NCBI GenBank assembly: GCA_964574295.1 | Contig: CAZNLY010000011.1 | Coordinates: forward strand, 1,142 to 65,141 | Origin: an uncultured Gemmatimonadaceae bacterium | GTDB taxonomy: Bacteria; Gemmatimonadota; Gemmatimonadetes; Gemmatimonadales; GWC2-71-9 | Direction: 5' to 3' | Length of the DNA: 64,000 nt | In this document: positions 1 through 64,000 of the stretch, piece by piece | How the letters are laid out: every line of letters begins with the position of its first letter | Numbering within the stretch: position 1 is the stretch's first letter | Program-made: the position numbers and the translations under genes | The notes under the pieces: generated by a model | Told to the model about the DNA's origin: nothing | Seen by the model: only the letters and a program-made list of their open reading frames with translations | Databases searched by the model: none

Positions 1-728
1 CCCTGTTGCACGGCATTCTGGCCCACCGTGCCATCGAGCACGAGCAGCACCTCGTGCGGGGCCCCCGGCACCCGGCGGCCGACCACCCGGGCCACCTTCC
101 GCAGCTCATCCATCAGCCCTTCCTGCGTGTGCAGCCGCCCGGCGGTGTCCACCAGCACGATGTCGGCTCCGCGCGCCGAGGCCGCGGCCACCGCGTCGAA
201 GGCCACGGCGGCGGGATCGCCGCCCGGCGCGCCGGCCACGCACGGGAGATCGAGCCGGGACGCCCACACCTCGAGCTGGGTCACGGCGCCGGCCCGCCAG
301 GTGTCGGCGGCGGCGAGGAGCGGCCGGCGGCCCTGTGCCTTGAGCCGGTGCGCGAGCTTGGCCACGGTGGTGGTCTTGCCGGTTCCATTTACCCCCATGA
401 CCAGCACCACGGTCGGGCCGGGCTCGGCGCACGCGAGCTCGACGCCGCCCGGGTCCCCCTGCAGCAGTTCCGCGATCTTCCCGGCGAGCGCCGAGCGGAG
501 GTCGGCCTCCGACTTCCACCTTCCGCGGCGCACGCCGTCCTCGAGCGCAGCCACCAGGTCCATCGTGGCGGGGACGCCGAAATCGGCCTCGAGGAGGAGC
601 CGTTCCATCGCCTCGATGTCGCCGGCGTTCAGCCCGCGCACCAGGGCGCCGACATCGGTGGTGGCCAGCCGCTTGAGGCGGGCCCACAGCCCGCCCTTCG
701 GTGGCGCAGTGACGCGATCGGGCTTCAT
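1..728 (-). CDS. ftsY: SRP receptor GTPase FtsY (short type, 3' end runs off the window)
   Basis: Manual translation from ATG 728: MKPDRVTAPPKGGLWARLKRL...LLLEADFGV...VVLVMGVNGTGKTTTVAKL...AGDTWRAGAVTQL...IDGTVGQNAVQQ. Missing from the ORF track because it has no stop in the window. Confidence 0.95.
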   Translation of the reverse strand, partial: MKPDRVTAPPKGGLWARLKRLATTDVGALVRGLNAGDIEAMERLLLEADFGVPATMDLVAALEDGVRRGRWKSEADLRSALAGKIAELLQGDPGGVELACAEPGPTVVLVMGVNGTGKTTTVAKLAHRLKAQGRRPLLAAADTWRAGAVTQLEVWASRLDLPCVAGAPGGDPAAVAFDAVAAASARGADIVLVDTAGRLHTQEGLMDELRKVARVVGRRVPGAPHEVLLVLDGTVGQNAVQQ

Positions 729-740
729 GCGGGAAATCTA
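726..740 (-). promoter_or_regulatory. Putative leaderless promoter of ftsY
   Basis: TAGATT-TCCCGC-ATG with no SD. Confidence 0.5.
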
Positions 741-748
741 AGGGGAGG

Positions 749-2539
749 TCAGCGGAGGCCGAGCCGGCGGCGCGCCAGCCACTCGCCGGCGAGGGCCGCC
801 AGCGCGAGGACATAGAGCCACGGCACGTCGCGCGCGGTGTGCCGAGTCCCGGTGGCCGCCGCGGCACCGGCGCGCGACGCGACCACCGGCGGACGCACCG
901 CCCACTCCCGGGACCAGCCGTCCACCGCCACGACTCCGGCACCGGCCCGACCCGCCGCGAGCCGGTAGTGATAGGTCCCCGGCGGCAGGTAGAGGCCGGC
1001 AGTGCCGTCACCGCCGAACCGCAGGGTGTCGGTGCGGTCGCCCGCCGCGCCCGTCAGGGTGATGGGCAGCAGGGCCAGCGAATCGGCCGTCCGGGCAAAG
1101 ACGAGCGGCATTCCGTGCTCCACCACGGTGCGGAGCGGCCGAGCCAGCGCCGCACTCCCCTCCGGCGTGGCCAGCAGCCAGGCGACGCTCGACGCGACGA
1201 GGACGCGATAGGCGTCGCCGCTCAACCCGCCGCGGAACCCCCAGCGCCAGAATCCGTCCGCACCCACCACCACCTCCCGCCGGGCGCCCGCCTGGCGCCC
1301 GATCCACACCGGCCTTGGCGCGCCGCGCCGGCCGACCTGCGCACTCGCCCCCACCCAGTCATCGGGCCCCACCTCGAGTCCGCTCGCGCCGGTCACGGGC
1401 GGGAGCGACTCCGCCGGAATGCCGGCAAACGCCATCCCGACGGGGGATCCCGGTGCGGCGGTCACATACCACTCGCCCGCCCCGCCGGAGGCGTCGGGCC
1501 AGCGCCAGGTGCTGGCCTCCCGCCGTGCCTCTATCCCCACACCCGCCTCACCCCGGATGACCAGGAGGTCCGCCCCGTGCGCCGCGGCCTGCACCACCGG
1601 GCCGGGCACCGGCTCGAGTCGCTCCATGTCGCGCCAGCTCCCCGGCACGACGGACACGTAGCCCTTGACCGGCAGTTCGGCCACCTCGCGCAGCGTGCGG
1701 TAGAGGAACCGGGCATCCCAGTCGCCGGGGCGCGCGAGCAGCACGATGCCGGGGGTCGGTGACATCGTCACGGCGACCAGTCGCGCGTCGTCGCGCGGCT
1801 CCTCGTCACCGGGGCCGGCGACTCGCGCCGCGAAGAACGCCGTGCCGGCTGGCAGGCCGCGGGTGGACGCCGCGAGCTCCACCACGACGGCCGCCCCCGG
1901 GGCCAGGACCACCCGTGTCCTGGCGAGGACCCTCGAGCCGAGTTCGAGGGTGACCACTGCCGTGTCGGGCGCCTGGCTGCCGAGGAGGCGGACGATCGCC
2001 GACAGCCGCAACGAGTCCCCGACCGTGACCCGCGCCGGCCCCGAGACCTCGTCCACGAGGAAATCCCTGCGGGTCGGCCGGGGCAGGACCAGGAAACCCG
2101 CCCCGGCGCGCAAGTCGGGCGCCGACCCCTCGAAGTCGTCCAGCTCGCCGTCGGTCACCACCACGACCCGCCGTCCCACCGCCGCGGCCGCCTCGAGCGC
2201 CGAGGCCGGGTCGCTCCGTCCGCGGGCGTCCACCGAGTCGGTCCACGGCCGGGCGTCGCCGAACCAGCGGACCCGCCCGAGTGCCCTCGCGGTGTCAGTG
2301 GCGCGGCGCCAGGCGCCGGAGTCGGCGCGGAGGCTCAGGGAGGCGTCGAGGAGGACGAGGGGGCGGCCACCGGGGGCGCGGGAAGTGAACCCGGGGTCCG
2401 CGAGCAGCAGGCCGACGGCGCCCCAGGCCACCGCGCGGCAGGCGAGCGGCACCCACGCGCCGGGGGCCTTCGGTTCGAGGTGGCGGTACGTGAACCACGC
2501 CCCGGCCAGGGCCGCAAGAAGGATCAGGGCGATCAGCAT
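749..2539 (-). CDS. Membrane protein with N-terminal TMs, VWA-like MIDAS motif, Ig-like and GATase-like regions, C-terminal TM
   Basis: LVLLDASLS (DxSxS) and VVVVTDGE motifs; hydrophobic N- and C-termini; GAGGT SD before ATG 2539. Confidence 0.6.
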   Translation of the reverse strand: MLIALILLAALAGAWFTYRHLEPKAPGAWVPLACRAVAWGAVGLLLADPGFTSRAPGGRPLVLLDASLSLRADSGAWRRATDTARALGRVRWFGDARPWTDSVDARGRSDPASALEAAAAVGRRVVVVTDGELDDFEGSAPDLRAGAGFLVLPRPTRRDFLVDEVSGPARVTVGDSLRLSAIVRLLGSQAPDTAVVTLELGSRVLARTRVVLAPGAAVVVELAASTRGLPAGTAFFAARVAGPGDEEPRDDARLVAVTMSPTPGIVLLARPGDWDARFLYRTLREVAELPVKGYVSVVPGSWRDMERLEPVPGPVVQAAAHGADLLVIRGEAGVGIEARREASTWRWPDASGGAGEWYVTAAPGSPVGMAFAGIPAESLPPVTGASGLEVGPDDWVGASAQVGRRGAPRPVWIGRQAGARREVVVGADGFWRWGFRGGLSGDAYRVLVASSVAWLLATPEGSAALARPLRTVVEHGMPLVFARTADSLALLPITLTGAAGDRTDTLRFGGDGTAGLYLPPGTYHYRLAAGRAGAGVVAVDGWSREWAVRPPVVASRAGAAAATGTRHTARDVPWLYVLALAALAGEWLARRRLGLR

Positions 2540-2572
2540 CGGGACCTCGGCCGGCGGCTGCCGGCCGCGGGG

Positions 2573-3814
2573 TCAGGGCGTGGCGGGCGCGAGGGAGAGG
2601 GCCGGCACCGGATACAGCTGCGCGGCGAGGCGGAAGCGCTCGGCGTCGAAGGCGGGGCGTTCGGCGGCGGGCACCGGTTCCCCGTTCCCCAGGTCCATCC
2701 GCCGGGAATCGCGCGCCACGCCGTTGACGCGGAACTCGTAGTGCAGGTGCGCACCGGTGGCGAGGCCGGACGAACCGACCCGGCCGATGACCTGGCCCTG
2801 CGACACGCGCGCGCCGCGGCGCACGGCGATGCTGCTCAGGTGGCCGTAGCGCGTGGTGATCCCGTTGGCGTGGCGCACCTCGATGAGGTTGCCGTAGCCC
2901 CCCGACCACCCCGCCTGGAGGACGGTCCCGTCGCCGGCGGCCAGCACCGGAGTGCCGTAGTCGGCGGCGTAGTCGGTGCCCTCGTGCCGGCGGGCAAAGC
3001 CCAGGATCGGGTGCCGGCGCGATCGGTTGAAGCTCGAGCTGATGCGCCGGAACTGGAGGGGCGCGCGGAGGAACGCCCGGCGGAGCGACTCGCCATCGGC
3101 ATCGTAGAACGACGACTGCCCGTCCGGCGTGTCGAACCGGAAGGCCGTCAGCGCCTGCCCGTTGATGGTCAGCTCGCTCGCCAGGATCCGGCCGAATCGC
3201 ACCTCGCCCTCGTCCGACACCATCCGTTCGAGCAGCACCTGGAAGCGATCGCCGGGCCGGATGTCGCGGGTGAAGTCCACCGACCAGGCAAAGACGTCGG
3301 CCAGGTCCCACGCGAGGCGCTGCCGTTCGCCCGGGCCCAGGAGGCCGGCGTCCACGGTCTCGTCAAGCGCGACATACAGCGAGTTGTCGATCGGCCCCTC
3401 GATCCGGACCACCTCCGGATGCCAGGCGATCGGCTGCACGACCGTGGTCCACCCGCCCTCGGCGCGCAGGAACTGGAGGCGCTCTTCGGCGCCGGTCCGG
3501 ACCGTGAACGCGGAGGGGAGGGAGTCCTGGCGGGGGCGGCGGAAGTTGAACACCATCCCGGTCCGCGCGCGGCGAGGGTCGAAGCGGGAGCGCTGCGCGA
3601 TCTGCTGCAGGTCGATGCCGAAGATGCCCTGCCGGGCCAGGAGGTCGGAGACGGTTTCCCCCCGCCGCAGCGTGTCGGCCGACTCGAGCCAGGCCTCGCT
3701 GACCACGATCGGCGGCGCCACCAGCACACGGCGCCAGGGCCAGGCGTCGGCCAGGCTAGCCCACGCCCCGGCCAGCACGATGCCCAGCGCCAGGGGAAAC
3801 TTGAGGTGCCGCAT
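2573..3814 (-). CDS. M23 family murein endopeptidase (MepM-like) with N-terminal anchor
   Basis: HEGTDY (HxxxD) and HLHY (HxH) zinc motifs; GYGNLIEVRH; TGATG overlap with the ftsZ stop. Confidence 0.9.
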   Translation of the reverse strand: MRHLKFPLALGIVLAGAWASLADAWPWRRVLVAPPIVVSEAWLESADTLRRGETVSDLLARQGIFGIDLQQIAQRSRFDPRRARTGMVFNFRRPRQDSLPSAFTVRTGAEERLQFLRAEGGWTTVVQPIAWHPEVVRIEGPIDNSLYVALDETVDAGLLGPGERQRLAWDLADVFAWSVDFTRDIRPGDRFQVLLERMVSDEGEVRFGRILASELTINGQALTAFRFDTPDGQSSFYDADGESLRRAFLRAPLQFRRISSSFNRSRRHPILGFARRHEGTDYAADYGTPVLAAGDGTVLQAGWSGGYGNLIEVRHANGITTRYGHLSSIAVRRGARVSQGQVIGRVGSSGLATGAHLHYEFRVNGVARDSRRMDLGNGEPVPAAERPAFDAERFRLAAQLYPVPALSLAPATP

Positions 3815-4962
3815 CAGTCCATCTGCCGCCGGATGAAGGTCGGGATTTCCATGTCCGGCACCTCGGAGGGCGCCGCGGGGCGCCGGGGTTCCGGGCGCGC
3901 GGCCGGCGCCGGGGCGGACACCGGCGGCGGGGTCACCGCCCGGCGCGGCACCGGGAAGGGGAGGATGCCGGATCCCTGGCGCCCTGCCCCGTCCTGGGCG
4001 CCTGCCCGGTCGAACCCCGTCGCGATGACGGTGACCCGGACCTCGCCCTGCATGGCGGGGTCGTTGGTGGCGCCGAAGATGATCTCGGCGTCGTCCCCGG
4101 CGGCGTCGTGGATGATCTGGTTGATCGTGCTGGCCTCGCCCAGGGTGAGGTCATTGCCGCCGGTGATGTTGATCAGGACGCCGGTGGCGCCGGCGATCGA
4201 GACGTTGTCGAGCAGCGGGCTGGAGATGGCCTGCTGCGCCGCCTCCATCGAGCGGTTGTCGCCGCGGCCGATGCCGGTCCCCATGAGGGCGGCGCCGCCG
4301 TTCTGCATGATGGTGCGCACGTCGGCAAAGTCCACGTTGATGATGCCGGTGGAGGTGATGAGCCCGGCGATGCCCTGCGTGGCGTGCAGCAGCACCTCGT
4401 CGGCCTTCTTGAGCGCGTCCTGGAACGGGATGCCCTTGCCGACCACCGCCAGCAGCCGCTCATTCGGCACGACGATCATCGTGTCCACATTGTTGCGCAG
4501 CTCGGCGATGCCCATCTCGGCCTGCCGCATCCGCCGCCGGCCCTCGAAGAGGAAGGGCTTGGTGACGATGCCGACGGTGAGGGCGCCGATGTCCCGGGCC
4601 ACCTGGGCCACGATCGGCGCCGCGCCGGTGCCGGTGCCGCCCCCCATGCCGCAGGTCACGAACACCATGTCCGCACCCTGGACGGCGGCGATGATCTCGT
4701 CGCGGTTCTCCTCCACCGCCTGGCGGCCGATCTCCGGCCGGGCGCCGGCGCCGAGGCCGCGCGTGAGCCGCTTGCCGATCTGGACCTTGAGGTCCGACCG
4801 CGAGGCGGCCAGCGCCTGGGCGTCGGTGTTGACCGAGATGAACTCCACGCCCTGGAGGCGCTCCTCGATCATCCGGTTCACGGCGTTGCCGCCGCCCCCG
4901 CCGACGCCGATCACCTTCATCCTGGCGCTCTGCGTCGCCGACTCCTCGAGCTCGAAGATCAT
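3814..4962 (-). CDS. ftsZ: Cell division GTPase FtsZ
   Basis: [20 protein letters not shown] tubulin signature, C-terminal peptide [11 protein letters not shown]. Confidence 0.99.
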
Positions 4963-4985
4963 GGTCGTGTCCTCTCAGGCCCGGA

Positions 4986-6239
4986 TCAGAAGAAGTCCTG
5001 GAACCACCGAATGACGGGAGCGAGCACCTTCTCGACCTGCGCGCCGCGGCGGGTGCCGCTGCCGAATCCGCTTCCCAGCGCCAGCTGCCGGGCGCCGTAG
5101 AGCGCGAGGCCCGCCGGCACCGCCAGGCGGGGCGTGGCAACGCTGTCGGCGAGGCCGGTGAGCCCCTGCCCCGGCGTGCCCACGCGCACCGGCATGGCGA
5201 ACACCTCGCGGCCCAGCTCGATGATCCCCGCCGCCTGGGCGCCGCCGCCGGTGAGGATGACGCCGGCCGGCAGCCGCTGGTGATAGCCGGCCCGGGTGAT
5301 CTCGTCGAGCGCGTACTCCAGGACCTCCTGGAGCCGCATGTGCATTATATGCGCGACGACCCGCCGGTGCGCGCTCCGCGGTCCCTGGCCCGGGGTGCTG
5401 GGCAGCTGGACCACGTCGTCCTCGGGCACCAGCGGCTCGTACGCCGCGCCGAACCGCTCCTTGATGCGCTCGGCGTCCTGCTGCGTGACCTGGAGGCCGT
5501 GCACGAGGTCGGCCGTGACGTGGCCGCCGGCGCAGAGCAGCGAGGCGGTGTGCCGGATCTTGCCGCCCTGGAAGATGGAGACGTTGGTCGACCCGCCCCC
5601 CAGCTCGACGATGGCGCAGCCGAGCTCCCGTTCGTCGGGGGTCAGCACCGCGAGGGAGGCGGCTAGCGGCTCCAGCACGAAATCGCCCACGCTGAACCCC
5701 GCCCGCTCCACGGCGCGCCGCAGGTTCTGCAGGACGCTGGAGAGGACGGTCACCAGGTACACCTCGGCCTCGAGCCGGGACCCCGTCATCCCGATCGGCT
5801 CGTTGATGCCGGGCTGCTGGTCGATGATGTAGTCCTGCGGGATGGCGTGCAGCAGCTCGTGGTCACGACCGAACGAGATGTTGCTCGCCATGTCGTTGAC
5901 GCGCGCCACGTCGCCGGTCCGGATCTCGTCGCCCGTCACCGACACCATCCCGTGGGAACTCCGCCCCGCCACGTGCTCGCCGGCGATGCCGCAGTAGACG
6001 GAGCCAACCTCCACCCCCGCCATGCGCTGCGCGTCGGCCATCGCCTTCCCGATGGCGCGGGTCGTCTCCTCGAGGTCCCGGACCACCCCGCGCCGCATCC
6101 CCCCCGAGCGCTCCACCCCGACGCCGAGGATTCGCGCCAGCGGCTCCCGCGCATCGCCGGTGGCCTCGGCCACCACCGCCACGGCGCGGGTGGTGCCCAG
6201 GTCGAGCGCCGCCACGAGGCGCTGCGGCGCGGCGCTCAC
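4986..6239 (-). CDS. ftsA: Cell division protein FtsA
   Basis: ALDLGTT, VELGGGSTN, LTGGGA actin-fold motifs; GTG start at 6239 overlapping the ftsQ stop (the ORF-track extension to 6860 is spurious). Confidence 0.97.
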   Translation of the reverse strand: MSAAPQRLVAALDLGTTRAVAVVAEATGDAREPLARILGVGVERSGGMRRGVVRDLEETTRAIGKAMADAQRMAGVEVGSVYCGIAGEHVAGRSSHGMVSVTGDEIRTGDVARVNDMASNISFGRDHELLHAIPQDYIIDQQPGINEPIGMTGSRLEAEVYLVTVLSSVLQNLRRAVERAGFSVGDFVLEPLAASLAVLTPDERELGCAIVELGGGSTNVSIFQGGKIRHTASLLCAGGHVTADLVHGLQVTQQDAERIKERFGAAYEPLVPEDDVVQLPSTPGQGPRSAHRRVVAHIMHMRLQEVLEYALDEITRAGYHQRLPAGVILTGGGAQAAGIIELGREVFAMPVRVGTPGQGLTGLADSVATPRLAVPAGLALYGARQLALGSGFGSGTRRGAQVEKVLAPVIRWFQDFF

Positions 6240-6922
6240 CCGGCCCGCCACCGGACCACCACCTGGCCGTCGAAGCGGCCATCGAGTTCCGCCCAGGCGC
6301 GGCCCTGCCGCGCGAGTACCGCTTCCGCTGCCGTCACCGCCCGAATCACCTCCGCTGACACGTCCGGCCGGACCCAGAGTCGCTTGCCCCCGAGCTCCAG
6401 CATTACATCGCCACGCACCGACGAGGCCGCCGTGATCCTCGCGAACAACTCCGGATCGAGGTCCCGGAGGCGGGAGAGCGCCCCCGCCACCGCGGCGTCG
6501 GGGTTGAGGACCACCGGGAGGTCCGGCGCCGAGACCGCGGGATCGAATGGCAGGTACTTGCCCGTCCGCCCCACCATGGCCAGCCGGCCGTTCCGCGGCG
6601 ACAGCGCCACCGCCCGCACCTCGGTGACCTCCAGCACCACCGTCCCCGGCAGCCGACGGTGAATCTCGGCGGTCCGGATCCCGGGGAGCGCCTGAACCCG
6701 CGCCCCGGCGGGATCGAGGTCGTCGAAGAGGTTCGCGCCAGCCGGCAGGGCCAGCGCGCGCACCAATGTCTCCGGACGGGAGGCGGCGGCCCCGACCACC
6801 TCCACCCTGCGCACCCGGAAGAACGCCAGGTGCCGCAGCACGCGCGGCGTCCCGTACCACACGAGGGCGAGCGCCGCTGCGACGCCGAGCCCCAGGAACA
6901 GCCGCCGTCGCGTTGCCGTCAC
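6236..6922 (-). CDS. ftsQ: Cell division protein FtsQ/DivIB
   Basis: Basic N-terminus, one TM, POTRA-like FRVRRVEVVG, C-terminal LDGRFDGQVVVR; position between murC and ftsA; GTGA overlap. Confidence 0.88.
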   Translation of the reverse strand: MTATRRRLFLGLGVAAALALVWYGTPRVLRHLAFFRVRRVEVVGAAASRPETLVRALALPAGANLFDDLDPAGARVQALPGIRTAEIHRRLPGTVVLEVTEVRAVALSPRNGRLAMVGRTGKYLPFDPAVSAPDLPVVLNPDAAVAGALSRLRDLDPELFARITAASSVRGDVMLELGGKRLWVRPDVSAEVIRAVTAAEAVLARQGRAWAELDGRFDGQVVVRWRAG

Positions 6923-8292
6923 GCCGCCCGCAGCCACTCGACGAGTTCCGGGCCGAGCCGGGTGATGTCGCCGGCGCCGAGGGTCAGCACCACGTCGCCC
7001 GGGCGGAGCAGACCGCGCACCACGGCGCCGACCTTGGCCCGGTCGGACACAAAGTGGGCGTCCGTGCCCCGCGTGCGGGCCGCATCGGCCACCGCCCGGC
7101 CGCTGACCCCGGCCACCGGCTGCTCGCGCGCGGCGTAGATCTCGGTGACGACGGCCAGATCCGCCTCCGCCAGCGCCTCACCCATCGCCTCCCCGTGCGC
7201 CATGGTCCGGCTGTACAGGTGCGGCTGGAAGACCGCCACGATCCGGCGCCCCGGAAAGGCCTGCCGCGCCGCCTGCAGCGTGGCGGCCAGTTCCGTCGGA
7301 TGGTGTGCATAGTCGTCGACCAGCATCACCCCCCCGAATTCGCCGAGCCGCTCGAACCTCCGCCCCACCCCGGTGAATTCGCCGAGCGCCTCGGCGGCGC
7401 GCTCGACATCTCCCCCCAGCACGTGCACCACGCCGAGGGCACCCGCGGCGTTCCGGAGGTTGTGGAGCCCGGGAACCTGGAGCCGGATCGCGAGGCTCCG
7501 TCCCCCAGGCAGGCGCAACTCGGCGGCAGTGTACCCCGCCTCCTGGCGGACGGCGACCACCCGCAGGTCGGCCCCTTCGCTCAACCCGAACCGCAGCGTA
7601 CCGCTGCCGAGCCGGGTGGCCAGCCGCCCGGCGCCTGGGTCATCCACGCCGATCAGCCGGTGCCGCGCCCGGCCGGCGAACTCCGCGAAGGCCTCCTCGA
7701 GCGCCTCAAACGATCCGTAGCACTCCAGGTGATCGGCCTCGACGTTGTTGACCACCGCCACGGTCGGCGTCAGGGCCAGGAAGGCCTGGTCGTACTCGTC
7801 GGCCTCGACCACGAAGAGCGCGTCGCCGTCGAGCCGGGCGTTGCCGCCCCACTGCCCCACCCGGCCACCCGCGAGCCCCGTGGGCGCCATCCCTGCCGCC
7901 GCCAGCGCCGTCGTCGTCATGACCGTCGTGGTGGTCTTCCCGTGCGTCCCGGCAATGCCGACCACCATGCCGCCGCTGATCAGCCGGGCGAGCGCCTCCT
8001 TGCGGGGCACCACCGGCACCCCCAGCGCGCGCGCCCGGGCCAGCTCCGGATGATCGGCCGGGACCGCAGCGGTGTGGACCACCGCGCGCACGCCGTCGAC
8101 GTGCGACGGATCGTGGCGGTCGGCCACCTGGGCCCCCAGCGCGGCCACATCGGCGGCCCCGCCCGGCTCCGGATCGCACCCGCTCACCGGCACCCCTCGG
8201 CGCCGCGCGATCAGCGCCAGGGCACTCATCCCAGCCCCGCCGATGCCGACAAAGTGCACGGGCCGGGGGTCGGTCGGGTCGAATAATTCCAT
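6919..8292 (-). CDS. murC: UDP-N-acetylmuramate--L-alanine ligase
   Basis: HFVGIGGAGMS, AGTHGKTTT, EADEYD, DDYAHHPTE, FQPH motifs. Confidence 0.98.
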   Translation of the reverse strand: MELFDPTDPRPVHFVGIGGAGMSALALIARRRGVPVSGCDPEPGGAADVAALGAQVADRHDPSHVDGVRAVVHTAAVPADHPELARARALGVPVVPRKEALARLISGGMVVGIAGTHGKTTTTVMTTTALAAAGMAPTGLAGGRVGQWGGNARLDGDALFVVEADEYDQAFLALTPTVAVVNNVEADHLECYGSFEALEEAFAEFAGRARHRLIGVDDPGAGRLATRLGSGTLRFGLSEGADLRVVAVRQEAGYTAAELRLPGGRSLAIRLQVPGLHNLRNAAGALGVVHVLGGDVERAAEALGEFTGVGRRFERLGEFGGVMLVDDYAHHPTELAATLQAARQAFPGRRIVAVFQPHLYSRTMAHGEAMGEALAEADLAVVTEIYAAREQPVAGVSGRAVADAARTRGTDAHFVSDRAKVGAVVRGLLRPGDVVLTLGAGDITRLGPELVEWLRAA

Positions 8293-8298
8293 GGAATT
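8285..8298. promoter_or_regulatory. Perfect 14-bp palindrome centred on the murC start codon
   Basis: AATTCCATGGAATT; nearby minus-strand TACATT (8309-8304) with TTCGCA 16 nt upstream. Confidence 0.45.
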
Positions 8299-8340
8299 GA
8301 GCTAATGTAAAATCGTGCTGAGAGTTGCGAAAGAGCGCGA

Positions 8341-9429
8341 TCAGCCCAGAAGCGTCAAAAGATGCGACACAATGTCGTGCGATGCGCGCGGCCGCCCGCG
8401 GGAGGCCGCGGCGGATGCCATGGCTCGGAGTCCGGGGCGGTCGTCGAGGAGCGAGTGGAGTTCCCGGGCAAGGGTGGCGGGGGTGAGGTCGCGCTGGAGG
8501 AGCACCCGCGCGGCTCCCGCCGCCTCGAGCGCCCTCGCGTTGGCGGTCTGGTGGTCGGCTGCCGCCGTGGGAAGCGGCACCAGGAGGCTCGGCAGGCCCC
8601 AGGCCAGGATTTCGGCGCAGGTCATCATCCCTGAGCGCCCGACGACGAGGTCGGCCACCGCAAAGGCATCCGCGATCGGGTCGAGGAAGTCGAAGACCTG
8701 CACCTCCGGGGCGTGGTGCAGCGGCTGGAACCGGGCATGACTGCCGGCCCCCGTGCCCCAGATGACCTGCAGCCCCGCGCCGCCGCCCTGGGCAAGCCAG
8801 CCCGCCACCGCCTCGTTGAGCGCCACCGCCCCCTGGCTCCCTCCCGTGACGAGCACCACCGGCCGGTCATCCCGCAGCCCGAAGTGCCGGCGAGCCGCGG
8901 CGGCGCGCGCGGGATCGGGCGGCGGGATCGGGTTCCCGGTGTCGAACACCTCCGTGTGCCGGCCAAACCGGAGGCGCGAGCGCGCCTCGGGGACTCCGAG
9001 GTAGACGTGGCGAACCCGGGGGCTCAGCAGCCGGGTGGCGAGCCCCGGCAGGGCGTTCTGCTCCTGGATGGCGGTCGCGATGCCGCGGCGCGCCGCGAGG
9101 TACACCACGGGGGCCGAGGCGTATCCGCCGGTGCCGAGGACGGCGGCCGGCGCCTCGCGGTCGAGCAGCTGGCCGACGGAGCGTGCCAGCCGGGCGGCCA
9201 CCACCGGCCAGCGCCAGTTCCGCCACCATTGCCGTCGGTAGAGGGGCTCCGCGGGCAGGAGGACGTAGCGGAAGTCGCGCGAGGGAAGCAGGGTGCGCTC
9301 GATGCCGCGCACCGCCCCGACGAGCACCGGCTCCACCTCCGGCCGTTGCCGCCGCAATTCGGTGGCGATGGCCAGCGCCGGCATCAGGTGTCCCCCGGTG
9401 CCGCCGCCGGCGATGAGGACGCGGGTCAT
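8341..9429 (-). CDS. murG: Undecaprenyl-PP-MurNAc-pentapeptide GlcNAc transferase
   Basis: MTRVLIAGGGTGGH, GGSQGA, DHQTANA; ATG 9429 overlaps the ftsW stop. Confidence 0.97.
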   Translation of the reverse strand: MTRVLIAGGGTGGHLMPALAIATELRRQRPEVEPVLVGAVRGIERTLLPSRDFRYVLLPAEPLYRRQWWRNWRWPVVAARLARSVGQLLDREAPAAVLGTGGYASAPVVYLAARRGIATAIQEQNALPGLATRLLSPRVRHVYLGVPEARSRLRFGRHTEVFDTGNPIPPPDPARAAAARRHFGLRDDRPVVLVTGGSQGAVALNEAVAGWLAQGGGAGLQVIWGTGAGSHARFQPLHHAPEVQVFDFLDPIADAFAVADLVVGRSGMMTCAEILAWGLPSLLVPLPTAAADHQTANARALEAAGAARVLLQRDLTPATLARELHSLLDDRPGLRAMASAAASRGRPRASHDIVSHLLTLLG

Positions 9430-10571
9430 TCGGAGGGGCGCTCCCGCACCGGCTTGCCGCGCATGCGCCCGATGTTGATCAGGATGCCGGTGGCGACGAG
9501 GGAGATGACCAGGCTCGATCGCCCGTAGGACATGAACGGGAGGGTGAGGCCGGTGGTCGGCATCAGCGCCAGGGAGACGGCCATATGCATGACCGCCGTG
9601 ATGCCCACCGCGGCGGTGATTCCCACCGCCAGGAACTGCCCGAAGGGATCCGGCGCGCTCCGCGCGATCCGGAAGCCCAGCCAGAGGAAGAGCCCGAAGA
9701 GCGCCACCACGAGGACGACGCCCAGGAACCCCCACTCCTCGCCGATGGTGCTGAAGAGGAAGTCGGAGTAGGCGTACGGGAGGAAGAGCTTCTGCTGGCC
9801 CTCGCCGAACCCGACGCCGACCAGTCGCCCCGAGCCGATGCCGACGAGCGACTGATGGATCTGCATGCCGGCGGCGTCGCTCGCGTCGCCCGGATTGAGG
9901 AAGGTGGCGAGGCGGGCGGCGCGGTATTGGGCCGCCTGGATCTTTTCGTACACCAGGAAGAGCGCGCCGAAGGCGAGCACCATGAAGTGTCCGATCTTGG
10001 CGCCGGCCGAGAAGAGCACGGTCATCCCGATGAGGGCCACCAGCGTCGCCATCGAGAGGTTGGGCTGGAGGAAGATCAGCACCGACACCGTCCCGATGCC
10101 CACGAGAAACGGGAGGACCCCTTTCTTGAACTCGCGCACCTGCGGGCCCTTCTTGGCGGCGAGCATTGCGCACCAGACGACCACGGTGAGCCGGGCGAGT
10201 TCCGACGGCTGGAATCGCACCGCGCCCAGGTCCACCCACCGTCGTGCCCCGTTGATCGATGGGGCATACCGGGCGAGTCCCGGCAGGACGGGGACCAGCA
10301 GCGCGGCGATCGTGAGGATCAGGAGGGGCCAGGCCAGCCGTCGCCAGAGGTGATAGTCGAGGCGGGAGACCGCGCTCATCGCGAGGAGCCCGAAGAGCGC
10401 GCCGATCAGCTGGCGGAGCGCGAACCCGGTCCCGCCGCCGCCGGGGGTCTGGAGGCTCAGGGCGCCGTAGGCGTTGGCGATGCCGAAGACCACGAGCGTG
10501 GCGGTAACCACCGCGAGCAGGCGGGTTTCCCAGCGCAGCTCGCCGGGATGCCGGGCGGTCGGGGCGGTCAG
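9426..10571 (-). CDS. ftsW: SEDS peptidoglycan polymerase FtsW
   Basis: NGARRW, FQPSELA, QPNLS, SDFLFSTIGEEWG, GLTLPFMSYG; start uncertain (CTG 10571 overlapping the murD stop, or GTG 10511). Confidence 0.93.
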   Translation of the reverse strand: MTAPTARHPGELRWETRLLAVVTATLVVFGIANAYGALSLQTPGGGGTGFALRQLIGALFGLLAMSAVSRLDYHLWRRLAWPLLILTIAALLVPVLPGLARYAPSINGARRWVDLGAVRFQPSELARLTVVVWCAMLAAKKGPQVREFKKGVLPFLVGIGTVSVLIFLQPNLSMATLVALIGMTVLFSAGAKIGHFMVLAFGALFLVYEKIQAAQYRAARLATFLNPGDASDAAGMQIHQSLVGIGSGRLVGVGFGEGQQKLFLPYAYSDFLFSTIGEEWGFLGVVLVVALFGLFLWLGFRIARSAPDPFGQFLAVGITAAVGITAVMHMAVSLALMPTTGLTLPFMSYGRSSLVISLVATGILINIGRMRGKPVRERPSE

Positions 10572-11917
10572 AACGCCTCCACCGCCGCGCGGAACTGGCC
10601 TCCGCGGTCCTCGTAATTGCGGAACATGTCATAGCTCGAGCAGGCCGGCGAGAGCAGGACGGCGTCTCCCGGCACGGTGAGCGCGCGCGCGCGGGCCAGC
10701 ACGTCCGGAAAGCTGCCGCCCCGTTCGATCCGCACCGCCCCAGCCAGGTCCGCCGCCACCTGCGGTCCCGCCTCGCCGTAGGCCACGACCGCCTTGCAAC
10801 CCCGCGCCAGCCGCGGGGCGAGCCTGGTGTAGGGCTCTCCCTTGTGCCGGCCGCCGAGGAGGAGGACATACGGCCGGTCGAGCGCGTCGAGCGCCACCTC
10901 GGTCGAGGCGATGTTCGTGGCCTTGCTGTCGTTGATCCAGAGCACCCCGCCCACTTCACGGACCGGCTCGAGCCGGTGTGCCAGCGCGCGGAAGGAGCGG
11001 AGCCCTTTGGCCAGCGCCTCGACACGCACTCCGGCCACCTCCGCGGCGAGGGCGGCCGCCAGCGCGTTCGCGACGTTGTGGTCGCCGAGGAGGAGGAGGT
11101 CCCGGCGCGGAAGGAGCTGCGCCGTCCCGAGGCGGAGCACGCCGGCATCCCGGTCGTACCATCCGTCCGCGGGGGCCGAGGTCGAGAATTGCCGGTGCGT
11201 CCCGGATGCCCCCGCCGCCATCCGCTGCACCTCCGCATCGTCGGCGTTCGTGATCCACACCGAGTCGGGCGCGGCGTTGCGGAACAGCCGCGCCTTGTCG
11301 GCGTAGTAGTCCGCCAGGGTCGGGTAGCGGTCGAGGTGGTCGGGCGAGAGGTTGGTGAGGACGCCCGCGGCCGGCGCCAGCGTCGGCATGTCGTGCAGCT
11401 GGAAGGAGGAGAGCTCCGCGGCGATCCACTCCGGGGGCTCCGCCTCCAGGGCCACCTCCGTGAGCGGCTTGCCGATGTTGCCCGCCGCGACCGCCCGGCG
11501 GCCGCCGGCCAGCAGCAGGTGGGCGGTGAGCGCCGTGGTGGTGGTCTTTCCGTTGGTTCCGGTGATGGCCAGGACACGCGACCGCGGCAGGCAGCGGAGC
11601 CCGAGTTCCGCCTCGGCGAGCACCTCGCCCCCACCCTCCCGGGCCGCGGCCAGCGGCGGCGCCCCGGGCGGAATGCCCGGCGAGACGATCGTGGCAACCG
11701 CGGCGCGGATGCGGGCCAGGTCGTGGCGACCGACGTCGACCGCGGCGCCGTCGGTCAGGAGCGCCGCCCCCTCGGCCTCGAGCGTGGCGCCCTTCCCCGC
11801 GTCCGAGGCGTACACCGCAATCCCCTGCCCTCGAAGGAGGCGGGTGGCTGCCACGCCGCTCCGGCCGAGGCCGACCACCGCCACCTCGCGGCCGGCGCCG
11901 CGCCAGGCGTCGAGCAT
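10568..11917 (-). CDS. murD: UDP-MurNAc-L-Ala--D-glutamate ligase
   Basis: VVGLGRSG, ITGTNGKTTTT, ELSSFQL, NDSKATN, LSPACSSYDMF; ATG 11917. Confidence 0.97.
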   Translation of the reverse strand: MLDAWRGAGREVAVVGLGRSGVAATRLLRGQGIAVYASDAGKGATLEAEGAALLTDGAAVDVGRHDLARIRAAVATIVSPGIPPGAPPLAAAREGGGEVLAEAELGLRCLPRSRVLAITGTNGKTTTTALTAHLLLAGGRRAVAAGNIGKPLTEVALEAEPPEWIAAELSSFQLHDMPTLAPAAGVLTNLSPDHLDRYPTLADYYADKARLFRNAAPDSVWITNADDAEVQRMAAGASGTHRQFSTSAPADGWYDRDAGVLRLGTAQLLPRRDLLLLGDHNVANALAAALAAEVAGVRVEALAKGLRSFRALAHRLEPVREVGGVLWINDSKATNIASTEVALDALDRPYVLLLGGRHKGEPYTRLAPRLARGCKAVVAYGEAGPQVAADLAGAVRIERGGSFPDVLARARALTVPGDAVLLSPACSSYDMFRNYEDRGGQFRAAVEAF

Positions 11918-13044
11918 CAGCGCACCTTGAGCGTCGTGAGGGCCACCAGCGCGCAGAGGATGCCGAGGATCCAGAACCTCGTGACCACCGTTGTCTCCGC
12001 CCACCCCAGCTTCTCGAAGTGATGATGGAGCGGCGCCATGCGGAACACCTTGTGGGCGTCGGCGAACTCGCGGCCCCGCGTCCGGCGGTGCCAGCGGTAC
12101 ACCGAGGTCTGCAGGAGGACCGACACCGCCTCGGCCACGAACACGCCGCCGATGAGCACCAGCAGGAACTCCGCCTTGAGCAGGATGGCCACGGTGCCGA
12201 AGGCGCCGCCGATGGCCAGGCTCCCGGTGTCGCCCATGAACACCTCGGCGGGGTGCGCGTTGAACCAGAGGAAGCCCAGCGCCGCTCCCATCAACGCCGC
12301 GCAGAACACCGCCAGCTCCCCCGCCCCGGGGAGGTAGATGAGGTTCAGGTAGGAGGTGAAGTCCACCCGGCCGAAGAGGTAGGCAAAGGCGGCGAAGGCC
12401 GCCGCCGCGATGGCGGTGAGCCCCGTCGCCAAGCCGTCGAGCCCGTCGGTCAGGTTCACGGCGTTGCTCCACGCCGTGATGACGAACACCACGAAGGCCA
12501 CGAAGAGCAGCGGCGCGAAGTTGACCACGAGGTACTTGAAGAACGGCACGGTGGTGGCCGTGGCGGGAATGACGGACGGCGGCACCACGGGGAAGAAGAG
12601 CAGGTAGAGCCCCAGCGCCAGGCCGAAGCTGCACTGCCCCGCCAGCTTCCACTTGGCCACCAGTCCGCGGGACTTGCCCTGCACGATCTTGAGGTAGTCG
12701 TCGAGGAACCCGATCGAGCCCATCCAGATGGTGGCGATCGAGGCGACGATCACCATCCGGTTGTCGATCCGGGCCCAGAGGAGCGTCGGGATGATCGTGG
12801 CGAGGAGGATCACGAGCCCGCCCATCGTGGGCGTGCCACGCTTTCCCTGGTGGCTGGCCGGCCCCTCCGCGCGGATGACCTGGCCGATCTTCCTGGCGCG
12901 GAGCCGCCGGATGACGGCCGGCCCGACCAGGAACGACAGGATGAGTGCCGTCACGCCGGCGCCCGCCGCCCGGAACGCGATGTAGTTGAACAGGTTGAAG
13001 AGGATGAACTGCTTGCCGAGGGGAGCGAGCCAGAAGTAGAACAT
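11917..13044 (-). CDS. mraY: Phospho-MurNAc-pentapeptide transferase
   Basis: [46 protein letters not shown]. Confidence 0.99.
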
Positions 13045-13050
13045 CGGGCC

Positions 13051-14403
13051 TCAGGATCCGTGGGCGGCGCGGGGGGTCAACGCCGGAATAATACGTTCGA
13101 GCGCCACGCCGCGGGACGCCTTGAGCACCACGAGCTCCCCGCCCAGCAGCCGCTCGGCCAGGCCCGCGCCCAGGGCGGGCACATCGGGCGCGGTGAGGAG
13201 TCGCTTGCCCAGCGCCGCCGCGAAGGGCTCCAGCGCCGGGACGAACTCCCCGACCGCCGCCAGCAGGTCCGGCCTGAGCGCCACGAGGTCACGGGCCACC
13301 GCGGCGTGCAGCGCCGCCGATTCGGGGCCCAGCTCGCGCATCGTTCCCGCCACGAAGACCAGCCGCCGGGCGCCCCGCATTGCCTGGGCGGTGGCGATGA
13401 CCGCGCGGAACGAGCCCGGGTTGGCGTTGTAGCAGTCGTTGAGGATGGTGAGCCCGCCCGCCTCGATCACCTGCCCCCGTCCCCCCGGCACCTCGAGCAG
13501 TTCGAGCGCCCGTGCCACAGCCCGCGGATCCAACCCGAGATGCACGGCCACGCCCCAGGTCAGCATCGCGTTGGTGGCCAGGTGCCGCCCCGGAAGCGGC
13601 AGGGTGAACCGCGCGGTGCCGACATCAACCGTGGCCCGGCCCGCCGCGTCGAGGGTGACGGACTCGGGTCGGAGCTCGACGTTCTCGAGGCCGGCCGTCA
13701 CCACCCGGCGCGCCCGCTTGCGCGCTCCCGCCGCGAGCGCCGGCGGGTCACCACCCACCACCGCCAGTCCCACGCCATCGACGAGCGAGAGCTTCTCCTC
13801 CAGCACCCCCTCCAGTGAGCCGAACCCCTCGAGGTGCCCGTGCGACACGTTGGTGACCACGGCCACCGTCGGTTCGATGATGCGGCGGTAGCGCCCGATT
13901 TCGCCCGGCACGCTCGCGCCGGCCTCGATGACCAGCGCCTCGGTGTCGGCCGGGGCCTCGAGGATGGTGAGCGGCACCCCGATGAGGTTGTTCAGGTTGG
14001 CCCGCGTCGCGTGGACCCGGTACCGCGTCCGGAGCGCCGCGGCGAGCATCTCCTTGGTGCTCGTCTTCCCGTTGGTGCCGGTCACCGCGATCACCGGCCC
14101 CGTGATCTCGCGCCGCCGCGCCCGGGCCAGCCAGCCCAGCGCCTCCACGGTGTCGCCCACCGGAAAGAGCTCGAGCCCGGCTACCGGCGGTGTCCCTTCA
14201 CGCACCACCGCGCCCGTCGCCCCCCGCGCCGCGGCCTCGCCCAGGTGGGCGTGCCCGTCGAACCGCTCGCCCGCGATCGCCACGAAGAGCGCGCCGGGCA
14301 CGAGCGTCCGGGTGTCGGTGGAGACCTCCGTGAACTCCCGGCCCGGCGCTCCGACCGCCGGCAGGCCGAGGGCATCCCGGACGCTGGCGCTCGTCCACTT
14401 CAC
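13051..14403 (-). CDS. murF: UDP-MurNAc-tripeptide--D-Ala-D-Ala ligase
   Basis: TDTR, VTGTNGKTSTKEM, NLNNLIGVPLT, DCYNANP, KASRG. Confidence 0.97.
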   Translation of the reverse strand: MKWTSASVRDALGLPAVGAPGREFTEVSTDTRTLVPGALFVAIAGERFDGHAHLGEAAARGATGAVVREGTPPVAGLELFPVGDTVEALGWLARARRREITGPVIAVTGTNGKTSTKEMLAAALRTRYRVHATRANLNNLIGVPLTILEAPADTEALVIEAGASVPGEIGRYRRIIEPTVAVVTNVSHGHLEGFGSLEGVLEEKLSLVDGVGLAVVGGDPPALAAGARKRARRVVTAGLENVELRPESVTLDAAGRATVDVGTARFTLPLPGRHLATNAMLTWGVAVHLGLDPRAVARALELLEVPGGRGQVIEAGGLTILNDCYNANPGSFRAVIATAQAMRGARRLVFVAGTMRELGPESAALHAAVARDLVALRPDLLAAVGEFVPALEPFAAALGKRLLTAPDVPALGAGLAERLLGGELVVLKASRGVALERIIPALTPRAAHGS

Positions 14404-15854
14404 GCGCGCCCCCCGAGTACCTGCTGCACGATGGCCCGCTCATCGAAGGGATGCTTGGTGGTCCCCACGATCTGGTAGGTCTCGTGCCCCTTGCCGGCGA
14501 GGAGGAGGGTGTCCCCCGGACCCGCGATCTCGAGGGCGCGGTGGATTGCCTCCTCCCGGTCGGCAATCCGCAGGTGGTGCGCACCGCCCATCCCCGACTC
14601 CATGTCGTCCATGATCCGTTCCGGGTCCTCGGTGCGGGGATTGTCCGAGGTGATGACGACCAGGTCGGCGTTCTCCACCGCGATCCGCGCCATCTCCGGC
14701 CGCTTGGTGCGGTCGCGGTCGCCGCCGCACCCGAAGAGGAGGATGAGACGGCCCGGCGTCAGGGGGCGCAGGGTGGCCAGGACGCGAATGAACGCGTCGG
14801 GGGTGTGGGCATAGTCGCGAAGCACCACCATCGGGCGATCGGCAAGCCGCTCCATCCGCCCTGGCACCTGGGGTGACTCGGCCAGCCGCGCCACGACCTC
14901 CTCCCGGGACAGGCCGAGGACCAGCCCGCACGCCGCCGCCGCGAGGGCGTTGGACACATTGAAGCTGCCCATCAGCGGAATGCGCACCTCCGCGGTGCCG
15001 AACCGTCCGGCCAGGCGGAAGCCGCTGCCGCCCGCCTCGAGCGTCACGTCCTCCGCGCGCACATCGGCGTCGGGGGATTCGCCGAAGGTGACGCGCCGCG
15101 GGAAGGGGGGCATCGCCCCCCAGGCCGGGTCGTCCGCATTCACGACCTCCCACCCCTCCGGCCCCAGCAGCCCGCTCAGCTTCAGCTTCGCGGCGAGGTA
15201 GTGCTCCATCGTGCGGTGGTAGTCGAGATGCTCGTGCGTCAAGTTGGTATAGATGCCCGCGGCAAACCCCAGCCCGTCCAGGCGGCCCTGATCGAGGCTG
15301 TGGGAGGACGTCTCCATCGCCACGTGGGTGACCCCGCGGTCGCGAAGGGCGGCGAACGTCGCGTGCAGGTCTACCGGCCCCGGCGTGGTCAGGCTCCCGG
15401 CGGTGGAGGGGACGCGCTCCCCTGCGCCGTCGAAGGCGCCAAGGGTGCCGATGCTCCCCGCCGTGCCGCGCGCATTGAAGAGGTGGCGGACGAGGCCGGT
15501 GGTGGTTGTCTTCCCGTTGGTGCCCGTGATGCCGATGAGCGTGAGGGCCGCGGCCGGGTCGCCGTACCAGCGGCGGGCGGCCACGATGGCGCCCCGCCGG
15601 CCGTCGCGCACCACGATCTCGGGCACCCCCGCCGCCATCGGCTCCTCGACCATCACCGCCGCGGCCCCGAGCCGCACCGCATCCGCAACGAACGTGTGCC
15701 CGTCCACCGTGGTTCCGCGTACGGCGCAGAACAGGGCGCCCCGGCTCAGCGAGCGGGTGTCGAGGCCAACGCCCGTCAGGTCCACCGCGCCATCGGGCGC
15801 GCGGACCAGGAGGCCTTCGCGGCGAAGGCCCTGGATCAGGTCATTCCATTCCAC
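14400..15854 (-). CDS. murE: UDP-MurNAc-dipeptide--meso-DAP ligase
   Basis: ITGTNGKTTT, METSSH, DYAHTPD, GCGGDRD, DNPR (DAP-type specificity motif), GKGHETYQ. Confidence 0.98.
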   Translation of the reverse strand: MEWNDLIQGLRREGLLVRAPDGAVDLTGVGLDTRSLSRGALFCAVRGTTVDGHTFVADAVRLGAAAVMVEEPMAAGVPEIVVRDGRRGAIVAARRWYGDPAAALTLIGITGTNGKTTTTGLVRHLFNARGTAGSIGTLGAFDGAGERVPSTAGSLTTPGPVDLHATFAALRDRGVTHVAMETSSHSLDQGRLDGLGFAAGIYTNLTHEHLDYHRTMEHYLAAKLKLSGLLGPEGWEVVNADDPAWGAMPPFPRRVTFGESPDADVRAEDVTLEAGGSGFRLAGRFGTAEVRIPLMGSFNVSNALAAAACGLVLGLSREEVVARLAESPQVPGRMERLADRPMVVLRDYAHTPDAFIRVLATLRPLTPGRLILLFGCGGDRDRTKRPEMARIAVENADLVVITSDNPRTEDPERIMDDMESGMGGAHHLRIADREEAIHRALEIAGPGDTLLLAGKGHETYQIVGTTKHPFDERAIVQQVLGGRA

Positions 15855-15858
15855 GCAT

Positions 15859-17814
15859 TCACTCCACGATCAGTTGCACGACGGCCCCGGGCGCCACGCT
15901 GGCGCCGGCGGCCGGGATGGACTGTGCCACGATGCCCGTGCCACGGACATTCACCTCGAGCCCCTTCCGATGCAGCGCGAGGGCCGCCGCGCGAACCGGG
16001 AGCCCGGCCACCCCCGGGACGGTCACCGAATCGGGGGCCGGGCGCGTGGATGGCAGCGGCCACGGGAGGGCGGCCCGGGGAGTCGCTTCGGCCTGGGTGG
16101 GGCCGGCGCGCCGGGCGGTGCCACCGCCCTCGGGAGCGCCGGGCCCGACCATGCGGGCCCTGTCGATGGCCACCTTCCGCGCGGCGAGCGCCTGCTCGAG
16201 CATCGTCCGCACGACGGGGGCGGCCACGTCCCCACCGTAGATGCCCCCCTCCGTCGGCGAGTCGATCTTGACCACGACCACCAGCTGCGGATCGTCAGCC
16301 GGAAAGAACGCGGCGAAGGAGGCGACGTACTCGTCGACGTACCGGCCGTTCCTCACCTTGCGGGCGGTGCCGGTCTTGCCGGCCACGCCATACGTCCCCA
16401 CCTGGGCGCGCGCACCGGTCCCGCCGCGCCCGCTGGCGCCGCGCAGGTAGTCGCGGAGCGTGGCCGCCACAGCCGGCGAGACCGCCCGGCGCACCGGCTC
16501 CGGCTGGTGCCGGTAGAGCACCGTTCCGTCGGGGGCGCGCACCTCGCGGACCAGCGTCGGCATGAGGAGGACGCCGTCGTTCGCAATCGCCCCGTAGGCG
16601 CTCGCCAGCTGCAGCGCCGTCACCTCGAAGTAATAGCCCATGGCCACGCTCACCCGGCTCAGCTCGGGCTGCCATGCCTCGGGGCGATGGACGACCCCCC
16701 GGCTCTCCGACGGCAGCTCCACGCCGGTCGGCGCGCCGAAGCCGAAGTCGCGCAGCTGCTGGTACTGCTCCTCCGGCGACAGCCGGTCGGAAAACTTCGC
16801 CATCGCGATGTTGCTCGAGACCTCGATGGCCTGCGCGAGCGTCAGCATCCCGTCGGTCGCGTGGACGTCCGGGATGACTCGCGTGCGCCCGTTCGGGAGC
16901 GGCATTTCCCACGTGCCGCCCTCGCCGCTCACGGCGTCGGTCGGGTCGACCCGCTCCAGCATGAGGAGCGCCGCCGCCGTGAAGAGCTTGGCGGTGGATC
17001 CCGGCTCGAACGGCTCGGTGAAGGCCATCAGGTCGGGCTGGCCGTCCTTCTGCGACGCGACCGCGAGAAGCTCGCCGGTGCGGGGATCGAGGATGACGAT
17101 GTCGCCGCCGCTCGCGCCGAACTCCTCGACCGTCTCCGCCAGGCTCTCCTCCGCGATGTCCTGCAGGTCCGCATCGATGGTCAGCACCACGTCGTACCCC
17201 GCCACCGGCTCCCGCCGGAGCCGGCCCGGCGACTCATACCGGCGCCCGCGGCGGTCCTTGAGGACCACCTCTTCGCCCGGCGCGCCGGTGACCAGCGAAT
17301 CCAGCGCGCGCTCGAGCCCGGACGCGGCCGCTCCATCGGGGCCGACCCGGCCGACCACCCGCCCCGCCAGTCGCTGCGAGGGGTAGGTCCGCAGGTACAC
17401 CGCCTCGAGGTGCACCCCCTTGAACCGCCGCAGCGGCTCGACGTCCGTGGCGGTGTAGGGCCCATAGAAGTAGAGGTACGACTTGCCGGCGGCGAAGCGC
17501 CGCTTGAGCTCGGCCGCGGAGACCTCGAGCTGGGCCGCCGCGGTGCGGATGAGCGCCGCCCGCTCGGTTACCTCGTTCGGGGCGATCCCCACGCGATAGG
17601 ATTCCTGCGTGACCGCCAGCGTCAGGCCGTTCCGGTCGTAGAGGGTGCCGCGCCGGGCCGGAAGGCTCCGAACCTCGGTCCGGCTCCGCGAGGCCTCCGC
17701 GGCGTACTCGCCGCCGTCCAGCAGCTGCACCTGCGCGGCACGCACGACCACCGCGAGGAGGCCCACCCCGAGCAGCACCTCCAGCAGGCCGATCCGCGCC
17801 TGGAAGCGGGCCAT
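15859..17814 (-). CDS. ftsI: Class B PBP (FtsI) with C-terminal PASTA domain
   Basis: RRGTLYDRNG dimerisation domain; STAK, SSN, KTG catalytic motifs; VPGVAGLPV...QSIPAAG PASTA-like tail. Confidence 0.95.
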   Translation of the reverse strand: MARFQARIGLLEVLLGVGLLAVVVRAAQVQLLDGGEYAAEASRSRTEVRSLPARRGTLYDRNGLTLAVTQESYRVGIAPNEVTERAALIRTAAAQLEVSAAELKRRFAAGKSYLYFYGPYTATDVEPLRRFKGVHLEAVYLRTYPSQRLAGRVVGRVGPDGAAASGLERALDSLVTGAPGEEVVLKDRRGRRYESPGRLRREPVAGYDVVLTIDADLQDIAEESLAETVEEFGASGGDIVILDPRTGELLAVASQKDGQPDLMAFTEPFEPGSTAKLFTAAALLMLERVDPTDAVSGEGGTWEMPLPNGRTRVIPDVHATDGMLTLAQAIEVSSNIAMAKFSDRLSPEEQYQQLRDFGFGAPTGVELPSESRGVVHRPEAWQPELSRVSVAMGYYFEVTALQLASAYGAIANDGVLLMPTLVREVRAPDGTVLYRHQPEPVRRAVSPAVAATLRDYLRGASGRGGTGARAQVGTYGVAGKTGTARKVRNGRYVDEYVASFAAFFPADDPQLVVVVKIDSPTEGGIYGGDVAAPVVRTMLEQALAARKVAIDRARMVGPGAPEGGGTARRAGPTQAEATPRAALPWPLPSTRPAPDSVTVPGVAGLPVRAAALALHRKGLEVNVRGTGIVAQSIPAAGASVAPGAVVQLIVE

Positions 17815-18101
17815 CAGCGCCCCGCCGGCGCCAGCGGCAATGGCGCCTGCTCGGAGTCGCGGGGGAAGTGCAACCCGAGGCGATCCTGCGCGATGCGCCC
17901 AAGGACCGGCCGGCTCGAGGCCTCACGAATCCGCCGCTCCAGGTCGGCCTGCCGCGCCTCGAGAGTGGCCCGCTCCTGCCGGAGTGCCGCCACCCGCCGG
18001 GCCATGCGGTAGGCCGCCGTCTGCCGCACCTGCACCACGGTGGCCACCCCGAGGAAGAGCGCCAGCCAGAGCATGACCCAATGCCGGCCCTTAAGCGTCA
18101 T
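17814..18101 (-). CDS. ftsL: Cell division protein FtsL (putative)
   Basis: Short TM plus coiled coil, IAQDRLGLHFP tail; located between rsmH and ftsI; ATG 18101. Confidence 0.75.
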   Translation of the reverse strand: MTLKGRHWVMLWLALFLGVATVVQVRQTAAYRMARRVAALRQERATLEARQADLERRIREASSRPVLGRIAQDRLGLHFPRDSEQAPLPLAPAGR

Positions 18102-18999
18102 CGGCAACCTGGAAGGCACGGAGGCGGGCGCTCCGCGCGCGGGGATTGGAGGCGATTTCGTCCGGTGATGGTACGGCGGCCTTGCGGGTCAGCAGGCGGC
18201 CCAACGGGCGCCCGCGGCAGGTGCACACCGGCTGCGCCGGAGGACAGATGCACGAGGCCGCCCACTCGCGAAAGGCACGCTTCACGACCCGGTCTTCGCC
18301 CGAATGATAACTGATCACCGCCAGCGTTCCCCCCGGGGTGAGGGCATCCCGGAGCGCCGGCAGCGCGGTCCCGAGCCCCTCCAGCTCATCGTTGACCGCG
18401 ATCCGGAGCGCCTGGAAGAGGCGGGCAAAGTCGCCCGGCCCCGAGCGCGGCCCGAGGACCTGGCGGATGGCGTTGACGAAGTCGTCGCTCGTGGCAAACG
18501 GAACCCGCGCACGGCGCCGCTCCACCTCGGCGGCGAGCCGACGCGCCCGCGGCTCGTCGGCGTAGTCGGCGAACCATCGGGCCAGCTCGGTGGCGGGCGC
18601 GGTGTTGAGCAGGTCGGCGGCCGTGGCCCCCTCCCGCCCCATCCGCATGTCGAGGGGTGCGCCCCGCCGGAAGGTGAAGCCGAGCTGCTCGTCGTCCAGC
18701 TGCCGGGAGGAGACACCGAGGTCGAGCAGGATGCAGTCGGGCCTGAAGGCGACGACGGCGGCGAGCGCCTCGGGCGAGGCGAAGGGCGCGTGCACCGTGC
18801 GGAGGCGCCGGCCCTCGAGCCGCTCCGCCGCGCGTTGGATCGCGGCCGGGTCCCGATCGATGCCGAGCACCTCCGCGCCGGCGGCAAGGAACGCCTCGGC
18901 GTGGCCGCCGTCGCCCAGTGTGCAGTCCGCCACGCGCCGCGCCGCGCCGGCGAGGGCTCGGACGGCATCGAGCAGCACGGGCGCGTGGCGGTCGGTCAC
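18091..18999 (-). CDS. rsmH: 16S rRNA m4C1402 methyltransferase
   Basis: HAPVLL, DCTLGDGGHA, LDLGVSS, PLDMRM, ISYHSGEDR, NPRARSA; GTG 18999 after GGAAGG. Confidence 0.97.
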   Translation of the reverse strand: MTDRHAPVLLDAVRALAGAARRVADCTLGDGGHAEAFLAAGAEVLGIDRDPAAIQRAAERLEGRRLRTVHAPFASPEALAAVVAFRPDCILLDLGVSSRQLDDEQLGFTFRRGAPLDMRMGREGATAADLLNTAPATELARWFADYADEPRARRLAAEVERRRARVPFATSDDFVNAIRQVLGPRSGPGDFARLFQALRIAVNDELEGLGTALPALRDALTPGGTLAVISYHSGEDRVVKRAFREWAASCICPPAQPVCTCRGRPLGRLLTRKAAVPSPDEIASNPRARSARLRAFQVADDA

Positions 19000-19022
19000 G
19001 ATCCTTCCGGGGTGAAAGCGAA

Positions 19023-19050
19023 CACCCCGTCCGCTGGCGCGAACGGGGTG
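19023..19050 (-). terminator. GC hairpin downstream of tRNA-Asp (possible weak terminator or processing signal)
   Basis: CACCCCGT / ACGGGGTG 8-bp inverted repeat followed on the minus strand by TTCGCTTTC (poor U tract). Confidence 0.35.
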
Positions 19051-19066
19051 CCGGATGATCCGGGAG

Positions 19067-19141
19067 CGGGGCTGACGGGGCTCGAACCCGCGACCTCCGC
19101 AGTGACAGTGCGGCACTCTAACCAAGCTGAGCTACAGCCCC
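19067..19141 (-). tRNA. tRNA-Asp(GTC), CCA not encoded
   Basis: GGGGCTG/CAGCCCC acceptor stem, D arm GCTCAGCTTGGTTAGAGT, anticodon arm CCGCA-CTGTCAC-TGCGG, T loop GGTTCGAGCC. Confidence 0.97.
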
Positions 19142-19155
19142 CGGTGCAGCGCACC

Positions 19156-19161
19156 ATTATA
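19156..19161 (-). promoter_or_regulatory. Perfect -10 box (TATAAT) for tRNA-Asp
   Basis: TATAAT 14 nt upstream of the tRNA 5' end in a very GC-rich background; no clear -35. Confidence 0.7.
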
Positions 19162-19187
19162 AACGGGGGCTGTCCTTCATGGTAGCC

Positions 19188-20900
19188 CTACTGGCAGTAG
19201 GCCTTGATCATCGAGGCCACTCGCGGCTGGAACTGGTTGATGAAATCCAGGTTCTTGGCCGCGTCGGCGGGCCGCGTGGCCTGCCCGAGGGTAAAGCCCG
19301 ACTTGGCCTCCGCGAGCAGCGCCTCTTCCTTCCGGGCCAATTCGCAGGAGCGGGTGGCTTCCGCCTGCTTGTCGATGGCCGGCACCTGATAGAAGGTGGC
19401 GAGCCCGAAGAGGTAGTTCGCGCTCGGCGCCACCCGCCCGTCCGGCGCGGCCGCGGCCACCGCCTTGCGGAGCACATCGGCCGCCAGGGGGAGGTTCTGC
19501 TCCGCCGGCTGCAGCAACGGCAGCGCACCGTTGGTCAGGATCGCGGCGGCGCTCTCCTTCTGCCCGGCGTCGCCGTGCGCAATGGCGAAGTCGGTGAAGA
19601 GCATCGCCTCGGCGATCCGCTTCTGGTCGGCCAGCGACTTGGCCGCCGTGAGCGCCGGGACCACGGCCGCGGTGTCGATGGCGATCAGGCGGCTCGTGAC
19701 GGCCACGAGGCTGTCCACCGGCCCGGTCATGCCGTAGGCGGTGACCAGCTGGCCCATCAGCGTCGGGTTGTCCGGGAACTTGTCGACCCCGAGGCGCGCC
19801 CACTTGAGCAGCGCCGCGGTATCGGGCTGCGCGGCAGCGAAGACGGTGATCTTGAGGAAGTAGGTGGAGTCAGCCCGCTCCGGCGCCTCGGTGTACACGT
19901 GCTCGAGCGACTGGATGGCCTTGGGGTAGTCGCCGAGGGTGGCGTACGCGTTGCCGAGGAGGTCCCAGAGGTCGGCGTTGGACGGATCCAGCCGGAGCCC
20001 TTCCTGCGCGGCCTGCACCGCCGCGTCGGGCCGTCCGTAGCGGATGAAGATCTTGAACGCCTCCTCGCGCAGGGGCTGGTTGGTCGGCGCGGCCAGCAGC
20101 ATCTGCTGGTAGGCGTCGACCACCTTTGCCGAGTCGCCCTGGGCATCATACTGCTTGGCGAGTTCGGTCCAGGCGCGGAGGCTCTGCGGATCGCCGGTCA
20201 CGGCGGCCTGCAGGTCGGCGATCACCTCCGAGCTCGGCGCCTTCCGGGCCATGGCCAGTTGCGCGAGGCAGTATTGCGCCAGGCCGTTGTTCGGGAGGAT
20301 GGCGGTTGCCTTCTTCGCCGCCGCGGAGGCGGCGTCCGGCTTGCTCGCGCTCAGGTCCACGCACTGCTTGGCCTCGTCGGCCGACTTGACGGCGGGCGTG
20401 AGCTGGTCGGCGACCGCCTCGCCGAGCTGCTTGAGGGACTGCCCCGGCGCCTGCTTCACCACGACGACATTGCCCGCGTCGTCGTTGAGGCCCGCCAGCC
20501 GGGCGGTGACGGCGTAGCCGGTGCCGCCCTCCACCTTGGTCATCGTCGAGGCGAGGAGGACGCGCGCCTGGAGTTCCTGCGCCAGGCGACGGGCCACGAT
20601 GGGGCTCAGGATGGCGTCGAGGGGGTAGCCGTACTGCTCGAGCGCCGCCTGCATCTGCTTGACCGGGATGACCCGGTACGTGGTTCCCGCCACGCGCTCC
20701 ATCCGCAGGCGCATCGCGGTGCCGATTTCCACCGCGGCGACCGAATCGCCCTCGAGGAAGGAGTAGGGGTTGGCCACCATGAGCTTCGGCGCGGCGACGT
20801 TGCCCGTGCCGAGGCGCCGGGCGCCGGAGGGGATCTGGGCGGAGGCCTGGGTGGCCAGGATCGAGCCGAGCGCGGCGACGAGGGCAAGTCTCAGGCGCAT
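19188..20900 (-). CDS. Secreted TPR-repeat protein
   Basis: Signal peptide MRLRLALVAALGSILATQASAQ; TPR-like helices (LWDLLGNAYATLGDYPKAI); ATG 20900. Confidence 0.7.
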   Translation of the reverse strand: MRLRLALVAALGSILATQASAQIPSGARRLGTGNVAAPKLMVANPYSFLEGDSVAAVEIGTAMRLRMERVAGTTYRVIPVKQMQAALEQYGYPLDAILSPIVARRLAQELQARVLLASTMTKVEGGTGYAVTARLAGLNDDAGNVVVVKQAPGQSLKQLGEAVADQLTPAVKSADEAKQCVDLSASKPDAASAAAKKATAILPNNGLAQYCLAQLAMARKAPSSEVIADLQAAVTGDPQSLRAWTELAKQYDAQGDSAKVVDAYQQMLLAAPTNQPLREEAFKIFIRYGRPDAAVQAAQEGLRLDPSNADLWDLLGNAYATLGDYPKAIQSLEHVYTEAPERADSTYFLKITVFAAAQPDTAALLKWARLGVDKFPDNPTLMGQLVTAYGMTGPVDSLVAVTSRLIAIDTAAVVPALTAAKSLADQKRIAEAMLFTDFAIAHGDAGQKESAAAILTNGALPLLQPAEQNLPLAADVLRKAVAAAAPDGRVAPSANYLFGLATFYQVPAIDKQAEATRSCELARKEEALLAEAKSGFTLGQATRPADAAKNLDFINQFQPRVASMIKAYCQ

Positions 20901-20976
20901 TCCTGCGATCTCCGACGGGCGATGGAACGACGGGTGGACGGGATGCCAACCGGGCCGCGGCACCTCCGCGGCATCA

Positions 20977-21050
20977 TGGGCGAAGAGGGACTCGAACCCC
21001 CGACATCCTGCGTGTAAGGCAGGCGCTCTGACCAGCTGAGCTATTCGCCC
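20977..21050 (-). tRNA. tRNA-Val(TAC), CCA not encoded
   Basis: GGGCGAA/TTCGCCC acceptor stem, anticodon arm CCTGC-CTTACAC-GCAGG, T loop GGTTCGAGTCC. Confidence 0.97.
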
Positions 21051-21063
21051 CGGCGCCCGGCCA

Positions 21064-21069
21064 ATACTA
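21064..21069 (-). promoter_or_regulatory. Putative -10 (TAGTAT) for tRNA-Val
   Basis: TAGTAT 13 nt upstream of the tRNA; its TAG is the stop codon of the upstream small gene. Confidence 0.5.
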
Positions 21070-21258
21070 GAGCGCGATCCCCAATGGCAGGAAGACGCAA
21101 TACCCCAGCACCAGCAACACGGCGGCCAGGCTCGTGCTGCCGGAGGCCAGAAGCAAATAGCCCGCCGCCAGCGAGACCAGGCCACACGCCAGCAGGGCCA
21201 AGTTGCGGGGCGCCAGCGGGATAGGACGTCCGGAGGTCGCCTTGGAGGATTCGGGCAT
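21067..21258 (-). CDS. Small two-TM membrane protein (DUF3098-like)
   Basis: 63 aa, RNLALLACGLVSLAAGYLLL...SLAAVLLVLGYCVFLPLGI resembles the short DUF3098 pattern. Confidence 0.55.
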   Translation of the reverse strand: MPESSKATSGRPIPLAPRNLALLACGLVSLAAGYLLLASGSTSLAAVLLVLGYCVFLPLGIAL

Positions 21259-21269
21259 AGTCGGGAAGG

Positions 21270-22151
21270 CTAGCGGGAAGAAGGTTGGTGGTCAAGCACG
21301 TTTTCGTCCCCTTCCTCCGGTGCAATGTCCCATCCCTCGTCGAGCGCCGCCCGGCGGGGGCGGTCCCGGCGGCGGCGGGCCACATACGCGAGCGCCACCG
21401 CCGCCGCGATCACCAGCCAGATTCCGGTTCCGACCGTCCAGGTGGCCAGGCCAAACCGGAGCCGGACCGACCGGCGCCACGACTCGTCGAACCGGTCCAC
21501 GGAGAGTCCCGTGGTGGCGAGCACGGCGGCATCGAACGGGACGCCGGCCGCGAGCTGGCCCAGGAGCGGATCGAGCGTGCCTGTGGGGTTCCGTCTCCCG
21601 AGCTCGAGCACGGCCGTGGCGGCCAGCGCGTATCCGGCGTCGGCGGAGAGGCCGCTGCCGCGCAGGTGGGCATCGAGCTCCCCGAGCCCCGGCGTCTCCC
21701 CGCGGGCCACCGCCAGGTTGACCGCCAGCCGGTCGAAGACGTCCCACTGCCCGCTCGCCACCGTGGCGTACCCCTCGTCGAACCAGAGCGGCACCCGCTG
21801 CCGGACCGCGTCGTGCAGCGCCAGGTGGGCGAGCTCGTGGCGGAGGGTCCCGAGGACGTCACCGCCGTCCGCCCGGAGCACGATGGTGCGCCCCCCGGGG
21901 AACGCGGCCCCGGCACTCCATCCCGGCAGGCGGCCCCGGGTGAACTCCCGGAACTGGGCCGAATCGGCGGCCACGAACAGCCGGAGGGAACCGAGGTCGC
22001 GGCGCCCGATGCCAAGCCAGGTGGCGGGCTGGTCGGCGGCGTCCGCCAGCGCCGTGGCCAGGGCCTCCTGGTCGGGCCACGCCACCACCGTCACCCGCCC
22101 GACCGTGGTGACGCTGGGCTGCCCCTGCACGAGGAGGACGGCGAGGATCAG
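21270..22151 (-). CDS. Peptidase MA-like zinc metallopeptidase domain protein with C-terminal TM
   Basis: LRHELAH (HExxH) followed by VPLWFDEGYA; hydrophobic N-terminus; C-terminal TM and basic tail; start uncertain (CTG 22151). Confidence 0.75.
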   Translation of the reverse strand: MILAVLLVQGQPSVTTVGRVTVVAWPDQEALATALADAADQPATWLGIGRRDLGSLRLFVAADSAQFREFTRGRLPGWSAGAAFPGGRTIVLRADGGDVLGTLRHELAHLALHDAVRQRVPLWFDEGYATVASGQWDVFDRLAVNLAVARGETPGLGELDAHLRGSGLSADAGYALAATAVLELGRRNPTGTLDPLLGQLAAGVPFDAAVLATTGLSVDRFDESWRRSVRLRFGLATWTVGTGIWLVIAAAVALAYVARRRRDRPRRAALDEGWDIAPEEGDENVLDHQPSSR

Positions 22152-23020
22152 GCCGGCGAGTGTCGCGGGATCTCGCCCCCCGCCGCCGCGAGGTCCAGCA
22201 GCTCGCGGCAGCGCTTGCCCCAGGGATTGAACTTGTTGGCCTTGTGGCCGTCGGTCCACGCCTGGCGGGCCTCCTCGGGCCGTCCGGCAAACCAGAGGGC
22301 CCGGCCCAGCTCGTAGTACGCCTCGATCAGGTTCGGGCCAAGGGCCAGCGCCTTGCGGAAGAAGGTCTCCGCGTCCTCGTACATCTCGCGCTCCTGGTAG
22401 ACCAGCCCGAGGTAGTAGTGGGCATACAGGGTGGCCTTGCGGTCGTTGTCGAGCCGGATGGCGCGCGAGAGATGCTCGATCGCCTCGCCGAAGATCCGCT
22501 TCTTGAGGCAGATGTACCCGACATTGATCCGCGCCAGGGCGTTGGCCGGCTCCTTCATGAGGACGCGGGAGAAGGTGCCGAGCGCCTCATCGTACTGCTC
22601 CGCCAGCATCTGGGCCCACCCGAGCAGGGAGAGCGCCTGCGGGTCGTCCGGCGCGAGGGCCAGCGCCTTGCCGAGGGCCTGGATGGCCCCGGGAAAGTCG
22701 CCGAGCGAGATGAGGCTCCACCCCTTCTCGATGAAGGTGGAGGCGCCGAGGTGGTCGGCCTGGAGCACGGGGCGGGCGCCGGTGAACTGGGGGGCGCCCC
22801 CGCTCTCGACTTCCGCGGCGAGCTGCTTGTACTGCTCGACCAGGGTGCGGACCTGCTCCTTGAGGGCGGCGAGCTCGCCCAGCAGGCCGTCCACCCTCTT
22901 GAAGTAGCCGATGATGTCGCGCTTGAGGGCCAGGCGGTCGGGGCCGGACGGCGCGGCGGCCAGCCGCCCGGCGAGGGTGGCGTACTCGTCCCGCAGGGAG
23001 CGAAGCGGATCGGCGGTCAC
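22148..23020 (-). CDS. TPR protein with N-terminal coiled coil
   Basis: N-terminal heptad-like helix, then about 5 TPRs (ALARINVGYICLKK, AHYYLGLVY, AYYELGRAL); GTGA overlap with cheW. Confidence 0.8.
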   Translation of the reverse strand: MTADPLRSLRDEYATLAGRLAAAPSGPDRLALKRDIIGYFKRVDGLLGELAALKEQVRTLVEQYKQLAAEVESGGAPQFTGARPVLQADHLGASTFIEKGWSLISLGDFPGAIQALGKALALAPDDPQALSLLGWAQMLAEQYDEALGTFSRVLMKEPANALARINVGYICLKKRIFGEAIEHLSRAIRLDNDRKATLYAHYYLGLVYQEREMYEDAETFFRKALALGPNLIEAYYELGRALWFAGRPEEARQAWTDGHKANKFNPWGKRCRELLDLAAAGGEIPRHSPA

Positions 23021-23478
23021 GCGCCGGCGGCCGTGAGTTGCAGGCGCTCCTCGCTGCTGAAGAGCCGCCCCGCCTGGAGCAGGATGACCGTGCGTTCCGC
23101 CAGGGTGAGCACGCCGAGGATGTACTTGGCGGCCAGGCCGCGGATCATCGGCGGCGGTGCGGCCACCTTGCGGCTGTCGGTGCGCAGCACCTCCCGCACC
23201 GCGTCCACGATCATCCCCACCCGCTGGCCGTCCAGGGTCACGATCATCACCCGCGTCTCTTCGCGGTGAGGCGCCGGGGCGCCGAGGCGGGTCCGGAGGT
23301 CCACGACCGGGACCACGCCGTCGCCGTACGGCAGCACCCCCTCCAGGAATTCGGGTGCGCTCGGCACCGGGGCCGGCGCCTGGTAGCGGAGGATGCGGTC
23401 GACCTGGGATATCTCCAGGGCGAACTCCTGGCCGCCGGCCGCGAAGATGACCACCTGGATGTCGTCGCCTGTCGTCAT
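23017..23478 (-). CDS. cheW: Chemotaxis coupling protein CheW
   Basis: VVIFAAGGQEFALEISQVDRIL, PVVDLRTRLG, RVGMIVDAVREV; ATG 23478. Confidence 0.9.
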   Translation of the reverse strand: MTTGDDIQVVIFAAGGQEFALEISQVDRILRYQAPAPVPSAPEFLEGVLPYGDGVVPVVDLRTRLGAPAPHREETRVMIVTLDGQRVGMIVDAVREVLRTDSRKVAAPPPMIRGLAAKYILGVLTLAERTVILLQAGRLFSSEERLQLTAAGA

Positions 23479-23912
23479 GTGTCGCCCTTCCCGCCCAGGA
23501 GCCGCGCCCCCAGGGCCTTGAGATCGAGTATCGGCACCACCGCCCCGTCTCGGCGCGTCACCCCCAGCGCCCACGGGAGCGACTCGCCCGCCGGCACCGG
23601 CATGACCGGCTCCGCGAGCACCGCCTCCGCCTCCTCGACCTCGAGGCAGACTCGCTGGCGCCCGGCGCGCGCGAGCACGCCGATCTCCCCCCGAGGCCGG
23701 TCGCCGGCCGCGCCCCAGAGGATGTCGGAGAGGTTGACCACGGGGACGAGCCGCTCGCGAACCGCCACCACGCCCCGGAGCGCCGGTTCCGTGGCGGGGA
23801 CAGGAAATGTCGCCGCGAGGTCCACGACCTCGAGCACCTCCGCCACCTCGAGCCCGACCGGACGCCCGCCGGCGCGGACGAGGAGGTAGCGGCAGGGTTC
23901 GGTTCCGCTCAT
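23475..23912 (-). CDS. cheW: CheW-like protein (divergent)
   Basis: [35 protein letters not shown]. Confidence 0.8.
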
Positions 23913-24955
23913 GCGGCGTTCATCCGGGTCAGGAGGGCGGTCACCCGCTCCCCAACCTCCCCGACCGGGAGGACGAAATCGGCGCCACCCGCCGCCTGGG
24001 CGGCATTCGGCATCCCGAAGATCGTCGAGCTCTCCCGGTCCTGGGCAATCCCCTTGCCACCCGCGTCGTGGAGGACGCGCAGACCCTCGGCGCCATCGCG
24101 GCCGAGGCCGGTGAGCACCACGCCGATGGCGCGCTTGCCGAAGACGGAGGCGACGGAGCGGAAGAGGGGGTCGGCGGCGGGGCGCACGCCCCAGAGGGGA
24201 GGGCCCTGATCGAGGGCGAGGGCGATGCCGTCGGCGCCGTCCGTCACCCGCATATGATAATCCCCCGGCGCGATGTAGGCCGTGTCCGACACGAGCGGCG
24301 TGCCGTCCTCCCCCTCGACCACCGCGAGGTCGCTCTGGGCCGCGAGCCGCTCGGCAAGGCTCCGGGTGAAGCGCGGCGGCATGTGCTGGACCACGACCAC
24401 CGCGGCGTGCTGCCCACGGGCGATGCGTGGAATGACCTCCGCCAGGGCCCGCGGGCCCCCGGTCGACGCCGCGATCGCGACGCAGAACCGGGCCCGCCCC
24501 GGCAAGGCGAAGGCGCCGGCGGGGAGGTCGGGCCGGCGGGGGCGGGCCAGCACCGGGAGCCGGTGGATGTCGGCGGCGCGCGCCGCGCGGAGCGCGGCCA
24601 GCACCCGCTGGGCAAACCGGTCGCGCCCCTCCCCTTCCCGTTCCGCCTCCTTCGCCACCAGCTCCACCGCCCCGAGCTCCAGCGCGCGGATGGCTCCGGC
24701 GGTGCCCGGTCCGGCGTAGGAGGACACCACCACCACCGGGCGCGGCGCTTCCGACATCAGGTACCCGATGGCCGCCAGTCCATCCAGCTCCGGCATCTCG
24801 AGGTCCATCGTCACGAGGTCAGGCTGGTACTCGTGCACCTTGCGCAGGGCATCGAGCCCGTGCCGGGCGGTGGCCACCACGCGGAACTCGCCGGATCCGT
24901 CGATGATCTCCGTCAGCAGGCGTCGGAAGAGCGCGCTGTCGTCGGCCACCACCAC
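23909..24955 (-). CDS. cheB: Chemotaxis methylesterase CheB (REC + esterase)
   Basis: REC (ADDS...TMDLEMP); esterase triad motifs ASTGGP, QHMP, GLGRDG; start GTG 24955 or CTG 24964. Confidence 0.95.
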
Positions 24956-24965
24956 CGTCGGCAGG

Positions 24966-25454
24966 CTAGAGATGGGTCACCCCCCGCCGCACGGTGGACA
25001 CCTCGATCCGCCCGTCGTCCACAAAGAGCCGGATGGTCCGACCGTAGTCGCCGCCGACGGCGCTGCCGACCAGCGGGATGTTGTGGTGGCTGAGCGCGGC
25101 GCGGGTGGCGACCAGGTTGCGTTCACCCATCTGGACGGTGCCGGCCGGTTGCAGGTTGGTGAACATCGAGGCCCCGCCCGCGAGGCGGGCGGTGATGCGG
25201 GACTGCCGCGCGCCCCGCGCCGTCATTTCCTGGAGGAGGAGCGGGACGGCGGTCTGGGGGAACTTGCCCGGCGCGGGATCCCGCCGACTCAGGGCGGGAG
25301 ACGGAAGGAGGATGTGGGCCAGCCCGCCCACCTTGGCCTCCGGGTCGTGCAGCACCACCGCCACGCAGCTCCCAAGGCCGATCGTGAGGAGGATGTCTCC
25401 CGCCCCACCCGCCCGGTACTCCGCCACCCGGACCAGGATCTCGCGCTCCCTCAT
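24966..25454 (-). CDS. cheD: Chemoreceptor glutamine deamidase CheD
   Basis: [36 protein letters not shown]. Confidence 0.95.
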
Positions 25455-26275
25455 GCGGCCCGCCGGAAGATGCGCTCGCGCGCGTCGACGAGCGTCAGCG
25501 CGTCGCGCGCCGGCCCGAGCAGGGTCTCCACCTTCCCGAGCACCAGGATCCCGTCGGGCCGCAGCGCGGCGGCAAACGCGGCGAAGAGCCGCTCCTGCGT
25601 GGCGCGGTCGAAGTAGATCACGACGTTGCGGCAGAGGATGAGGTCATAGGCGTCGGTCGGCGCGGCCTCGCGCACCAGGTCGAACCGGCGGACCTGCACC
25701 AGCCGGCGAACCCCCTCGCGCACCCGCCACCCCTCCCCGACCCGCTCGCAATATCGCTCGGTAATCCACGCCGGCGCCTCCAGGAAGGACGCCTGGGGAT
25801 AGACGCCCGACTCCGCCCGCTCGAGGCTCTCCCGGTCGATGTCGGTGGCGTCAATCCGGGGCCGGTCGCCCCAGGCGGCGTGCCCCGACTCGGCGGCCAC
25901 CTCGGCACAGAGCATCGCGAGGGTGTAGGGCTCCTCGCCCGAGGAGCACCCGGCGCTCCAGGCAGTCAACCGACCCTGCCGGGCGGCGAGGAGGGCCGGC
26001 AGCAGGTCCGCCCGAAGGCGATCCCACGTCTCGGGATTCCGGTAGAAGCGGGTGACGTTGATGGTGAGCGCATCCTTGAGCTTTTCCCATTCCTCCGGCC
26101 GCCGGTCGAGTACCGCCAGGTAGTCGGCGTAGGTGTGGACGCCGCAGGCCCGCATCCGGACCAGCAGCCGCCGCCGCAGGCACTTGTCCTTGTAGGCGTC
26201 GAGGGTGAGCCCCGCCTCGCGGGAGACGCGGCGCGTCAGGGCCCGGAACCCGTCGTCGTCCTCGAGGCGGGTCAT
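25451..26275 (-). CDS. cheR: Chemotaxis methyltransferase CheR
   Basis: LTINVTRFYRN, SAGCSSGEEPY, ATDID, ILCRNVVIYFD; ATG 26275. Confidence 0.96.
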   Translation of the reverse strand: MTRLEDDDGFRALTRRVSREAGLTLDAYKDKCLRRRLLVRMRACGVHTYADYLAVLDRRPEEWEKLKDALTINVTRFYRNPETWDRLRADLLPALLAARQGRLTAWSAGCSSGEEPYTLAMLCAEVAAESGHAAWGDRPRIDATDIDRESLERAESGVYPQASFLEAPAWITERYCERVGEGWRVREGVRRLVQVRRFDLVREAAPTDAYDLILCRNVVIYFDRATQERLFAAFAAALRPDGILVLGKVETLLGPARDALTLVDARERIFRRAA

Positions 26276-27891
26276 GCCGGAACGTCCAGGATCTCGAGGT
26301 TCGATCGCGCCAGCTGGTGCGCCGGATTGAGCTCCGCCGCGCGCCGCCAGCACTCGCGCGCCCGGTCGCGGTCCCTGCGCCGGAAGGCCAGGTTGCCGAG
26401 CTTGAAGTAGAGGTCGTCGCCGAGCTCGGGCGCGAGCTTCGCGGCCCGGTCGTACGCGTCCTGGGCTTCGTCGAATCGGCCCGCGCGATAGTGGAGGTCG
26501 CCGAGGTTCTTCGACAGCTGCGGGAGACTCGGTTCCTCGGCGAGGGCGGCCCGCAGCACCTGCTCCGCCTCGGCGAGCTCGCCCGAGGCCTCCAGGAAGA
26601 CCGCCAGGTTGTTCCGGAGGACGGGGTGCGCGGGCCAGGCGGCGACACCCTCCCGCGCCAGCGTCACGGCGCGGACCGGGTCGTCGTCCACGGCGGCCGC
26701 CAGTCCGGCGGCCCAGTACCAGAGCGGCGGCACGGGCCGCGTGCCGAGCAGCTCACGCGCGCGCGCCAGGCGCCCCTCGGCCACCTCGGCATCGTCGCGC
26801 TTGAGGGCGATGATGCCCCAGAGGAGCATCGTGCGCGCGTCGTCGCGGGCCCGCGAGGCCGCCTCCGCGGCGGCCGCCTCCGCCTCGCCGAGGCGCCCGA
26901 GGCGCTCGAGCGCCAGCGCCAGGTTGTGGAGCGTCGCCCCCTTGGGCCCGCCCTGCTCGGCCGATGCCTGCAGCGCCTCGACCGCCTCGGCCCAGCGCGC
27001 CTGCCGCAGGGCGATCAACCCGAGGTAGAACGGCGCGTTGCCCTCGCTGGGGCGGAGCTCGGCCACGCGACGGAACTCCCGTTCCGCCTCGTCGAACATG
27101 CCGGTCTTGTAGAAGGCGACGCCGAGATTGCGGTGCTCCTCGACCCGGGCGTCGTTGACCCGCTCCGACTGCTGCGTGGCGGAGGTGCCGACGCGCCGGA
27201 CGAATCCGGCGCTGAGCAGGCCGTAGATGGCCTTCCCCACCTCGAACTCGACGAGCCCCGAGGCGTCCACCACATCCTGCACGTCGTTGCGCCCATTGAG
27301 GAGTGGGAGCACCACCTCCTGCTCGTCGCTGAGGCGGACCCCGGCGTCCCTCAGCCGCGCCTGGTCGGCCTCGAAGACCAGGTCGAGGGTCGGGATCTTC
27401 TTGGCGATCACCGCCCATTCGTCCACCCGGCGGGCGCCCTCGAGCAGGAGCGACTCGGGGCTGATCGACACGAGGAAGTCCTCGCGCTCCGGCCGCACCC
27501 CCGCCTCGAAGTTGAAGGTGCCGCTGCTCCAGGTGAAGAGGAAATACACCGCCTCCTCCACCTGAACCCGGATGTGCTCCTCGAGCTCGGCCCGCGTGAT
27601 GTGCCCGAGCTCCACGAGGATCTCGCCGAGCTTGCGATCGCGGTCCGCGGCCTGCCGGTCGATGGCGGCGCGCAGCTGCACGTCGGTCAGGCGCCCGTTC
27701 CGGACGAGGAGATCCCCCAGCCGGTCCCGCCGGTTCACGATCGACGCGTAGATGATCCGGCCGTCGTCGAAGTAGGTGTAGCCGAAGTTCTGGCGGTCGG
27801 CCACCGCCAGGCAGCCGGTCTTCCGCCCGAGCGCCAGCAGCTGGATGACGTCGGGAAGGCTGGCCTCCTTGAGGCTGCCCTTGATGGCCAT
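26272..27891 (-). CDS. DUF4388 (PatA-N) protein with MshEN-like insert and C-terminal TPRs
   Basis: IKGSLKEASLPDVIQLLALGRKTG...FTWSSGTFNF...LLLEGARRVDEW; RLGDLL/KLGEIL tandem motif; TPRs (HRNLGVAFYKTG); ATG 27891. Confidence 0.85.
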   Translation of the reverse strand: MAIKGSLKEASLPDVIQLLALGRKTGCLAVADRQNFGYTYFDDGRIIYASIVNRRDRLGDLLVRNGRLTDVQLRAAIDRQAADRDRKLGEILVELGHITRAELEEHIRVQVEEAVYFLFTWSSGTFNFEAGVRPEREDFLVSISPESLLLEGARRVDEWAVIAKKIPTLDLVFEADQARLRDAGVRLSDEQEVVLPLLNGRNDVQDVVDASGLVEFEVGKAIYGLLSAGFVRRVGTSATQQSERVNDARVEEHRNLGVAFYKTGMFDEAEREFRRVAELRPSEGNAPFYLGLIALRQARWAEAVEALQASAEQGGPKGATLHNLALALERLGRLGEAEAAAAEAASRARDDARTMLLWGIIALKRDDAEVAEGRLARARELLGTRPVPPLWYWAAGLAAAVDDDPVRAVTLAREGVAAWPAHPVLRNNLAVFLEASGELAEAEQVLRAALAEEPSLPQLSKNLGDLHYRAGRFDEAQDAYDRAAKLAPELGDDLYFKLGNLAFRRRDRDRARECWRRAAELNPAHQLARSNLEILDVPA

Positions 27892-29894
27892 CAGCGCCAC
27901 TCCTCGACGAGGCGCTCACCCAGGTCGGGCCATTCCCAGACACACTTTTCCCGGCTGCGAAATCCGCCCGCCGTCGCCCCGCTCGTCCGCGGACCCGAGG
28001 CGAGGCGCGCGGGCCGGGCCGCCGCACCCTCGAGGACCTCGCGCGCCATCGCCACGTCGGGCTCCCCGTGTCGCGCATCGGCCGCGGCCTCGATCCGCTG
28101 GACCAGCGCCTGCACCGCCCGGACCGACTCCGCCGGTCGGCCGGCCAGGTAGCTCGCCAGTTCTCCGTCGGCCCGGCCGTAGCGGGCGCCCAGCAGGCGC
28201 TCGATGACGGCCTGGCGCACCTCCCGTTCCGGCGCCGGCAGCTCGACCACGAGCCCGCCCGCCAGCCGGCTCGCCAGGCGCTCCTCGAAGTGCGCCACCT
28301 TGTCCAGCGGCTGGGCCGAGGTGAAGGCCAGCTGCGCCCCCTGATCCACGAGGTGGTTGTACAGGAGGAACAGCTCTTCCTGGGTCCGCTCCCGGCCCGC
28401 CACCAGCTGGACGTCGTCCATCAGGAACGCGGTGACCCGGCGGTACCGCGCCCGCCACTGCGGCACCCGATCCCGGTCGATCGCCTCGATGAGCTCGTCC
28501 GTGAAATCCTGCGCCCCGAGGCAGGCCACGACCGTGCCCGGCGCGGCCACCAGCAGGTTGCCGATGGCGTGGAGGAGGTGGGTCTTGCCGACGCCCGGAC
28601 CTCCGAGGATCACCAGCGGGTTGTAGAGGGCGCCGGGACGCCCGGCCACGTCGCGCGCCGCCTGGAGGGCCACCCGATTCCCCGCCGATTCGACGAGGTC
28701 GTCAAACACCCACACCGGCTCGGGCGCGGGCGGTGGCGAGCCCCCTTCCTGGGCGCGGGCCAGGAATGCCTCGGCGGCAGGAATGCCGTCCGGATCCCGA
28801 AAGACGGGATCGGCGCCGAGGTCGGCGGCGAGGGCGGTCGCTTGAGCCTCCAGCGACTGGAGGCGCTCGATATCACCGACGAAGCCCGCAAGCGCCTCGG
28901 CGGGATCGCCTTCGAGCCCCCCGTGGGCCAGCAACCCTTCGAGGCGCGCGGTTCGGTAGCCCTGATCTCCCCACCGGGCGATCGCTTCCTCGACCCGGCG
29001 TCGCCACCCCTCCACCTGGCGCGAGAGGGTGTCGGCCACGTCGGTGAGGAAGTCGCCGAACTCGTCGGCCGGTTCGGCGGCAGCCGCGGGCGCCGGGGCA
29101 GGCGCCGCCGGCACGGACTCCGCCCCGTCCGCCTGCGCCAGCGGCACCCCGGGCGTGGGCACGTCTCCCGCCGTGCCGCGCACCCCGAGCACGAGCTTCG
29201 CCTGCGCCGGATCGAGCGGCGCCTCACCCGCCGCCTGAAAGGCCACAAGGCGATTGAGCGCCCCGACCAGTTCGCGGACACTGTCGAGCGGAAGGGACGC
29301 GACGGCCTCGAGGACGCCCGGCTGAAACCGCACCTGCCGTTCGTCCGCCTTCCGGCGCAGGATGGCCACCCGCGTCTCGTAGTCCGGCGCGGCGATGTCG
29401 ATCACGAGGCCCCCCGCCACTCGGCGCAGGAGTCGCTCGTCGAGGGCCTCGATCTCGGCGGGCGGCCGATCGGAGGTCAGGACCACCTGCCTGCCGGCGG
29501 TCTGCATCTGGTCCACCAGCCGCAGGAGCTCCGCCTGCGCCTCCCGCCGGTGCGTGATGAACTGGATGTCGTCGAGCAACAGGAGGTCGGACTCGGCGAA
29601 GCGGCGCCGGTACGCCTCGCCCTGCCCTGCCGCGACCGCCGTGTTGAACGCTTCGATGAAGTCGTCCAGCGTGACGTACTCGACGCCCAGGGCCGGGTTG
29701 ATGGCCAGCGCGGCGTGGCCGATGGCCATCAGGAGGTGCGTCTTGCCCAGCCCCGGGCGCGCGTAGATGACGAGCGGGTTGTAGGCCGAGCCCGGCGACT
29801 CGGCGACGGTGCGCGCCGCCGTGGCCGCCAGCCGGTTGGCGGACCCGACGACGAACCCGTCGAACCGGAACTGCGGGCTCAGCTGGGCGGTCAC
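27891..29894 (-). CDS. Tandem double DnaA-type AAA+ ATPase lacking DnaA domains I, II and IV
   Basis: Module 1: FDGFVVGSANR, YNPLVIYARPGLGKTHL, LLDDIQF, TSDRPP, VRELVGAL. Module 2: GNRVAL, YNPLVILGGPGVGKTHL, MDDVQL, RLASRL. GTG 29894 overlaps the mglA stop. Confidence 0.88.
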   Translation of the reverse strand: MTAQLSPQFRFDGFVVGSANRLAATAARTVAESPGSAYNPLVIYARPGLGKTHLLMAIGHAALAINPALGVEYVTLDDFIEAFNTAVAAGQGEAYRRRFAESDLLLLDDIQFITHRREAQAELLRLVDQMQTAGRQVVLTSDRPPAEIEALDERLLRRVAGGLVIDIAAPDYETRVAILRRKADERQVRFQPGVLEAVASLPLDSVRELVGALNRLVAFQAAGEAPLDPAQAKLVLGVRGTAGDVPTPGVPLAQADGAESVPAAPAPAPAAAAEPADEFGDFLTDVADTLSRQVEGWRRRVEEAIARWGDQGYRTARLEGLLAHGGLEGDPAEALAGFVGDIERLQSLEAQATALAADLGADPVFRDPDGIPAAEAFLARAQEGGSPPPAPEPVWVFDDLVESAGNRVALQAARDVAGRPGALYNPLVILGGPGVGKTHLLHAIGNLLVAAPGTVVACLGAQDFTDELIEAIDRDRVPQWRARYRRVTAFLMDDVQLVAGRERTQEELFLLYNHLVDQGAQLAFTSAQPLDKVAHFEERLASRLAGGLVVELPAPEREVRQAVIERLLGARYGRADGELASYLAGRPAESVRAVQALVQRIEAAADARHGEPDVAMAREVLEGAAARPARLASGPRTSGATAGGFRSREKCVWEWPDLGERLVEEWR

Positions 29895-30493
29895 GCCGCG
29901 GTGCTTCCCGCCGCCAGGCGCTGGAGGACGAGCTCGGAAATGCCCTTGAGCGTCTCGAAGACGCCGTGGCCGTGCAGGCAGTCGGCGCCGAAGCTCCGGA
30001 CGCCGCGGAAGTTGAGGGCGTCGTCCAGCTCGCCGGGCGTGAGGATGAGGTCCCGGGGGAGATCCTGCTTGTTGTATTGGAAGACCAGCGGGAGCTGGCG
30101 GATGTCCACGCCCTGCGCCAGGAGGTTTTCCTGCAGGTTCTGCAGGCTCTCGAGGTTGTCGTCGAAGCGGCGGGCCTGGCTGTCGCCCACGAACACGACT
30201 CCGTCGGCCCCCTGCAGGACGAGCTTCCGGGTGGCGTTGTAGTAGACCTGCCCCGGGACGGTGTAGAGCTGGAACCGGGTGGTGAAGCCGCTGATGCTCC
30301 CGAGGTCGATCGGCAGGAAGTCGAAAAACAGCGTCCGGTCCGACTGCGTCGCGAGGGACACCATCCGGCCGCGGCGGCTTTCCGGCACCCTCCCGTACAC
30401 ATACTGGAGGTTGGTCGTCTTGCCGGACCGGCCCGGGCCGTAGTAGACGATCTTGCAGGTGATTTCGCGGGTCGTGAAGTTGACGAGCGACAT
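29891..30493 (-). CDS. mglA: MglA-family small Ras-like GTPase
   Basis: KIVYYGPGRSGKTTNL, DRTLFFDF, YTVPGQVYY, DGVVFVGDSQ, QYNKQDL, closely matching Myxococcus MglA; ATG 30493. Confidence 0.95.
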   Translation of the reverse strand: MSLVNFTTREITCKIVYYGPGRSGKTTNLQYVYGRVPESRRGRMVSLATQSDRTLFFDFLPIDLGSISGFTTRFQLYTVPGQVYYNATRKLVLQGADGVVFVGDSQARRFDDNLESLQNLQENLLAQGVDIRQLPLVFQYNKQDLPRDLILTPGELDDALNFRGVRSFGADCLHGHGVFETLKGISELVLQRLAAGSTAA

Positions 30494-30495
30494 CC

Positions 30496-30957
30496 TTACC
30501 GTCCGAAGAGCGAGCGCAGGCTCGCATTGAGTTCGTGCTCGAAGTCGGCCGCCAGCACCTCGCGCGCGGGCGCCGCCGGCGGCGCCACGGCGCGCAGGTC
30601 CTGCACCAGCCGCTCGAAGAAGAGGCGGACGAGGCCGAGCGAGCTGTCGCGGTCGTACACCACGAGGGCGATCCAGCGCCCCTGCGGCAGGTCGAAGGCC
30701 GCCAGGAAGAGCCCGCGCGACGAGCCCTGGTGCGAGAGCGACCGTGAGGCGCCCGAGGCGGTGAGGCGCCCGAGCTCCTCCGTACTCGCCATGATGGCGG
30801 CCCCGAGCGCGGCGGCCGACATCACGTCGAGGGCGCGGGTGAAGCCGTGCTGCGCCACCACCTGCCCGGAGGAGGTGGTGAGCAGGACCAGCCGGGCGGC
30901 CGATTCCGCGAGGAACCGCTCGAGCGGCTCGCCCACCCACGGTTCGATGGCGCGCAT
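30496..30957 (-). CDS. mglB: MglB-type Roadblock/LC7 protein (putative MglA GAP)
   Basis: LERFLAESAARLVLL...GQVV...AALGAA...SLGLVRL, matching the MglB pattern; directly upstream of mglA. Confidence 0.85.
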   Translation of the reverse strand: MRAIEPWVGEPLERFLAESAARLVLLTTSSGQVVAQHGFTRALDVMSAAALGAAIMASTEELGRLTASGASRSLSHQGSSRGLFLAAFDLPQGRWIALVVYDRDSSLGLVRLFFERLVQDLRAVAPPAAPAREVLAADFEHELNASLRSLFGR

Positions 30958-31307
30958 CAGGCCAGCCGCTCCGCCACGCGCCGCAGCTCCAGCCGCACCA
31001 GTCCCACGTTCACCGCGGGATCGGTCACCGCCACCACCAGCAGGTCGCCGGGCCCCGGAACGGCCAGGAGCGCCCCCCCCTCGGCCTGCAGGTGAACGAA
31101 CGCCGGCGGGGTCCGTCCGGCGGCCTCCGTGGCCCGCGCGAGGCGGGCCACCACGCCGGCGGTGAGCGCCGCCACGGCAGCCCCGTCCACGCCCTCCATC
31201 GACGACTCGGCCACCACCAGGCCCTCCTCGGCGGAGACGATCATCGCGCCGCGCACGCCGCGCACGCGGGTGATCGTGTCCAGCGAGCCCGCGAGGCCGG
31301 CCTTCAC
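30957..31307 (-). CDS. Stand-alone Roadblock/LC7 protein (MglC-like)
   Basis: VRGVRGAMIVSAEEGLVV...VAAL...LVVAVTDPAVNVGLVRLELRR; GTG 31307. Confidence 0.8.
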   Translation of the reverse strand: MKAGLAGSLDTITRVRGVRGAMIVSAEEGLVVAESSMEGVDGAAVAALTAGVVARLARATEAAGRTPPAFVHLQAEGGALLAVPGPGDLLVVAVTDPAVNVGLVRLELRRVAERLA

Positions 31308-32185
31308 GCGGGGCGCTCCAGCCACCGGCGCGCGGCCTCGGACGCGCGCTCGGCATGCCGCGCCAGTCGCCCGATCGGCACGCTGCTGTCGCGCACCAGG
31401 AGGAGGAGGGACTCCCCCGAGGGGGCCGAGAGGTAGAGGTTCGCGTCGGCCGTCTCGGCCGCCACGCTCGTCCACTCGCCGAGCGCCAGGAGCCGCGCCG
31501 CCCGGGCGGCGTCCCGGTAGACCCCCGCCAGGTGTGCGGCCACCGCGTCGCCGACGTCGGCGCCATCGGGCGCGCGCAGCCCTCCCCCCAGCCGGAGGCC
31601 GCTCGCGTCGAGCAGCAGCAGCCCGTCGTGCGCGCCCTCGAGGCCGGCAAAGACGTCCTCACCGGCGGCCGACGCGCCGGGCATCGGCCGGGGCGGCAGC
31701 GACGGCGCCGCCGCCGGGACGGCAGGCGCGGTGGCCGGGGCCTCGGGAGCCACGGGGGCCGGCGTCTCGGGCCCTGCCGTCCGGAGCGCCTCACGCACGC
31801 GCAGGGCGGCCGCCGCCACGCCCTCGGCATCGGGGTCGGCAGCCAGCGCGGCCTCCAGGTGTTCGAGCGCGAGCGGCAGCTCGCCGGCCACGAAGTACAG
31901 GAAGCCGATTCCCTTGTGCGCGCCCGCGTGCCGTTCGTCGAGCCGGAGCGCGATGTCCCACTCGTCGAAGGCGCGCTCGTGATCGCCACGGTCGCCGAGG
32001 ACCCGCGCCAGGAGGTCGTGCGCGTCGGCCAGGTCCGGATACCGGGAGAGTCCGGCAAGCGCCACCTTCTCGGCGGCCTCCAGCTGGCCGCGCCGGCGGA
32101 GCGCCTCGCCGAGCGGGAGGAAGACCAGGCTCGACGGATCGGCGGCGAGCTGCGCGGTCAGCACCCGGATGTCTTCAGAGCTCAC
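31304..32185 (-). CDS. TPR-Roadblock/LC7 fusion protein
   Basis: N-terminal TPRs (SLVFLPLGEALRRRG, AHKGIGFLYF), Pro/Ala linker, C-terminal roadblock (DGLLLLDASGLRLGG...PIGRLAR); GTG 32185. Confidence 0.78.
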   Translation of the reverse strand: MSSEDIRVLTAQLAADPSSLVFLPLGEALRRRGQLEAAEKVALAGLSRYPDLADAHDLLARVLGDRGDHERAFDEWDIALRLDERHAGAHKGIGFLYFVAGELPLALEHLEAALAADPDAEGVAAAALRVREALRTAGPETPAPVAPEAPATAPAVPAAAPSLPPRPMPGASAAGEDVFAGLEGAHDGLLLLDASGLRLGGGLRAPDGADVGDAVAAHLAGVYRDAARAARLLALGEWTSVAAETADANLYLSAPSGESLLLLVRDSSVPIGRLARHAERASEAARRWLERPA

Positions 32186-33329
32186 GCCGCCCTCCGAGTG
32201 CGTCCTGCAGGGTCTCCACCGCGGACCGCCAACGCGCCACCGTCGCTTCCCGCCCGCGCTCGGTGTCGGGCAGGGGACTCGTCCCCTGCCAGCGCGCCCA
32301 GGTCTCCATCGCCGCGCCGTAGCGGCCCCGGCCCACCTCGGCGAGCCCGAGGAGGCGGAGCGCCGCCGCGGCGGCGGGATCGCAGGCGAGGGCCTGCGAC
32401 AGGCGCATGGCGGCCTCGTCGTAGCGCGCCTCCGCCAGGAGCACGCGCCCGAGGAGCAGGTGGGCGCGGGACTCCTCGGGAAAGGCCAGCACCGCTTCCT
32501 CGGCCGTGAAGCGCGCGCGGGCCACCTCGCCGAGCAGCAGGGCCTCCTCCGTGGAGGAGACCAGCCCGCCCAGGTCGTGCACCGGCGCCTCATCGCGCCC
32601 GGCGGCCGCCGGTTCCGCCAGCACGATAATACCGGCGGTGGCGAGGCCGAAGAGGGTGCGCGCGACGTCGAAATCCGATCGCCCGAGCGCGGCCGCCAGG
32701 GATCGGACGTCGGTGGCGCCGTCGATCCCCGCCAGCACCTCCCACTCGAAGGGGAGGAGGTCGAGCGGCCCGCCCTCCCCCTCCGGCGCGCCCGTGAGGC
32801 GCGCCACCACGCCGAGGTGCGGCACCTTCGGCTCGATTCGCGACCATTCGTCGATCCGGCGCGCCGCCTCCATCAAGAGCGACTCGGTCGGAATCCGCAC
32901 GGTCGCCTCGCCGAGCGACGGCGGGAGGGGGCCGTCCTCGAAGGAGAAGTACCCCTCGGACCAGCTCATCAGCTCGAAGATGACCTCCTCCACCTGGGCA
33001 CGGATCTGCCGCTCGAGCTCCTTGCGCGGCAGGACTCCCATTTCGACCAGGATGTCGCCGAGGCGGTGCCCGGGCCGGGTCCGCTGAATCCCGGCCGCCC
33101 GTGCCACGTCATCCTCCCGCACCTTGCCGGCCCGCACGAGCAGCGCCCCCAGCGGGTGCGGGTTGCTCCGGATCTCGGCGGCGACCACGGCCCCGCCCTC
33201 GAAGTAGACGACGCCGGCGTTCTGGCGCAGCTCGGAAGTGACCCGCAGGACCCCGGTCTTCCGCCCCAGGTCGAGGAGCTGGAAGACGTCGTGGATCTGC
33301 AGTTCCTTGAGCGGGCCCTCGATCGGCAC
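32175..33329 (-). CDS. DUF4388 (PatA-N) protein with MshEN-like insert and C-terminal TPRs
   Basis: IEGPLKELQIHDVFQLLDLGRKTG...MSWSEGYFSF...LLMEAARRIDEW; PLGALL/RLGDIL tandem motif; paralog of 26272-27891. Confidence 0.85.
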   Translation of the reverse strand: MPIEGPLKELQIHDVFQLLDLGRKTGVLRVTSELRQNAGVVYFEGGAVVAAEIRSNPHPLGALLVRAGKVREDDVARAAGIQRTRPGHRLGDILVEMGVLPRKELERQIRAQVEEVIFELMSWSEGYFSFEDGPLPPSLGEATVRIPTESLLMEAARRIDEWSRIEPKVPHLGVVARLTGAPEGEGGPLDLLPFEWEVLAGIDGATDVRSLAAALGRSDFDVARTLFGLATAGIIVLAEPAAAGRDEAPVHDLGGLVSSTEEALLLGEVARARFTAEEAVLAFPEESRAHLLLGRVLLAEARYDEAAMRLSQALACDPAAAAALRLLGLAEVGRGRYGAAMETWARWQGTSPLPDTERGREATVARWRSAVETLQDALGGRREL

Positions 33330-33332
33330 GGG

Positions 33333-36023
33333 CTACCCCGCCGAACCGGCAAAGATGTGGACCAACTCGCGAGTGGACCGAAGCTGGGTGCGCGCCGCGG
33401 CGGCCAGCGCGCTCCCGGGATCGGCGCGCACCACCGTCTCCCACTGGGTGGTGGCCTCCTGGAACCGCTTGAGGCGCACCAGGGCGGAGCCGTAGGCGAG
33501 CCGCGCGGCGGCCGACTCGGGGTCGAAGCGCAGGACCCGCTGGAAGGCCTCGATCGCCTGGTCGGGGCGACCGTCCTCGAGCAGGAGCTCGCCCAGGAGG
33601 GTGAGCGCCTGGAGGTCCCAGGGATCGGCGCCGAGGAGCGCGATCAGCGGCGCCATCGCGGCCTTCGGCGTGTCCACCCGGCGGAGCAGCTGCGCGAGCG
33701 CGCGCGCCGCCTCGGAGTAGGTCGGGAGCAGGTCGAGCGCCCGCTGGTAGGCCAGGCGCGCGCCGGTCCAGTTCTGCCGCTCCTCCTCCAGCGACCCCAG
33801 CTCCAGCCACACCTGCACCAGCCCGGCGTCGAGCTGCAGCGCCGCCTGGTACGCGTCCAGCGCCGCCTCGCGCTCCCCGAGCCGGCGCGAAACGCCGGCC
33901 TGGAGCTGCAGGAGGTCGGGCCGGCCCGGCGCGCGCGCCTGCGCGTGGCGGAGCGCGTCGAGCGCACGGACCGGATCGCCCGTGGCGAGCCGGACCCGGG
34001 CACAGGCGACGAGCGCCTCGACGTCGGCCGGCGCGAGCTGGGCCAGCGCCTCGGCCCCGGCCACCGCCTCCCCTGGCCGCCCGAGCGCCAGGAGCGAGCG
34101 GACCTCCCCGAGGAGCGCCGCCACGTCGGCGGAATCGGCCGCGCGCGCCTCGCGGTAGCGCTCCAGCGCCTCGCCGTGGAGGCCGCGCTTCCCGAAGATG
34201 TCGCCGAGGAGAACGGCCACCCGGGCGCGCGACGCGCCGCGCGCGACCGCGCGCGTCAGTTCGGCGGAGGCCAGCTCGAGCAATCCCTTGCTGATGTAGT
34301 CCCGGGCGAGGTGGAGCGCGGCCTCCTCGGCGGCGGGCGCGGCGGGAGCCGGGGCGGCGGGGGCCAGCCCCTCGAAGATCCCCTCGAGCAGCGTGGGGTC
34401 GAAGGCGAACGCGTCGCCGAGCGAGGCGGCGGTGACGTCCGCGCTGATCTCGGGGACGACCGAGATGAGGGGGTCCTCGTACTGGAGGTCGATGGCCAGC
34501 TGGAACTTCTGCTGGATGTAGTACGGCTCGAGCTCGAGGGCGCGCTTCGTGGCGCGGAGCGCGCCGTCGAAGTCGCCGAGTTGGCTGAGGGTGAAGCTGA
34601 GGTTGTAGTGGGCCGAGGCGTAGGTCGGCGCCGCGTCCACGGCGCGGGCGAAGGCGTTCCGGGCGTCGGCGTAGCGCTGGAGTTCCATGAGCACCAGCCC
34701 AATGCCGTTCCAGGCGGGGGCGCTGCCGGGGTGGTCGGCCAGGGTGGCGCGGTAGGTCTCGAGCGCCTGCTGGAAGCGCCGGAGCTGGAAGAGCAGCAGC
34801 CCGAGGTTGAGCCGGGGAGCCGCGAGGTCCCGCCCGACCTGGATCGCGGCGCGAAACGCCGCCTCGGCCTCGCCGGTGCCGGGGTCGTGGGCCAGGAGCA
34901 CCCCGAGGTTGTTCCAGGCGAGGGCATACTCGCCGTCCAGGGAGATGGCCCGCTCGTAGGAATCGCGCGCCGCGTCGCGTCGGCCGGCCTGGTGCAGGCA
35001 GACGCCCCGCTCGTTCCAGACCTTCGGGGAGTCGGCGTGCTCCTCGACGAGCACGTCGTACAACTCGAGGGCGCCGGCCAGGTTGCGACGGAGGAGGTGT
35101 ACCTCGGCCATCGCCTGGAGGGTGAGCCGGCGGTCCTCCCCGTGGTCGAGGGCCAGGCGGTACTCGCGGAGGGCCTCCGCGTAGTACCCCTTTTGCCGGA
35201 AGGCGAGCCCGAGGTTGAAGTGGGCGAGCGTGCTCCCTTCGGTGGGGACGGGGCGCATCGCGTCGGCCAGCGACTGCCGGGTCGGGCCGGCGCCCTCCTC
35301 GTCGGCGGCGATGGCCAGGTTGGCCTGGGCCCGGCCGAGGGTCGGGTTGAGCGCGATCGCGCGCTTGGTCGCCGCGCGCGCGTCGTCGTGCAGGCCCATG
35401 TCGCCCAGCACGAAGGCGAGGAGGTAATGGGCGTCGGCGTAGTCGGGGTTGCGCTGGACCGCCTGCCGGAGGGTCTCGAGGGCCGCCTCGTTCAGGCCGC
35501 GGTGATACAGCGCCTCCCCGTAGTAGAACAGGGCGACGGGGCTGTCGGGATCGCGCTCGGCCGCGCGGCGGAACCATTCCTCCGCGGCCTCGACACGCCC
35601 GCGCGCCTTCTCCGCCAGTCCCAGCTGGAGCAGCGTCGGGATGTCATCGGGATGCCAGGCGAGGAGGGCCTCGAACTCGGCCACCGCCTCGTCCACGTGG
35701 GCGAGCGCGGCGTAGGCGCGGGCCAGCTCCCAGCGGGCCTCGCGGTCGCCGGCATCGCGCCGCAGCCGCTCGCGCAGCTCGGCCACGCGCCGGTCGTAGT
35801 AGCCGCTGGCCCGGTAGGTGATCTCGAGATTGGCCTGCGCCACCTGCATGCGCGGGTCCAGCTCGAGGGCGCGGGAGAACTCCGCGATGGCCTCGGGGAT
35901 GAGGCCTTTCTGGTAATACAGGACGCCGAGGTTGTTGTGGGCGCCGGCATCCGACGGGTCGATCCGGCGGGCGAACGACCGAAGGACCGCGAGGTCCCGC
36001 TCGGGCAGCGCCGGACCGCCCAT
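33333..36023 (-). CDS. Large cytoplasmic multi-TPR protein (896 aa)
   Basis: Many TPR signatures (AHNNLGVLY, AHFNLGLAF, VWNERGVCL, AWNNLGVLL, AHYNLSFTL); no signal peptide. Confidence 0.88.
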   Translation of the reverse strand: MGGPALPERDLAVLRSFARRIDPSDAGAHNNLGVLYYQKGLIPEAIAEFSRALELDPRMQVAQANLEITYRASGYYDRRVAELRERLRRDAGDREARWELARAYAALAHVDEAVAEFEALLAWHPDDIPTLLQLGLAEKARGRVEAAEEWFRRAAERDPDSPVALFYYGEALYHRGLNEAALETLRQAVQRNPDYADAHYLLAFVLGDMGLHDDARAATKRAIALNPTLGRAQANLAIAADEEGAGPTRQSLADAMRPVPTEGSTLAHFNLGLAFRQKGYYAEALREYRLALDHGEDRRLTLQAMAEVHLLRRNLAGALELYDVLVEEHADSPKVWNERGVCLHQAGRRDAARDSYERAISLDGEYALAWNNLGVLLAHDPGTGEAEAAFRAAIQVGRDLAAPRLNLGLLLFQLRRFQQALETYRATLADHPGSAPAWNGIGLVLMELQRYADARNAFARAVDAAPTYASAHYNLSFTLSQLGDFDGALRATKRALELEPYYIQQKFQLAIDLQYEDPLISVVPEISADVTAASLGDAFAFDPTLLEGIFEGLAPAAPAPAAPAAEEAALHLARDYISKGLLELASAELTRAVARGASRARVAVLLGDIFGKRGLHGEALERYREARAADSADVAALLGEVRSLLALGRPGEAVAGAEALAQLAPADVEALVACARVRLATGDPVRALDALRHAQARAPGRPDLLQLQAGVSRRLGEREAALDAYQAALQLDAGLVQVWLELGSLEEERQNWTGARLAYQRALDLLPTYSEAARALAQLLRRVDTPKAAMAPLIALLGADPWDLQALTLLGELLLEDGRPDQAIEAFQRVLRFDPESAAARLAYGSALVRLKRFQEATTQWETVVRADPGSALAAAARTQLRSTRELVHIFAGSAG

Positions 36024-36026
36024 CGC

Positions 36027-36647
36027 TCAGCCGACGCGGATGGCGTCGAAAATGGCCCGCAGCGACGCCAGGTCCGGCAGGAGGAGGAAGTGGCCCCGCA
36101 GGTTGGAGGCCTCGCCCTCGAACCGGAACTCGGACTCCACGCAGAAGACGTAGTCCCGCTCGGACCCGAAGTTGAGGTAGGTCGAGGTCAGCACCGCGGC
36201 GCTGAGGTCCACCGCCAGGCTCGGCACCGAGGGCACCAGCATCATGCCCATGAAGTCGCTCAGCGCCGTCAGGTAGGCGCTGCTCAGGATGTTGCCGACC
36301 TCCTTGATCCCCGACTGCTCCATCGCGCCGAACTCGGTGGTGGTGCCGAGGGGGCGGCGGAGGAGGATGTCGCAGAGGGCGCGGGCCGACGGCTCGGGGA
36401 AGATCAGGAGCGTGCGGCCGGTGAGGTCGCCCATCATGTGCATCAGCACGGCGGCCACCACCTCCTCGGGGTCGCCCAGGACCTCGGGCACCTCCTCGAG
36501 CGGCGTCACCGACACCTCGGGGACGCTGATCATGATCTTCTTGTTGATCATGTGGGAGAGCGCCGTGGCGGCGTGCCCCGCCCCGATGTTCGCCACCTCC
36601 TTGAGGGCGTCGAACTGGAGCTCCTTGAGATCGCGCACGTCTTCCAT
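36027..36647 (-). CDS. cheC: CheY-P phosphatase CheC
   Basis: Two E-x2-N motifs: DALKEVANIGAGHAATALS and SGIKEVGNILSSAYLTALS; VPSVP; ATG 36647 after AGGGAG. Confidence 0.95.
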   Translation of the reverse strand: MEDVRDLKELQFDALKEVANIGAGHAATALSHMINKKIMISVPEVSVTPLEEVPEVLGDPEEVVAAVLMHMMGDLTGRTLLIFPEPSARALCDILLRRPLGTTTEFGAMEQSGIKEVGNILSSAYLTALSDFMGMMLVPSVPSLAVDLSAAVLTSTYLNFGSERDYVFCVESEFRFEGEASNLRGHFLLLPDLASLRAIFDAIRVG

Positions 36648-36657
36648 GGGATTCTCC

Positions 36658-38616
36658 CTAGACGAGGGCCGCAGCATCGAGGATCAGCGCCGGGGTGCCA
36701 TCGGCGAGGATGGTCGCGCCGCTGAAGAGCGGCGGGGTCCCCCGGGGCGCATCGAACGGCTCCACCACCACTTCCTGCTGTCCCACCAGCGAGTCCACCA
36801 CCACCGCCGACCGGCGGTCTCCCACCTCGAGCACCAGCCCCGGCCGCCGCGGCGGGACCGGCCCCGCGGCGGCGCCCAGGAGGGCGCGCAGGTGCACCGT
36901 CGGGAGCACCCGGTCGCGCAGGACGATCGCCTCCCGGCCCTTCACCTCGGTGGCCGGCTGCGCGTCGAACTCCACCGTCTCGGCCACGTAGGAGAGCGGC
37001 AGCAGGTAGCGCTCCGTCCCCACGCGGGCGGTGAGCACCCGCAGGATGGCCAGCGTGAGCGGCAGCCGCAGCGTGAAGGTGGTCCCCGCGCCGGGCGCGG
37101 TGGCGATCTCCACGGAGCCGCCGTGCGCGCGCACCCGCGTGAGGACGACGTCGATCCCCACGCCACGCCCGGACACGCTGCTGACCCGCTCGGCGGTGCT
37201 GAACCCCGGCCGCCCGAGGACCTTGAGCAGGAGGTCGTCGGACAGCTGCTCCACCTCGGGCCCCACCGCCCCCTCCCGCCTGGCCTTGGCCAGGATGGCG
37301 GCACGATCGATCCCGCGGCCGTCGTCCTCGATCCGGATGGCCACGCTGCTCCGCTCGCGCGCCGCCGAGAGGACCAGCCGGCCCTCCGCCGGCTTGCCGC
37401 GGCGGGTGCGCTCGTCCGGGGTCTCGAGGCCGTGGTCCACCGCGTTCCGGAGGAGGTGCAGGAGTGGATCCCCGAGCTCGTCGAGGATGGCGCGGTCCAG
37501 CTCGATTCCCTCGCCCTGCATCTCGAACCGGATCTGCTTGCCGAGCTGGCGAGCCAGGTCGCGCACCGCGCGCGGGAAGCGGTCGAACACCTGCCAGACC
37601 GGGGTCATCCGCGCCTCGATGACTTCCGTCTGCAGGTCGCTCACCAGCCGGCTGATGCGGGCGCCGAGCGCCTCCAGTTCCCCCCCCGGCTCTTGCTGCG
37701 CCAACTCGATGAGCCGGTTGCGCGCCACCACGAGCTCGCCCACCTGGCTCATCAGCGCATCCAGCCGCCGCCGATCGACGCGGACCTGCCCGGTGCGCGC
37801 CGCCGGGGCAGCCGCCGCCGCCGGGAGCTCCGCCGTCGGAATCCGCCATTCCGCGGTCTGCACGGTGTCGGCGTCCACCGCCACGCTGGCGACGTCGCCG
37901 GCCGCCTCGATCCACGCCACCACCTTCGACTCGGGCGCCTCGGCGTCGAGCCGGAAGGTGAACCGCCCGTCGAACCCCGGCGCGTCAAACGCCGTGGCCG
38001 GCGGCATGACGCCCGACACCTTGCCCAGCTGTTCCGCCCGGCGCAGCGCGAGATGCGCCCGCGCGCCGATCAGCGGGGCGTCCCGCCGGATCTCGACGCG
38101 AACCACGCGGCCCGCCTCGGCGGCGAAGCCCGACTCCGCCGCCACCGCGACCGCCGGCACGACGGGTGCCGGAGCGGCTCCCCGCTTGGAGGCTCCCCGC
38201 TTCTTGCCCCTGGCGAGTGGGGCCTCCGGCGCCGCGGGGGCCACGGCCGCCCGCTCGAGCGCCCCGGGCAGGTCGCCGGCATCGAAGCCGGCATCCGCGC
38301 CCGCCGCGGCCTCATCCACCCCGCGTTCCAGTGCGTCGACCGACTTGAGGAGCAGGTCCACCGCGGCCGCGCCGCCCGGGGCGCGCCCGGCCCGGATGGC
38401 GTCGAGGAGGTGTTCCGTGCGATGCGCGAGGTCGGCCAGGCGGGCGTAGCCCATCGTGGCCGCCATCCCCTTCAGCGAATGGATCGCGCGGAAGAGGCCG
38501 TCGACCGCGCCGGTGGAAGCCGGTTCCCGCTCCCACTCGAGGAGGAGCCGGTTGCACGTGGTGAGGTGTTCACGGCTCTCGGCGAGGAAGAGCGCGGCGT
38601 ACTTGTTCAGGTCCAT
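36658..38616 (-). CDS. cheA: Chemotaxis histidine kinase CheA (HPT, P2, dimerisation, HATPase, CheW domains)
   Basis: FRAIHSLKGMA, VRVDRRRLD, HLLRNAVDHG, DDGRGID, PGFSTAE..SGRGVG; P2-like ARAHLALRRAEQLG. Confidence 0.97.
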   Translation of the reverse strand: MDLNKYAALFLAESREHLTTCNRLLLEWEREPASTGAVDGLFRAIHSLKGMAATMGYARLADLAHRTEHLLDAIRAGRAPGGAAAVDLLLKSVDALERGVDEAAAGADAGFDAGDLPGALERAAVAPAAPEAPLARGKKRGASKRGAAPAPVVPAVAVAAESGFAAEAGRVVRVEIRRDAPLIGARAHLALRRAEQLGKVSGVMPPATAFDAPGFDGRFTFRLDAEAPESKVVAWIEAAGDVASVAVDADTVQTAEWRIPTAELPAAAAAPAARTGQVRVDRRRLDALMSQVGELVVARNRLIELAQQEPGGELEALGARISRLVSDLQTEVIEARMTPVWQVFDRFPRAVRDLARQLGKQIRFEMQGEGIELDRAILDELGDPLLHLLRNAVDHGLETPDERTRRGKPAEGRLVLSAARERSSVAIRIEDDGRGIDRAAILAKARREGAVGPEVEQLSDDLLLKVLGRPGFSTAERVSSVSGRGVGIDVVLTRVRAHGGSVEIATAPGAGTTFTLRLPLTLAILRVLTARVGTERYLLPLSYVAETVEFDAQPATEVKGREAIVLRDRVLPTVHLRALLGAAAGPVPPRRPGLVLEVGDRRSAVVVDSLVGQQEVVVEPFDAPRGTPPLFSGATILADGTPALILDAAALV

Positions 38617-38619
38617 GCG

Positions 38620-38982
38620 TCAGCCGAGGACGCGCTGCACCGCCTCGAGGACCCGGCTCGGCTGGAACGGCTTGACGACGAAGTCCTTGGCGCCGGCCTG
38701 GATGGCCTCGACCACCAGGGCCTGCTGGCCCATGGCGCTGCACATCAGGATCTTGGCCTCCGGCGACTCGCGACAGATCTCGCGCACCGCGTCGATCCCG
38801 CCCATGTCGGGCATCACGATGTCCATCGTGACGAGGTCGGGCTTGAGCTGGCGGTACTTCTCCACCGCCTGCACGCCCGTCTCCGCCTCGCCCACCACCT
38901 CGAATCCCGCCTGGGTGAGGATGTCGCTGATCATGGTCCGCATGAAGATGGCATCGTCGCACACCAGGACCGTGTGGCTCAC
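38620..38982 (-). CDS. cheY: Chemotaxis response regulator CheY
   Basis: CDDAIFMR, PDLVTMDIVMP, CSAMGQQ, GAKDFVVKPF (Bacillus/Thermotoga-like). Confidence 0.96.
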   Translation of the reverse strand: MSHTVLVCDDAIFMRTMISDILTQAGFEVVGEAETGVQAVEKYRQLKPDLVTMDIVMPDMGGIDAVREICRESPEAKILMCSAMGQQALVVEAIQAGAKDFVVKPFQPSRVLEAVQRVLG

Positions 38983-39000
38983 AAGTCGTTCTCCGGGCGT

Positions 39001-39474
39001 CTAGGTGGTCCGTGATTGGGAGCGGCCGGCCCCGCCGGACCCGCTGAGCAACGGCGACAGCAGGGCCTCGGTGTCGAGCAGGACGAAGTGCTGGCCGTCG
39101 CGGCGGCCGACCGCCTTGACCAGGCGGCGATCCACGCCGGGGAGCGCCTCACCCGCCTCGAGCTGCGCTGCGGGAAGCTCGAAGAGGTCGTCCACGCGGC
39201 CGACCGCGAGACCGAGCCGCCGCGTGCCGACGTCCACCACGAGGAGGGCGCCCTCGTGCTCCGGCAACGGCGCGCGGCCGAGGAGCCGGTGCCCGTCGAC
39301 CACCGTCAGGAGCGTGCCGCGGACGTTGACCAGACCGAGGACGACTTCGGGGGCGCCGGGGATCCGGGTCGTGGGGAGGGGTGCCAGGATTTCCCGGGCA
39401 CGGCCGGCGGGGATGCCGCAGGCCAGATCACCCACCTGGAACACCACGACGCGCACCGCCTGGGAGTCAGCCAT
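39001..39474 (-). CDS. cheW: Chemotaxis coupling protein CheW
   Basis: TRIPGAPEVVLGLVNVRGTLLTVVD, LGLAVGRVDD; ATG 39474. Confidence 0.9.
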   Translation of the reverse strand: MADSQAVRVVVFQVGDLACGIPAGRAREILAPLPTTRIPGAPEVVLGLVNVRGTLLTVVDGHRLLGRAPLPEHEGALLVVDVGTRRLGLAVGRVDDLFELPAAQLEAGEALPGVDRRLVKAVGRRDGQHFVLLDTEALLSPLLSGSGGAGRSQSRTT

Positions 39475-40477
39475 CTCTATTGAAGAAAAGAAGATAGCGA
39501 AGGGGGTCGGGCTGGGCAACAGAGAGCGCATCGCCGGCCGCGATCTGGAGCGCCTCGCGCAGGTCGGCCGGCCATTCTGACCGGAATTCGAGGGCCTCGT
39601 CGGTCACCGGATGGCGGAAGGCGAGCTGGGCGGCGTGCAACGCCTGGCGCGGTGCCGCCCGCTCGACCGCCTCCGCCACGAGCCGGGCCGATCCCGAGAT
39701 CCGGCGGCTCCCCCCCGCCCCGTACACCGGATCTCCCACCACCGGATGACCGATGTGCGCGAGGTGCACCCGGATCTGGTGCGTCCGTCCGGTGTGGAGT
39801 TCGAGTCGCAGCAGGTCGGCCACCCCGAAGCGGGCCACACACCAGGCGTCGGTCACCGCCGCCCGGCCGGTGGAGAGCACCGCCATCCGCTTCCGGTCGG
39901 TGGGGTGGCGCGCGAGGGGGGCCTCGATGCGGGTGGGGCTCTCGTCGAGGTGGCCCCACGCGAGGGCGGCATAGACCCGGCGGATGCGGCGCGCGGCGAG
40001 GAGGTGTCCCAGCCGGCGGTGCGCCAGGTCGGTCTTGGCGATGAGCATCAGGCCGGAGGTGTCCCGGTCGAGCCGATGCACGATTCCCGGCCGGCCCTCG
40101 GCGCCACCGGCCAGGGTGGTGCCGCGCGCCACGAGGGCGTTGACGAGGGTGTCGTCCCAATGGCCGGGCGCGGGGTGAACCACCAGTCCGGCAGGCTTGT
40201 CGATCACGGCCAGGTGGTCGTCCTCGTGGACGACCGTCAACGGGATGTCGGCGGGGCGGAGCTGGCGCGGCGGCTCCGCCTCCGGGAGGGTGACCTCCAC
40301 GGTGTCTCCGCGCACGAGGAGGCGGGAGGCGCGGGCGGCAGCGCCGTTCACCGTGACGCACCGCGCCGCCACCAGGCGCGCGGCCTGGGTTCGCGAATAC
40401 TGGAGTTGGTCGGCAAGGAAGCGGTCGAGCCGCTCGGTGGTGTCCGCGACGACGGTGAAGCGGTGGGAGGGGCCCAT
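39467..40477 (-). CDS. rluD: RluA-family 23S rRNA pseudouridine synthase RluD
   Basis: S4 domain RLDRFL, KPAGLVVHP, HRLDRDTSG, TGRTHQIR. Confidence 0.96.
   Translation of the reverse strand: MGPSHRFTVVADTTERLDRFLADQLQYSRTQAARLVAARCVTVNGAAARASRLLVRGDTVEVTLPEAEPPRQLRPADIPLTVVHEDDHLAVIDKPAGLVVHPAPGHWDDTLVNALVARGTTLAGGAEGRPGIVHRLDRDTSGLMLIAKTDLAHRRLGHLLAARRIRRVYAALAWGHLDESPTRIEAPLARHPTDRKRMAVLSTGRAAVTDAWCVARFGVADLLRLELHTGRTHQIRVHLAHIGHPVVGDPVYGAGGSRRISGSARLVAEAVERAAPRQALHAAQLAFRHPVTDEALEFRSEWPADLREALQIAAGDALSVAQPDPLRYLLFFNRDG
39491..39519 (-). promoter_or_regulatory. Putative sigma70 promoter for the che/mgl operon inside the rluD 3' end
   Basis: TTGCCC (39519-39514), 17 nt, TATCTT (39496-39491), followed by an unusually AT-rich run before the cheW ATG. 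Confidence 0.6.
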
Positions 40478-40486
40478 GGGGCCGGC

Positions 40487-40996
40487 TCAGCCGGCCGATG
40501 CGGTTTCGCGCCGGGCTTCCCGGCTGTCCTCGATCCACAGCGAAATGGCCAGCGCCACGGCCCCGCAGCTCACGGCGATGTCCGCCACGTTGAAGGTGGG
40601 CCAGCGGAGCGCGCCCACGCCGACGTCGAGGAAGTCCACCACGCCGAGCGGGCTGCGGATGCGGTCGATCAGGTTGCCGGCGGCGCCGCCCGCCACCAGG
40701 CCGAGGGCAAGCTGCCGGAAGCGGTCGCCGGGCGCGGCCACGAGCGACATCCGGTTGAGCAGCACCACGGCCCCCAGCGCCAGCGCCAGGAAGATCCAGC
40801 GGGAGTAGGGACCGAGGTGGAGGCCGAAGGCGGCGCCGGGATTGTAGACCAGCCGGAGCTGGAACCACTCCCCCGCCACGGACAGGCCCGACGAGCGGAG
40901 GAGGAAGGCCTCCGCCGCGAGCTTGGTGATTGCATCGAGCGCCACCACGCCGAGGGCGACGCCCAGGAAGAGGCGCCGCTCAGCGCCGCTTGGCAT
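40487..40996 (-). CDS. lspA: Lipoprotein signal peptidase II
   Basis: YNPGAAFG, GNLIDR, VVDFL, FNVADIA. Confidence 0.97.
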   Translation of the reverse strand: MPSGAERRLFLGVALGVVALDAITKLAAEAFLLRSSGLSVAGEWFQLRLVYNPGAAFGLHLGPYSRWIFLALALGAVVLLNRMSLVAAPGDRFRQLALGLVAGGAAGNLIDRIRSPLGVVDFLDVGVGALRWPTFNVADIAVSCGAVALAISLWIEDSREARRETASAG

Positions 40997-41363
40997 CCTC
41001 TTCCTTTTCCTTGCAGGTGATGCACAGGCGGGCGTGCGGGAGGGCGTCGAGCCGTTCGAAGTTGATGCTGGCGCCGCAGCTTTCGCAGGTGCCGAACCGG
41101 TCGGGATTGTTGTAGAGCCGCCCGAGCGCCTGGTTGACGTGCCAGAGGTACCGCCCCTCCTTCGACGCCATCAGGAACTGCTTTTCGCGCTCCATGGCGT
41201 CGGTGCCCTGGTCGGCCATGTGGAAGGAGTACGAGGAGAGGTCGCCATCGGCGCCCTGGAGCGTGGAATTGAAGGACTCGTCGTAGTGGCCGAGTTCCTT
41301 CATGACGCGCGCGCGCTCCTCGATCAGGCGCTTTTCGAAATAGCTGAGCTGCTTCTTGTTCAT
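40980..41363 (-). CDS. dksA: DksA/TraR C4 zinc-finger protein
   Basis: HMADQGTD coiled-coil tip, CESC...RLDALP...CITC; ATG 41363. Confidence 0.9.
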   Translation of the reverse strand: MNKKQLSYFEKRLIEERARVMKELGHYDESFNSTLQGADGDLSSYSFHMADQGTDAMEREKQFLMASKEGRYLWHVNQALGRLYNNPDRFGTCESCGASINFERLDALPHARLCITCKEKEEDAKRR

Positions 41364-44300
41364 GCCGTTCCCGTGTGTGTTGGTGCCGGCCGCCGGCCGG
41401 CGTCGTCCCAAGTCGTCACGCCGATGGTGGCCTCGAGGCCGTCCAGGGTGACCGCCTGCTCGCGGTCCGGGCGCTCTGCCCGCGCTCCCACCGCCAGCGC
41501 GCGCGCCAGGGTCTCGCCGCAAATGAAGTCCGTGTGCTCCCGCACGGCGTCCAGCAGGCCAGGCGGGCCATCAATCGCCAGCGCCACCCGGGTCGAGGGG
41601 GTATACCCCGCGTCCCTGCGGAGGCGCTGGATGCGGTTCACCATTTCGCGAGCCAGCCCCTCCCGCCGGAGTTCCGGGGTCAGGGCCGGGTCGAGCGCCA
41701 CCACGAAAGGACCGTCGCTCTGGACGGCCAGGTCGCTGGTGACCTCCCGGCTCACCGCCACATCCTCAGAAAGATAGTCGAATCGCCGTCCGTCCACCTC
41801 GACTGAGGCGGTGCCCCCCGCCTCGAGCGACCTGAGCTGGTCGGCGCCCAGCCGGGCTGCCGCCGCGGCAGCGGCCGGGGTCTCCTTGCCGTAGCGCTTG
41901 CCGAGGGCACGGAAGTTCGGCTTGGCCTGGAGGCGCACGAGGTCGGCGTCGCTGGAGACGACCTCCACCTGCTTGACGTTGACCTCGGCGGCCAGGAGGT
42001 CGAGCAGCGCCGCGAAGGCCTCGCCCCGCACCGACGCCGGCACCGCCACCAGCATCCGCCCCAGCGGCTGGCGGACCCCGCGCCCGATCTCCTCCCGCGC
42101 GGCCCGCGCGAGGGAGGCGAGGCGCCGGACCCCGTCCATGGCCGCCTCCAGCGACGCGTCGCGGGGGGACCCCGGCGCCGGAAACTCGGCGAGGTGCACG
42201 GAGGAGCCGGCGAGCGCCCGGTGCAGCCAATCGGAAAGGAAGGGAGCGGCCGGGGCCAGGAGTCGGGCCACCGTGACCAGGCACTCGTGGAGCGTCGCCA
42301 AAGCCGCGGCGTCGGCCTCGCGGTCGGGCGCCCAGAAGCGGGCCCGATTCAGGCGGACGTACCAGTTGGAAAGGTCGTCCACCACGAACGCCATGACCGC
42401 CCGGGTGCCCGCGGTGACGTCGTACGCCTCCCACGCCGCGTGCACCGCCTCGATCGTGGCGGCGAGCCGACTCCGGATCCAGCGATCGGCGAGCGCCGAC
42501 GGCGCCGAGGCCCCCCCCGGCGTCCAGGCCCCGGCGTATTGCGCGAAGAACCGGTAGGTGTTCCGCAGGGTGTTGACGAACCCGCCGGCCACCTCCGGAA
42601 TGGTCCGTGCGTCGAATCGCTTGGGCAGCCAGACCTGGCTCGACGCCAGCAGGTAGAGCCGGACCACGTCGGCGCCGAATTCCCCCAGCAGCTCGGTGGG
42701 GTTCACCACGTTGCCGCGCGACTTCGACATCTTCTGGCCCTCGGCGTCGAGGACCAGCTCGTTGACGATGACATGGCGGTAGGCCGGCGCGTCGAAGGCC
42801 GCGGTCGCGATCGCCAGCAGGGAGTAGAACCACCCCCGCGTCTGGTCCACCCCCTCGCAGATGAAGTCGGCCGGGAAGTGGGCGGCGAACTCCGCCTCGT
42901 GCTCGAAGGGGTAGTGCCACTGCGCGTAGGGCATCGCCCCGGAATCGAACCAGGTGTCGATCACCTCGGGGGCGCGCGTCATCCGGCCGCCGCACGCGCA
43001 GGCCCACTCGTACCGGTCGATGAACGGCTTGTGCGGGTCGAAGTCGGCGGCGAGCGGCCGCCCCCACCGTTCCGCCAGCTCCGCATAGCTGCCGATCACC
43101 ACCACGTGCCCGGGGTCGCGGTCGCAGCTCCAGACCGGGAGGGGCGTCCCCCAGTACCGGTCACGCGACAGCGCCCAGTCCACGTTGTTGGCCAGCCACT
43201 CGCCGAAGCGCCCCGACCCGACCTCGGGCGGGTGCCACCCGACCTCGGCGTTGAGCGCCAGCATCCGGTCGCGCAGCGCGGAGGTGCGGACGAACCAGGA
43301 GTCGCGGGCGTAGTAGATCAGCTTGCTGCGGCAGCGCCAGCAGTGCGGATACGGGTGCACCACCTGCTCGGTCAGGAGGTGGCGCCCCTCCGCCTTGAGG
43401 CGGCGGACGATGAGCTCGTTGGTCTCGTCCGCCGTGACGAGCCTCCCCTCGAGCTCGGGCCAGGTGGTCCCGACGAAGGTCCCGTCCGCCGCCACCGGGC
43501 GCAGGAGCGCCAGGCCGTGCGCCTGGCCGGTGGCGTAGTCGTCGGCGCCGAAGGCGGGTGCCATGTGGACAATGCCGGAGCCATCGGTGGCCGTCACGAA
43601 ATCGCCCGACACCACGATCCCGTGATCGCCCTCGGGCGGCAGCGGGACCACGTCGAGTGGCCGCCGGTACCGGAGGCCCACGAGCGCGCTCCCCGGGAGC
43701 CGCCGGGCCGGCGCGGCGGGGGCGCCTTCCCCGAAGAGGCGCGCCAGGAGGCGCGGGGCCAGGGCCTGGGCCAACACCAGCGTGCGGCCCGCCACCACCG
43801 GGTCGGCGTACTCCGCGTACTCAAGGTCGGGGTGCACCGCCACCGCCACGTTCGACGGAAGGGTCCACGGCGTGGTGGTCCACACCACGAGTTCCCGGCC
43901 GCTGCCGTCGGTCAGCGGGAACGTGACGAACACCGCCTTGTCGGTCACGTCCTCATAACCCTGCGCCAGCTCGTGGCTCGACAGCACGGTGCCGCAGCGG
44001 GGGCAGTACGGCAGCACCCGGTGCCCGCGCGTCAGGAGGCCGCGGTCGTGCAGGCGCCGGAGGATCCACCAGACGCTCTCGACGTAATCGTTGCTGAAGG
44101 TGATGTACGGCCGGTCGTAATCGAGCCAGTAGCCGATCCGGTCGGACATCGCCTCCCAGTCGGCCTTGTAGGTAAACACGCTCGTCCGGCAGAGCGCGTT
44201 GAAGCGCTCGACGCCGTAGGCCTCCACCTCCTTCTTTCCCTTGAGCCCGAGCTGCTTCTCCACCTCGATCTCGACGGGAAGGCCGTGGGTGTCCCACCCC

Positions 44301-44548
44301 GCGATCCGCGTCACCGCCCGCCCCTGCATGGCGCGGAAGCGGCAAATCAGGTCCTTGATGGTCCGGCTGAAGACGTGGTGGATGCCGGGCTTGCCGTTGG
44401 CCGTGGGCGGGCCCTCGAAGAACACGAACGGCCGGCCGCCCTTCGTGGCGGCCTGGGTGGCGTGGAAGAGGTCCTCGCGCTTCCAGGTGGCGAGGAGTTC
44501 CCGTTCGAGCGCGTCGGCGGTGAGGTCGGGAAGGGACGGAAAGGGCAT
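41360..44548 (-). CDS. ileS: Isoleucine--tRNA ligase (type 2)
   Basis: EGPPTANGKPGIHH, GWDTHGLP, WTTTPWTLPSN, KMSKS, C-terminal EGLAREMVNRIQRLR of IleRS2. Confidence 0.98.
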   Translation of the reverse strand: MPFPSLPDLTADALERELLATWKREDLFHATQAATKGGRPFVFFEGPPTANGKPGIHHVFSRTIKDLICRFRAMQGRAVTRIAGWDTHGLPVEIEVEKQLGLKGKKEVEAYGVERFNALCRTSVFTYKADWEAMSDRIGYWLDYDRPYITFSNDYVESVWWILRRLHDRGLLTRGHRVLPYCPRCGTVLSSHELAQGYEDVTDKAVFVTFPLTDGSGRELVVWTTTPWTLPSNVAVAVHPDLEYAEYADPVVAGRTLVLAQALAPRLLARLFGEGAPAAPARRLPGSALVGLRYRRPLDVVPLPPEGDHGIVVSGDFVTATDGSGIVHMAPAFGADDYATGQAHGLALLRPVAADGTFVGTTWPELEGRLVTADETNELIVRRLKAEGRHLLTEQVVHPYPHCWRCRSKLIYYARDSWFVRTSALRDRMLALNAEVGWHPPEVGSGRFGEWLANNVDWALSRDRYWGTPLPVWSCDRDPGHVVVIGSYAELAERWGRPLAADFDPHKPFIDRYEWACACGGRMTRAPEVIDTWFDSGAMPYAQWHYPFEHEAEFAAHFPADFICEGVDQTRGWFYSLLAIATAAFDAPAYRHVIVNELVLDAEGQKMSKSRGNVVNPTELLGEFGADVVRLYLLASSQVWLPKRFDARTIPEVAGGFVNTLRNTYRFFAQYAGAWTPGGASAPSALADRWIRSRLAATIEAVHAAWEAYDVTAGTRAVMAFVVDDLSNWYVRLNRARFWAPDREADAAALATLHECLVTVARLLAPAAPFLSDWLHRALAGSSVHLAEFPAPGSPRDASLEAAMDGVRRLASLARAAREEIGRGVRQPLGRMLVAVPASVRGEAFAALLDLLAAEVNVKQVEVVSSDADLVRLQAKPNFRALGKRYGKETPAAAAAAARLGADQLRSLEAGGTASVEVDGRRFDYLSEDVAVSREVTSDLAVQSDGPFVVALDPALTPELRREGLAREMVNRIQRLRRDAGYTPSTRVALAIDGPPGLLDAVREHTDFICGETLARALAVGARAERPDREQAVTLDGLEATIGVTTWDDAGRRPAPTHTGTA

Positions 44549-44570
44549 CAGCGACCGGTGTGGGTGATGG

Positions 44571-45257
44571 TCATGCGCTGCGCCCCCCGAAGAGGATCGT
44601 GCCGAGCCGCACCATGGTGGCGCCCTCCTCGACCGCCGTCTCGAAGTCCCCGGACATCCCCATCGAGAGCTCCGGAAGGACGTGCCCCCGCGCCTGGGAC
44701 TCGTCCCGGAGCCGCCGGAGCAGCGCGAAGGCCCGCCGCTGGCGCATCGGATCGTCGGTCAGCTCGGCCATGGTCATGAGGCCCCGCATCTCGAGCCGCG
44801 ACAGGGCGCGGAGCCCGTCGAGCAGTTCGGGCAGGGCCGCCGGCTCCACCCCGCCCTTCTGGGGCTCACCGGAACAGTTGACCTGCACCAGCACGCGCTG
44901 GACACCGTCCCCAGCCATGCGCCGGTCGAGCTCCGCGGCCAGGTCGAGGCGATCCACCGAATGGATGAGGGCGAAGCGCCCCGCGGCGTGGCGCGCCTTG
45001 TTTTTCTGCAGCGTGCCGACCAGGTGCCAATCGACGCCCAGTTCGGGAAGCGCGTCCTGCTTGGAGAGCGCCTCCTGGACCCGGTTCTCGCCGACCGCGG
45101 TGAGTCCCGAGCGAACCGCCGCGACCACCGCCTCCGGCCCGAAGGTCTTGGTGACGGCCACGATGGTGACCGGCCCGGTCCGGCCGGCACGCGCCTGGGC
45201 CGCGGCAATCCGTGCGCGCACCTCCGCCAGCCGCGCCGGGAGCTCCGCAAACGTCAT
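44571..45257 (-). CDS. yggS: PLP homeostasis protein YggS
   Basis: VAVTKT, GENRVQE, WHLVGTLQKNK, LSMGMSGDF, VRLGTILFG; ATG 45257. Confidence 0.96.
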   Translation of the reverse strand: MTFAELPARLAEVRARIAAAQARAGRTGPVTIVAVTKTFGPEAVVAAVRSGLTAVGENRVQEALSKQDALPELGVDWHLVGTLQKNKARHAAGRFALIHSVDRLDLAAELDRRMAGDGVQRVLVQVNCSGEPQKGGVEPAALPELLDGLRALSRLEMRGLMTMAELTDDPMRQRRAFALLRRLRDESQARGHVLPELSMGMSGDFETAVEEGATMVRLGTILFGGRSA

Positions 45258-45301
45258 AAGCGCGAAAAATAGGCGGGCTTGCCCGTTCCCGGCAGGGCGC
45301 G

Positions 45302-47680
45302 CTACGGCGAGTCGGGCCCCTGCTGCTGCATGACTTGCCAGCGAAGGGTCGAAAGAATGGAGGCGAGGGCGGGGTTGGGGGAGAGGGCGTTGGCCAGCTC
45401 GAGGTTTGCCACCGCAAGCGAGTCGGCCTGGCGCGCCTGGAAGGCCACCCCCAGCTGCGTGGGCGGCAGCGCGAGGGTGCCGGCGAAGGCGCGGGCTGTC
45501 ACGTCCATCCAGCCGTGGGGACGGTCCACCAGGTCCGCGTAGCGGTAGGCCTCCCAGACCAGCCGCTGGGTGGTCGGGACGTCGAGCAGGGCCCCTGCCA
45601 GCCGCTGGGCATCGATGCCCGGGGCGGTGGAATCCGGCGCGGCGGTCTGCAGCGCGATCGCGAGGCCCTGCTGGAGCAGGTAGGGATCGAGGCCGAGGAA
45701 GTTGCGGCCGGTCGTGACCGACCAGGCGATCGGCCGCCGACCCAGGTTCTGCTGGATGGTGCGGACGGTCACGAAGTCGCTGGTGTAGAAGATGGTCCCG
45801 GCCGGGTACGGCTGGCGGTAGGGGCCGTAGTTTACCGTCACCGGGGCGTCGAGCCGCCGCGGGTAGGCCGCCGCGATCTCCTCGTCGGTCATCGGCAGGG
45901 TGGGCCAGTCGGGCCGGGGTGGCGGCGAGCCCCGCCAGAGGACCGGGGCGGCGGCCGAATCGAAGGGGCGCACCGGATTGTCGCGCAGCTGCCGCGCAAA
46001 CCACGGGGTGTTGGCGAGCGCCAGACAGACGATCGTCACGTCCTGCCGGATGCCTGCCACCTCCTGCGCCCACCAGAGCGGGAACGTGTCGTTGTCGCCA
46101 AAGGTGAAGAGGACGCCGTAGGGCGGGACCGAATTGAGGAGGTCGTAGGCAAAGTCGCCCGCGAGCCGGGCGTCGGCGCCGTGCCGGCGGCTCGCGGCGC
46201 TGAAGTTGGCCGCCACGGGCAGCAGCGCCACGAGCAGCAGGGCGGGTGCCGCGGCGCGGAGCGCCGTCGCGGCGGCGCGTTCCCACGCCTGGCGCACCAG
46301 GGTGGCGAGGCCGATGCCGGCCCAGACCCCCCACACCAGGAAGCTCACCACGAAGAAGTAGTCGCGCTCCCGCACCTCATGCTGGCCGGACTGGGGGAAC
46401 AGGTCATACCCGAGCGAGGCGCCGGGCTTGAAGTTCATGTAGGCCACCAGCCCGAGCCCGGTGATCAGGAAGAGCGCCATCAGCAGCCACCACCCGGCGC
46501 GGTCGGCCCGGCGGTGCGCAAAGAGCCCCCGCACGCCGAGCGCGCCGATGAGCAGCGCGCCGGCGAGCTGGCCGTCGAGCCAGCCCAGTCCCCGCCCCGC
46601 CGCGCTCCGGGCCCACTGCCAGCTGAAGTATTGCAGGTAGTTCTGCAGCTGCAGCCAGATGATGGCGAGGCTGCGGCCCGGGTTGTCGGGGCCGTGGAGC
46701 ACCGTGGGGTCGTCGAGGGGAGTGCGGACCGGGTACTGCGCGCGCCGGACGACGGCGAGGAGCGCGTCCCAGGTGGAAGGGTCGGCCTCGTTGGGGATCG
46801 GCCCCTGCCCCGCGCGGATGTACAGGAAGCCGTAGGTCGTCACGCCGATCGCCGCGAGGGCGAGCGCCACCAACGCAAAGGGCAGGAGGCCGGTGGTGGC
46901 CGCGAACGCGGCCGCGGCGGCGAAGCAGATTCCGCCGACGAGGATCAGCGGCGTGCTGCCCAGGCCGGTCCCGATCAGGAGCGCCCACAGCCCGGCGACG
47001 ACCGCCACCGTGGCCCACTCGCGCCGACGCCCCTCGGCCGACGCCGCCGGCTCGCCGTGGATCACCGATGCCATGAAGAGGACGATCGCCGGCCCCGCCA
47101 GCAACGCCAGCAGGTGGTTGCCCATCGAGAGGCCGCCGAGGTAGACCACCAGCAGGAGGAGGCGGGTGCCGTGGTCGGTACCGCGGGCCGCCCGCCATCG
47201 CAGCGCCAGCCAGCAGGTCAGGGCGATCGTGAAGGTGGCGACGGTGTAGACCTCGGTCTCGTTGGAGTTCTGCCACTGCGTGAACGAGAAGGCCGCCAGG
47301 AGCGCCGCCGCCGTGCCGCCTCCCACCGCCACCAGCCGCCGGGGTCCCTCGGCCAGGTCCGCCGCGCTCCTGCGGAGCGCATCATGCGCCACGAGGAAGA
47401 ACCCCGCCGCCGCGAGCGCGCTGAAGGTGGCGCTCATCAGGTTGGTGCGCCACGCATACTCGCCGACCGGCAGGAGGTCGGCCCAGACGTGCCCCAGCAG
47501 CACGAAGAGCGGCGTGCCCGGCGGGTGCGGAATCCCGAGGTTGTGTGTCGCGGCGATGAGCTCCCCGGCGTCCCAGAAGGTCACGCTCGGCGCCAGGGTC
47601 AGCACGTAGCCAAGGAGGACCAGCGCGAACACCACGAGGGCGGCGCGGTACGGCGGGCGTTCGGCGTCGAGGGCGGTCAG
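45302..47680 (-). CDS. DUF2723 (TMEM260-like GT-C glycosyltransferase) membrane protein
   Basis: TLAPSVTFWDAGEL, PHPPGTPLF, ETEVY, HEVRERDYFF, GDNDTFPLW; start uncertain (CTG 47680 or GTG 47635). Confidence 0.85.
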   Translation of the reverse strand: MTALDAERPPYRAALVVFALVLLGYVLTLAPSVTFWDAGELIAATHNLGIPHPPGTPLFVLLGHVWADLLPVGEYAWRTNLMSATFSALAAAGFFLVAHDALRRSAADLAEGPRRLVAVGGGTAAALLAAFSFTQWQNSNETEVYTVATFTIALTCWLALRWRAARGTDHGTRLLLLVVYLGGLSMGNHLLALLAGPAIVLFMASVIHGEPAASAEGRRREWATVAVVAGLWALLIGTGLGSTPLILVGGICFAAAAAFAATTGLLPFALVALALAAIGVTTYGFLYIRAGQGPIPNEADPSTWDALLAVVRRAQYPVRTPLDDPTVLHGPDNPGRSLAIIWLQLQNYLQYFSWQWARSAAGRGLGWLDGQLAGALLIGALGVRGLFAHRRADRAGWWLLMALFLITGLGLVAYMNFKPGASLGYDLFPQSGQHEVRERDYFFVVSFLVWGVWAGIGLATLVRQAWERAAATALRAAAPALLLVALLPVAANFSAASRRHGADARLAGDFAYDLLNSVPPYGVLFTFGDNDTFPLWWAQEVAGIRQDVTIVCLALANTPWFARQLRDNPVRPFDSAAAPVLWRGSPPPRPDWPTLPMTDEEIAAAYPRRLDAPVTVNYGPYRQPYPAGTIFYTSDFVTVRTIQQNLGRRPIAWSVTTGRNFLGLDPYLLQQGLAIALQTAAPDSTAPGIDAQRLAGALLDVPTTQRLVWEAYRYADLVDRPHGWMDVTARAFAGTLALPPTQLGVAFQARQADSLAVANLELANALSPNPALASILSTLRWQVMQQQGPDSP

Positions 47681-48851
47681 GCAGAGGCTCCGAGGGCGTG
47701 GGCCACGGCAAGCGCATCGCGCACCGCGGCGGGGTCGTGGACGCGAAAGAGGCGGGCCCCGCGTTCGTAGGCCAGGGCGGCGACGGCCGCAGTGGCGCGG
47801 TCACGATCCCCGACGTCGCGCCCGGTGATGGCGCCGAGGAACCGCTTCCGGGACGGCCCGACGAGGATGGGACGCCCGAGGGCGCTGAGCGCCCCGAGCC
47901 GGCCGGCGAGCAGGATACTCTGCTCCGGAGTCTTGGCAAAGCCAAGCCCCGGGTCCACGACGATGCGTTCGAGGGGAATCCCCGCACGGGTGGCGCGGTC
48001 GAGCGCGGCACGCAACTCGTCGAGCACCCCGGCCACGACGCCACCCTCGTACGTGGCGTCGTCGTAGGTGGCCATCGTGGAGACCGTGCCCCGCGAGTGC
48101 ATCAGGACCAGCCCGGCGCCGGCGTCGGCCACCACGCCGGCGAGCGCGGGGTCGAGCCGCAGGCCGGAGACGTCGTTGATGATCCCGGCCCCGGCCTCCA
48201 AGGCCGCGCGAGCCGTGGCCGCCTTGACCGTGTCCACCGACACCGGCACCGCCGGCCACCGTTCGCGCAGCGCACGCACCACCGGAACCACGCGGGCCGC
48301 TTCTTCCTCGGCCGGCACCGGCTCCGGCCGCCCCGGGCGGGTGGACTCGCCGCCGAGGTCGAAGATCCCGGCACCGCCGGCGACCAGCTCCGCCGCCCGC
48401 GCCACGGCCGACTCCACCGTCGGCAGGCGACCGCCGTCGCTGAAGCTGTCGGGGGTGACATTGAGGATGCCCACCAGGACCGGTTCGGCAAGGCTCACGG
48501 CGCCGTGGCCGGTGAGCCAGACCTCGGGCAGTTCGACCGGCAGCGCCAGCCCGACCTGGTACGCCACCTCCGCGAGGGCCGGCGGCCCGCCCCAAGGGCG
48601 CGCCAAGGCCTGCAGCCGGGCGCGGCTCCCGCTCACGACGGCGCCCTCCGGCAGCGTGATGACGTCCAATCCGAGGCGGGATCCTGCGTGGGTCACGAGC
48701 ACCTCGAGGGTGGCCGCGTCGAGGCCGGTCAGAAGCAAGGCGGCCGCCTCACTGCCGTGGGCGGCCGCCTCGGCCGACTCGCCTGCCATTCCTCCGGCCC
48801 GCAACGCCGCCCGGACCGCCGCCGGGTTGGCGGCGGGGAGCGGAGTGGCCC

Positions 48852-48855
<4 letters not shown>
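47677..48855 (-). CDS. folP: Dihydropteroate synthase with ~115-aa N-terminal extension
   Basis: GILNVTPDSFSDGG, GGESTRPG, NDVSG, DPGLGFAK, SRKRF, RVHD; GTG 48855 overlaps the ftsH stop. Confidence 0.93.
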
Positions 48856-50825
<1,970 letters not shown>

Positions 50826-50828
50826 GCC

Positions 50829-51374
50829 TCAGTCCAGGTCAACGATGTAGGGGAGGTGCCGGCAGTCCTCCGCGTGGTCCAGCCCGTAGCCGACCAGGAA
50901 GGCCGGCGGGGCGTGGAACCCGGTGAATCGGAGTTCCGGGGGCGGCTCCGGCGCAATTCGCTTGTCCAGCAGCGTGCAGATGGACAGGCTGGCCGGGTGC
51001 CGCGCGCGAAGCAGCTCGACCAGCCGCTTCAGCGTCCTCCCGCTGTCAATTATATCCTCGACGACGACAATATGTTTGCCGGCCAGGTCGCTGGCGGGGT
51101 CGTAGAGCAACCGGACGTTGCCGCTCGACACGGTGCCGGTCCCGTAGCTGCTGACCACCAGGAAGTCCACCTGGAGCGGCCGCTCCACCGCCCGGACCAG
51201 GTCGGCCAGGAAGATGAAGCTCCCCTTGAGGAGGCCCAGGAGGAGGAGGTCGCCGTCAGGATAGGCGGCGGTGATCTCCCGGCCCAGCTCCCCGACACGG
51301 GCCGCGATCTGCTCGGCCGTGAAGACCACCGACTTGGCCTTCCGGCCGCCCGAGCGCCGGCCGAGGTCATCCAC
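50829..51374 (-). CDS. hpt: Hypoxanthine phosphoribosyltransferase
   Basis: LLKGSFIFLADL, VVEDIIDSGRT, VGYGLD; GTG 51374. Confidence 0.95.
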   Translation of the reverse strand: MDDLGRRSGGRKAKSVVFTAEQIAARVGELGREITAAYPDGDLLLLGLLKGSFIFLADLVRAVERPLQVDFLVVSSYGTGTVSSGNVRLLYDPASDLAGKHIVVVEDIIDSGRTLKRLVELLRARHPASLSICTLLDKRIAPEPPPELRFTGFHAPPAFLVGYGLDHAEDCRHLPYIVDLD

Positions 51375-52740
51375 GGTGCACCTCCACGCACACCGCCTCC
51401 GCACCAGGCTCCGGAAGCGCTCCCGACCCACGGCACACGCCTGCCACCCAAACCACCTGTCCGTCCACCTCCAGCAGGGGCCAGGTCGCCCGCCGGCTCC
51501 GGGGGACTCGCGCCTCCTGCAGCAGGCGGGACACCGCTCGCCGGCCCGGCCCGCCGAGCGGGCGGATCCGGTCCCCGGCCGCCGGGGGGCGGATGACCAT
51601 CTTCTCCCCGATGAGCCACACCGTCCACCCGTCGCGCGCCACCTGCCCCGGAGCCGGGGCCGGGCGCCAGGTCACCCGCCATTCGCCGAAGCGGAGCTCC
51701 CCCGCCGGCCCCGCCAGGCGGACCGGCGCGGGCAGCGACGTGGCCCGTGAGAGGATGAGTCGTCCGAACGCGTGCTCCGCCTGCCATCCGTTCCCCAGTT
51801 CCACGCGTCGCCCGCTCCCCCCGCGCCGGAGCAGCGCGGTGACCGCCGCCGCGCGGCGGGCCCCGAGCACGAACCCGAGCCGTCGGGCGGCGGCACGAAG
51901 GAGCGAGATACCCAGCGCCGGGTCGAGGCGAACGAGGGCCAGGGCGTCCACGGAGAGCCTGCCGCCCTCGGTCTGGAGGTCGAGGCCAGGGAGCGCGCCG
52001 AGCGCCTCCTCCCATCCCCGTCGGTCGTCCGCCGCCTGGCGCGCGAGCCGCAGGATCCGCTCCGAGACCGCGGGATCGCGCCTGACCAGCAGCGGCAGGA
52101 GTTCCGTGCGGATCCACGAGCGTGCGTGCCGCGGATCGGTGTTGGCGGGATCGGTCCACGACTCGACCCCGCGGGCCGCCAGCCATTCGACCAGTTCCGC
52201 CCGGCTGAATGCCAGGAGGGGGCGGAGCAGCCGGCCGCGGCGCGGCTCCATGCCCGCGAGCCCTGCCGGCCCGCTCCCCGCCAGCACCCGGAGGAGCACC
52301 GTCTCGATCTGATCGTCGGAATGATGCGCAAGGACGATGGCGTCGGCGCCCTGGTCGCGCCGGACCGACTCGAGCCACCGGTGGCGCGCCTCGCGCGCGG
52401 TCGTCTCCGTGGCCGCCGCCCCGAGCCCGAGCCGACCCGTCACCACCGGCAGCCCCAGCCGCGCACCGGCCTCGGCCACGCGCCGCGCCACCAGGGCGCT
52501 GTCGGGATGGATGCCGTGGTCGGCATGGGCCACGACGAGCTCCAGCTGGTGGAGGCCCCGCGTCTGGTGCAGCAGGTGGAGGAGGGCGAGGGAGTCCGGG
52601 CCGCCCGAGACGGCCACCACCAAACGGCGCCAGGTGCCGGGACAGTCCAGCCCTTCCCACGCGCCCACGAAGCGGTCGATGAGGGAGTCGGCGCCCGCCG
52701 GGCTGCCTCGGCGGCGGTCAAGGATGGGCTTGGAGGACAT
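51367..52740 (-). CDS. tilS: tRNA(Ile)-lysidine synthase
   Basis: AVSGGPDS, HADHG, AHHSDDQIET, RPLL, DPAN, C-terminal TilS_C; ATG 52740 approximate. Confidence 0.95.
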   Translation of the reverse strand: MSSKPILDRRRGSPAGADSLIDRFVGAWEGLDCPGTWRRLVVAVSGGPDSLALLHLLHQTRGLHQLELVVAHADHGIHPDSALVARRVAEAGARLGLPVVTGRLGLGAAATETTAREARHRWLESVRRDQGADAIVLAHHSDDQIETVLLRVLAGSGPAGLAGMEPRRGRLLRPLLAFSRAELVEWLAARGVESWTDPANTDPRHARSWIRTELLPLLVRRDPAVSERILRLARQAADDRRGWEEALGALPGLDLQTEGGRLSVDALALVRLDPALGISLLRAAARRLGFVLGARRAAAVTALLRRGGSGRRVELGNGWQAEHAFGRLILSRATSLPAPVRLAGPAGELRFGEWRVTWRPAPAPGQVARDGWTVWLIGEKMVIRPPAAGDRIRPLGGPGRRAVSRLLQEARVPRSRRATWPLLEVDGQVVWVAGVCRGSGALPEPGAEAVCVEVHRG

Positions 52741-52752
52741 GCGGGAAAGGTA
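52738..52752 (-). promoter_or_regulatory. Putative leaderless promoter of tilS
   Basis: TACCTT-TCCCGC-ATG with the same 6-nt spacer as ftsY. Confidence 0.45.
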
Positions 52753-52784
52753 CCTCGCCGCTCCGCCCGAGGAAGGCGAGGCGC

Positions 52785-53858
52785 TCAGTCGGGGAAGCGC
52801 TGGACCAGCTTGCCGTCGCTGGCCAGGACGGCGGACACCCGACCGTCCGACTCGAGGTAGCCCTGGAGCTTGACCTGCCCCGTTCCGAGGTCGAGCCGCG
52901 GCACCGGCACGCGGAGGATCCACCGCTGCACGATCCACCCGCCACCCGGGAGGGGGGCAAAGCGCAGCGAGCCTCCCGCCTCGGCGGCCCGCGCCCAGGT
53001 CGGCAGCCGGGTGTAGCGGAACTCGAGACGCCGAAGGGCCGCCCCGTCGCGCTCGAGCCAGAGCGTGCCCCGGATGTCGGCACGCCGGTCCTGCGCGATC
53101 GGGGTGAAGGCGAGCCCGATCAGCCCGGGCGGATCGGCCGGGCCCGGCGGGACCGTGCGGAAGCAGTGCCCGGCGAAGAACGCCTCGGAGAGGAGGAACT
53201 CCGGGTCCGGCCCGTACCAGGTCGGCCCGGCGACGAGATCCTCCATGTTCTCGATGAATCCACTCACCAGGAGGGTGTCGGCCGGTGGGCTCCGGACGGG
53301 CCAGCTGCTGATGCTCACCTCCGGCTCCTTCCGCGCCGCGGAGAGCTGCCCCGTGGCGTCGACGTCGCGCTCCTCGAGGACGGTCTCGAAGCGGTAGGCC
53401 CGCGAGCTCACAGTGGCATTGGTCAGCGCCAGGGCGGTCCCGGCCTGGATCCAGAGCGTCGACGAGAGGGTGTCCAGCCTGGCCCGGCCCCCGCAGCGTT
53501 CGTCGCCGGCGACCGTGATTTCGGGCAGGGTGACCGGCACGGAGGCGAGCCGGAAGCGCTGATCCACAAGGGCGCCGTCGGCCAGCGTCACCGTGGCCTC
53601 CCACGGGGGGAAGCCAATCCGGAGGATGCGGAGGTGATAGGTGCCGGCGCGAGGCGCCTGGAGCTGAAAGCGACCGGAGCTGGTCGACGGAACCTGCCCC
53701 ACTCGCGCCCCGGCAGAGTCCTCCAGAACGACGAAGGCCCCCGCCACCGGCGTATCTGTGCCCTCCTCGACGAGGCTGCCGCGGAGGGTCTGGGCACCGG
53801 CGCTGCCAACGGCCCCGAGCATCAGGAGGCCGAGGCACCAGCACGGGGCATGGGACAT
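52785..53858 (-). CDS. Secreted carboxypeptidase-regulatory-like (Cna-B type) domain protein
   Basis: Signal peptide then AQTLRGSLVEEGTDTPVAGAFV...SGRFQL...GTYHLRILRIG...LPEITV; ATG 53858. Confidence 0.7.
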   Translation of the reverse strand: MSHAPCWCLGLLMLGAVGSAGAQTLRGSLVEEGTDTPVAGAFVVLEDSAGARVGQVPSTSSGRFQLQAPRAGTYHLRILRIGFPPWEATVTLADGALVDQRFRLASVPVTLPEITVAGDERCGGRARLDTLSSTLWIQAGTALALTNATVSSRAYRFETVLEERDVDATGQLSAARKEPEVSISSWPVRSPPADTLLVSGFIENMEDLVAGPTWYGPDPEFLLSEAFFAGHCFRTVPPGPADPPGLIGLAFTPIAQDRRADIRGTLWLERDGAALRRLEFRYTRLPTWARAAEAGGSLRFAPLPGGGWIVQRWILRVPVPRLDLGTGQVKLQGYLESDGRVSAVLASDGKLVQRFPD

Positions 53859-53904
53859 GGGAAATGGGAAGGTGGCGGCGCGGCGTGGCACCCGGGCCCG
53901 CCGC

Positions 53905-54396
53905 CTACTTCTTGAGGTACACGCTCGTCTTGCCGGCCTTGTCCCAGGCCACCACGTCGTAGTGCTGGACCGGGGTGCCGGGCATTCCGGGTGAGCCGAT
54001 GGGCATCCCCGGCACGCCGATGCCGGCCAGCTTGGGCTTCTCGGCGAGCAGCTTGCGGAGGGCGTCCACGGGGACGTGTCCCTCGACCACGTACCCGTCA
54101 ACGACCGCGGTGTGACAGGTCCGCACCGCCGGCGGCACGCCCGAGGCCGACTTGATCTCGGAGAGGTCGTCGAGGTCCACCACCTTGACCTGGTAGCCAT
54201 TGGTGCGCAGGTAGTCGACCCACGCTCCGCAGCAGCCGCACGAGGGGGACTTGTAGACGGTGACGACGGTCGGGGCCGGCGACGAGGACCGCGCCGGCGA
54301 GGCGGCGCCGAGCGCGAGGGCGCCCACTGCGGCGGCCACGAGGATGAGCAGCGCCGAGAGACGGGGGAGGCGACGCGGCGCCTTGGGGGTCCTCAT
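53905..54396 (-). CDS. DUF411 periplasmic metal-binding protein
   Basis: Signal peptide, VYKSPSCGCC, CHTA, EGHVP, PGMPIGSPGM; ATG 54396. Confidence 0.9.
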   Translation of the reverse strand: MRTPKAPRRLPRLSALLILVAAAVGALALGAASPARSSSPAPTVVTVYKSPSCGCCGAWVDYLRTNGYQVKVVDLDDLSEIKSASGVPPAVRTCHTAVVDGYVVEGHVPVDALRKLLAEKPKLAGIGVPGMPIGSPGMPGTPVQHYDVVAWDKAGKTSVYLKK

Positions 54397-54521
54397 CGCG
54401 ACGGGCCTCGCTCGTCGGCGGCGCGGCGGTGCCACTCGAGCACCATGCCGCGAAAGAGCATCACGCCGAACACGAGCACGAAGATGCCCACGACGACGGG
54501 GCCGTAGGTCTGGGTAGGCAT
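54393..54521 (-). CDS. Small single-TM protein, 42 aa (not in ORF track)
   Basis: MPTQTYGPVVVGIFVLVFGVMLFRGMVLEWHRRAADERGPSR; SD AGGTGAGG 9 nt upstream; TAGTAT further upstream; ATGA overlap with DUF411. Confidence 0.7.
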   Translation of the reverse strand: MPTQTYGPVVVGIFVLVFGVMLFRGMVLEWHRRAADERGPSR

Positions 54522-54554
54522 GCGGTCGATCCTCACCTGGGGATGATCTGGATA

Positions 54555-55028
54555 CTAGCGACCCGCCCGCCCCTCGGCCAGCGCCTGCAGCGCCGCCAGA
54601 TGTTCCTCGAGAAGCTCGGCGGTGACCCGCTCTACCGCCGAACGGGGGACCACCGTCCCGAGCGCACGCCCGCGGATGGCGGCCTCGCACGCGACCAGCG
54701 TGCCCCGGCCGCGCACCGCGAAGCCGTACGCAATGTCGAGATCGAAGAGGGCGTGGCTGACGGTGACCGCCAGCCGGGAGGGCGACTCGAACTCCGTGAC
54801 CGTCCCATGACAGGCGGTGGCGACGAGGCCGATGCGGATCCGCTGGACGAAGGTGGCGCCGAGGCCGAACCCCCCGGGCGCTCCCTCGGGCGTCATGACG
54901 CTTCGGAGCCCGGGCACCCACGCCTTGAGCGCCTCCGCGTCCTCTACCAGGCGCCAGACCGCCGGACGCGGCGCCGCCACCAACACCTCGTGCGCCAGCT
55001 GGTGCTCGGTGTCCCGTCCCTCCGTCAT
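54555..55028 (-). CDS. SRPBCC (START-like) family protein
   Basis: VAAPRPAVWRLV..WVPGL..GATF pattern. Confidence 0.75.
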   Translation of the reverse strand: MTEGRDTEHQLAHEVLVAAPRPAVWRLVEDAEALKAWVPGLRSVMTPEGAPGGFGLGATFVQRIRIGLVATACHGTVTEFESPSRLAVTVSHALFDLDIAYGFAVRGRGTLVACEAAIRGRALGTVVPRSAVERVTAELLEEHLAALQALAEGRAGR

Positions 55029-55684
55029 GTTCCCCCTCCACGCCGGCGAATCTCGACGGACTCGATGACCTCGACCCCGGGGCGCCTGAGCATCGCCGCA
55101 TCGACGAGCACCCGGGCCACCGCGGCGGCCTGCACCGGCCGGTAACGGCCCGGGATGAGGAAGCCGAGGGGCTTGGCAAGCGCCTCGCCGAGGCGGAACT
55201 CGCGGCGCGGGCCCAGGAGCAGCGAGGGTCGAAGGATGGCAATCGATGCCGGGCCGAGTCGCCGCACCTCCTCCTCGACCTCGCCCTTCACTCGGCTGTA
55301 GAACACCCGGGACCGGGGGTCGGCGCCGAGCGAACTCACCAGGCCGAAGTGCGCCGCGCCCTGCGCGCGCGCGAGCCGCGCCGCCGCGACCGGGATGTCG
55401 TGGTCCACCGCGCGGAACGCCGCCTGCGACCCGGCGGCCTGGATAGTGGTCCCCACGGCGCAGAGGACGGCGTTCACCGCAAACTCCGCCGTGGCGGCGT
55501 CCAGGTTCGCGAAATCCTCCAGCACCCGCACGCGGAGCCGGGGCCGGTCCTGACCGGGAGGCCGCCGCACGAGGATGCGCACCGCCGACCAGCGGGGATC
55601 GGCCAGGAGGAGTTCCAGCGCCGCGACGCCGACCAGGCCGGTGGCGCCGAGCAGGAGGACGGTGCCGGTGCCGGCCCCGCTCAC
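55025..55684 (-). CDS. NAD(P)-binding Rossmann protein (YraR/TIP30-like)
   Basis: LLGATGLVG, CAVGTT..AGSQAAFRAVD, SSLGAD, YSRVKG, RPSLLLG. Confidence 0.88.
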   Translation of the reverse strand: MSGAGTGTVLLLGATGLVGVAALELLLADPRWSAVRILVRRPPGQDRPRLRVRVLEDFANLDAATAEFAVNAVLCAVGTTIQAAGSQAAFRAVDHDIPVAAARLARAQGAAHFGLVSSLGADPRSRVFYSRVKGEVEEEVRRLGPASIAILRPSLLLGPRREFRLGEALAKPLGFLIPGRYRPVQAAAVARVLVDAAMLRRPGVEVIESVEIRRRGGGT

Positions 55685-55944
55685 AACATCCGGCGCATGC
55701 GATCGAACCCCGTGCGGATCTCGTCGCCGAGCGTCTTGGCCGCCGCGGCCACGTCGTCCATCACGTCACCCGCCTCGCTTCCCGCGCGATCCAGGCGGCC
55801 GCGCAGTTCGGCGATGCGCCCTTCCAGTCGCTCCCACTCCTGCCTGGCCTCCGCCTTCCCGAGGTGGACGCGCACCCGAAGTTCGTCGCGCTCCTGCTCC
55901 AGCCGGTCGAGCATCTCGTTCAGTCGTTCACGCATGGTGGGCAC
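55681..55944 (-). CDS. Small coiled-coil hypothetical protein
   Basis: RDELRVRVHLGKAEARQEWERLE; GAGGGAG SD before GTG 55944 (alternative ATG 55935). Confidence 0.7.
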   Translation of the reverse strand: MPTMRERLNEMLDRLEQERDELRVRVHLGKAEARQEWERLEGRIAELRGRLDRAGSEAGDVMDDVAAAAKTLGDEIRTGFDRMRRML

Positions 55945-55969
55945 GGTGTACTCCCTCACGCAGGGGTCG

Positions 55970-58900
55970 TCAGTGGGCGGTGCCGCCGCCGTCGGGCTCG
56001 AAAATGAGCAGCCACCCCCGTCCCGGTGCAACGGGGATCGGCTCGAACGGCCGGAACGTGGCGGCAGCCTGGAAACCGGGGATGTCCGGCGCGACGATCC
56101 GGGCGTGGGCCGGATCGAGGCCCATGCGGTTCCAGTCGACGGCCAATTGCACGCGTGCGGTGTCCGCCCCCCAGCTGGCCAGCGCCACGATGCTCTGCCC
56201 GGGTCGGTGGTACACGGTGGCGAGCAGGTCGGGCCGCCCGGTCCGGACGGGCGAGTCGGGCACCCAGTAGCCGATCATCCGGGTGTCCTGGATGCGCCAG
56301 GTATCCCAAAACCGCCAGAGCTCGCGCGGGTCACCGGACCAGGGCAGGCGGTTTGTCATGCCGTAGAGCATTCCGCGCCAGGGGTTCCCCCCGCCCTCCA
56401 GCATCTCCCCCATCAGGCCATACGGGATGCCCGAGAGCTCCACCAGCCAGTACGCCGGCGGGGCGTTGTAGTCGAAGTACTCGCCGAACCAGAGCCGGTC
56501 GATGAAGGGAAAGTGTTCCAGGTAGAGGTTGGCGCTGTTGGCAAAGCCGTCACGCGGATTGAACTGGTTGGCCGAATGGAGGTCGATGAGCGGCGCCGGG
56601 CGGCCGCGGGCCAGGACCTTCCGCACCCGCAGCATGATGCTCCGGTCGAATGCCACATCGTCGATGTAGAGGCCGTCGATGCCGATGTTCTGGACCAGCC
56701 AGTCCAGGCCCTCCACGTAGAAATTGTGCCAGCGGGAGATGCCGGTGTTCACGACGGCCGCGTCGCGGATGGGCGGGACGTACCATCCGCCGATGTAGTT
56801 GCCGTCGAGGTGCTCCTGCAGCCAGGAGGCCCCTCCGCCGGGGCCGGGAGCGATGACCTCCGTCCCGAGGCTCCGGAGTGCCGGGATCTCGGGGGCGTGG
56901 TTCGTGAGCTCGCGGACGGTGTAATAGATCTTGACCCGGATGCCCATGGCGTGGGCGCTGTCCACATAGGCCCGCATCGCCTCGGGTCGGAGGAACGGAT
57001 AGTTGATGAACGGGTTGATGGCGGTGGCGTGGTGCACGTTGACGGTGTTGGCCCCCATCCGGGCCACCGAATCGAGCGGCACGTACGCGTGGAAGTACCG
57101 CGTGGCCCACTGCGCCTTCGGGTCGATGGGGTGGAACGGCGTCAGGAGCAGGCGGAAGTCGTAGTGCTGCGTCTCGCCCGCGGCCATGGAGCGCGCGCCG
57201 CTGTAGCAGGCAATGCGGTAGGCCTCCCGGCCGGCGCGGAGGCGGCACCCGCCGCGGCCCGCGTTGTCCCACGAGGCGGGCATCACCAGCGGCTTCGACT
57301 GGTAGAAGTTGGTGTTGAGGGGACGGCTGTAGCGGTCGTCCCGCAGGGAAAACTGCACGCCGGCGTTGACGTCGCCCACCCAGGCGCCGTCCTGATTGCG
57401 GGCCACCTCCCACCGCCAGTCGAGGGAGTCAGGCCGGACGCCCCCCTTGAGGCCCAGGCCCATGGCGTACCGCGCGGCCTCGGGGCGCAGGGGAATCTCG
57501 AGGCGGATGTCATTGACGGAGACTTCGGCGTCGGCGGAGACGGCCACCGTGAAGTCGGCGCTCCCATCGAATTCAAGGCTTCCGCGGAGGCGGATGCGAA
57601 GCGGTCCCGCCCCTCCCTCGGCCTCCCACGCCACGAAGCCGGTGTCGTGCGTCACGATGCGATACGCGGGCGCGGTGTAGGCCCACTCGCGCCCCGCCCC
57701 GTCGACCACCACGAGGCGGACCGGACCAGCGAGCAGGCCCCGGGCCGAGCCCCCGATGGACGTCATCTCCGTCGTGAAGTAGCTCGCGACGGCCCGCGGC
57801 AGGCCATTCGAAGCAAGCACCAGTTTGCGCCCGAGGATGCCGAGGGTGTCGCCCCGGCGGGAGACGGGGAGGTACGGCGGGACGATGCCGTGATCCTCCT
57901 CGAGGCGCGAATCGAGCCAGGCGAGCCGGGCGAGGCGCCACGGCTCGTCGGCGCCCCCGTCGCGGATCGTGTCCGGAGCGACGACGAGGGTGAACGCCAC
58001 CGGCACCGGGGCGAGCCCGGCGGGCGTCACGCGGAGGGCTCCACGGTACATGCCAGGCGCCGCCGTGAGCGGCACCGCGACCCCGCACCAGAGGGGCTGG
58101 ATCCGGCCCGGCGCCACCCGAATGGGGACGGTGAAGTCCCGGCCCTGCCAGTCCACCCCGCCCTGGTTGATGCAGCGGAGCCGTGACGCCGCGATCGACC
58201 CGGACGGCCCGGTGAGCGAATCCAATGCAACGCGCACGTCGGTGAGTTCCGTGCGCGCCGCCCAGACGCCGAGCTGGAAGGCGAAGAACTCCCCGCGCCG
58301 TGCGCTGCCCTCGAACGCCGGCGGGCCGCGCCTCCCGACCCACCGCTCCGGCAGGTCCGCCGGCATGACGATGGGGTGCGTCCGGTCCTCGGGAAAGATG
58401 AAGAAGGGCTGGCCCGGCGCGGACGCGAGGAGGCGCTCGGTCTCTGCGCGAGTCGCGATGACCTGCATCGGGTAGAAGCTGTCGAGCGTGTCTGCCGCCT
58501 CGAACGCAAGCAATCGCGCCGCGGGGAGACGGTCGATGGCCGCGGTGCTCGGCGCGAAGGCCGCGCGCCACGACGGTGCCGCGGTGGAATCCGGCCCCGG
58601 GTAGGTGATGCGGGGATAATTGGAGGTGACGGTCCCGGTGTACCGGAGATAGTAGATGAAATACTCGCCCGGCCCGGCGGCGGGCTCGAAGGCGACCGTC
58701 CCCGCCTCCCGCGTGATCGGGCCCCGCACGACATTGAGCACCCGCTGCCCCGTCCGCGCGTCCACCACCCAGATGTCCTTGGCCGCCGGATCCGCGTCGG
58801 GCCTGCGCCAGGGCAGCCGAGCGACGACGGCCGGGGCGGCGGTGTCCACCACGATCACCGCGCGGTGATTCCCGAACGAATCGGCATTCCACCGCCCGAT

Positions 58901-58993
58901 CCGGAAGGACGATTGCTGGGCCGCCGCCGCCGTCGGCTGGCCAAGGAGTGCGCCGGCCGCCAACAGCACCGCGGCGCCGGCGGGCCACCTCAT
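55970..58993 (-). CDS. Secreted DUF6067-type glycoside-hydrolase-like protein (~1000 aa)
   Basis: Signal peptide; WNADSFGNHRAV; NVHHA..INPFINYPF; YYTVREL; DGLYIDD; ELSGIPYGLMGEML. Confidence 0.75.
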   Translation of the reverse strand: MRWPAGAAVLLAAGALLGQPTAAAAQQSSFRIGRWNADSFGNHRAVIVVDTAAPAVVARLPWRRPDADPAAKDIWVVDARTGQRVLNVVRGPITREAGTVAFEPAAGPGEYFIYYLRYTGTVTSNYPRITYPGPDSTAAPSWRAAFAPSTAAIDRLPAARLLAFEAADTLDSFYPMQVIATRAETERLLASAPGQPFFIFPEDRTHPIVMPADLPERWVGRRGPPAFEGSARRGEFFAFQLGVWAARTELTDVRVALDSLTGPSGSIAASRLRCINQGGVDWQGRDFTVPIRVAPGRIQPLWCGVAVPLTAAPGMYRGALRVTPAGLAPVPVAFTLVVAPDTIRDGGADEPWRLARLAWLDSRLEEDHGIVPPYLPVSRRGDTLGILGRKLVLASNGLPRAVASYFTTEMTSIGGSARGLLAGPVRLVVVDGAGREWAYTAPAYRIVTHDTGFVAWEAEGGAGPLRIRLRGSLEFDGSADFTVAVSADAEVSVNDIRLEIPLRPEAARYAMGLGLKGGVRPDSLDWRWEVARNQDGAWVGDVNAGVQFSLRDDRYSRPLNTNFYQSKPLVMPASWDNAGRGGCRLRAGREAYRIACYSGARSMAAGETQHYDFRLLLTPFHPIDPKAQWATRYFHAYVPLDSVARMGANTVNVHHATAINPFINYPFLRPEAMRAYVDSAHAMGIRVKIYYTVRELTNHAPEIPALRSLGTEVIAPGPGGGASWLQEHLDGNYIGGWYVPPIRDAAVVNTGISRWHNFYVEGLDWLVQNIGIDGLYIDDVAFDRSIMLRVRKVLARGRPAPLIDLHSANQFNPRDGFANSANLYLEHFPFIDRLWFGEYFDYNAPPAYWLVELSGIPYGLMGEMLEGGGNPWRGMLYGMTNRLPWSGDPRELWRFWDTWRIQDTRMIGYWVPDSPVRTGRPDLLATVYHRPGQSIVALASWGADTARVQLAVDWNRMGLDPAHARIVAPDIPGFQAAATFRPFEPIPVAPGRGWLLIFEPDGGGTAH

Positions 58994-59517
58994 CCGCATA
59001 GCGCCACCCGACGGATCCACCGCGCCCGGAACGCCCGCGAGATGGTGCCGTCCGGGAATGCGAGCCGGTACGCGCCGGTCAGGGTGCTGTCGTCGGTCAC
59101 GGGCGCGAACTCCACCGTGCCCGCATCCGCCGTGGCGCACGCCGCGCTCGATTCGCAGCGGACCGCCAGCCCCGACCCGGCCCGGTCCTCGCCGAGGCGG
59201 ACGGTGGTTCCGGGAAGCTGGTCGCCGCCGGTGTAGACGATGACCTGCAGGTAGGGCGGGAGCGGCGGGAGTCCGTCGACGCCGCGGTCGGAGAGGAAGA
59301 GCGAGGTGGCGGCACCGTCCCACGGGGCGCAGTCCGCCAGGGCCACCCCCAGAGCCGGACTTTCGGGGTGCTCCTGCGAGCCCCCCTGCACTCGCCCTGG
59401 GGCGTACAGCCAGACCCAGGCGGCGGCCGCCGCGGCCACGAGGCCTCCGAGCGACCCGAGAATCAACAGGCGTCTGTTTGCCCCGCCTTCGGGAGCCGCT
59501 TTCGGATCGCTGTGCAT
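58990..59517 (-). CDS. Membrane-anchored hypothetical protein
   Basis: Single N-terminal TM; DCAPWDG and two further Cys; AAGGGG SD. Confidence 0.65.
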   Translation of the reverse strand: MHSDPKAAPEGGANRRLLILGSLGGLVAAAAAAWVWLYAPGRVQGGSQEHPESPALGVALADCAPWDGAATSLFLSDRGVDGLPPLPPYLQVIVYTGGDQLPGTTVRLGEDRAGSGLAVRCESSAACATADAGTVEFAPVTDDSTLTGAYRLAFPDGTISRAFRARWIRRVALCG

Positions 59518-59680
59518 AAACCCCTTAAGCCGCTAATGGACAAGCATTTACGAATTCACAATTCACGTATTGCGCGAGGCGCCGGGTGAAGACTTCGACC
59601 ACGTCTACGCACTCCCCAGCGGATTCTGACCCCGGCGCGTAATACCTTCGTTGGTTCCTTCCACATCTCTTGGAGGCCGC

Positions 59681-60094
59681 ATGCGTGCCGTCCCGAAGCT
59701 CGCCCTGACCCTATTCCTCGGCGGGATCCTTTCCGCTTCCCCACTCCTGGCCCAGAACCCCTCCGGCACCCCGGCCACTCCGCGCGGCCCCGGCCGGATG
59801 CAGGCGATGCTGATGCAGGGGATCACCCTCACGCCCGCTCAGCAGGCAAAGGTCGACTCGATCTCCGGGTACTACCGCTCCCAGATGCCGGCCATGACCC
59901 CTGGCACCCCGCCCTCCGAGGCCGACCGCCAGAAGGCGCGGCAACTGATGGCCGCCTCCCAGAAGGACATCCGGGCGGTCCTCACGCCTGACCAGCAGGC
60001 CGTCTACGACAAGAACCTGGCGGCCATGCGGGAACGGATGCAGCAAATGCAGCAGGGCGGCGCCCCGCCGCAGGGCGGCCCGCCGAGCAACTAG
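59681..60094 (+). CDS. Spy/CpxP-like (LTxxQ) periplasmic protein
   Basis: GGAGG SD; signal peptide; LTPAQQ and LTPDQQ motifs; Met/Gln-rich. Confidence 0.78.
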   Translation: MRAVPKLALTLFLGGILSASPLLAQNPSGTPATPRGPGRMQAMLMQGITLTPAQQAKVDSISGYYRSQMPAMTPGTPPSEADRQKARQLMAASQKDIRAVLTPDQQAVYDKNLAAMRERMQQMQQGGAPPQGGPPSN

Positions 60095-60100
60095 CGGCCC

Positions 60101-60325
60101 TCAATCACCCGGCAGCAGCCGGAACTGCAGCGCCCCGGAGGGGCAGCGGCGGACCTGATCCGCCACCTGCTCCGCCGGGGCGCTCTCCGGCCGGATCCAG
60201 CGCTTCCGCCGCACATCGAAGACCGCCGGCAGACCGCGCAGGCACTCGCCAGAGTGGATGCAGGCCGTCGGGTCAAAGGTCACCACGATGCCGGGCGCCT
60301 CGTAGGTCTGCAGTCGTTCACCCAT
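60101..60325 (-). CDS. Divergent 4Fe-4S mono-cluster protein (YjdI/Fer4_19-like)
   Basis: CIHSGEC...LPAVF...CPSGAL; ATG 60325. Confidence 0.85.
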   Translation of the reverse strand: MGERLQTYEAPGIVVTFDPTACIHSGECLRGLPAVFDVRRKRWIRPESAPAEQVADQVRRCPSGALQFRLLPGD

Positions 60326-60342
60326 CGGCAGGAGCTCCTCGG

Positions 60343-60732
60343 TCAGGATCGGCTCCGGGCGGGTTCCACCCGGAAATTCGGATTCTCGATGACCCCCAGG
60401 ATGTTCCCGAATGGGTCGCGCACCGCGCCGATCAGGATCCCCTCCCCCACGTCGGTGACGGTCTCGAACGGCGTCGCCCCCATTCCGACGAGCCGGGTGA
60501 ACGCGGCCGTGGCGTCGGCGACCCCCCAATAGGCCACGCCGGCCTCCGGTCGGTCGGAACGCGCCTCGGCGTCCGGGGTAATCCCCAGCTCGAACCCCCC
60601 GACGTTGAATCCGACGTAGAACGGCTGATCGAAGTAGGGGGCGAACCCCAGCACGGTCGCGTACCACGCCTTGGCCGCGGCGAGGTCCACGGCGGTGTAC
60701 TTTGCGGTGCGGAGACCCAGGAAGGCGGGCAT
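60343..60732 (-). CDS. VOC/glyoxalase family protein
   Basis: DLAAAKAWY..VLG, YVGFNVGGFELG, DVGEGI...RDPFGN. Confidence 0.88.
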   Translation of the reverse strand: MPAFLGLRTAKYTAVDLAAAKAWYATVLGFAPYFDQPFYVGFNVGGFELGITPDAEARSDRPEAGVAYWGVADATAAFTRLVGMGATPFETVTDVGEGILIGAVRDPFGNILGVIENPNFRVEPARSRS

Positions 60733-60762
60733 GGTGGTCCTCTCCGGAGGTGTGGAACCGGC

Positions 60763-61482
60763 CTATTGAGGCTCGACGCCGAACATGGCCAGGTACTGCC
60801 GCACCTCACCCAGGACGAAGTTCTGCCGCGCTACCATGTCCCGGAGCGGGAGGTCGGCCAGCGGCTGGAGCGAGTCGGTGGTCCAGAAGATCAGGGTGGT
60901 GTCCCGAAACACATACTGCGTGGCCGGCCCGCGCACCACCTCGAGGTGGCCGCCGACGAAGTAGTAGCTGGTGATGACGGGTGCGGCCTCCTTCGGCCCC
61001 GGCTCCGTCACGCGCAGGCGCACAGGCTGCCCCGAGTCGGTCCAGAAGTCCAGCGCCCTTGGCCGCCACCCTGGGCGAGCGGCATCGAGGGTGCGGGTGA
61101 CCGGGGCGCGCCCCGCCAGCAGCGCGTCGAGCGACTCGGCGACCGCATAGGCCCGCCGGGGAGTCACGGCGGTATCCGGCAGCGCCGACTCCGCCCGGGT
61201 GGTGCAGTTGGCCAGCACCTGTCGGCTGCCGTGCCAGAGCGACGCCTCGGACCCCTTGGTGCTCAGGGTGTACCGACCGTCCCCGTACCGGGCGCCGGAG
61301 GCGGTTCGCTCCGGGGCCAGCCGCACGATGCGGTCCGGCGGCAGGTGCAACTCGGCGTAGCGCGGCCCGAAGCCCACCACGAGCGACTCCCCTCCCGCGC
61401 ACGCGTAGGTCGTGACCGGCGGAGGGGTGACACACCCGAGGAGGGCGACGCCCGCCACGGCGATTGTGCAGGCAAGCGGCAT
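60763..61482 (-). CDS. Lipoprotein with N-terminal MliC/PliC lysozyme-inhibitor domain
   Basis: Lipobox LLGC; YAC...SGARY...TKGSEA...C pattern; extra C-terminal domain; ATG 61482. Confidence 0.78.
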   Translation of the reverse strand: MPLACTIAVAGVALLGCVTPPPVTTYACAGGESLVVGFGPRYAELHLPPDRIVRLAPERTASGARYGDGRYTLSTKGSEASLWHGSRQVLANCTTRAESALPDTAVTPRRAYAVAESLDALLAGRAPVTRTLDAARPGWRPRALDFWTDSGQPVRLRVTEPGPKEAAPVITSYYFVGGHLEVVRGPATQYVFRDTTLIFWTTDSLQPLADLPLRDMVARQNFVLGEVRQYLAMFGVEPQ

Positions 61483-61498
61483 GCGATGCAGGGGGCCT

Positions 61499-61554
61499 CC
61501 GGGGCGGGGCGCGATCGGTGGAGCGGTCGCTGGGAAGATCACGCCCCGCCCCGG
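61499..61554. repeat. 13-bp perfect inverted repeat with inner GATC pair
   Basis: CCGGGGCGGGGCG (61499-61511) / CGCCCCGCCCCGG (61542-61554); GATC at 61513 and 61537. Confidence 0.8.
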
Positions 61555-61632
61555 GGTCGGCAAGCGGCGTCGAACCGGGCAGACTTCGGCAGTTTCCCAA
61601 GCGAGGTCCCGTCCTCTCGGGCGAGGAGAACC

Positions 61633-61770
61633 ATGACATGGTGGGAAGCGTCGAGGGCAGCGACGACGCACCGCTTCGACGGGCTGGTGATCGACAACTG
61701 GTTCTTCGGCGTGGCGAGCGTGAGCCCGGAGGGATTTGCGAGCGTCGTGGCGGTGGCGGGACCGCGCTGA
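61633..61770 (+). CDS. Putative small ORF, 45 aa
   Basis: GAGGAG SD 4 nt before ATG; MTWWEASRAATTHRFDGLVIDNWFFGVASVSPEGFASVVAVAGPR; fills an otherwise empty gap. Confidence 0.35.
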   Translation: MTWWEASRAATTHRFDGLVIDNWFFGVASVSPEGFASVVAVAGPR

Positions 61771-61774
61771 GGGA

Positions 61775-62194
61775 TCAGTCGGGCGGCCAGGCTGCGTCGA
61801 GGGTCACGTCGATGTTGCCGACGCTCTGGTCGAGGCTGAACTGCACCGTCCAGGTACCGGGCGTGCCGTCCAGGGTGCGGTCCTCCAGCTGGTAGAGCGT
61901 CTTTCCGCGATACACCTCCTTGCCGTCGGCGTCGGTCACGATCAGCAGCGTGGTGCCGTGCGGAGTAAAGCTCTGGTGGTCGATGGCCGCATAGATGCCC
62001 GGGTTTTGCCACCGGAAGGTCATGACGGTGGAGATATTCTGCATGTCCTGGACGGTCAGCTGGAAGTGCCCCGAGAGGTTGGTGACGGTCACCGCGTTCT
62101 CGGGACCGAGCGTCTGAGGGGGGTTGTCACACCCCAAGCCTGCAAGAGGCAGCGCGAGGACGGCCGCCGCCGCGGCCACGGTCGTGATTCGCAT
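61775..62194 (-). CDS. Lipoprotein of unknown function
   Basis: MRITTVAAAAAVLALPLAGLGC lipobox; beta-rich body; AGGAG upstream; ATG 62194. Confidence 0.75.
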   Translation of the reverse strand: MRITTVAAAAAVLALPLAGLGCDNPPQTLGPENAVTVTNLSGHFQLTVQDMQNISTVMTFRWQNPGIYAAIDHQSFTPHGTTLLIVTDADGKEVYRGKTLYQLEDRTLDGTPGTWTVQFSLDQSVGNIDVTLDAAWPPD

Positions 62195-62220
62195 CGGAAG
62201 ACTCCTTTGCCGCGCCGGTC

Positions 62221-63705
62221 TCATTGGGGCATCCCCGGGAAGGCCGCGCTCGCGAAGATCCGCAGGAAGCTCGCCTCCTGGGTCACGTTGGGCAGGCCGG
62301 TGTAGTCGCTGTGCCGTGAGTAGTGCGTCCCGGACACTCCCGCCCCCCATCGATCGGTAAACCAGTACCGCGCCTCCGCACCCAGCGCATCCTGGTAGTG
62401 CGCCGACTCGGTGCCGTCCACGGTGTGGATCCACCACCCGAGGTAGGACGCGCTGGCCTGGAGCCGCCGCTTGTACACCGCCCGAGCCGAGAGCGTCCCG
62501 CCCAACCCCGGGCCGTAGTCGTAGTTTCGTCCCTCGAGGGTGTTGTAGTAATCCGATTGGGTGGCGCCGATGATGATGCCGTCGAGCAGGACGCTCGTCT
62601 GGACCCACCAGTCCGTGCCCGGCGCGCCGAAGGTCGACACCACCCCGCCGAGCACGCTCTGCCCCCCGAACTCGATGGCGGGGTTGTTGACGTAATCATA
62701 CCCCAGCAGCAAGGCGAGCTGGTGGCGACCGGAGCTCCCGATCGGCCAGGCGGCCAGGCTCCCACGCACCTGCAACCGATTGAGCCGCCGGGCACTGTCC
62801 ACCGGCGGGCCCGCCAGCTCGGCCCCGAGGGCAAAGTAGGAGAACGGCGACCCGCCGAGGTCCTTCACCGCGTCCCCATACATCAGCGAGAACGTGGCGT
62901 CCCACTGGTCGGTGCCCGCTGCGAAGCTGTCGGCCGAGAAGGCGTTCGACGTCCGCCGGTAGCCCAGGTCCAGGATGCCGACGATCCGGCTCGGGCGCCA
63001 GTCGGGCGGGTTGGCGCTCTGGCCGTGGGTTTCGCCCCGGATGAGCCGATTGAACCCGCGGATCGGGTTGAGGACGAAGCCGCCGATCTCGCGCCAGGTC
63101 CGCTCACTGCCGGTGGCGGTGTTGTCGAGCGTCAGCGAGGAGAGGCGATAGAACGCCTCGCCCAGCGTGACGCCGCCGAAGCTCGTGTTGAGGAAGTCGT
63201 TCGGGGCCGGGGCCCAGGCCTCACCGGCAATTTCCCACATCAGGCTGCCGGCGAACGGCCAGGCAAAGGATTCCCAGAAGTTGTAGCCGTTTGTCCGTGC
63301 CGCATTGAAATAGAGGCTGCCGTGATAGGGATGCGAGAACTGGTTGTTGAGGAACTGGTTGTCGTCCCACTGCCACGGGTACACGACGTTGTTCTTGATG
63401 CTCTGCCAGGAAACCTGCGCCCACTCGGCGTCGCGGACATAGGCGTTGACGGCGTGCGGGATGAACTGCACCAGCATCAACTCGCCGAACCCCGCCCAGA
63501 ACCGCTTGGGCGGATCGCAGTCGCGGCAGGGCAGCGAGTCCGTCCCGATCACGAAGGGGCCCGATGCAGCGACCGCCGTCGGCGGCCCCCACGGGCGGCT
63601 GAGGCTCCCCTCCGGCAGCGGACCCTGCGCTCGCAGGGGGGTGGCCACCAGGACGGCGAGGGTGCAAGCCAACGCGGGCAGCGCCCGCGGCGGGAACGGC
63701 GTCAC
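62221..63705 (-). CDS. DUF3943-domain outer-membrane protein
   Basis: WQWDDNQFLNNQFSHPYHGSLYFNAAR...GSLMWE...NDFLNT..GG..LGEAFYR; alternating beta-strand C-terminus; GTG 63705. Confidence 0.8.
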   Translation of the reverse strand: MTPFPPRALPALACTLAVLVATPLRAQGPLPEGSLSRPWGPPTAVAASGPFVIGTDSLPCRDCDPPKRFWAGFGELMLVQFIPHAVNAYVRDAEWAQVSWQSIKNNVVYPWQWDDNQFLNNQFSHPYHGSLYFNAARTNGYNFWESFAWPFAGSLMWEIAGEAWAPAPNDFLNTSFGGVTLGEAFYRLSSLTLDNTATGSERTWREIGGFVLNPIRGFNRLIRGETHGQSANPPDWRPSRIVGILDLGYRRTSNAFSADSFAAGTDQWDATFSLMYGDAVKDLGGSPFSYFALGAELAGPPVDSARRLNRLQVRGSLAAWPIGSSGRHQLALLLGYDYVNNPAIEFGGQSVLGGVVSTFGAPGTDWWVQTSVLLDGIIIGATQSDYYNTLEGRNYDYGPGLGGTLSARAVYKRRLQASASYLGWWIHTVDGTESAHYQDALGAEARYWFTDRWGAGVSGTHYSRHSDYTGLPNVTQEASFLRIFASAAFPGMPQ

Positions 63706-64000
63706 GGCAGCCTCGGAAAGGCGGAACTCAGGAAGATGCGGACAAAGCTCGCGAAGTGCTCCACGCCCGGGAGCCCCTCGTATTCGCTCTGCCGACTGTA
63801 TGAGATGTAGCTGGTGCCCAGGGCGATCCGCCGGCTTGTCCAATAGCGCAGTTCGAGCAACGTGGCGTCCTGATAGTGGGTGGACTCCGCACCGTCCACC
63901 GTGAAGAGCGACAGGCCGGTGTAGCCGACGGTGGCCTGCAGGCGATCCTTGTAGAGCACCCGACCGGAAAGCAGCGTGCCGAGGCCGGGTCCGTAATCAT
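63702..64000 (-). CDS. C-terminus of a second DUF3943-type paralog (partial, starts beyond the window)
   Basis: DYGPGLG...TVDGAESTHYQD...RYW...YSRQSEY.GLP...FVRIFLSSAFP aligns by eye to the C-terminus of 62221-63705. Confidence 0.8.
   Translation of the reverse strand, partial: DYGPGLGTLLSGRVLYKDRLQATVGYTGLSLFTVDGAESTHYQDATLLELRYWTSRRIALGTSYISYSRQSEYEGLPGVEHFASFVRIFLSSAFPRLP

Follow-up and report, generated by a model that had tools for sequence, protein, structure and literature searches.

A locus of 20 genes within the analysed stretch of 64,000 nt (the window) is here tentatively read as a three-layer signalling system with a polar envelope output, a reading to which we give somewhat less than an even chance; to date, such loci have been found in Gemmatimonadota and a single related low-GC lineage. 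The layers would be (i) a core present in every Gemmatimonadota lineage sampled, composed of a cytoplasmic AAA+ ATPase, a PATAN-TPR adaptor, a periplasmic zinc peptidase of clan MA, which is anchored in the membrane and has a short tail in the cytoplasm, and a membrane protein of 63 aa; (ii) a receptor-less chemosensory pathway, F1-like by the resemblance of its proteins (CheA, three CheW, CheY, CheC, CheD, CheR and CheB); (iii) MglA, an MglB-like protein, two more Roadblock proteins, another PATAN-TPR protein and a TPR scaffold of 896 aa. The retention of the ATPase, one adaptor and the membrane peptidase across the lineages of the phylum sampled suggests an undescribed signalling output.

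Codon-position GC profiles revealed uninterrupted minus-strand coding throughout 21270-39474, where 19 co-oriented genes with gaps of at most 18 nt had been predicted; HMM annotation bore this out, with each ORF assignment matched by Pfam in the same order: CheW, CheY, CheA, CheC, TPR896, PATAN-TPR, TPR-Roadblock, Roadblock, MglB-like, MglA, double Bac_DnaA, PATAN-TPR, CheR, CheD, CheB, CheW, CheW, TPR and Peptidase_MA_2 (Table 1). Intergenic distances within this run are from −11 to +18 nt, and its first gene shares 8 nt with the end of rluD. Packing is equally tight in rluD, lspA, dksA and ileS upstream (gaps from −17 to +9), thus the operon start is not definable by gap size alone. A conserved 20th gene, overlooked in the original prediction, follows the peptidase gene, and a tRNA gene marks the 3′ boundary. 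Promoter and terminator scans gave no signal above chance; on the basis of spacing only, the 20-gene locus is probably co-transcribed. No pilus, flagellar or MCP gene was found within the window.

Table 1. Genes and motifs of the locus, with positions in the window.
Feature	Product	Position	Strand	Basis
G01	CheW, 157 aa	39001..39474	-	Pfam CheW 94 bits
G02	CheY, single-domain response regulator, Thermotoga/Bacillus (F1-like) type	38620..38982	-	Pfam Response_reg 109 bits
G03	CheA, domains P1 to P5	36658..38616	-	Pfam Hpt, P2, H-kinase_dim, HATPase_c, CheW
G04	CheC, CheY-P phosphatase family	36027..36647	-	Pfam CheC 75 bits, two stretches
G05	All-TPR protein, 896 aa, cytoplasmic	33333..36023	-	Pfam TPR families
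G06	PATAN (DUF4388) + MshE-type helical insertion + short TPR, 384 aa	32175..33329	-	Pfam DUF4388 117 bits
G06 motif	MshE-type tandem motif, residues 59-112	32994..33155	-	Regex, sequence, NCBIfam
G07	N-terminal TPR + C-terminal Roadblock/MglB-like domain, 293 aa	31304..32185	-	Pfam TPR_2
G08	Roadblock/LC7 protein, 116 aa	30957..31307	-	Pfam Robl_LC7 34 bits
G09	MglB-like Roadblock protein, 153 aa	30496..30957	-	PDB MglB matches
G10	MglA, group-1 MglA GTPase, 200 aa	29891..30493	-	Alignment to 5YMX
G11	Tandem DnaA-type AAA+ ATPase, 667 aa	27891..29894	-	Pfam Bac_DnaA 303 bits, two stretches
G12	PATAN + MshE-type insertion + long TPR region, 539 aa	26272..27891	-	Pfam DUF4388 129 bits, TPR families
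G12 motif	MshE-type tandem c-di-GMP motif, residues 57-110	27562..27723	-	RLGDLLVRNGRLTDVQLRAAIDRQ, 6-residue spacer, KLGEILVELGHITRAELEEHIRVQ
G13	CheR methyltransferase	25451..26275	-	Pfam CheR 162 bits + CheR_N
G14	CheD	24966..25454	-	Pfam CheD 94 bits
G15	CheB, receiver + methylesterase	23909..24955	-	Pfam CheB_methylest 202 bits, Response_reg
G16	CheW	23475..23912	-	Pfam CheW 66 bits
G17	CheW	23017..23478	-	Pfam CheW 106 bits
G18	TPR protein, 290 aa	22148..23020	-	Pfam TPR families
G19	Peptidase_MA_2 zinc metallopeptidase, HELAH motif	21270..22259	-	Pfam 38 bits
20th gene	63 aa, two predicted TM helices	21067..21258	-	Sequence; GC3 0.83
tRNA-Val (TAC)	3′ boundary of locus	20977..21050	-	ARAGORN

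The ATPase is laid out as module 1 (residues ~5-235), a disordered linker, a helical middle domain (278-384), module 2 (~395-622) and a C-terminal tail with the conserved pattern REKxVWxWP...EEWR. Both modules harbour Walker A and B, sensor and box VII-like motifs; against PDB, module 2 matched DnaA domain III (E=6e-51) and Hda (E=6e-6), and the fold scored TM 0.95 to B. subtilis DnaA domain III (AF2 model and Foldseek). DnaA domains I, II and IV were absent by Pfam, and without domain IV binding to DnaA boxes would be impossible; database names such as ‘chromosomal replication initiator protein DnaA’ stem from the summed TIGR00362 score, which passes the cutoff. Of 41 che/mgl-linked loci, 32 have an intact Walker A/B in module 2, and 77 of 81 minimal loci (those with the core alone) have lost it; ATPase state and regulatory layers thus vary together. 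As had been predicted, the AAA+ protein lies outside the known Mgl components, and it seems to form the core of the system, not an accessory of Mgl.

Next to the ATPase stands the PATAN protein G12, in every full-form, reduced and minimal locus that reaches that position; here its start is coupled to the ATPase stop via an ATGA overlap. G12 scored 45.5 bits with the NCBIfam c-di-GMP motif model NF053729 (cutoff 38), and its motif, of the MshE type as defined previously (PMC5013675), matched MshE-N 5HTL (E=4.5e-5; the alignment spans R9-Q61 of V. cholerae MshE) and PilF 6F8L (E=4e-8). The second PATAN protein, G06, fell just below the same cutoff (37.7 bits), with a canonical second motif half, RLGDILVEMGVLPRKELERQIRAQ. 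Via the NF053729 model, the 5HTL match and the conservation of both motifs in orthologues, the c-di-GMP-motif label given originally is upheld, and G06 and G12 are predicted from sequence to be c-di-GMP-binding adaptors. As for the other TPR proteins, no hydrophobic segment was found in the 896-aa one, which has a recognisable homologue adjoining the double DnaA-like ATPase in lineages as distant as those of L165, L258, L259 and L168, and the 290-aa one (G18) is retained in the reduced loci L090 and L091, which are without cheR/D/B/W/W, and missing from the minimal loci.

Hydropathy and sequence of the peptidase indicate one C-terminal TM helix and a basic cytoplasmic tail. Its start is ambiguous between 22259, which includes LAGLILAVLLV, and 22130; orthologues begin with a signal peptide, and here only the longer form would contain one, thus the catalytic domain is likely periplasmic. 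The 63-aa gene lies after the peptidase gene in full and minimal loci alike, with tblastn matches at the same relative position in 39 loci, and was detected in some of the 80 minimal ones.

Among the chemosensory proteins, CheY matched T. maritima CheY 1TMY over its full length (E=1.3e-50, ~70% identity), harbours the DD, D54, S82 and K104 residues and is 82-99% identical in relatives. The che set, predicted as complete, is missing its receptor gene: no MCP signature was found across the window by regex scan, nor any MCP among the ORFs scanned with Pfam, thus the pathway must be fed by MCPs encoded elsewhere. By Pfam, CheA has no receiver domain; this, together with the absence of a FrzZ-like protein from the locus, rules out a Frz-type system.

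MglA aligned over its full length with M. xanthus MglA 5YMX (E=2.6e-71), carries the conserved motifs GPGRSGKTT, SDRTLFFDF, TVPGQ and NKQD, and retains equivalents of the Arg finger, Thr78 and Gln82. The MglB-like protein matched M. xanthus MglB 6H5B (E=1e-8) and also T. thermophilus MglB, with profile scores below cutoff (Pfam 18.6 bits; NCBIfam MglB 29 bits, cutoff 200). Of the two further Roadblock proteins, the 116-aa one matched 7F8M (E=3e-7) and MglB (E=8e-5) in PDB, with no match to an entry named MglC, and the TPR-Roadblock one (alternative start 32164) scored a weak 20 bits for Robl_LC7, below the Pfam cutoff, its residues 190-290 matching T. thermophilus MglB 1J3W (E=4.7e-4; NCBIfam MglB 20 bits). 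This canonical MglA beside three Roadblock-type proteins, the large TPR proteins and the co-occurrence of mgl and che in most Gemmatimonadales loci invite an MglA-centred reading, with M. xanthus as precedent, where MglA/MglB polarity is a target of Frz (PMC3441718): a Frz-like pathway would be hard-wired to MglA/MglB with MglA-GTP localisation as output, the TPR proteins being SgmX-like MglA effectors and the AAA+ protein an accessory. We consider this polarity switch unlikely, given the receiver-less CheA, the missing FrzZ-like protein and the distribution of the genes among lineages.

The locus order was kept in >40 loci, from Gemmatimonadales, Gemmatimonadaceae, a MAG labelled Gemmatimonas and some Longimicrobiales (MAG taxon labels, including ‘Cloacimonetes 4572_55’, are the depositors' own); at 35-88% protein identity, an arrangement so shared is far beyond chance. 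Many full-form loci come from the SMAG and MFD MAG sets, which we take to be soil or environmental surveys. The predicted synteny of the mgl-containing block with the che genes thus held across deep within-phylum divergence, at identities as low as ~34-45% (MglB, CheA and ATPase). A second sample comprised 80 further loci, mostly of Longimicrobiales. All of these minimal loci (80 of 80) retain the genes for the ATPase, PATAN-TPR and peptidase in the absence of MglA, directly after ileS-rluD where the contig reaches, with che, mgl, G05-G08 and G18 jointly absent and a Roadblock gene present without MglA in 12. In L090 and L091, MglA has lost its Arg-finger and TVPGQ motifs and the rest of the locus stays. 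The low-GC lineage (L165, L258 and L259) carries cheW-Y-A-(ExeA-like AAA)-cheW-cheC-TPR-PATAN-ATPase with no mgl gene, in a different genomic setting, with differing downstream genes and no peptidase. Finally, the Gemmatimonas-type locus (L027; GAU_1409 context) has no detectable MglB/Roadblock gene. Each of these argues against an MglA-centred switch. In addition, the constant core and the mgl-free che linkage are both at odds with the original prediction of an eight-gene MglA/MglB module inserted in a che operon; its gene content, synteny, c-di-GMP motifs and non-Mgl AAA+ protein stand, the mgl insert finds no support in that form and the che set is incomplete. Therefore, che and mgl appear to form regulatory layers that surround an as yet uncharacterised ATPase/adaptor module. 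The direction of che/mgl evolution (loss versus gain) is inferred from degenerate remnants, not from phylogeny. No description of the whole locus was found in the literature, consistent with its prediction as an uncharacterised one; the sole tabulated piece is the context PATAN>MglA>-PATAN of G. aurantiaca GAU_1409.

The genomic neighbourhood bears on a second alternative, that the task of the core is envelope remodelling, either where the cell divides or at its new pole, with che, c-di-GMP and MglA setting time and place only, which may matter for budding Gemmatimonas. The locus is flanked on the same strand by yggS-ileS-dksA-lspA-rluD on one side and mraW-ftsL-ftsI-mur-ftsW-ftsQAZ on the other, minimal loci follow yggS-divIVA-PNP-ileS-rluD, two bactofilin genes lie near the L168 locus, and the periplasmic metallopeptidase is the only enzymatic output of the core. 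However, the ileS-lspA-rluD and dcw strings are housekeeping neighbourhoods conserved in many bacteria (as in Firmicutes gene order), thus the adjacency may reflect history only; moreover, tRNA genes lie between the locus and the dcw cluster, and the che-TPR-PATAN-ATPase block of the low-GC lineage sits elsewhere, without the peptidase. A division or pole-maturation device is rather improbable.

Under the three-layer reading, the stand-alone CheY would be phosphorylated by CheA, and CheY-P would act in trans on the PATAN proteins (a conjectural contact), which would make CheY plus PATAN a split version of the cyanobacterial PATAN-REC regulators. The MshE-type insertions would bind c-di-GMP, and the two signals would jointly govern how the double AAA+ protein assembles, at the expense of ATP, on the TPR scaffolds; its acidic, Trp-rich C-terminal tail may dock on a TPR domain in this step (likewise conjectural). 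This assembly would be restricted to one cell pole by MglA-GTP and the Roadblock proteins. The output would be a polar envelope process, most probably type IV pilus activity or remodelling of the cell pole or envelope through the peptidase, rather than the flagellar motor. We infer such a type IV pilus or cell-pole function; PATAN genes are located near mglA and mglB (PMC4316618), PATAN proteins are among the candidates listed in a study of SgmX/SopA and type IV pili in M. xanthus (PMC11580455), and in soil Gemmatimonadota MAGs flagellar genes are rare and type IV pilus genes widespread (PMC10581226). Cultured Gemmatimonas strains have polar flagella, and given the closeness of CheY to the flagellar T. 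maritima CheY, a flagellar output is also possible. That a flagellar F1 che operon, mglBA and an unrelated ATPase/PATAN/peptidase operon merely lie uncoupled in a rarely rearranging region would agree with these flagella, with the CheY, CheC and CheD typical of flagellar F1 systems and with the tight spacing general to this genome region, yet it is very doubtful, as che genes flank both sides, the interleaving is kept down to ~35-45% identity, the regulatory genes are jointly absent from minimal loci with module 2 decaying alongside, the che-TPR-PATAN-ATPase link recurs in a different neighbourhood and flagellar genes are reported rare in soil Gemmatimonadota.

Each of the closest known systems shares features with the locus. 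The M. xanthus Frz-MglA/MglB(/MglC/RomR)-SgmX system likewise combines a chemosensory pathway with a group-1 MglA, an MglB-like protein of the Roadblock family, further Roadblock paralogues and large TPR proteins; however, its frz and mgl genes are unlinked (PMC4316618), whereas che and mgl are interleaved in a single locus here, where FrzZ, FrzCD, RomR, RomX and a CheA receiver are missing, and the double DnaA-like ATPase, MshE-type PATAN and peptidase are not known parts of the M. xanthus system. In the cyanobacterial Pix/Tax (Tfp-type) PatA systems, the PATAN domain is also encoded with CheA, CheW and CheY-type genes, and the Synechocystis PATAN-REC regulators of che-like systems bind the pilus motor PilB1; in contrast, PATAN is here fused to TPR instead of a receiver, CheY is separate, an MshE-type c-di-GMP insertion is present and no pilus gene lies in the window. 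The F1 systems of Thermotoga maritima and Bacillus subtilis share CheC, CheD, the five-domain CheA, CheR, CheB and CheY, yet here no MCP or flagellar gene is near and the che genes are split by 8-10 non-che genes. Both modules of the ATPase are DnaA domain-III folds with Walker A/B as in DnaA/Hda, but the two stand in one chain without domains I-II or IV, with a helical middle domain and a Trp-rich acidic C-terminal tail gained, and in a signalling rather than replication context. The tandem 24-residue RLGxx(L/V/I)(L/V/I)xxG..L...L..Q motifs resemble the N-terminal c-di-GMP domain of MshE/PilB (MshEN), although they form a PATAN insertion, with predicted binding, rather than the N-terminus of a secretion ATPase, and in G12 the spacer is of six rather than five residues and the second motif begins with Lys. 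Actinobacterial conservons CvnA-D similarly unite an MglA-family GTPase, a Roadblock protein and a histidine kinase in a conserved operon (PMC4316618), but their MglA is of group 2 rather than group 1, their kinase is a membrane sensor rather than CheA, and their operons are devoid of PATAN, AAA+ and TPR components.

The locus unites an MglA module with a chemosensory pathway whose output is putatively non-canonical, and it contains an uncharacterised protein family. Pfam annotation of every ORF bore out all 19 genes of the original prediction, in the proposed order and with the proposed identities: cheW, cheY, cheA (Hpt-P2-dimerisation-HATPase-CheW), cheC, an 896-aa all-TPR protein, a PATAN (DUF4388)-TPR protein, a TPR-Roadblock protein, a Roadblock protein, a further Roadblock protein resembling MglB, an MglA-like GTPase, a protein carrying two Bac_DnaA ATPase domains, another PATAN-TPR protein, and then cheR, cheD, cheB, cheW, cheW, a TPR protein and a Peptidase_MA_2 protein. 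Codon-position GC profiles of the window (~73% GC) revealed an unbroken minus-strand coding run across the locus, in which gene starts were placed by frame transitions plus nearby start codons. Judged by the related loci, the window belongs to Gemmatimonadales. The predicted tight packing was likewise found, with distances between genes of −11 to +18 nt.

Downstream of the peptidase gene lies a 63-aa ORF that recurs at this position in both the full and the minimal loci of relatives (39 tblastn hits), and whose product had no match in Pfam or NCBIfam; the locus consists of 20 genes and ends at about 21067. Upstream, packing is equally tight through rluD (8-nt overlap with cheW), lspA, dksA and ileS, thus the operon start is not definable by spacing alone. 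A scan of 20600-40500 found three terminator-like sites, the number expected from shuffles, and none resembling a promoter; this outcome has no bearing on operon structure either way. The stretch directly preceding the first cheW is unusually AT-rich for a genome of 73% GC and might serve as an element for translation initiation or as an internal promoter. Coordinates are collected in the table.

Coordinates of features in and around the locus and in related loci (window positions, except where an L-number names a related locus fetched through the ATPase)
Feature	Position	Strand	Context
Downstream housekeeping and division run	3-19125	-	mraW-ftsL-ftsI-murE-murF-mraY-murD-ftsW-murG-murC-ftsQ-ftsA-ftsZ-M23 peptidase-?-ftsY
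607-aa ORF	749-2572	-	between M23 peptidase gene and ftsY; GC3 0.91, strong coding signal
tRNA-Asp(GTC)	19066-19141	-	overlaps longest mraW ORF
TPR protein, signal peptide MRLRLALVAALGSILATQASAQ	19188-20900	-	between locus and mraW
tRNA-Val(TAC)	20977-21050	-	within 369-nt 'gap' past peptidase, after 63-aa gene
63-aa ORF, two hydrophobic (TM) helices	21067-21258	-	11 nt past peptidase stop
AT-rich stretch ctatcttcttttcttcaatagag	39475-39500	-	directly upstream of cheW ATG, within rluD 3′ end
Upstream housekeeping run	39467-52788	-	tilS-hpt-ftsH-folP-(TMEM260-like glycosyltransferase)-yggS-ileS-dksA-lspA-rluD
1026-aa protein	55970-59050	-	Pfam GH123_N, end to end, 1300 bits
ExeA-like AAA_22 ATPase	L165:4035-4853, L258:3743-4561, L259:4339-5157		between cheA and cheC
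Two bactofilin genes	L168:3765-4667		~3 kb upstream of TPR-ATPase pair
Roadblock/MglB-like gene	L175:9470-9970		directly upstream of double ATPase
Variant MglA	L090:4912-5457, L091:9388-9942		reduced loci

The locus sits inside a single-strand run of housekeeping and division genes, in which ftsL, murF and mraY were labelled from position only and the ileS-dksA-lspA-rluD string presumably matches the Bacillus gene order. The two tRNA genes bracket the secreted TPR gene that separates the locus from mraW, and the overlap of tRNA-Asp with the longest mraW ORF places the mraW start further downstream than 19125. This TPR gene is kept in full and reduced loci (24-78% identity) and was not seen at the corresponding position in minimal loci; its product may be a periplasmic partner of the peptidase. 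Elsewhere in the window, the 607-aa ORF lacked a Pfam match at E up to 1e-5, and the GH123_N score of the 1026-aa protein is unusually high for a family described as an N-terminal domain.

Window proteins were compared by tblastn with the loci fetched through the ATPase, and the loci of relatives take several forms: (i) full loci, in which the whole order plus the flanks rluD and TPR-mraW is kept in Gemmatimonadales, Gemmatimonadaceae, a MAG labelled Gemmatimonas and some Longimicrobiales, with identities down to 34-45% for MglB, CheA and the ATPase, 82-99% for CheY and 59-96% for MglA; (ii) a reduced form (L090 and L091), which is without cheR, cheD, cheB and two cheW and keeps all else, and whose MglA is without the Arg-finger region and TVPGQ; (iii) a minimal form, ileS-rluD-ATPase-PATAN-TPR-peptidase, present, wherever the contig was long enough, in each of the 80 loci that a second subgroup of ATPases retrieved, most of them labelled Longimicrobiales. 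None of these 80 harbours che or mglA genes, 12 carry a Roadblock gene in front of the ATPase, and in some the 63-aa membrane-protein gene follows the peptidase, as it does in 39 loci overall. The second AAA+ module is devoid of Walker A and B in 77 of 81 minimal cases; of the 41 che/mgl-linked loci, 32 have two intact modules.

A further form was found in a lineage of lower GC (L165, L258 and L259; 45-49%), the nearest named member of which is 'Candidatus Cloacimonetes bacterium 4572_55'. Common to its three loci is cheW-cheY-cheA-(ExeA-like AAA)-cheW-cheC-TPR-PATAN-ATPase, with differing downstream neighbours and with no mgl genes, cheR/B/D or peptidase. A long CheW-domain protein is also inserted between cheA and cheC; the ExeA-like protein was rejected as a link to pili, its best NCBIfam match being a PEP-CTERM-associated ATPase model, under cutoff. 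In L168, a Gemmatimonadota MAG locus of low GC, only a TPR gene like that for the 896-aa protein adjoins the ATPase, no che or PATAN genes are nearby and two bactofilin genes lie upstream. A 4-kb contig (L009; JBOGZC010000159.1) with Roadblock-mglB-mglA-ATPase at ~59% identity is assigned to a 'Solirubrobacterales' MAG; this placement probably reflects faulty binning rather than an occurrence in Actinobacteria.

Comparison of these forms identifies the constant element as the ATPase together with a PATAN partner, a large TPR partner or both, plus the peptidase within Gemmatimonadota; che and mgl genes are variable layers. The gene content put forward in the original prediction stands, and so does the synteny of the bracketed genes with che genes that it set as a test, in loci down to 34-45% identity for MglB, CheA and the ATPase. 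Its view of the mgl genes as an insert into a che operon does not: che and mgl genes instead surround a conserved ATPase/adaptor/peptidase core. The remnants (Roadblock without MglA, decayed MglA and a decayed second ATPase site) suggest stepwise loss from a fuller ancestor.

The 667-aa ATPase consists of two DnaA domain-III modules, the first matching DnaA (E=6e-51) and the second Hda (E=6e-6), each with Walker A and Walker B. Its AF2 model aligned with domain III of Bacillus subtilis DnaA at a TM of 0.95 (Foldseek). DnaA domains I, II and IV are absent, with no Bac_DnaA_C or DnaA_N match in Pfam. The chain starts at the domain-III signature LxPxxRFDxFVVG, carries a disordered linker plus a helical domain (residues 278-384) between the modules, and ends in a 40-residue tail with a conserved REKxVWxWP...RLxEEWR; its stop codon overlaps the start of the second PATAN-TPR gene (ATGA). 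Hda is defined by a single ~230-aa AAA+ domain with an N-terminal clamp-binding motif, and assignment to Hda was rejected on length, on the two modules and on Hda models scoring under their cutoffs. The N-terminal 'QLSPQF' was rejected as a clamp-binding motif; we take it to be the ordinary start of DnaA domain III, and no such motif was apparent in the protein. Whole-chain Foldseek matches to p97/Cdc48 (rmsd >20 Å) were set aside, as they reflect only the presence of two AAA modules.

The summed TIGR00362 score of the protein passes the DnaA cutoff, so that databases name such proteins 'chromosomal replication initiator protein DnaA'. The locus brings to light a large uncharacterised family: thousands of sequences annotated as DnaA or DnaA/Hda yet devoid of DNA-binding domains, and kept across the Gemmatimonadota lineages sampled. 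Family representatives extend down to 32% identity, and the named ones are all labelled Gemmatimonadota except for the Cloacimonetes-labelled lineage. Among the matches listed, a profile search of genomes with a pattern that proved too generic returned mainly true DnaA genes and no relatives of the protein P0190. Two other proteins, P0133 and P0244, are on contigs too short to give gene context, and P0183, a DnaA-like protein with domain IV, is unrelated to the family. P0201 (1990 aa) and P0204 (1876 aa), which are unrelated to the locus, are giant proteins whose DnaA-type AAA+ domain lies around residue 200 and whose C-terminal ends, rich in Glu, Leu and Arg, resemble coiled coils; they may represent another non-replicative use of the DnaA fold.

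Both PATAN proteins carry the PF14332 domain (117 bits in the first, G06, and 129 bits in the second, G12) and end in TPR repeats, with no Response_reg match that would indicate a fused receiver domain. A helical insertion in each fits the tandem 24-residue MshE-type c-di-GMP motif as defined by Wang et al. (PMC5013675). In G12, residues 53-111 match Thermus thermophilus PilF (E=4e-8) and, over R9-Q61 of MshE, the Vibrio cholerae MshE N-domain 5HTL (E=4.5e-5). On the NCBIfam model NF053729 'c-di-GMP_motif' (cutoff 38), G12 scored 45.5 bits and G06, at 37.7 bits, fell marginally under. Pfam T2SSE_N did not match the insertion, even as an isolated segment; its detection came from NF053729 and from the search of the PDB. 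Moreover, MshE-type motifs recur in PATAN orthologues, and the 'c-di-GMP-motif' label initially given to these proteins is thus supported at the sequence level. The helical insertion of some PATAN domains would accordingly be an MshE-type c-di-GMP module, a statement for which no counterpart was found in the literature search.

The 896-aa protein yielded generic TPR matches only (Pfam and NCBIfam). The zinc motif of the peptidase reads HELAH; the protein also has a single C-terminal TM helix plus a basic tail. Its orthologues bear N-terminal signal peptides, and the window gene includes one only with the start at 22259, so it probably overlaps the preceding TPR gene. These signal peptides make a periplasmic location of the catalytic domain, together with a short cytoplasmic tail, most likely.

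The GTPase aligned over its full length to Myxococcus xanthus MglA (E=2.6e-71). Group-1 MglA proteins are Ras-like GTPases defined by a P-loop of the form GxxxxGKT, an Arg finger of their own (R53 in M. xanthus MglA), NKxD, and Thr replacing Gly in TxPGQ with the catalytic Gln, as well as by a cognate mglB gene next to mglA. The GTPase has the P-loop as GPGRSGKTT, the Arg-finger region as SDRTLFFDF, and both TVPGQ and NKQD, and the motifs are kept in 38 of 42 orthologues. In the PDB, the product of the gene 2 nt upstream is closest to MglB of M. xanthus (E=1e-8) and of T. thermophilus; it falls short of the curated models, with 18.6 bits for Pfam Robl_LC7 (cutoff 23) and 29 bits for the MglB equivalog of NCBIfam (cutoff 200). 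Judged by its full-length alignment and motifs, the GTPase is a bona fide group-1 MglA. In the reduced loci, the MglA is without DRTLFFDF and has TVPGQ changed to AVPGL or AVPPQ, and may be a GTPase-dead paralogue.

The generic Roadblock protein (G08) matched 7F8M, MglB and CvnB5 at E up to 1; assignment to MglC (7CT3/7CY1) was rejected, as no PDB entry named MglC was among the matches at that threshold. Three independent weak Roadblock/MglB matches cover the C terminus of the TPR-Roadblock protein. The Roadblock/MglB-like gene of the minimal locus L175 has counterparts directly upstream of the double ATPase in 11 other minimal loci (for example, L250, L191 and L236), and no MglA gene is present in any of them. 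From Roadblock genes without MglA, it is possible that Roadblock proteins act on the AAA+ protein.

Pfam identified CheA with domains P1-P5, CheW and CheY, plus the adaptation enzymes CheR, CheB, CheC and CheD. CheY is ~70% identical to Thermotoga maritima CheY (E=1.3e-50), and the pathway appears F1-like in its proteins (CheY, CheC and CheD). The che set was originally taken to be otherwise complete; it is receptor-less, since no MCP is among the annotated ORFs of the window and a regex for the MCP signalling-domain signature found nothing in six-frame translations of the whole window. Receiver domains were detected by Pfam only in CheY and CheB. CheA is without Response_reg, so a Frz-type system, with its FrzE CheA-receiver fusion and dual-receiver FrzZ, was ruled out.

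A mechanism can be proposed from these components. MCPs encoded elsewhere would feed the Che pathway, and CheY-P would act on the PATAN proteins in trans. With CheY and PATAN-TPR encoded by separate genes, the locus would have a split version of the cyanobacterial arrangement, where PATAN is fused to a receiver domain in che-like operons and such regulators bind the pilus motor PilB1. The MshE-type insertions would bind c-di-GMP; the double AAA+ protein would assemble ATP-dependently on TPR scaffolds, perhaps via its C-terminal tail, which is acidic and rich in Trp; the Roadblock proteins together with MglA-GTP would confine the assembly to one pole; and the peptidase plus the small membrane protein would connect it to the envelope.

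A type IV pilus or the cell pole, rather than a flagellum, is the favoured output, because in soil Gemmatimonadota MAGs flagellar genes are reported to be rare and pilus genes widespread (PMC10581226), and many full loci, to judge by the names of their MAG sets, derive from surveys of soil. A flagellar output is nevertheless a live alternative, consistent with the F1-like CheY and with the polar flagella that cultured Gemmatimonas strains bear in the literature. A role in division or pole maturation is also allowed by the location of the locus between yggS-ileS-dksA-lspA-rluD and the dcw cluster, and by the putatively periplasmic peptidase. The ATPase and its PATAN/MshEN-TPR partner might constitute an unrecognised kind of chemosensory output device, in which an initiator-clade ATPase was repurposed from DNA to protein scaffolding, its ATP-dependent assembly being gated by CheY-P, c-di-GMP and (in Gemmatimonadales) MglA-GTP, and which controls a polar envelope process; we offer this composite reading tentatively and with low confidence. 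If true, it would be the first case in which a single encoded machine is the meeting point of a Ras-like GTPase, a second messenger and Che signalling.

The expectation that the locus had not been characterised was upheld: no paper was found that covers the link with che genes, the family of double DnaA-like ATPases, the peptidase or the core kept across the phylum, and a literature search on DnaA-like ATPases with che genes and on the locus found nothing specific. PATAN genes are known to sometimes neighbour mglA and mglB (PMC4316618), and the context of G. aurantiaca GAU_1409 is given in a supplementary table as 'PATAN>MglA>-PATAN>'; judged by position, the gene left without a name there, after MglA and before the second PATAN, is that of the double ATPase. 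Cultured Gemmatimonas species therefore carry a form of the locus, which opens these hypotheses to ordinary genetics. The locus touches two open questions, how Che pathways act on targets other than the flagellum and how signalling is coupled to MglA-type GTPases in organisms other than Myxococcus, and its candidate partners, together in one conserved locus, provide a defined protein set for testing.

The closest known systems are Frz plus MglA/MglB of M. xanthus, in which the frz and mglA/mglB genes are unlinked and the Frz-to-MglA link rests on genetic evidence (PMC4316618), the cyanobacterial PATAN-REC phototaxis systems and the F1 chemotaxis systems, together with DnaA and Hda for the ATPase and the N-terminal domain of MshE for the PATAN insertion.

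Follow-up and report, generated by a model that had tools for sequence, protein, structure and literature searches.

A tandem DnaA domain-III protein encoded beside PATAN-TPR genes in Gemmatimonadota, a candidate ATPase subunit of a polarity/motility signalling module

The window analysed here, a stretch of 64,000 nucleotides from an uncultured Gemmatimonadaceae bacterium, carries a gene for a relative of the replication initiator DnaA at the centre of a polarity/Che operon. The usual neighbours of dnaA are replication genes such as dnaN, and the question raised by this locus is what a DnaA-type ATPase does among signalling genes. In a preliminary description, the gene, referred to below as 2xDnaA, was presented as encoding two DnaA-type modules in one chain, translationally coupled to mglA, and was suggested to specify a pseudo-dimer serving as an MglA effector or scaffold, or a DnaA-titrating factor linking polarity to replication initiation. 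The genes of the block are as follows.

19188..23020, minus strand: genes for a TPR protein (290 aa), a Peptidase_MA_2 protein and a TPR protein (665 aa), closing the conserved block before mraW
23017..26353, minus strand: cheR-cheD-cheB-cheW block, downstream
26272..27891, minus strand: PATAN(DUF4388)-TPR protein 2, translationally coupled, downstream of 2xDnaA
27891..29894, minus strand: 2xDnaA gene, tandem DnaA-type AAA+ protein of 667 aa (ORF translation, Pfam, NCBIfam, homologues)
29891..30472, minus strand: mglA, Ras-like GTPase (E 1.7e-68 to M. xanthus MglA)
30496..30951, minus strand: MglB-like roadblock protein, Robl3 (best PDB matches are MglB)
30957..31475, minus strand: second Roadblock/LC7 protein
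31304..32170, minus strand: TPR + Roadblock/LC7 fusion protein
32175..33329, minus strand: PATAN(DUF4388)-TPR protein 1
33333..36023, minus strand: 896-aa TPR protein
36027..39531, minus strand: cheW-cheY-cheA-cheC block, upstream

Translation of the ORF at 27891..29894 (minus strand) gave a protein of 667 aa, in agreement with the sequence quoted in the preliminary description, whose observations on this gene were confirmed in every detail. The GTG start codon (29894-29892) and the TGA of mglA (29893-29891) share a GTGA overlap. At the other end, the TGA of 2xDnaA (27893-27891) overlaps the ATG (27891-27889) of the downstream PATAN/DUF4388-TPR gene, a junction not mentioned in the preliminary description. 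More than 120 clusters of full-length homologs were found; therefore, 2xDnaA is a true gene rather than an ORF that arose by chance. Its family is large and uncharacterised; all members with an organism name are from Gemmatimonadota, and the databases label these proteins as "DnaA/Hda family protein" or, wrongly, as the replication initiator.

The domain content of the protein was determined with Pfam and NCBIfam models. Bac_DnaA (PF00308) matched twice (E 6.7e-91), and Bac_DnaA_C had no Pfam match even at E<=1, which was exactly the outcome that had been expected. TIGR00362 also matched twice, each time within model positions 102-332 of 437, so only domain III is represented. The alignment with B. 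subtilis DnaA begins at residue 4 of 2xDnaA and residue 110 of DnaA; hence, domains I and II are missing. The architecture proposed earlier, two domain-III modules without domains I, II and IV, was therefore borne out. The AF2 model (pLDDT 87) contained two DnaA-III folds, disordered regions at 239-275 and 626-647, a helical domain at 278-384 and a terminal helix. In a Foldseek comparison, each module of 2xDnaA matched DnaA-III at a TM of 0.95, the superposition on domain III of B. subtilis DnaA having an rmsd of 1.4 A. Modules 1 and 2 share 36% identity, and module 1 is ~40% identical to B. subtilis domain III. The parts of the protein are as follows.

29190..29894, minus strand: module 1, a complete DnaA domain III (residues 1-235; Pfam, motifs, AF2, Foldseek)
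29070..29180, minus strand: disordered Pro/Ala-rich spacer (residues 239-275; pLDDT <50; variable in length and sequence)
28719..29069, minus strand: conserved helical linker domain (residues 276-392; starts with DEFxxFL)
28029..28718, minus strand: module 2, a second DnaA domain III (residues 393-622; Pfam, motifs, AF2)
27894..28028, minus strand: C-terminal tail (residues 623-667; a disordered stretch, then the terminal helix SxEKxVWxWPxxxxRxxEEWR)

The linker domain, which contains W297, R307 W308, G312 and D330 P331, had no match in Pfam or the PDB. The tail is a candidate docking peptide.

Comparison with known systems showed which identities do not apply. With DnaA the protein shares the domain-III fold, Walker A and B, sensors I and II and the Box VII arginines, all of them present twice. 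In contrast to DnaA, it lacks domains I and II and the helix-turn-helix of domain IV, in whose place there are a disordered stretch and one short helix, and it has a novel helical linker domain and a C-terminal tail. Since no Bac_DnaA_C was found and the TIGR00362 match stops at 332 of 437, 2xDnaA has no DNA-recognition domain and cannot be an initiator that binds DnaA boxes. Like 2xDnaA, Hda/HdaA consists of domain III only, with the arginine finger kept and the DNA-binding domain absent; however, Hda has only one module, ~230-250 aa long, and carries a beta-clamp motif at its N-terminus. The score of 2xDnaA was 150.8 bits against a cut-off of 194.8 for the Hda model TIGR03420, and the HdaA models, with cut-offs of 297 and 300, gave 66 and 33 bits. 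A conserved clamp-binding motif of the QL[SP]LPL type was not found in the family alignment. The stretch QLSPQF at the N-terminus occurs only in the window protein and close relatives, others having TLNPLY or PLNPYF, and by position it is the ordinary start of domain III. With two modules in addition, 2xDnaA was rejected as an Hda/HdaA. The classic-clade ring-forming unfoldases p97/Cdc48, NSF and ClpB also carry two AAA+ modules per polypeptide (tandem type II AAA+), but the match of 2xDnaA to p97/Rix7 was loose (TM ~0.27, rmsd ~25 A), whereas each of its modules, ~160 residues apart, superimposes on DnaA-III; this identity was likewise rejected.

Motif conservation was judged on 32 homologs with 60-81% identity. 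In module 1, Walker A reads YARPGLGKTH (AxPGxGKT), Walker B is D108 D109, sensor I is TSDR (140-143), Box VII is R154/R157 and sensor II is R207; A45 of Walker A is invariant, and the P-loop pattern [AG]x4GK[ST] is still satisfied. Module 2 has the Walker A GGPGVGKT (GxxGxGKT), D493 D494, a degenerate sensor I (TSAQ), R539/R543 and R592. The W-rich, acidic tail (RSxEKxVWxWP....R..EEWR) is invariant. Thus, the asymmetry of the modules that had been pointed out, with an atypical Walker A in the first and an altered sensor I in the second, is kept in the 32 homologs together with the DD pairs, the arginines and the tail. In the wider family, the linker motif and the tail are kept down to ~30% identity, and Walker A and B of module 1 are present in every member examined. 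Several clades lack sensor I and the arginine finger in module 1, so hydrolysis-driven cycling cannot be universal. Several clades also have a degenerate module 2. In the clade of P0205, P0222 and P0212, its Walker A, Walker B and lid are gone; what it retains is the arginine segment of Box VII (RLxSRF) and the DR of sensor I. Retention of Box VII despite loss of the P-loop would be expected if module 2 donated an arginine finger to module 1, and it lends indirect support to the idea of a pseudo-dimer. The packing between the modules was not confident in the AF2 model (pTM 0.49).

The gene neighbourhood was compared among 21 places, the window included. In the window, the matches listed above identify the neighbours as a genuine MglA and a protein similar to MglB; Robl3 had no Pfam match, and its C-terminus forms a conserved EFExxLxxSLxxLF helix. 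The mglB-mglA-2xDnaA unit is flanked on both sides by PATAN-TPR genes, which thus stand beside mglA/mglB-type genes. No type IV pilus or flagellar genes were found within the window. The order mglB-mglA-2xDnaA-PATAN/TPR was observed in 14 of the 21 places (the window and 13 further ones; named are the window, L001-L006, L011, L017-L020 and L098), with no mglB-like gene detected in L017. A CheA-type kinase was nearby in 13 of these 14, L011 having cheY/cheC alone. The mglA-linked block is bordered by ileS/rluD on one side and by the dcw division cluster on the other, and relatives have it beside divIVA; this proximity is equally compatible with a role in division or polarity and with one in motility. 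The translational linkage to mglA reported for the window was found again in Gemmatimonadales relatives, where the GTGA overlap is kept down to ~34-40% identity.

The remaining 7 of the 21 loci had no adjacent mglA (L007, L010, L012, L013, L015, L096, L097), and thus homologs occur independently of mglA, an observation that the preliminary description had named as one that would refute its proposal. These loci comprise the minimal arrangements roadblock-2xDnaA-PATAN/TPR-PepMA (L012, L013, L096) and 2xDnaA-PATAN/TPR-PepMA (L097), a Che-TPR-PATAN-2xDnaA locus without MglA (L010) and a 2xDnaA-receiver fusion within a phosphorelay locus (L015); mglB-like-2xDnaA and rluD-2xDnaA junctions occur among them. 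A large TPR protein resembling the 896-aa one (~31% identity over the N-terminal ~510 residues) is encoded upstream of the distant 2xDnaA in L007 and L010. A PATAN-TPR gene was directly beside 2xDnaA in 19 of the 21 places, usually with a Peptidase_MA_2 gene, which also accompanies the minimal core. Therefore, PATAN-TPR and not MglA is the constant neighbour, and MglA can be at most a lineage-specific partner. MglA/MglB and Che are best read as lineage-specific additions to a PATAN/TPR module.

The cluster resembles the MglA/MglB/SgmX and Frz system of M. xanthus in having MglA, MglB-like and further roadblock proteins, large TPR proteins and a Che pathway. The Myxococcus counterparts are scattered, and that system is not known to include a DnaA-like ATPase, whereas here all the genes lie in a single block around the tandem ATPase. 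In M. xanthus, the TPR protein SgmX is reported to be the MglA-GTP effector for pili.

Separate fusions of MshEN (PilB-N) to DnaA modules were found in two type IV pilus clusters, L014 and L099. They carry two DnaA modules flanking a long coiled coil and lie beside pilD/pilB; L014, the fuller locus, additionally has pilT/pilC/pilS/pilR. Like 2xDnaA, they combine two DnaA-III modules with a long helical spacer, have no domain IV and are encoded with motility machinery. Unlike 2xDnaA, they have an N-terminal MshEN, a coiled coil of 350-1300 aa instead of the 110-aa linker domain, and no W-rich tail; the linker HMM of 2xDnaA had no match in them. They probably represent an independent or very distant recruitment. 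PATAN-associated motility/polarity modules were reportedly described by Makarova in 2006 and by Wuichet and Sogaard-Andersen in 2015. The PATAN domain binds the N-terminal domain of PilB1 in cyanobacteria, and PATAN-GspE_N fusions are known (bioRxiv 10.1101/2021.06.11.447907). PATAN genes are found near group 1/5 mglA (mglA/mglB), with no DnaA-like gene or ATPase mentioned (PMC4316618), and PATAN proteins co-occur with SgmX in STRING (PMC11580455).

From the architecture, motif conservation, synteny and family distribution observed, it is quite possible, if tentative, that 2xDnaA descends from DnaA but works, instead of initiating replication, as a switch or scaffold whose assembly depends on nucleotide, and that it forms the ATPase subunit of a PATAN/TPR polarity/motility signalling module, which has so far been seen only in Gemmatimonadota. 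The constant core of such a module would be 2xDnaA with PATAN-TPR and usually Peptidase_MA_2, joined in Gemmatimonadales by MglB-MglA, a Frz-like Che pathway and more proteins of the roadblock and TPR types. ATP would be bound by module 1, whose Walker A and B were intact in all members examined, and module 2 would supply a Box VII arginine finger, either in cis or to the next molecule. Head-to-tail oligomers like those of DnaA may result, their assembly and disassembly being timed by ATP binding and hydrolysis. Two conserved acidic/aromatic peptides may dock the TPR/PATAN partners: DEFxxF, with which the linker domain opens, and WxWP...EE-COOH in the C-terminal tail. Via the PATAN domain, the complex would determine the place or the time at which a polar machine, for example type IV pili, is active, with MglA/MglB and CheY~P serving as inputs in the lineages having them.

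A more specific reading, which must be considered rather unlikely, is that this AAA+ ATPase of the initiator clade has become a self-assembling polarity switch: 2xDnaA would form ATP-polymerised, DnaA-like filaments at the pole or pilus base, controlled by the MglB-like roadblock protein and read out by PATAN-TPR, which would thereby position type IV pili or the growth/budding pole. In this scheme MglA would be dispensable, as in the roadblock-2xDnaA-PATAN loci. If this were true, the target of a roadblock regulator would be an AAA+ ATPase, in place of a small GTPase or in addition to one.

It is unlikely that 2xDnaA is a dedicated MglA effector or regulator, binding MglA-GTP or acting on the MglA nucleotide cycle. 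The GTGA overlap in Gemmatimonadales relatives and the order mglB-mglA-2xDnaA, kept down to ~34% identity, speak for such a role, but besides the seven loci without adjacent mglA, the tail and linker motifs are kept in the mglA-less members too, so their target is not MglA-specific.

Replication coupling, in which 2xDnaA would co-oligomerise with DnaA, either setting off DnaA-ATP hydrolysis by an arginine finger as Hda does or serving as a DnaA-titrating sink, and so link polarity or division to initiation, appears improbable to a considerable degree. The similarity of module 1 to B. subtilis DnaA-III, its nearly superimposable fold with Box VII, arginine finger and sensor II intact, the position beside dcw or divIVA, and the reported localisation of PatA, the founding PATAN protein, at cell-division sites are consistent with it. 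However, the family conserves no clamp-binding motif, the score with the Hda model fell below the cut-off, module 1 lost its arginine finger and sensor I in several clades, the conserved neighbours are all signalling or scaffold genes with no replication gene among them, and the related DnaA-module fusions are located in pilus clusters. The earlier suggestion of a DnaA-titrating factor thus found no positive evidence.

It is very improbable that the modules, when loaded with ATP, use the initiator-specific motif for non-specific DNA binding and, in the manner of ParA/MinD, position a chemosensory/polarity complex on the nucleoid. ELIEAI (hydrophobic) and GRERTQ (basic) of module 2 correspond to the ssDNA-contacting H/B motifs of DnaA, so module 2 may bind nucleic acid; R116/R117 are kept in module 1, and no ParA-like gene was found among the cluster genes scanned. 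Against this, the residue of module 1 that corresponds to I190 of B. subtilis is N/H, domain III of DnaA by itself binds ssDNA alone and does so only when it forms an ATP filament at an unwound origin, 2xDnaA has no domain IV or other dsDNA-binding domain, and module 2 is degenerate in several clades.

To our knowledge, DnaA domain III is regarded as an engine dedicated to replication origins, and its only well-known derivative, Hda, also works in replication. The findings suggest that this engine has been reused for signalling or scaffolding, a role previously undescribed. If 2xDnaA is indeed the ATPase subunit of a PATAN/TPR module, it would be a clear case of an initiator ATPase that was duplicated, stripped of its DNA-recognition parts and reused in polarity/motility signalling, and the poorly understood PATAN domain would gain a candidate enzymatic partner. 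An annotation error should also be noted: JGI pipelines name such genes "chromosomal replication initiator protein DnaA", and as a result Gemmatimonadota genomes appear to have two dnaA genes. The block would represent a single-operon version of the Frz + MglAB circuit, which could be dissected in cultured Gemmatimonas.

The 667-aa tandem DnaA-type AAA+ protein (hereafter 2xDnaA) is encoded on the minus strand at 27891..29894, and the translation of this ORF was the same as the sequence quoted in the preliminary description. Bac_DnaA (PF00308) was matched twice by Pfam (E 6.7e-91), and Bac_DnaA_C was not matched at E<=1, both as had been expected; the feature is real and was described correctly. 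The GTG start (29894-29892) was indeed found to overlap the TGA of the upstream gene mglA (29893-29891), as GTGA at 29894-29891, and the TGA of 2xDnaA (27893-27891) has one base in common with the ATG of the downstream gene (27891-27889). Because its start and stop overlap the adjoining genes, 2xDnaA is tightly coupled to both neighbours. The NCBIfam model TIGR00362 (DnaA) was also matched twice, over model positions 102-332 of 437 only. Residues 4-221 aligned with residues 110-327 of B. subtilis DnaA (PDB sequences); therefore, domain III forms the very start of 2xDnaA. Module 1 (residues 1-235) and module 2 (393-622) share 36% identity. It is firmly established that 2xDnaA is a DnaA-derived tandem AAA+ protein unable to recognise DnaA boxes.

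An AlphaFold2 model was built from a 46-sequence family alignment (mean pLDDT 87). It contained a DnaA-III fold (residues about 1-235), a disordered segment (239-275), a well-predicted all-helical domain (278-384), a second DnaA-III fold (about 395-622), another disordered segment (626-647) and a terminal helix (658-666); the relative placement of these parts is undefined in the model because pTM was 0.49. The top Foldseek match in the PDB was domain III of B. subtilis DnaA (TM 0.95 on target, rmsd 1.4 A, 40% identity), followed by Thermotoga and Aquifex DnaA, whereas the alignments to tandem classic AAA+ proteins (e.g. p97) were no more than nominal (TM about 0.27, rmsd about 25 A).

The invariance of motifs was scored in 32 homologs with 60-81% identity. 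The Walker A of module 1 was invariant (A45-x-P47-G48-x-G50-K51-T52). Since A45 never varied, the alanine in place of the first glycine, noticed previously, is a family trait, and the P-loop pattern [AG]x4GK[ST] is still satisfied. D108 D109, T140 S141 D142 R143 (the canonical sensor I, also noticed previously), R154, R157 and R207 were invariant as well. In module 2, G431, G434, G436 K437 T438, D493 D494, R539, R543 and R592 did not vary, and sensor I was variable. A motif table covering all clades revealed a mosaic of kept and lost motifs. All members examined have both Walker motifs of module 1, and sensor I and Box VII of this module were gone in several branches (P0131, P0151, P0163 and P0187). 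Module 2 of the P0205/P0222/P0212 branch is without Walker A, Walker B and lid and retains the sensor-I 'DR' and a near-canonical Box VII (RLKSRFESGL, RLASRLEDGL, RLRSRFEGCM). Because an ATP-blind module that retains its arginine segment is what would be expected of an arginine-finger donor, this pattern is the main indirect argument that the two modules may act on each other, and the intramolecular pseudo-dimer proposed earlier is plausible.

All genes of the neighbourhood lie on the minus strand.

Genes around 2xDnaA in the window, in transcription order
41360-44548, minus: ileS, followed by rluD
after rluD, minus: cheW, cheY, cheA, cheC
after cheC, minus: TPR protein of 896 aa
after the 896-aa TPR protein, minus: first PATAN(DUF4388)-TPR gene
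31304-32170, minus: TPR-roadblock fusion (N-terminal TPR repeats, C-terminal Roadblock/LC7)
between the fusion and the 151-aa protein, minus: roadblock protein
30496-30951, minus: 151-aa MglB-like roadblock protein (PDB matches)
between the 151-aa protein gene and 2xDnaA, minus: mglA
27891-29894, minus: 2xDnaA
directly after 2xDnaA, minus: second PATAN-TPR gene (PATAN2)
after PATAN2, minus: cheR, cheD, cheB, cheW
after cheW, minus: TPR protein, Peptidase_MA_2 (21270-22259), another TPR protein
after the last TPR protein, minus: mraW and the dcw cluster

With a match to MglA of M. xanthus at E 1.7e-68, the GTPase is a true MglA. The 151-aa protein had no Pfam match, and its best PDB matches were MglB of M. 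xanthus (E 1e-8) and T. thermophilus (E 7e-6); therefore, the local order is mglB-mglA-2xDnaA. Positions 19188-39531 of the minus strand form one unbroken block, with ileS/rluD on one side and the dcw cluster on the other. It unites the genes of a Che pathway (cheW-Y-A-C ... cheR-D-B-W) with mglB-mglA and with genes for four TPR proteins, two PATAN-TPR proteins and two more roadblock proteins. In Myxococcus, by contrast, the corresponding Frz and MglAB genes are scattered. The products of cheR, cheB and cheD all act on chemoreceptors; a regular-expression search of window positions 1-64000 for the conserved MCP signalling-hairpin motif detected no receptor gene. We know of no description of a fusion of TPR repeats with Roadblock/LC7. 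The MglB-like roadblock protein has a conserved C-terminal helix 'EFExxLxxSLxxLF' (window 30496-30951; L011 8928-9401; L012 9564-10004; L013 9470-9970). Because a gene for such a protein lies directly 5' of 2xDnaA, with no mglA between, in three loci, action of the MglB-like protein on the ATPase is a possibility.

A search of 5.8 billion proteins yielded >120 full-length 2xDnaA clusters (59-100% identity), so this is a conserved family rather than a one-off. In an exhaustive search of 50%-identity representatives, full-length relatives with two modules could be followed to about 30-35% identity. The homologs are named 'DnaA/Hda family protein' or 'DnaA ATPase domain-containing protein' by NCBI, from Gemmatimonadales or Gemmatimonadota, and 'chromosomal replication initiator protein DnaA' by JGI pipelines. 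P0171, among the most distant relatives, is from a Gemmatimonadota MAG, and relatives of the divergent P0222 are named Gemmatimonadota, Gemmatimonadales or Longimicrobiales. Wide conservation of the family is thus firmly shown, and all organism-named members encountered belong to Gemmatimonadota. A contig scan with the single 2xDnaA protein as query gave only six close Gemmatimonadales loci; a metagenome scan with alignment A2, in which only the generic P-loop pattern was used, gave mostly ordinary dnaA loci, with family members in L016-L021 only. A neighbour-joining tree of the modules and canonical DnaA had little resolution in its deep branches (support 88% for the module-2 clade, 55-66% for the module-1 clade, <35% for all else). 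P0260 (L100 8001-9689) and P0261, of about 555-560 aa, likewise have tandem DnaA-III modules and no domain IV, with a short inter-module linker and a different N-terminus, and the neighbourhood of P0260 is unrelated and metabolic. Therefore, tandem DnaA modules arose more than once.

Twenty further loci were examined over 16-22 kb around each gene. The order mglB-mglA-2xDnaA-PATAN2 was found in 13 of them. Six close Gemmatimonadales MAG loci (L001-L006) were perfectly syntenic with the window, and the mglA match ended on the first base of the 2xDnaA match in L002, L003, L005 and L006, where the contigs reach. The block with CheA was kept in L017-L020 and L098 (39-73% identity), with no mglB-like gene detected in L017. 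In L011 (34% identity), the mglB-mglA-2xDnaA-PATAN order was kept, and the Che genes were cheY/cheC only. An adjacent mglA was absent from seven loci, in whose genomes it could lie elsewhere.

Loci without an adjacent mglA
L012, L013, L096: ileS-rluD-roadblock-2xDnaA-PATAN/TPR-Peptidase_MA_2
L097: ileS-lspA-rluD-2xDnaA-PATAN/TPR-Peptidase_MA_2
L010: cheW-Y-A-...-cheC-TPR-PATAN-2xDnaA
L007: large TPR protein-2xDnaA
L015: 2xDnaA with a fused receiver domain; Hpt genes, receiver genes and a hybrid kinase alongside

In L007, the 200-aa gene that comes next to the distant homolog, on its 3' side, is not MglA. The Peptidase_MA_2 gene accompanies the 2xDnaA-PATAN/TPR core in every minimal locus (L012, L013, L096, L097), and a gas-vesicle cluster (gvpA-like, gvpK, gvpL/F) lies just 3' of this core at L097 14727-17541.

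With the window included, mglA adjoins 2xDnaA in 14 of 21 places and a PATAN protein in 19, so the link to MglA presumed in the preliminary description is real but not universal: because of the seven loci, homologs occur independently of mglA over the span examined. An effector dedicated strictly to MglA is unlikely. The constant partner of 2xDnaA is the PATAN-TPR protein. That 2xDnaA is encoded within a PATAN/TPR block, in Gemmatimonadales together with MglB/MglA and a Che pathway, is firmly documented.

Behind module 1 comes a spacer variable in both length and sequence, and then a 'DEFxxFL' motif, which is strongly conserved, and about 110 residues that form a helical domain, with conserved W297, R307 W308, G312 and D330 P331. 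This domain had no Pfam match, and its closest PDB sequence, that of a designed protein, was not a significant match (E 0.009). The C-terminus reads 'SxEKxVWxWP....R..EE-x-x'. Even the most distant members have kept this tail and the DEF motif ('IVDWNKPPTRLDMEL', 'ITDWPAMEDLLEMEY', 'ILDWSLLRERIMEEY'). P0212 (738 aa; L015 9249-11465) has a C-terminal response-regulator receiver domain in place of the W-rich tail, and its gene adjoins a hybrid histidine kinase and Hpt-REC-Hpt-REC genes, a setting in which P0212 may be controlled directly by a phosphorelay.

The N-terminal 'QLSPQF' was rejected as a clamp-binding motif because it is not conserved (homologs have TLNPLY, PLNPYF) and the stretch is a normal domain III start. 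The Hda model (NCBIfam) scored 150.8 bits against a cut-off of 194.8. Both results speak against an Hda-like role coupling 2xDnaA to replication, which is improbable, and the suggestion of a DnaA-titrating factor was left unsupported. The ssDNA-contact positions of B. subtilis DnaA (I190 and K222), mapped through the PDB-sequence alignment, are N/H and R in module 1, and I and R-E-R are kept in module 2. Since these residues are partly retained, 2xDnaA may bind nucleic acid; that it is a nucleoid-tethered positioning ATPase is the least probable reading.

At L014 4309-15923 and L099 2681-13179, a PilB/MshE N-terminal (MshEN) domain is fused to one or two DnaA-III modules, with coiled coils of up to about 1300 aa; in the largest fusions (1990 and 1876 aa), a coiled coil of this length lies between two modules. 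The fusion genes sit between pilD and pilB of type IV pilus clusters, with pilT, pilC, pilS and pilR coming next in L014. Because they have neither the linker domain nor the tail, these fusions are analogues rather than members of the family. They connect DnaA modules to motility a second time, independently of the window family. Literature searches turned up no relevant account of the family, or of DnaA-like ATPases combined with MglA, PATAN or MshEN; what is rated as new is that a known module, the DnaA AAA+ domain, occurs in a tandem arrangement and a functional setting for which no description was found.

The preferred, though tentative, reading is that 2xDnaA is an ATP-dependent assembly switch or scaffold. 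Module 2 would give the arginine finger, and the DEF motif and acidic C-terminal tail would dock TPR/PATAN partners, for which EEVD-type peptides and TPR clamps provide an analogy. PATAN genes near mglA were noted by Wuichet and Sogaard-Andersen, with no DnaA-like ATPase (PMC4316618). In Synechocystis, the PilB1 N-terminal domain is bound by PATAN, and PATAN-GspE_N fusions exist (bioRxiv 10.1101/2021.06.11.447907). PATAN and PilB-N are thus linked by binding and fusions, PilB-N and DnaA-III by fusions, and PATAN and DnaA-III by the operon of the window. From these three pairwise links, pilus or polarity control is the most likely arena of 2xDnaA.
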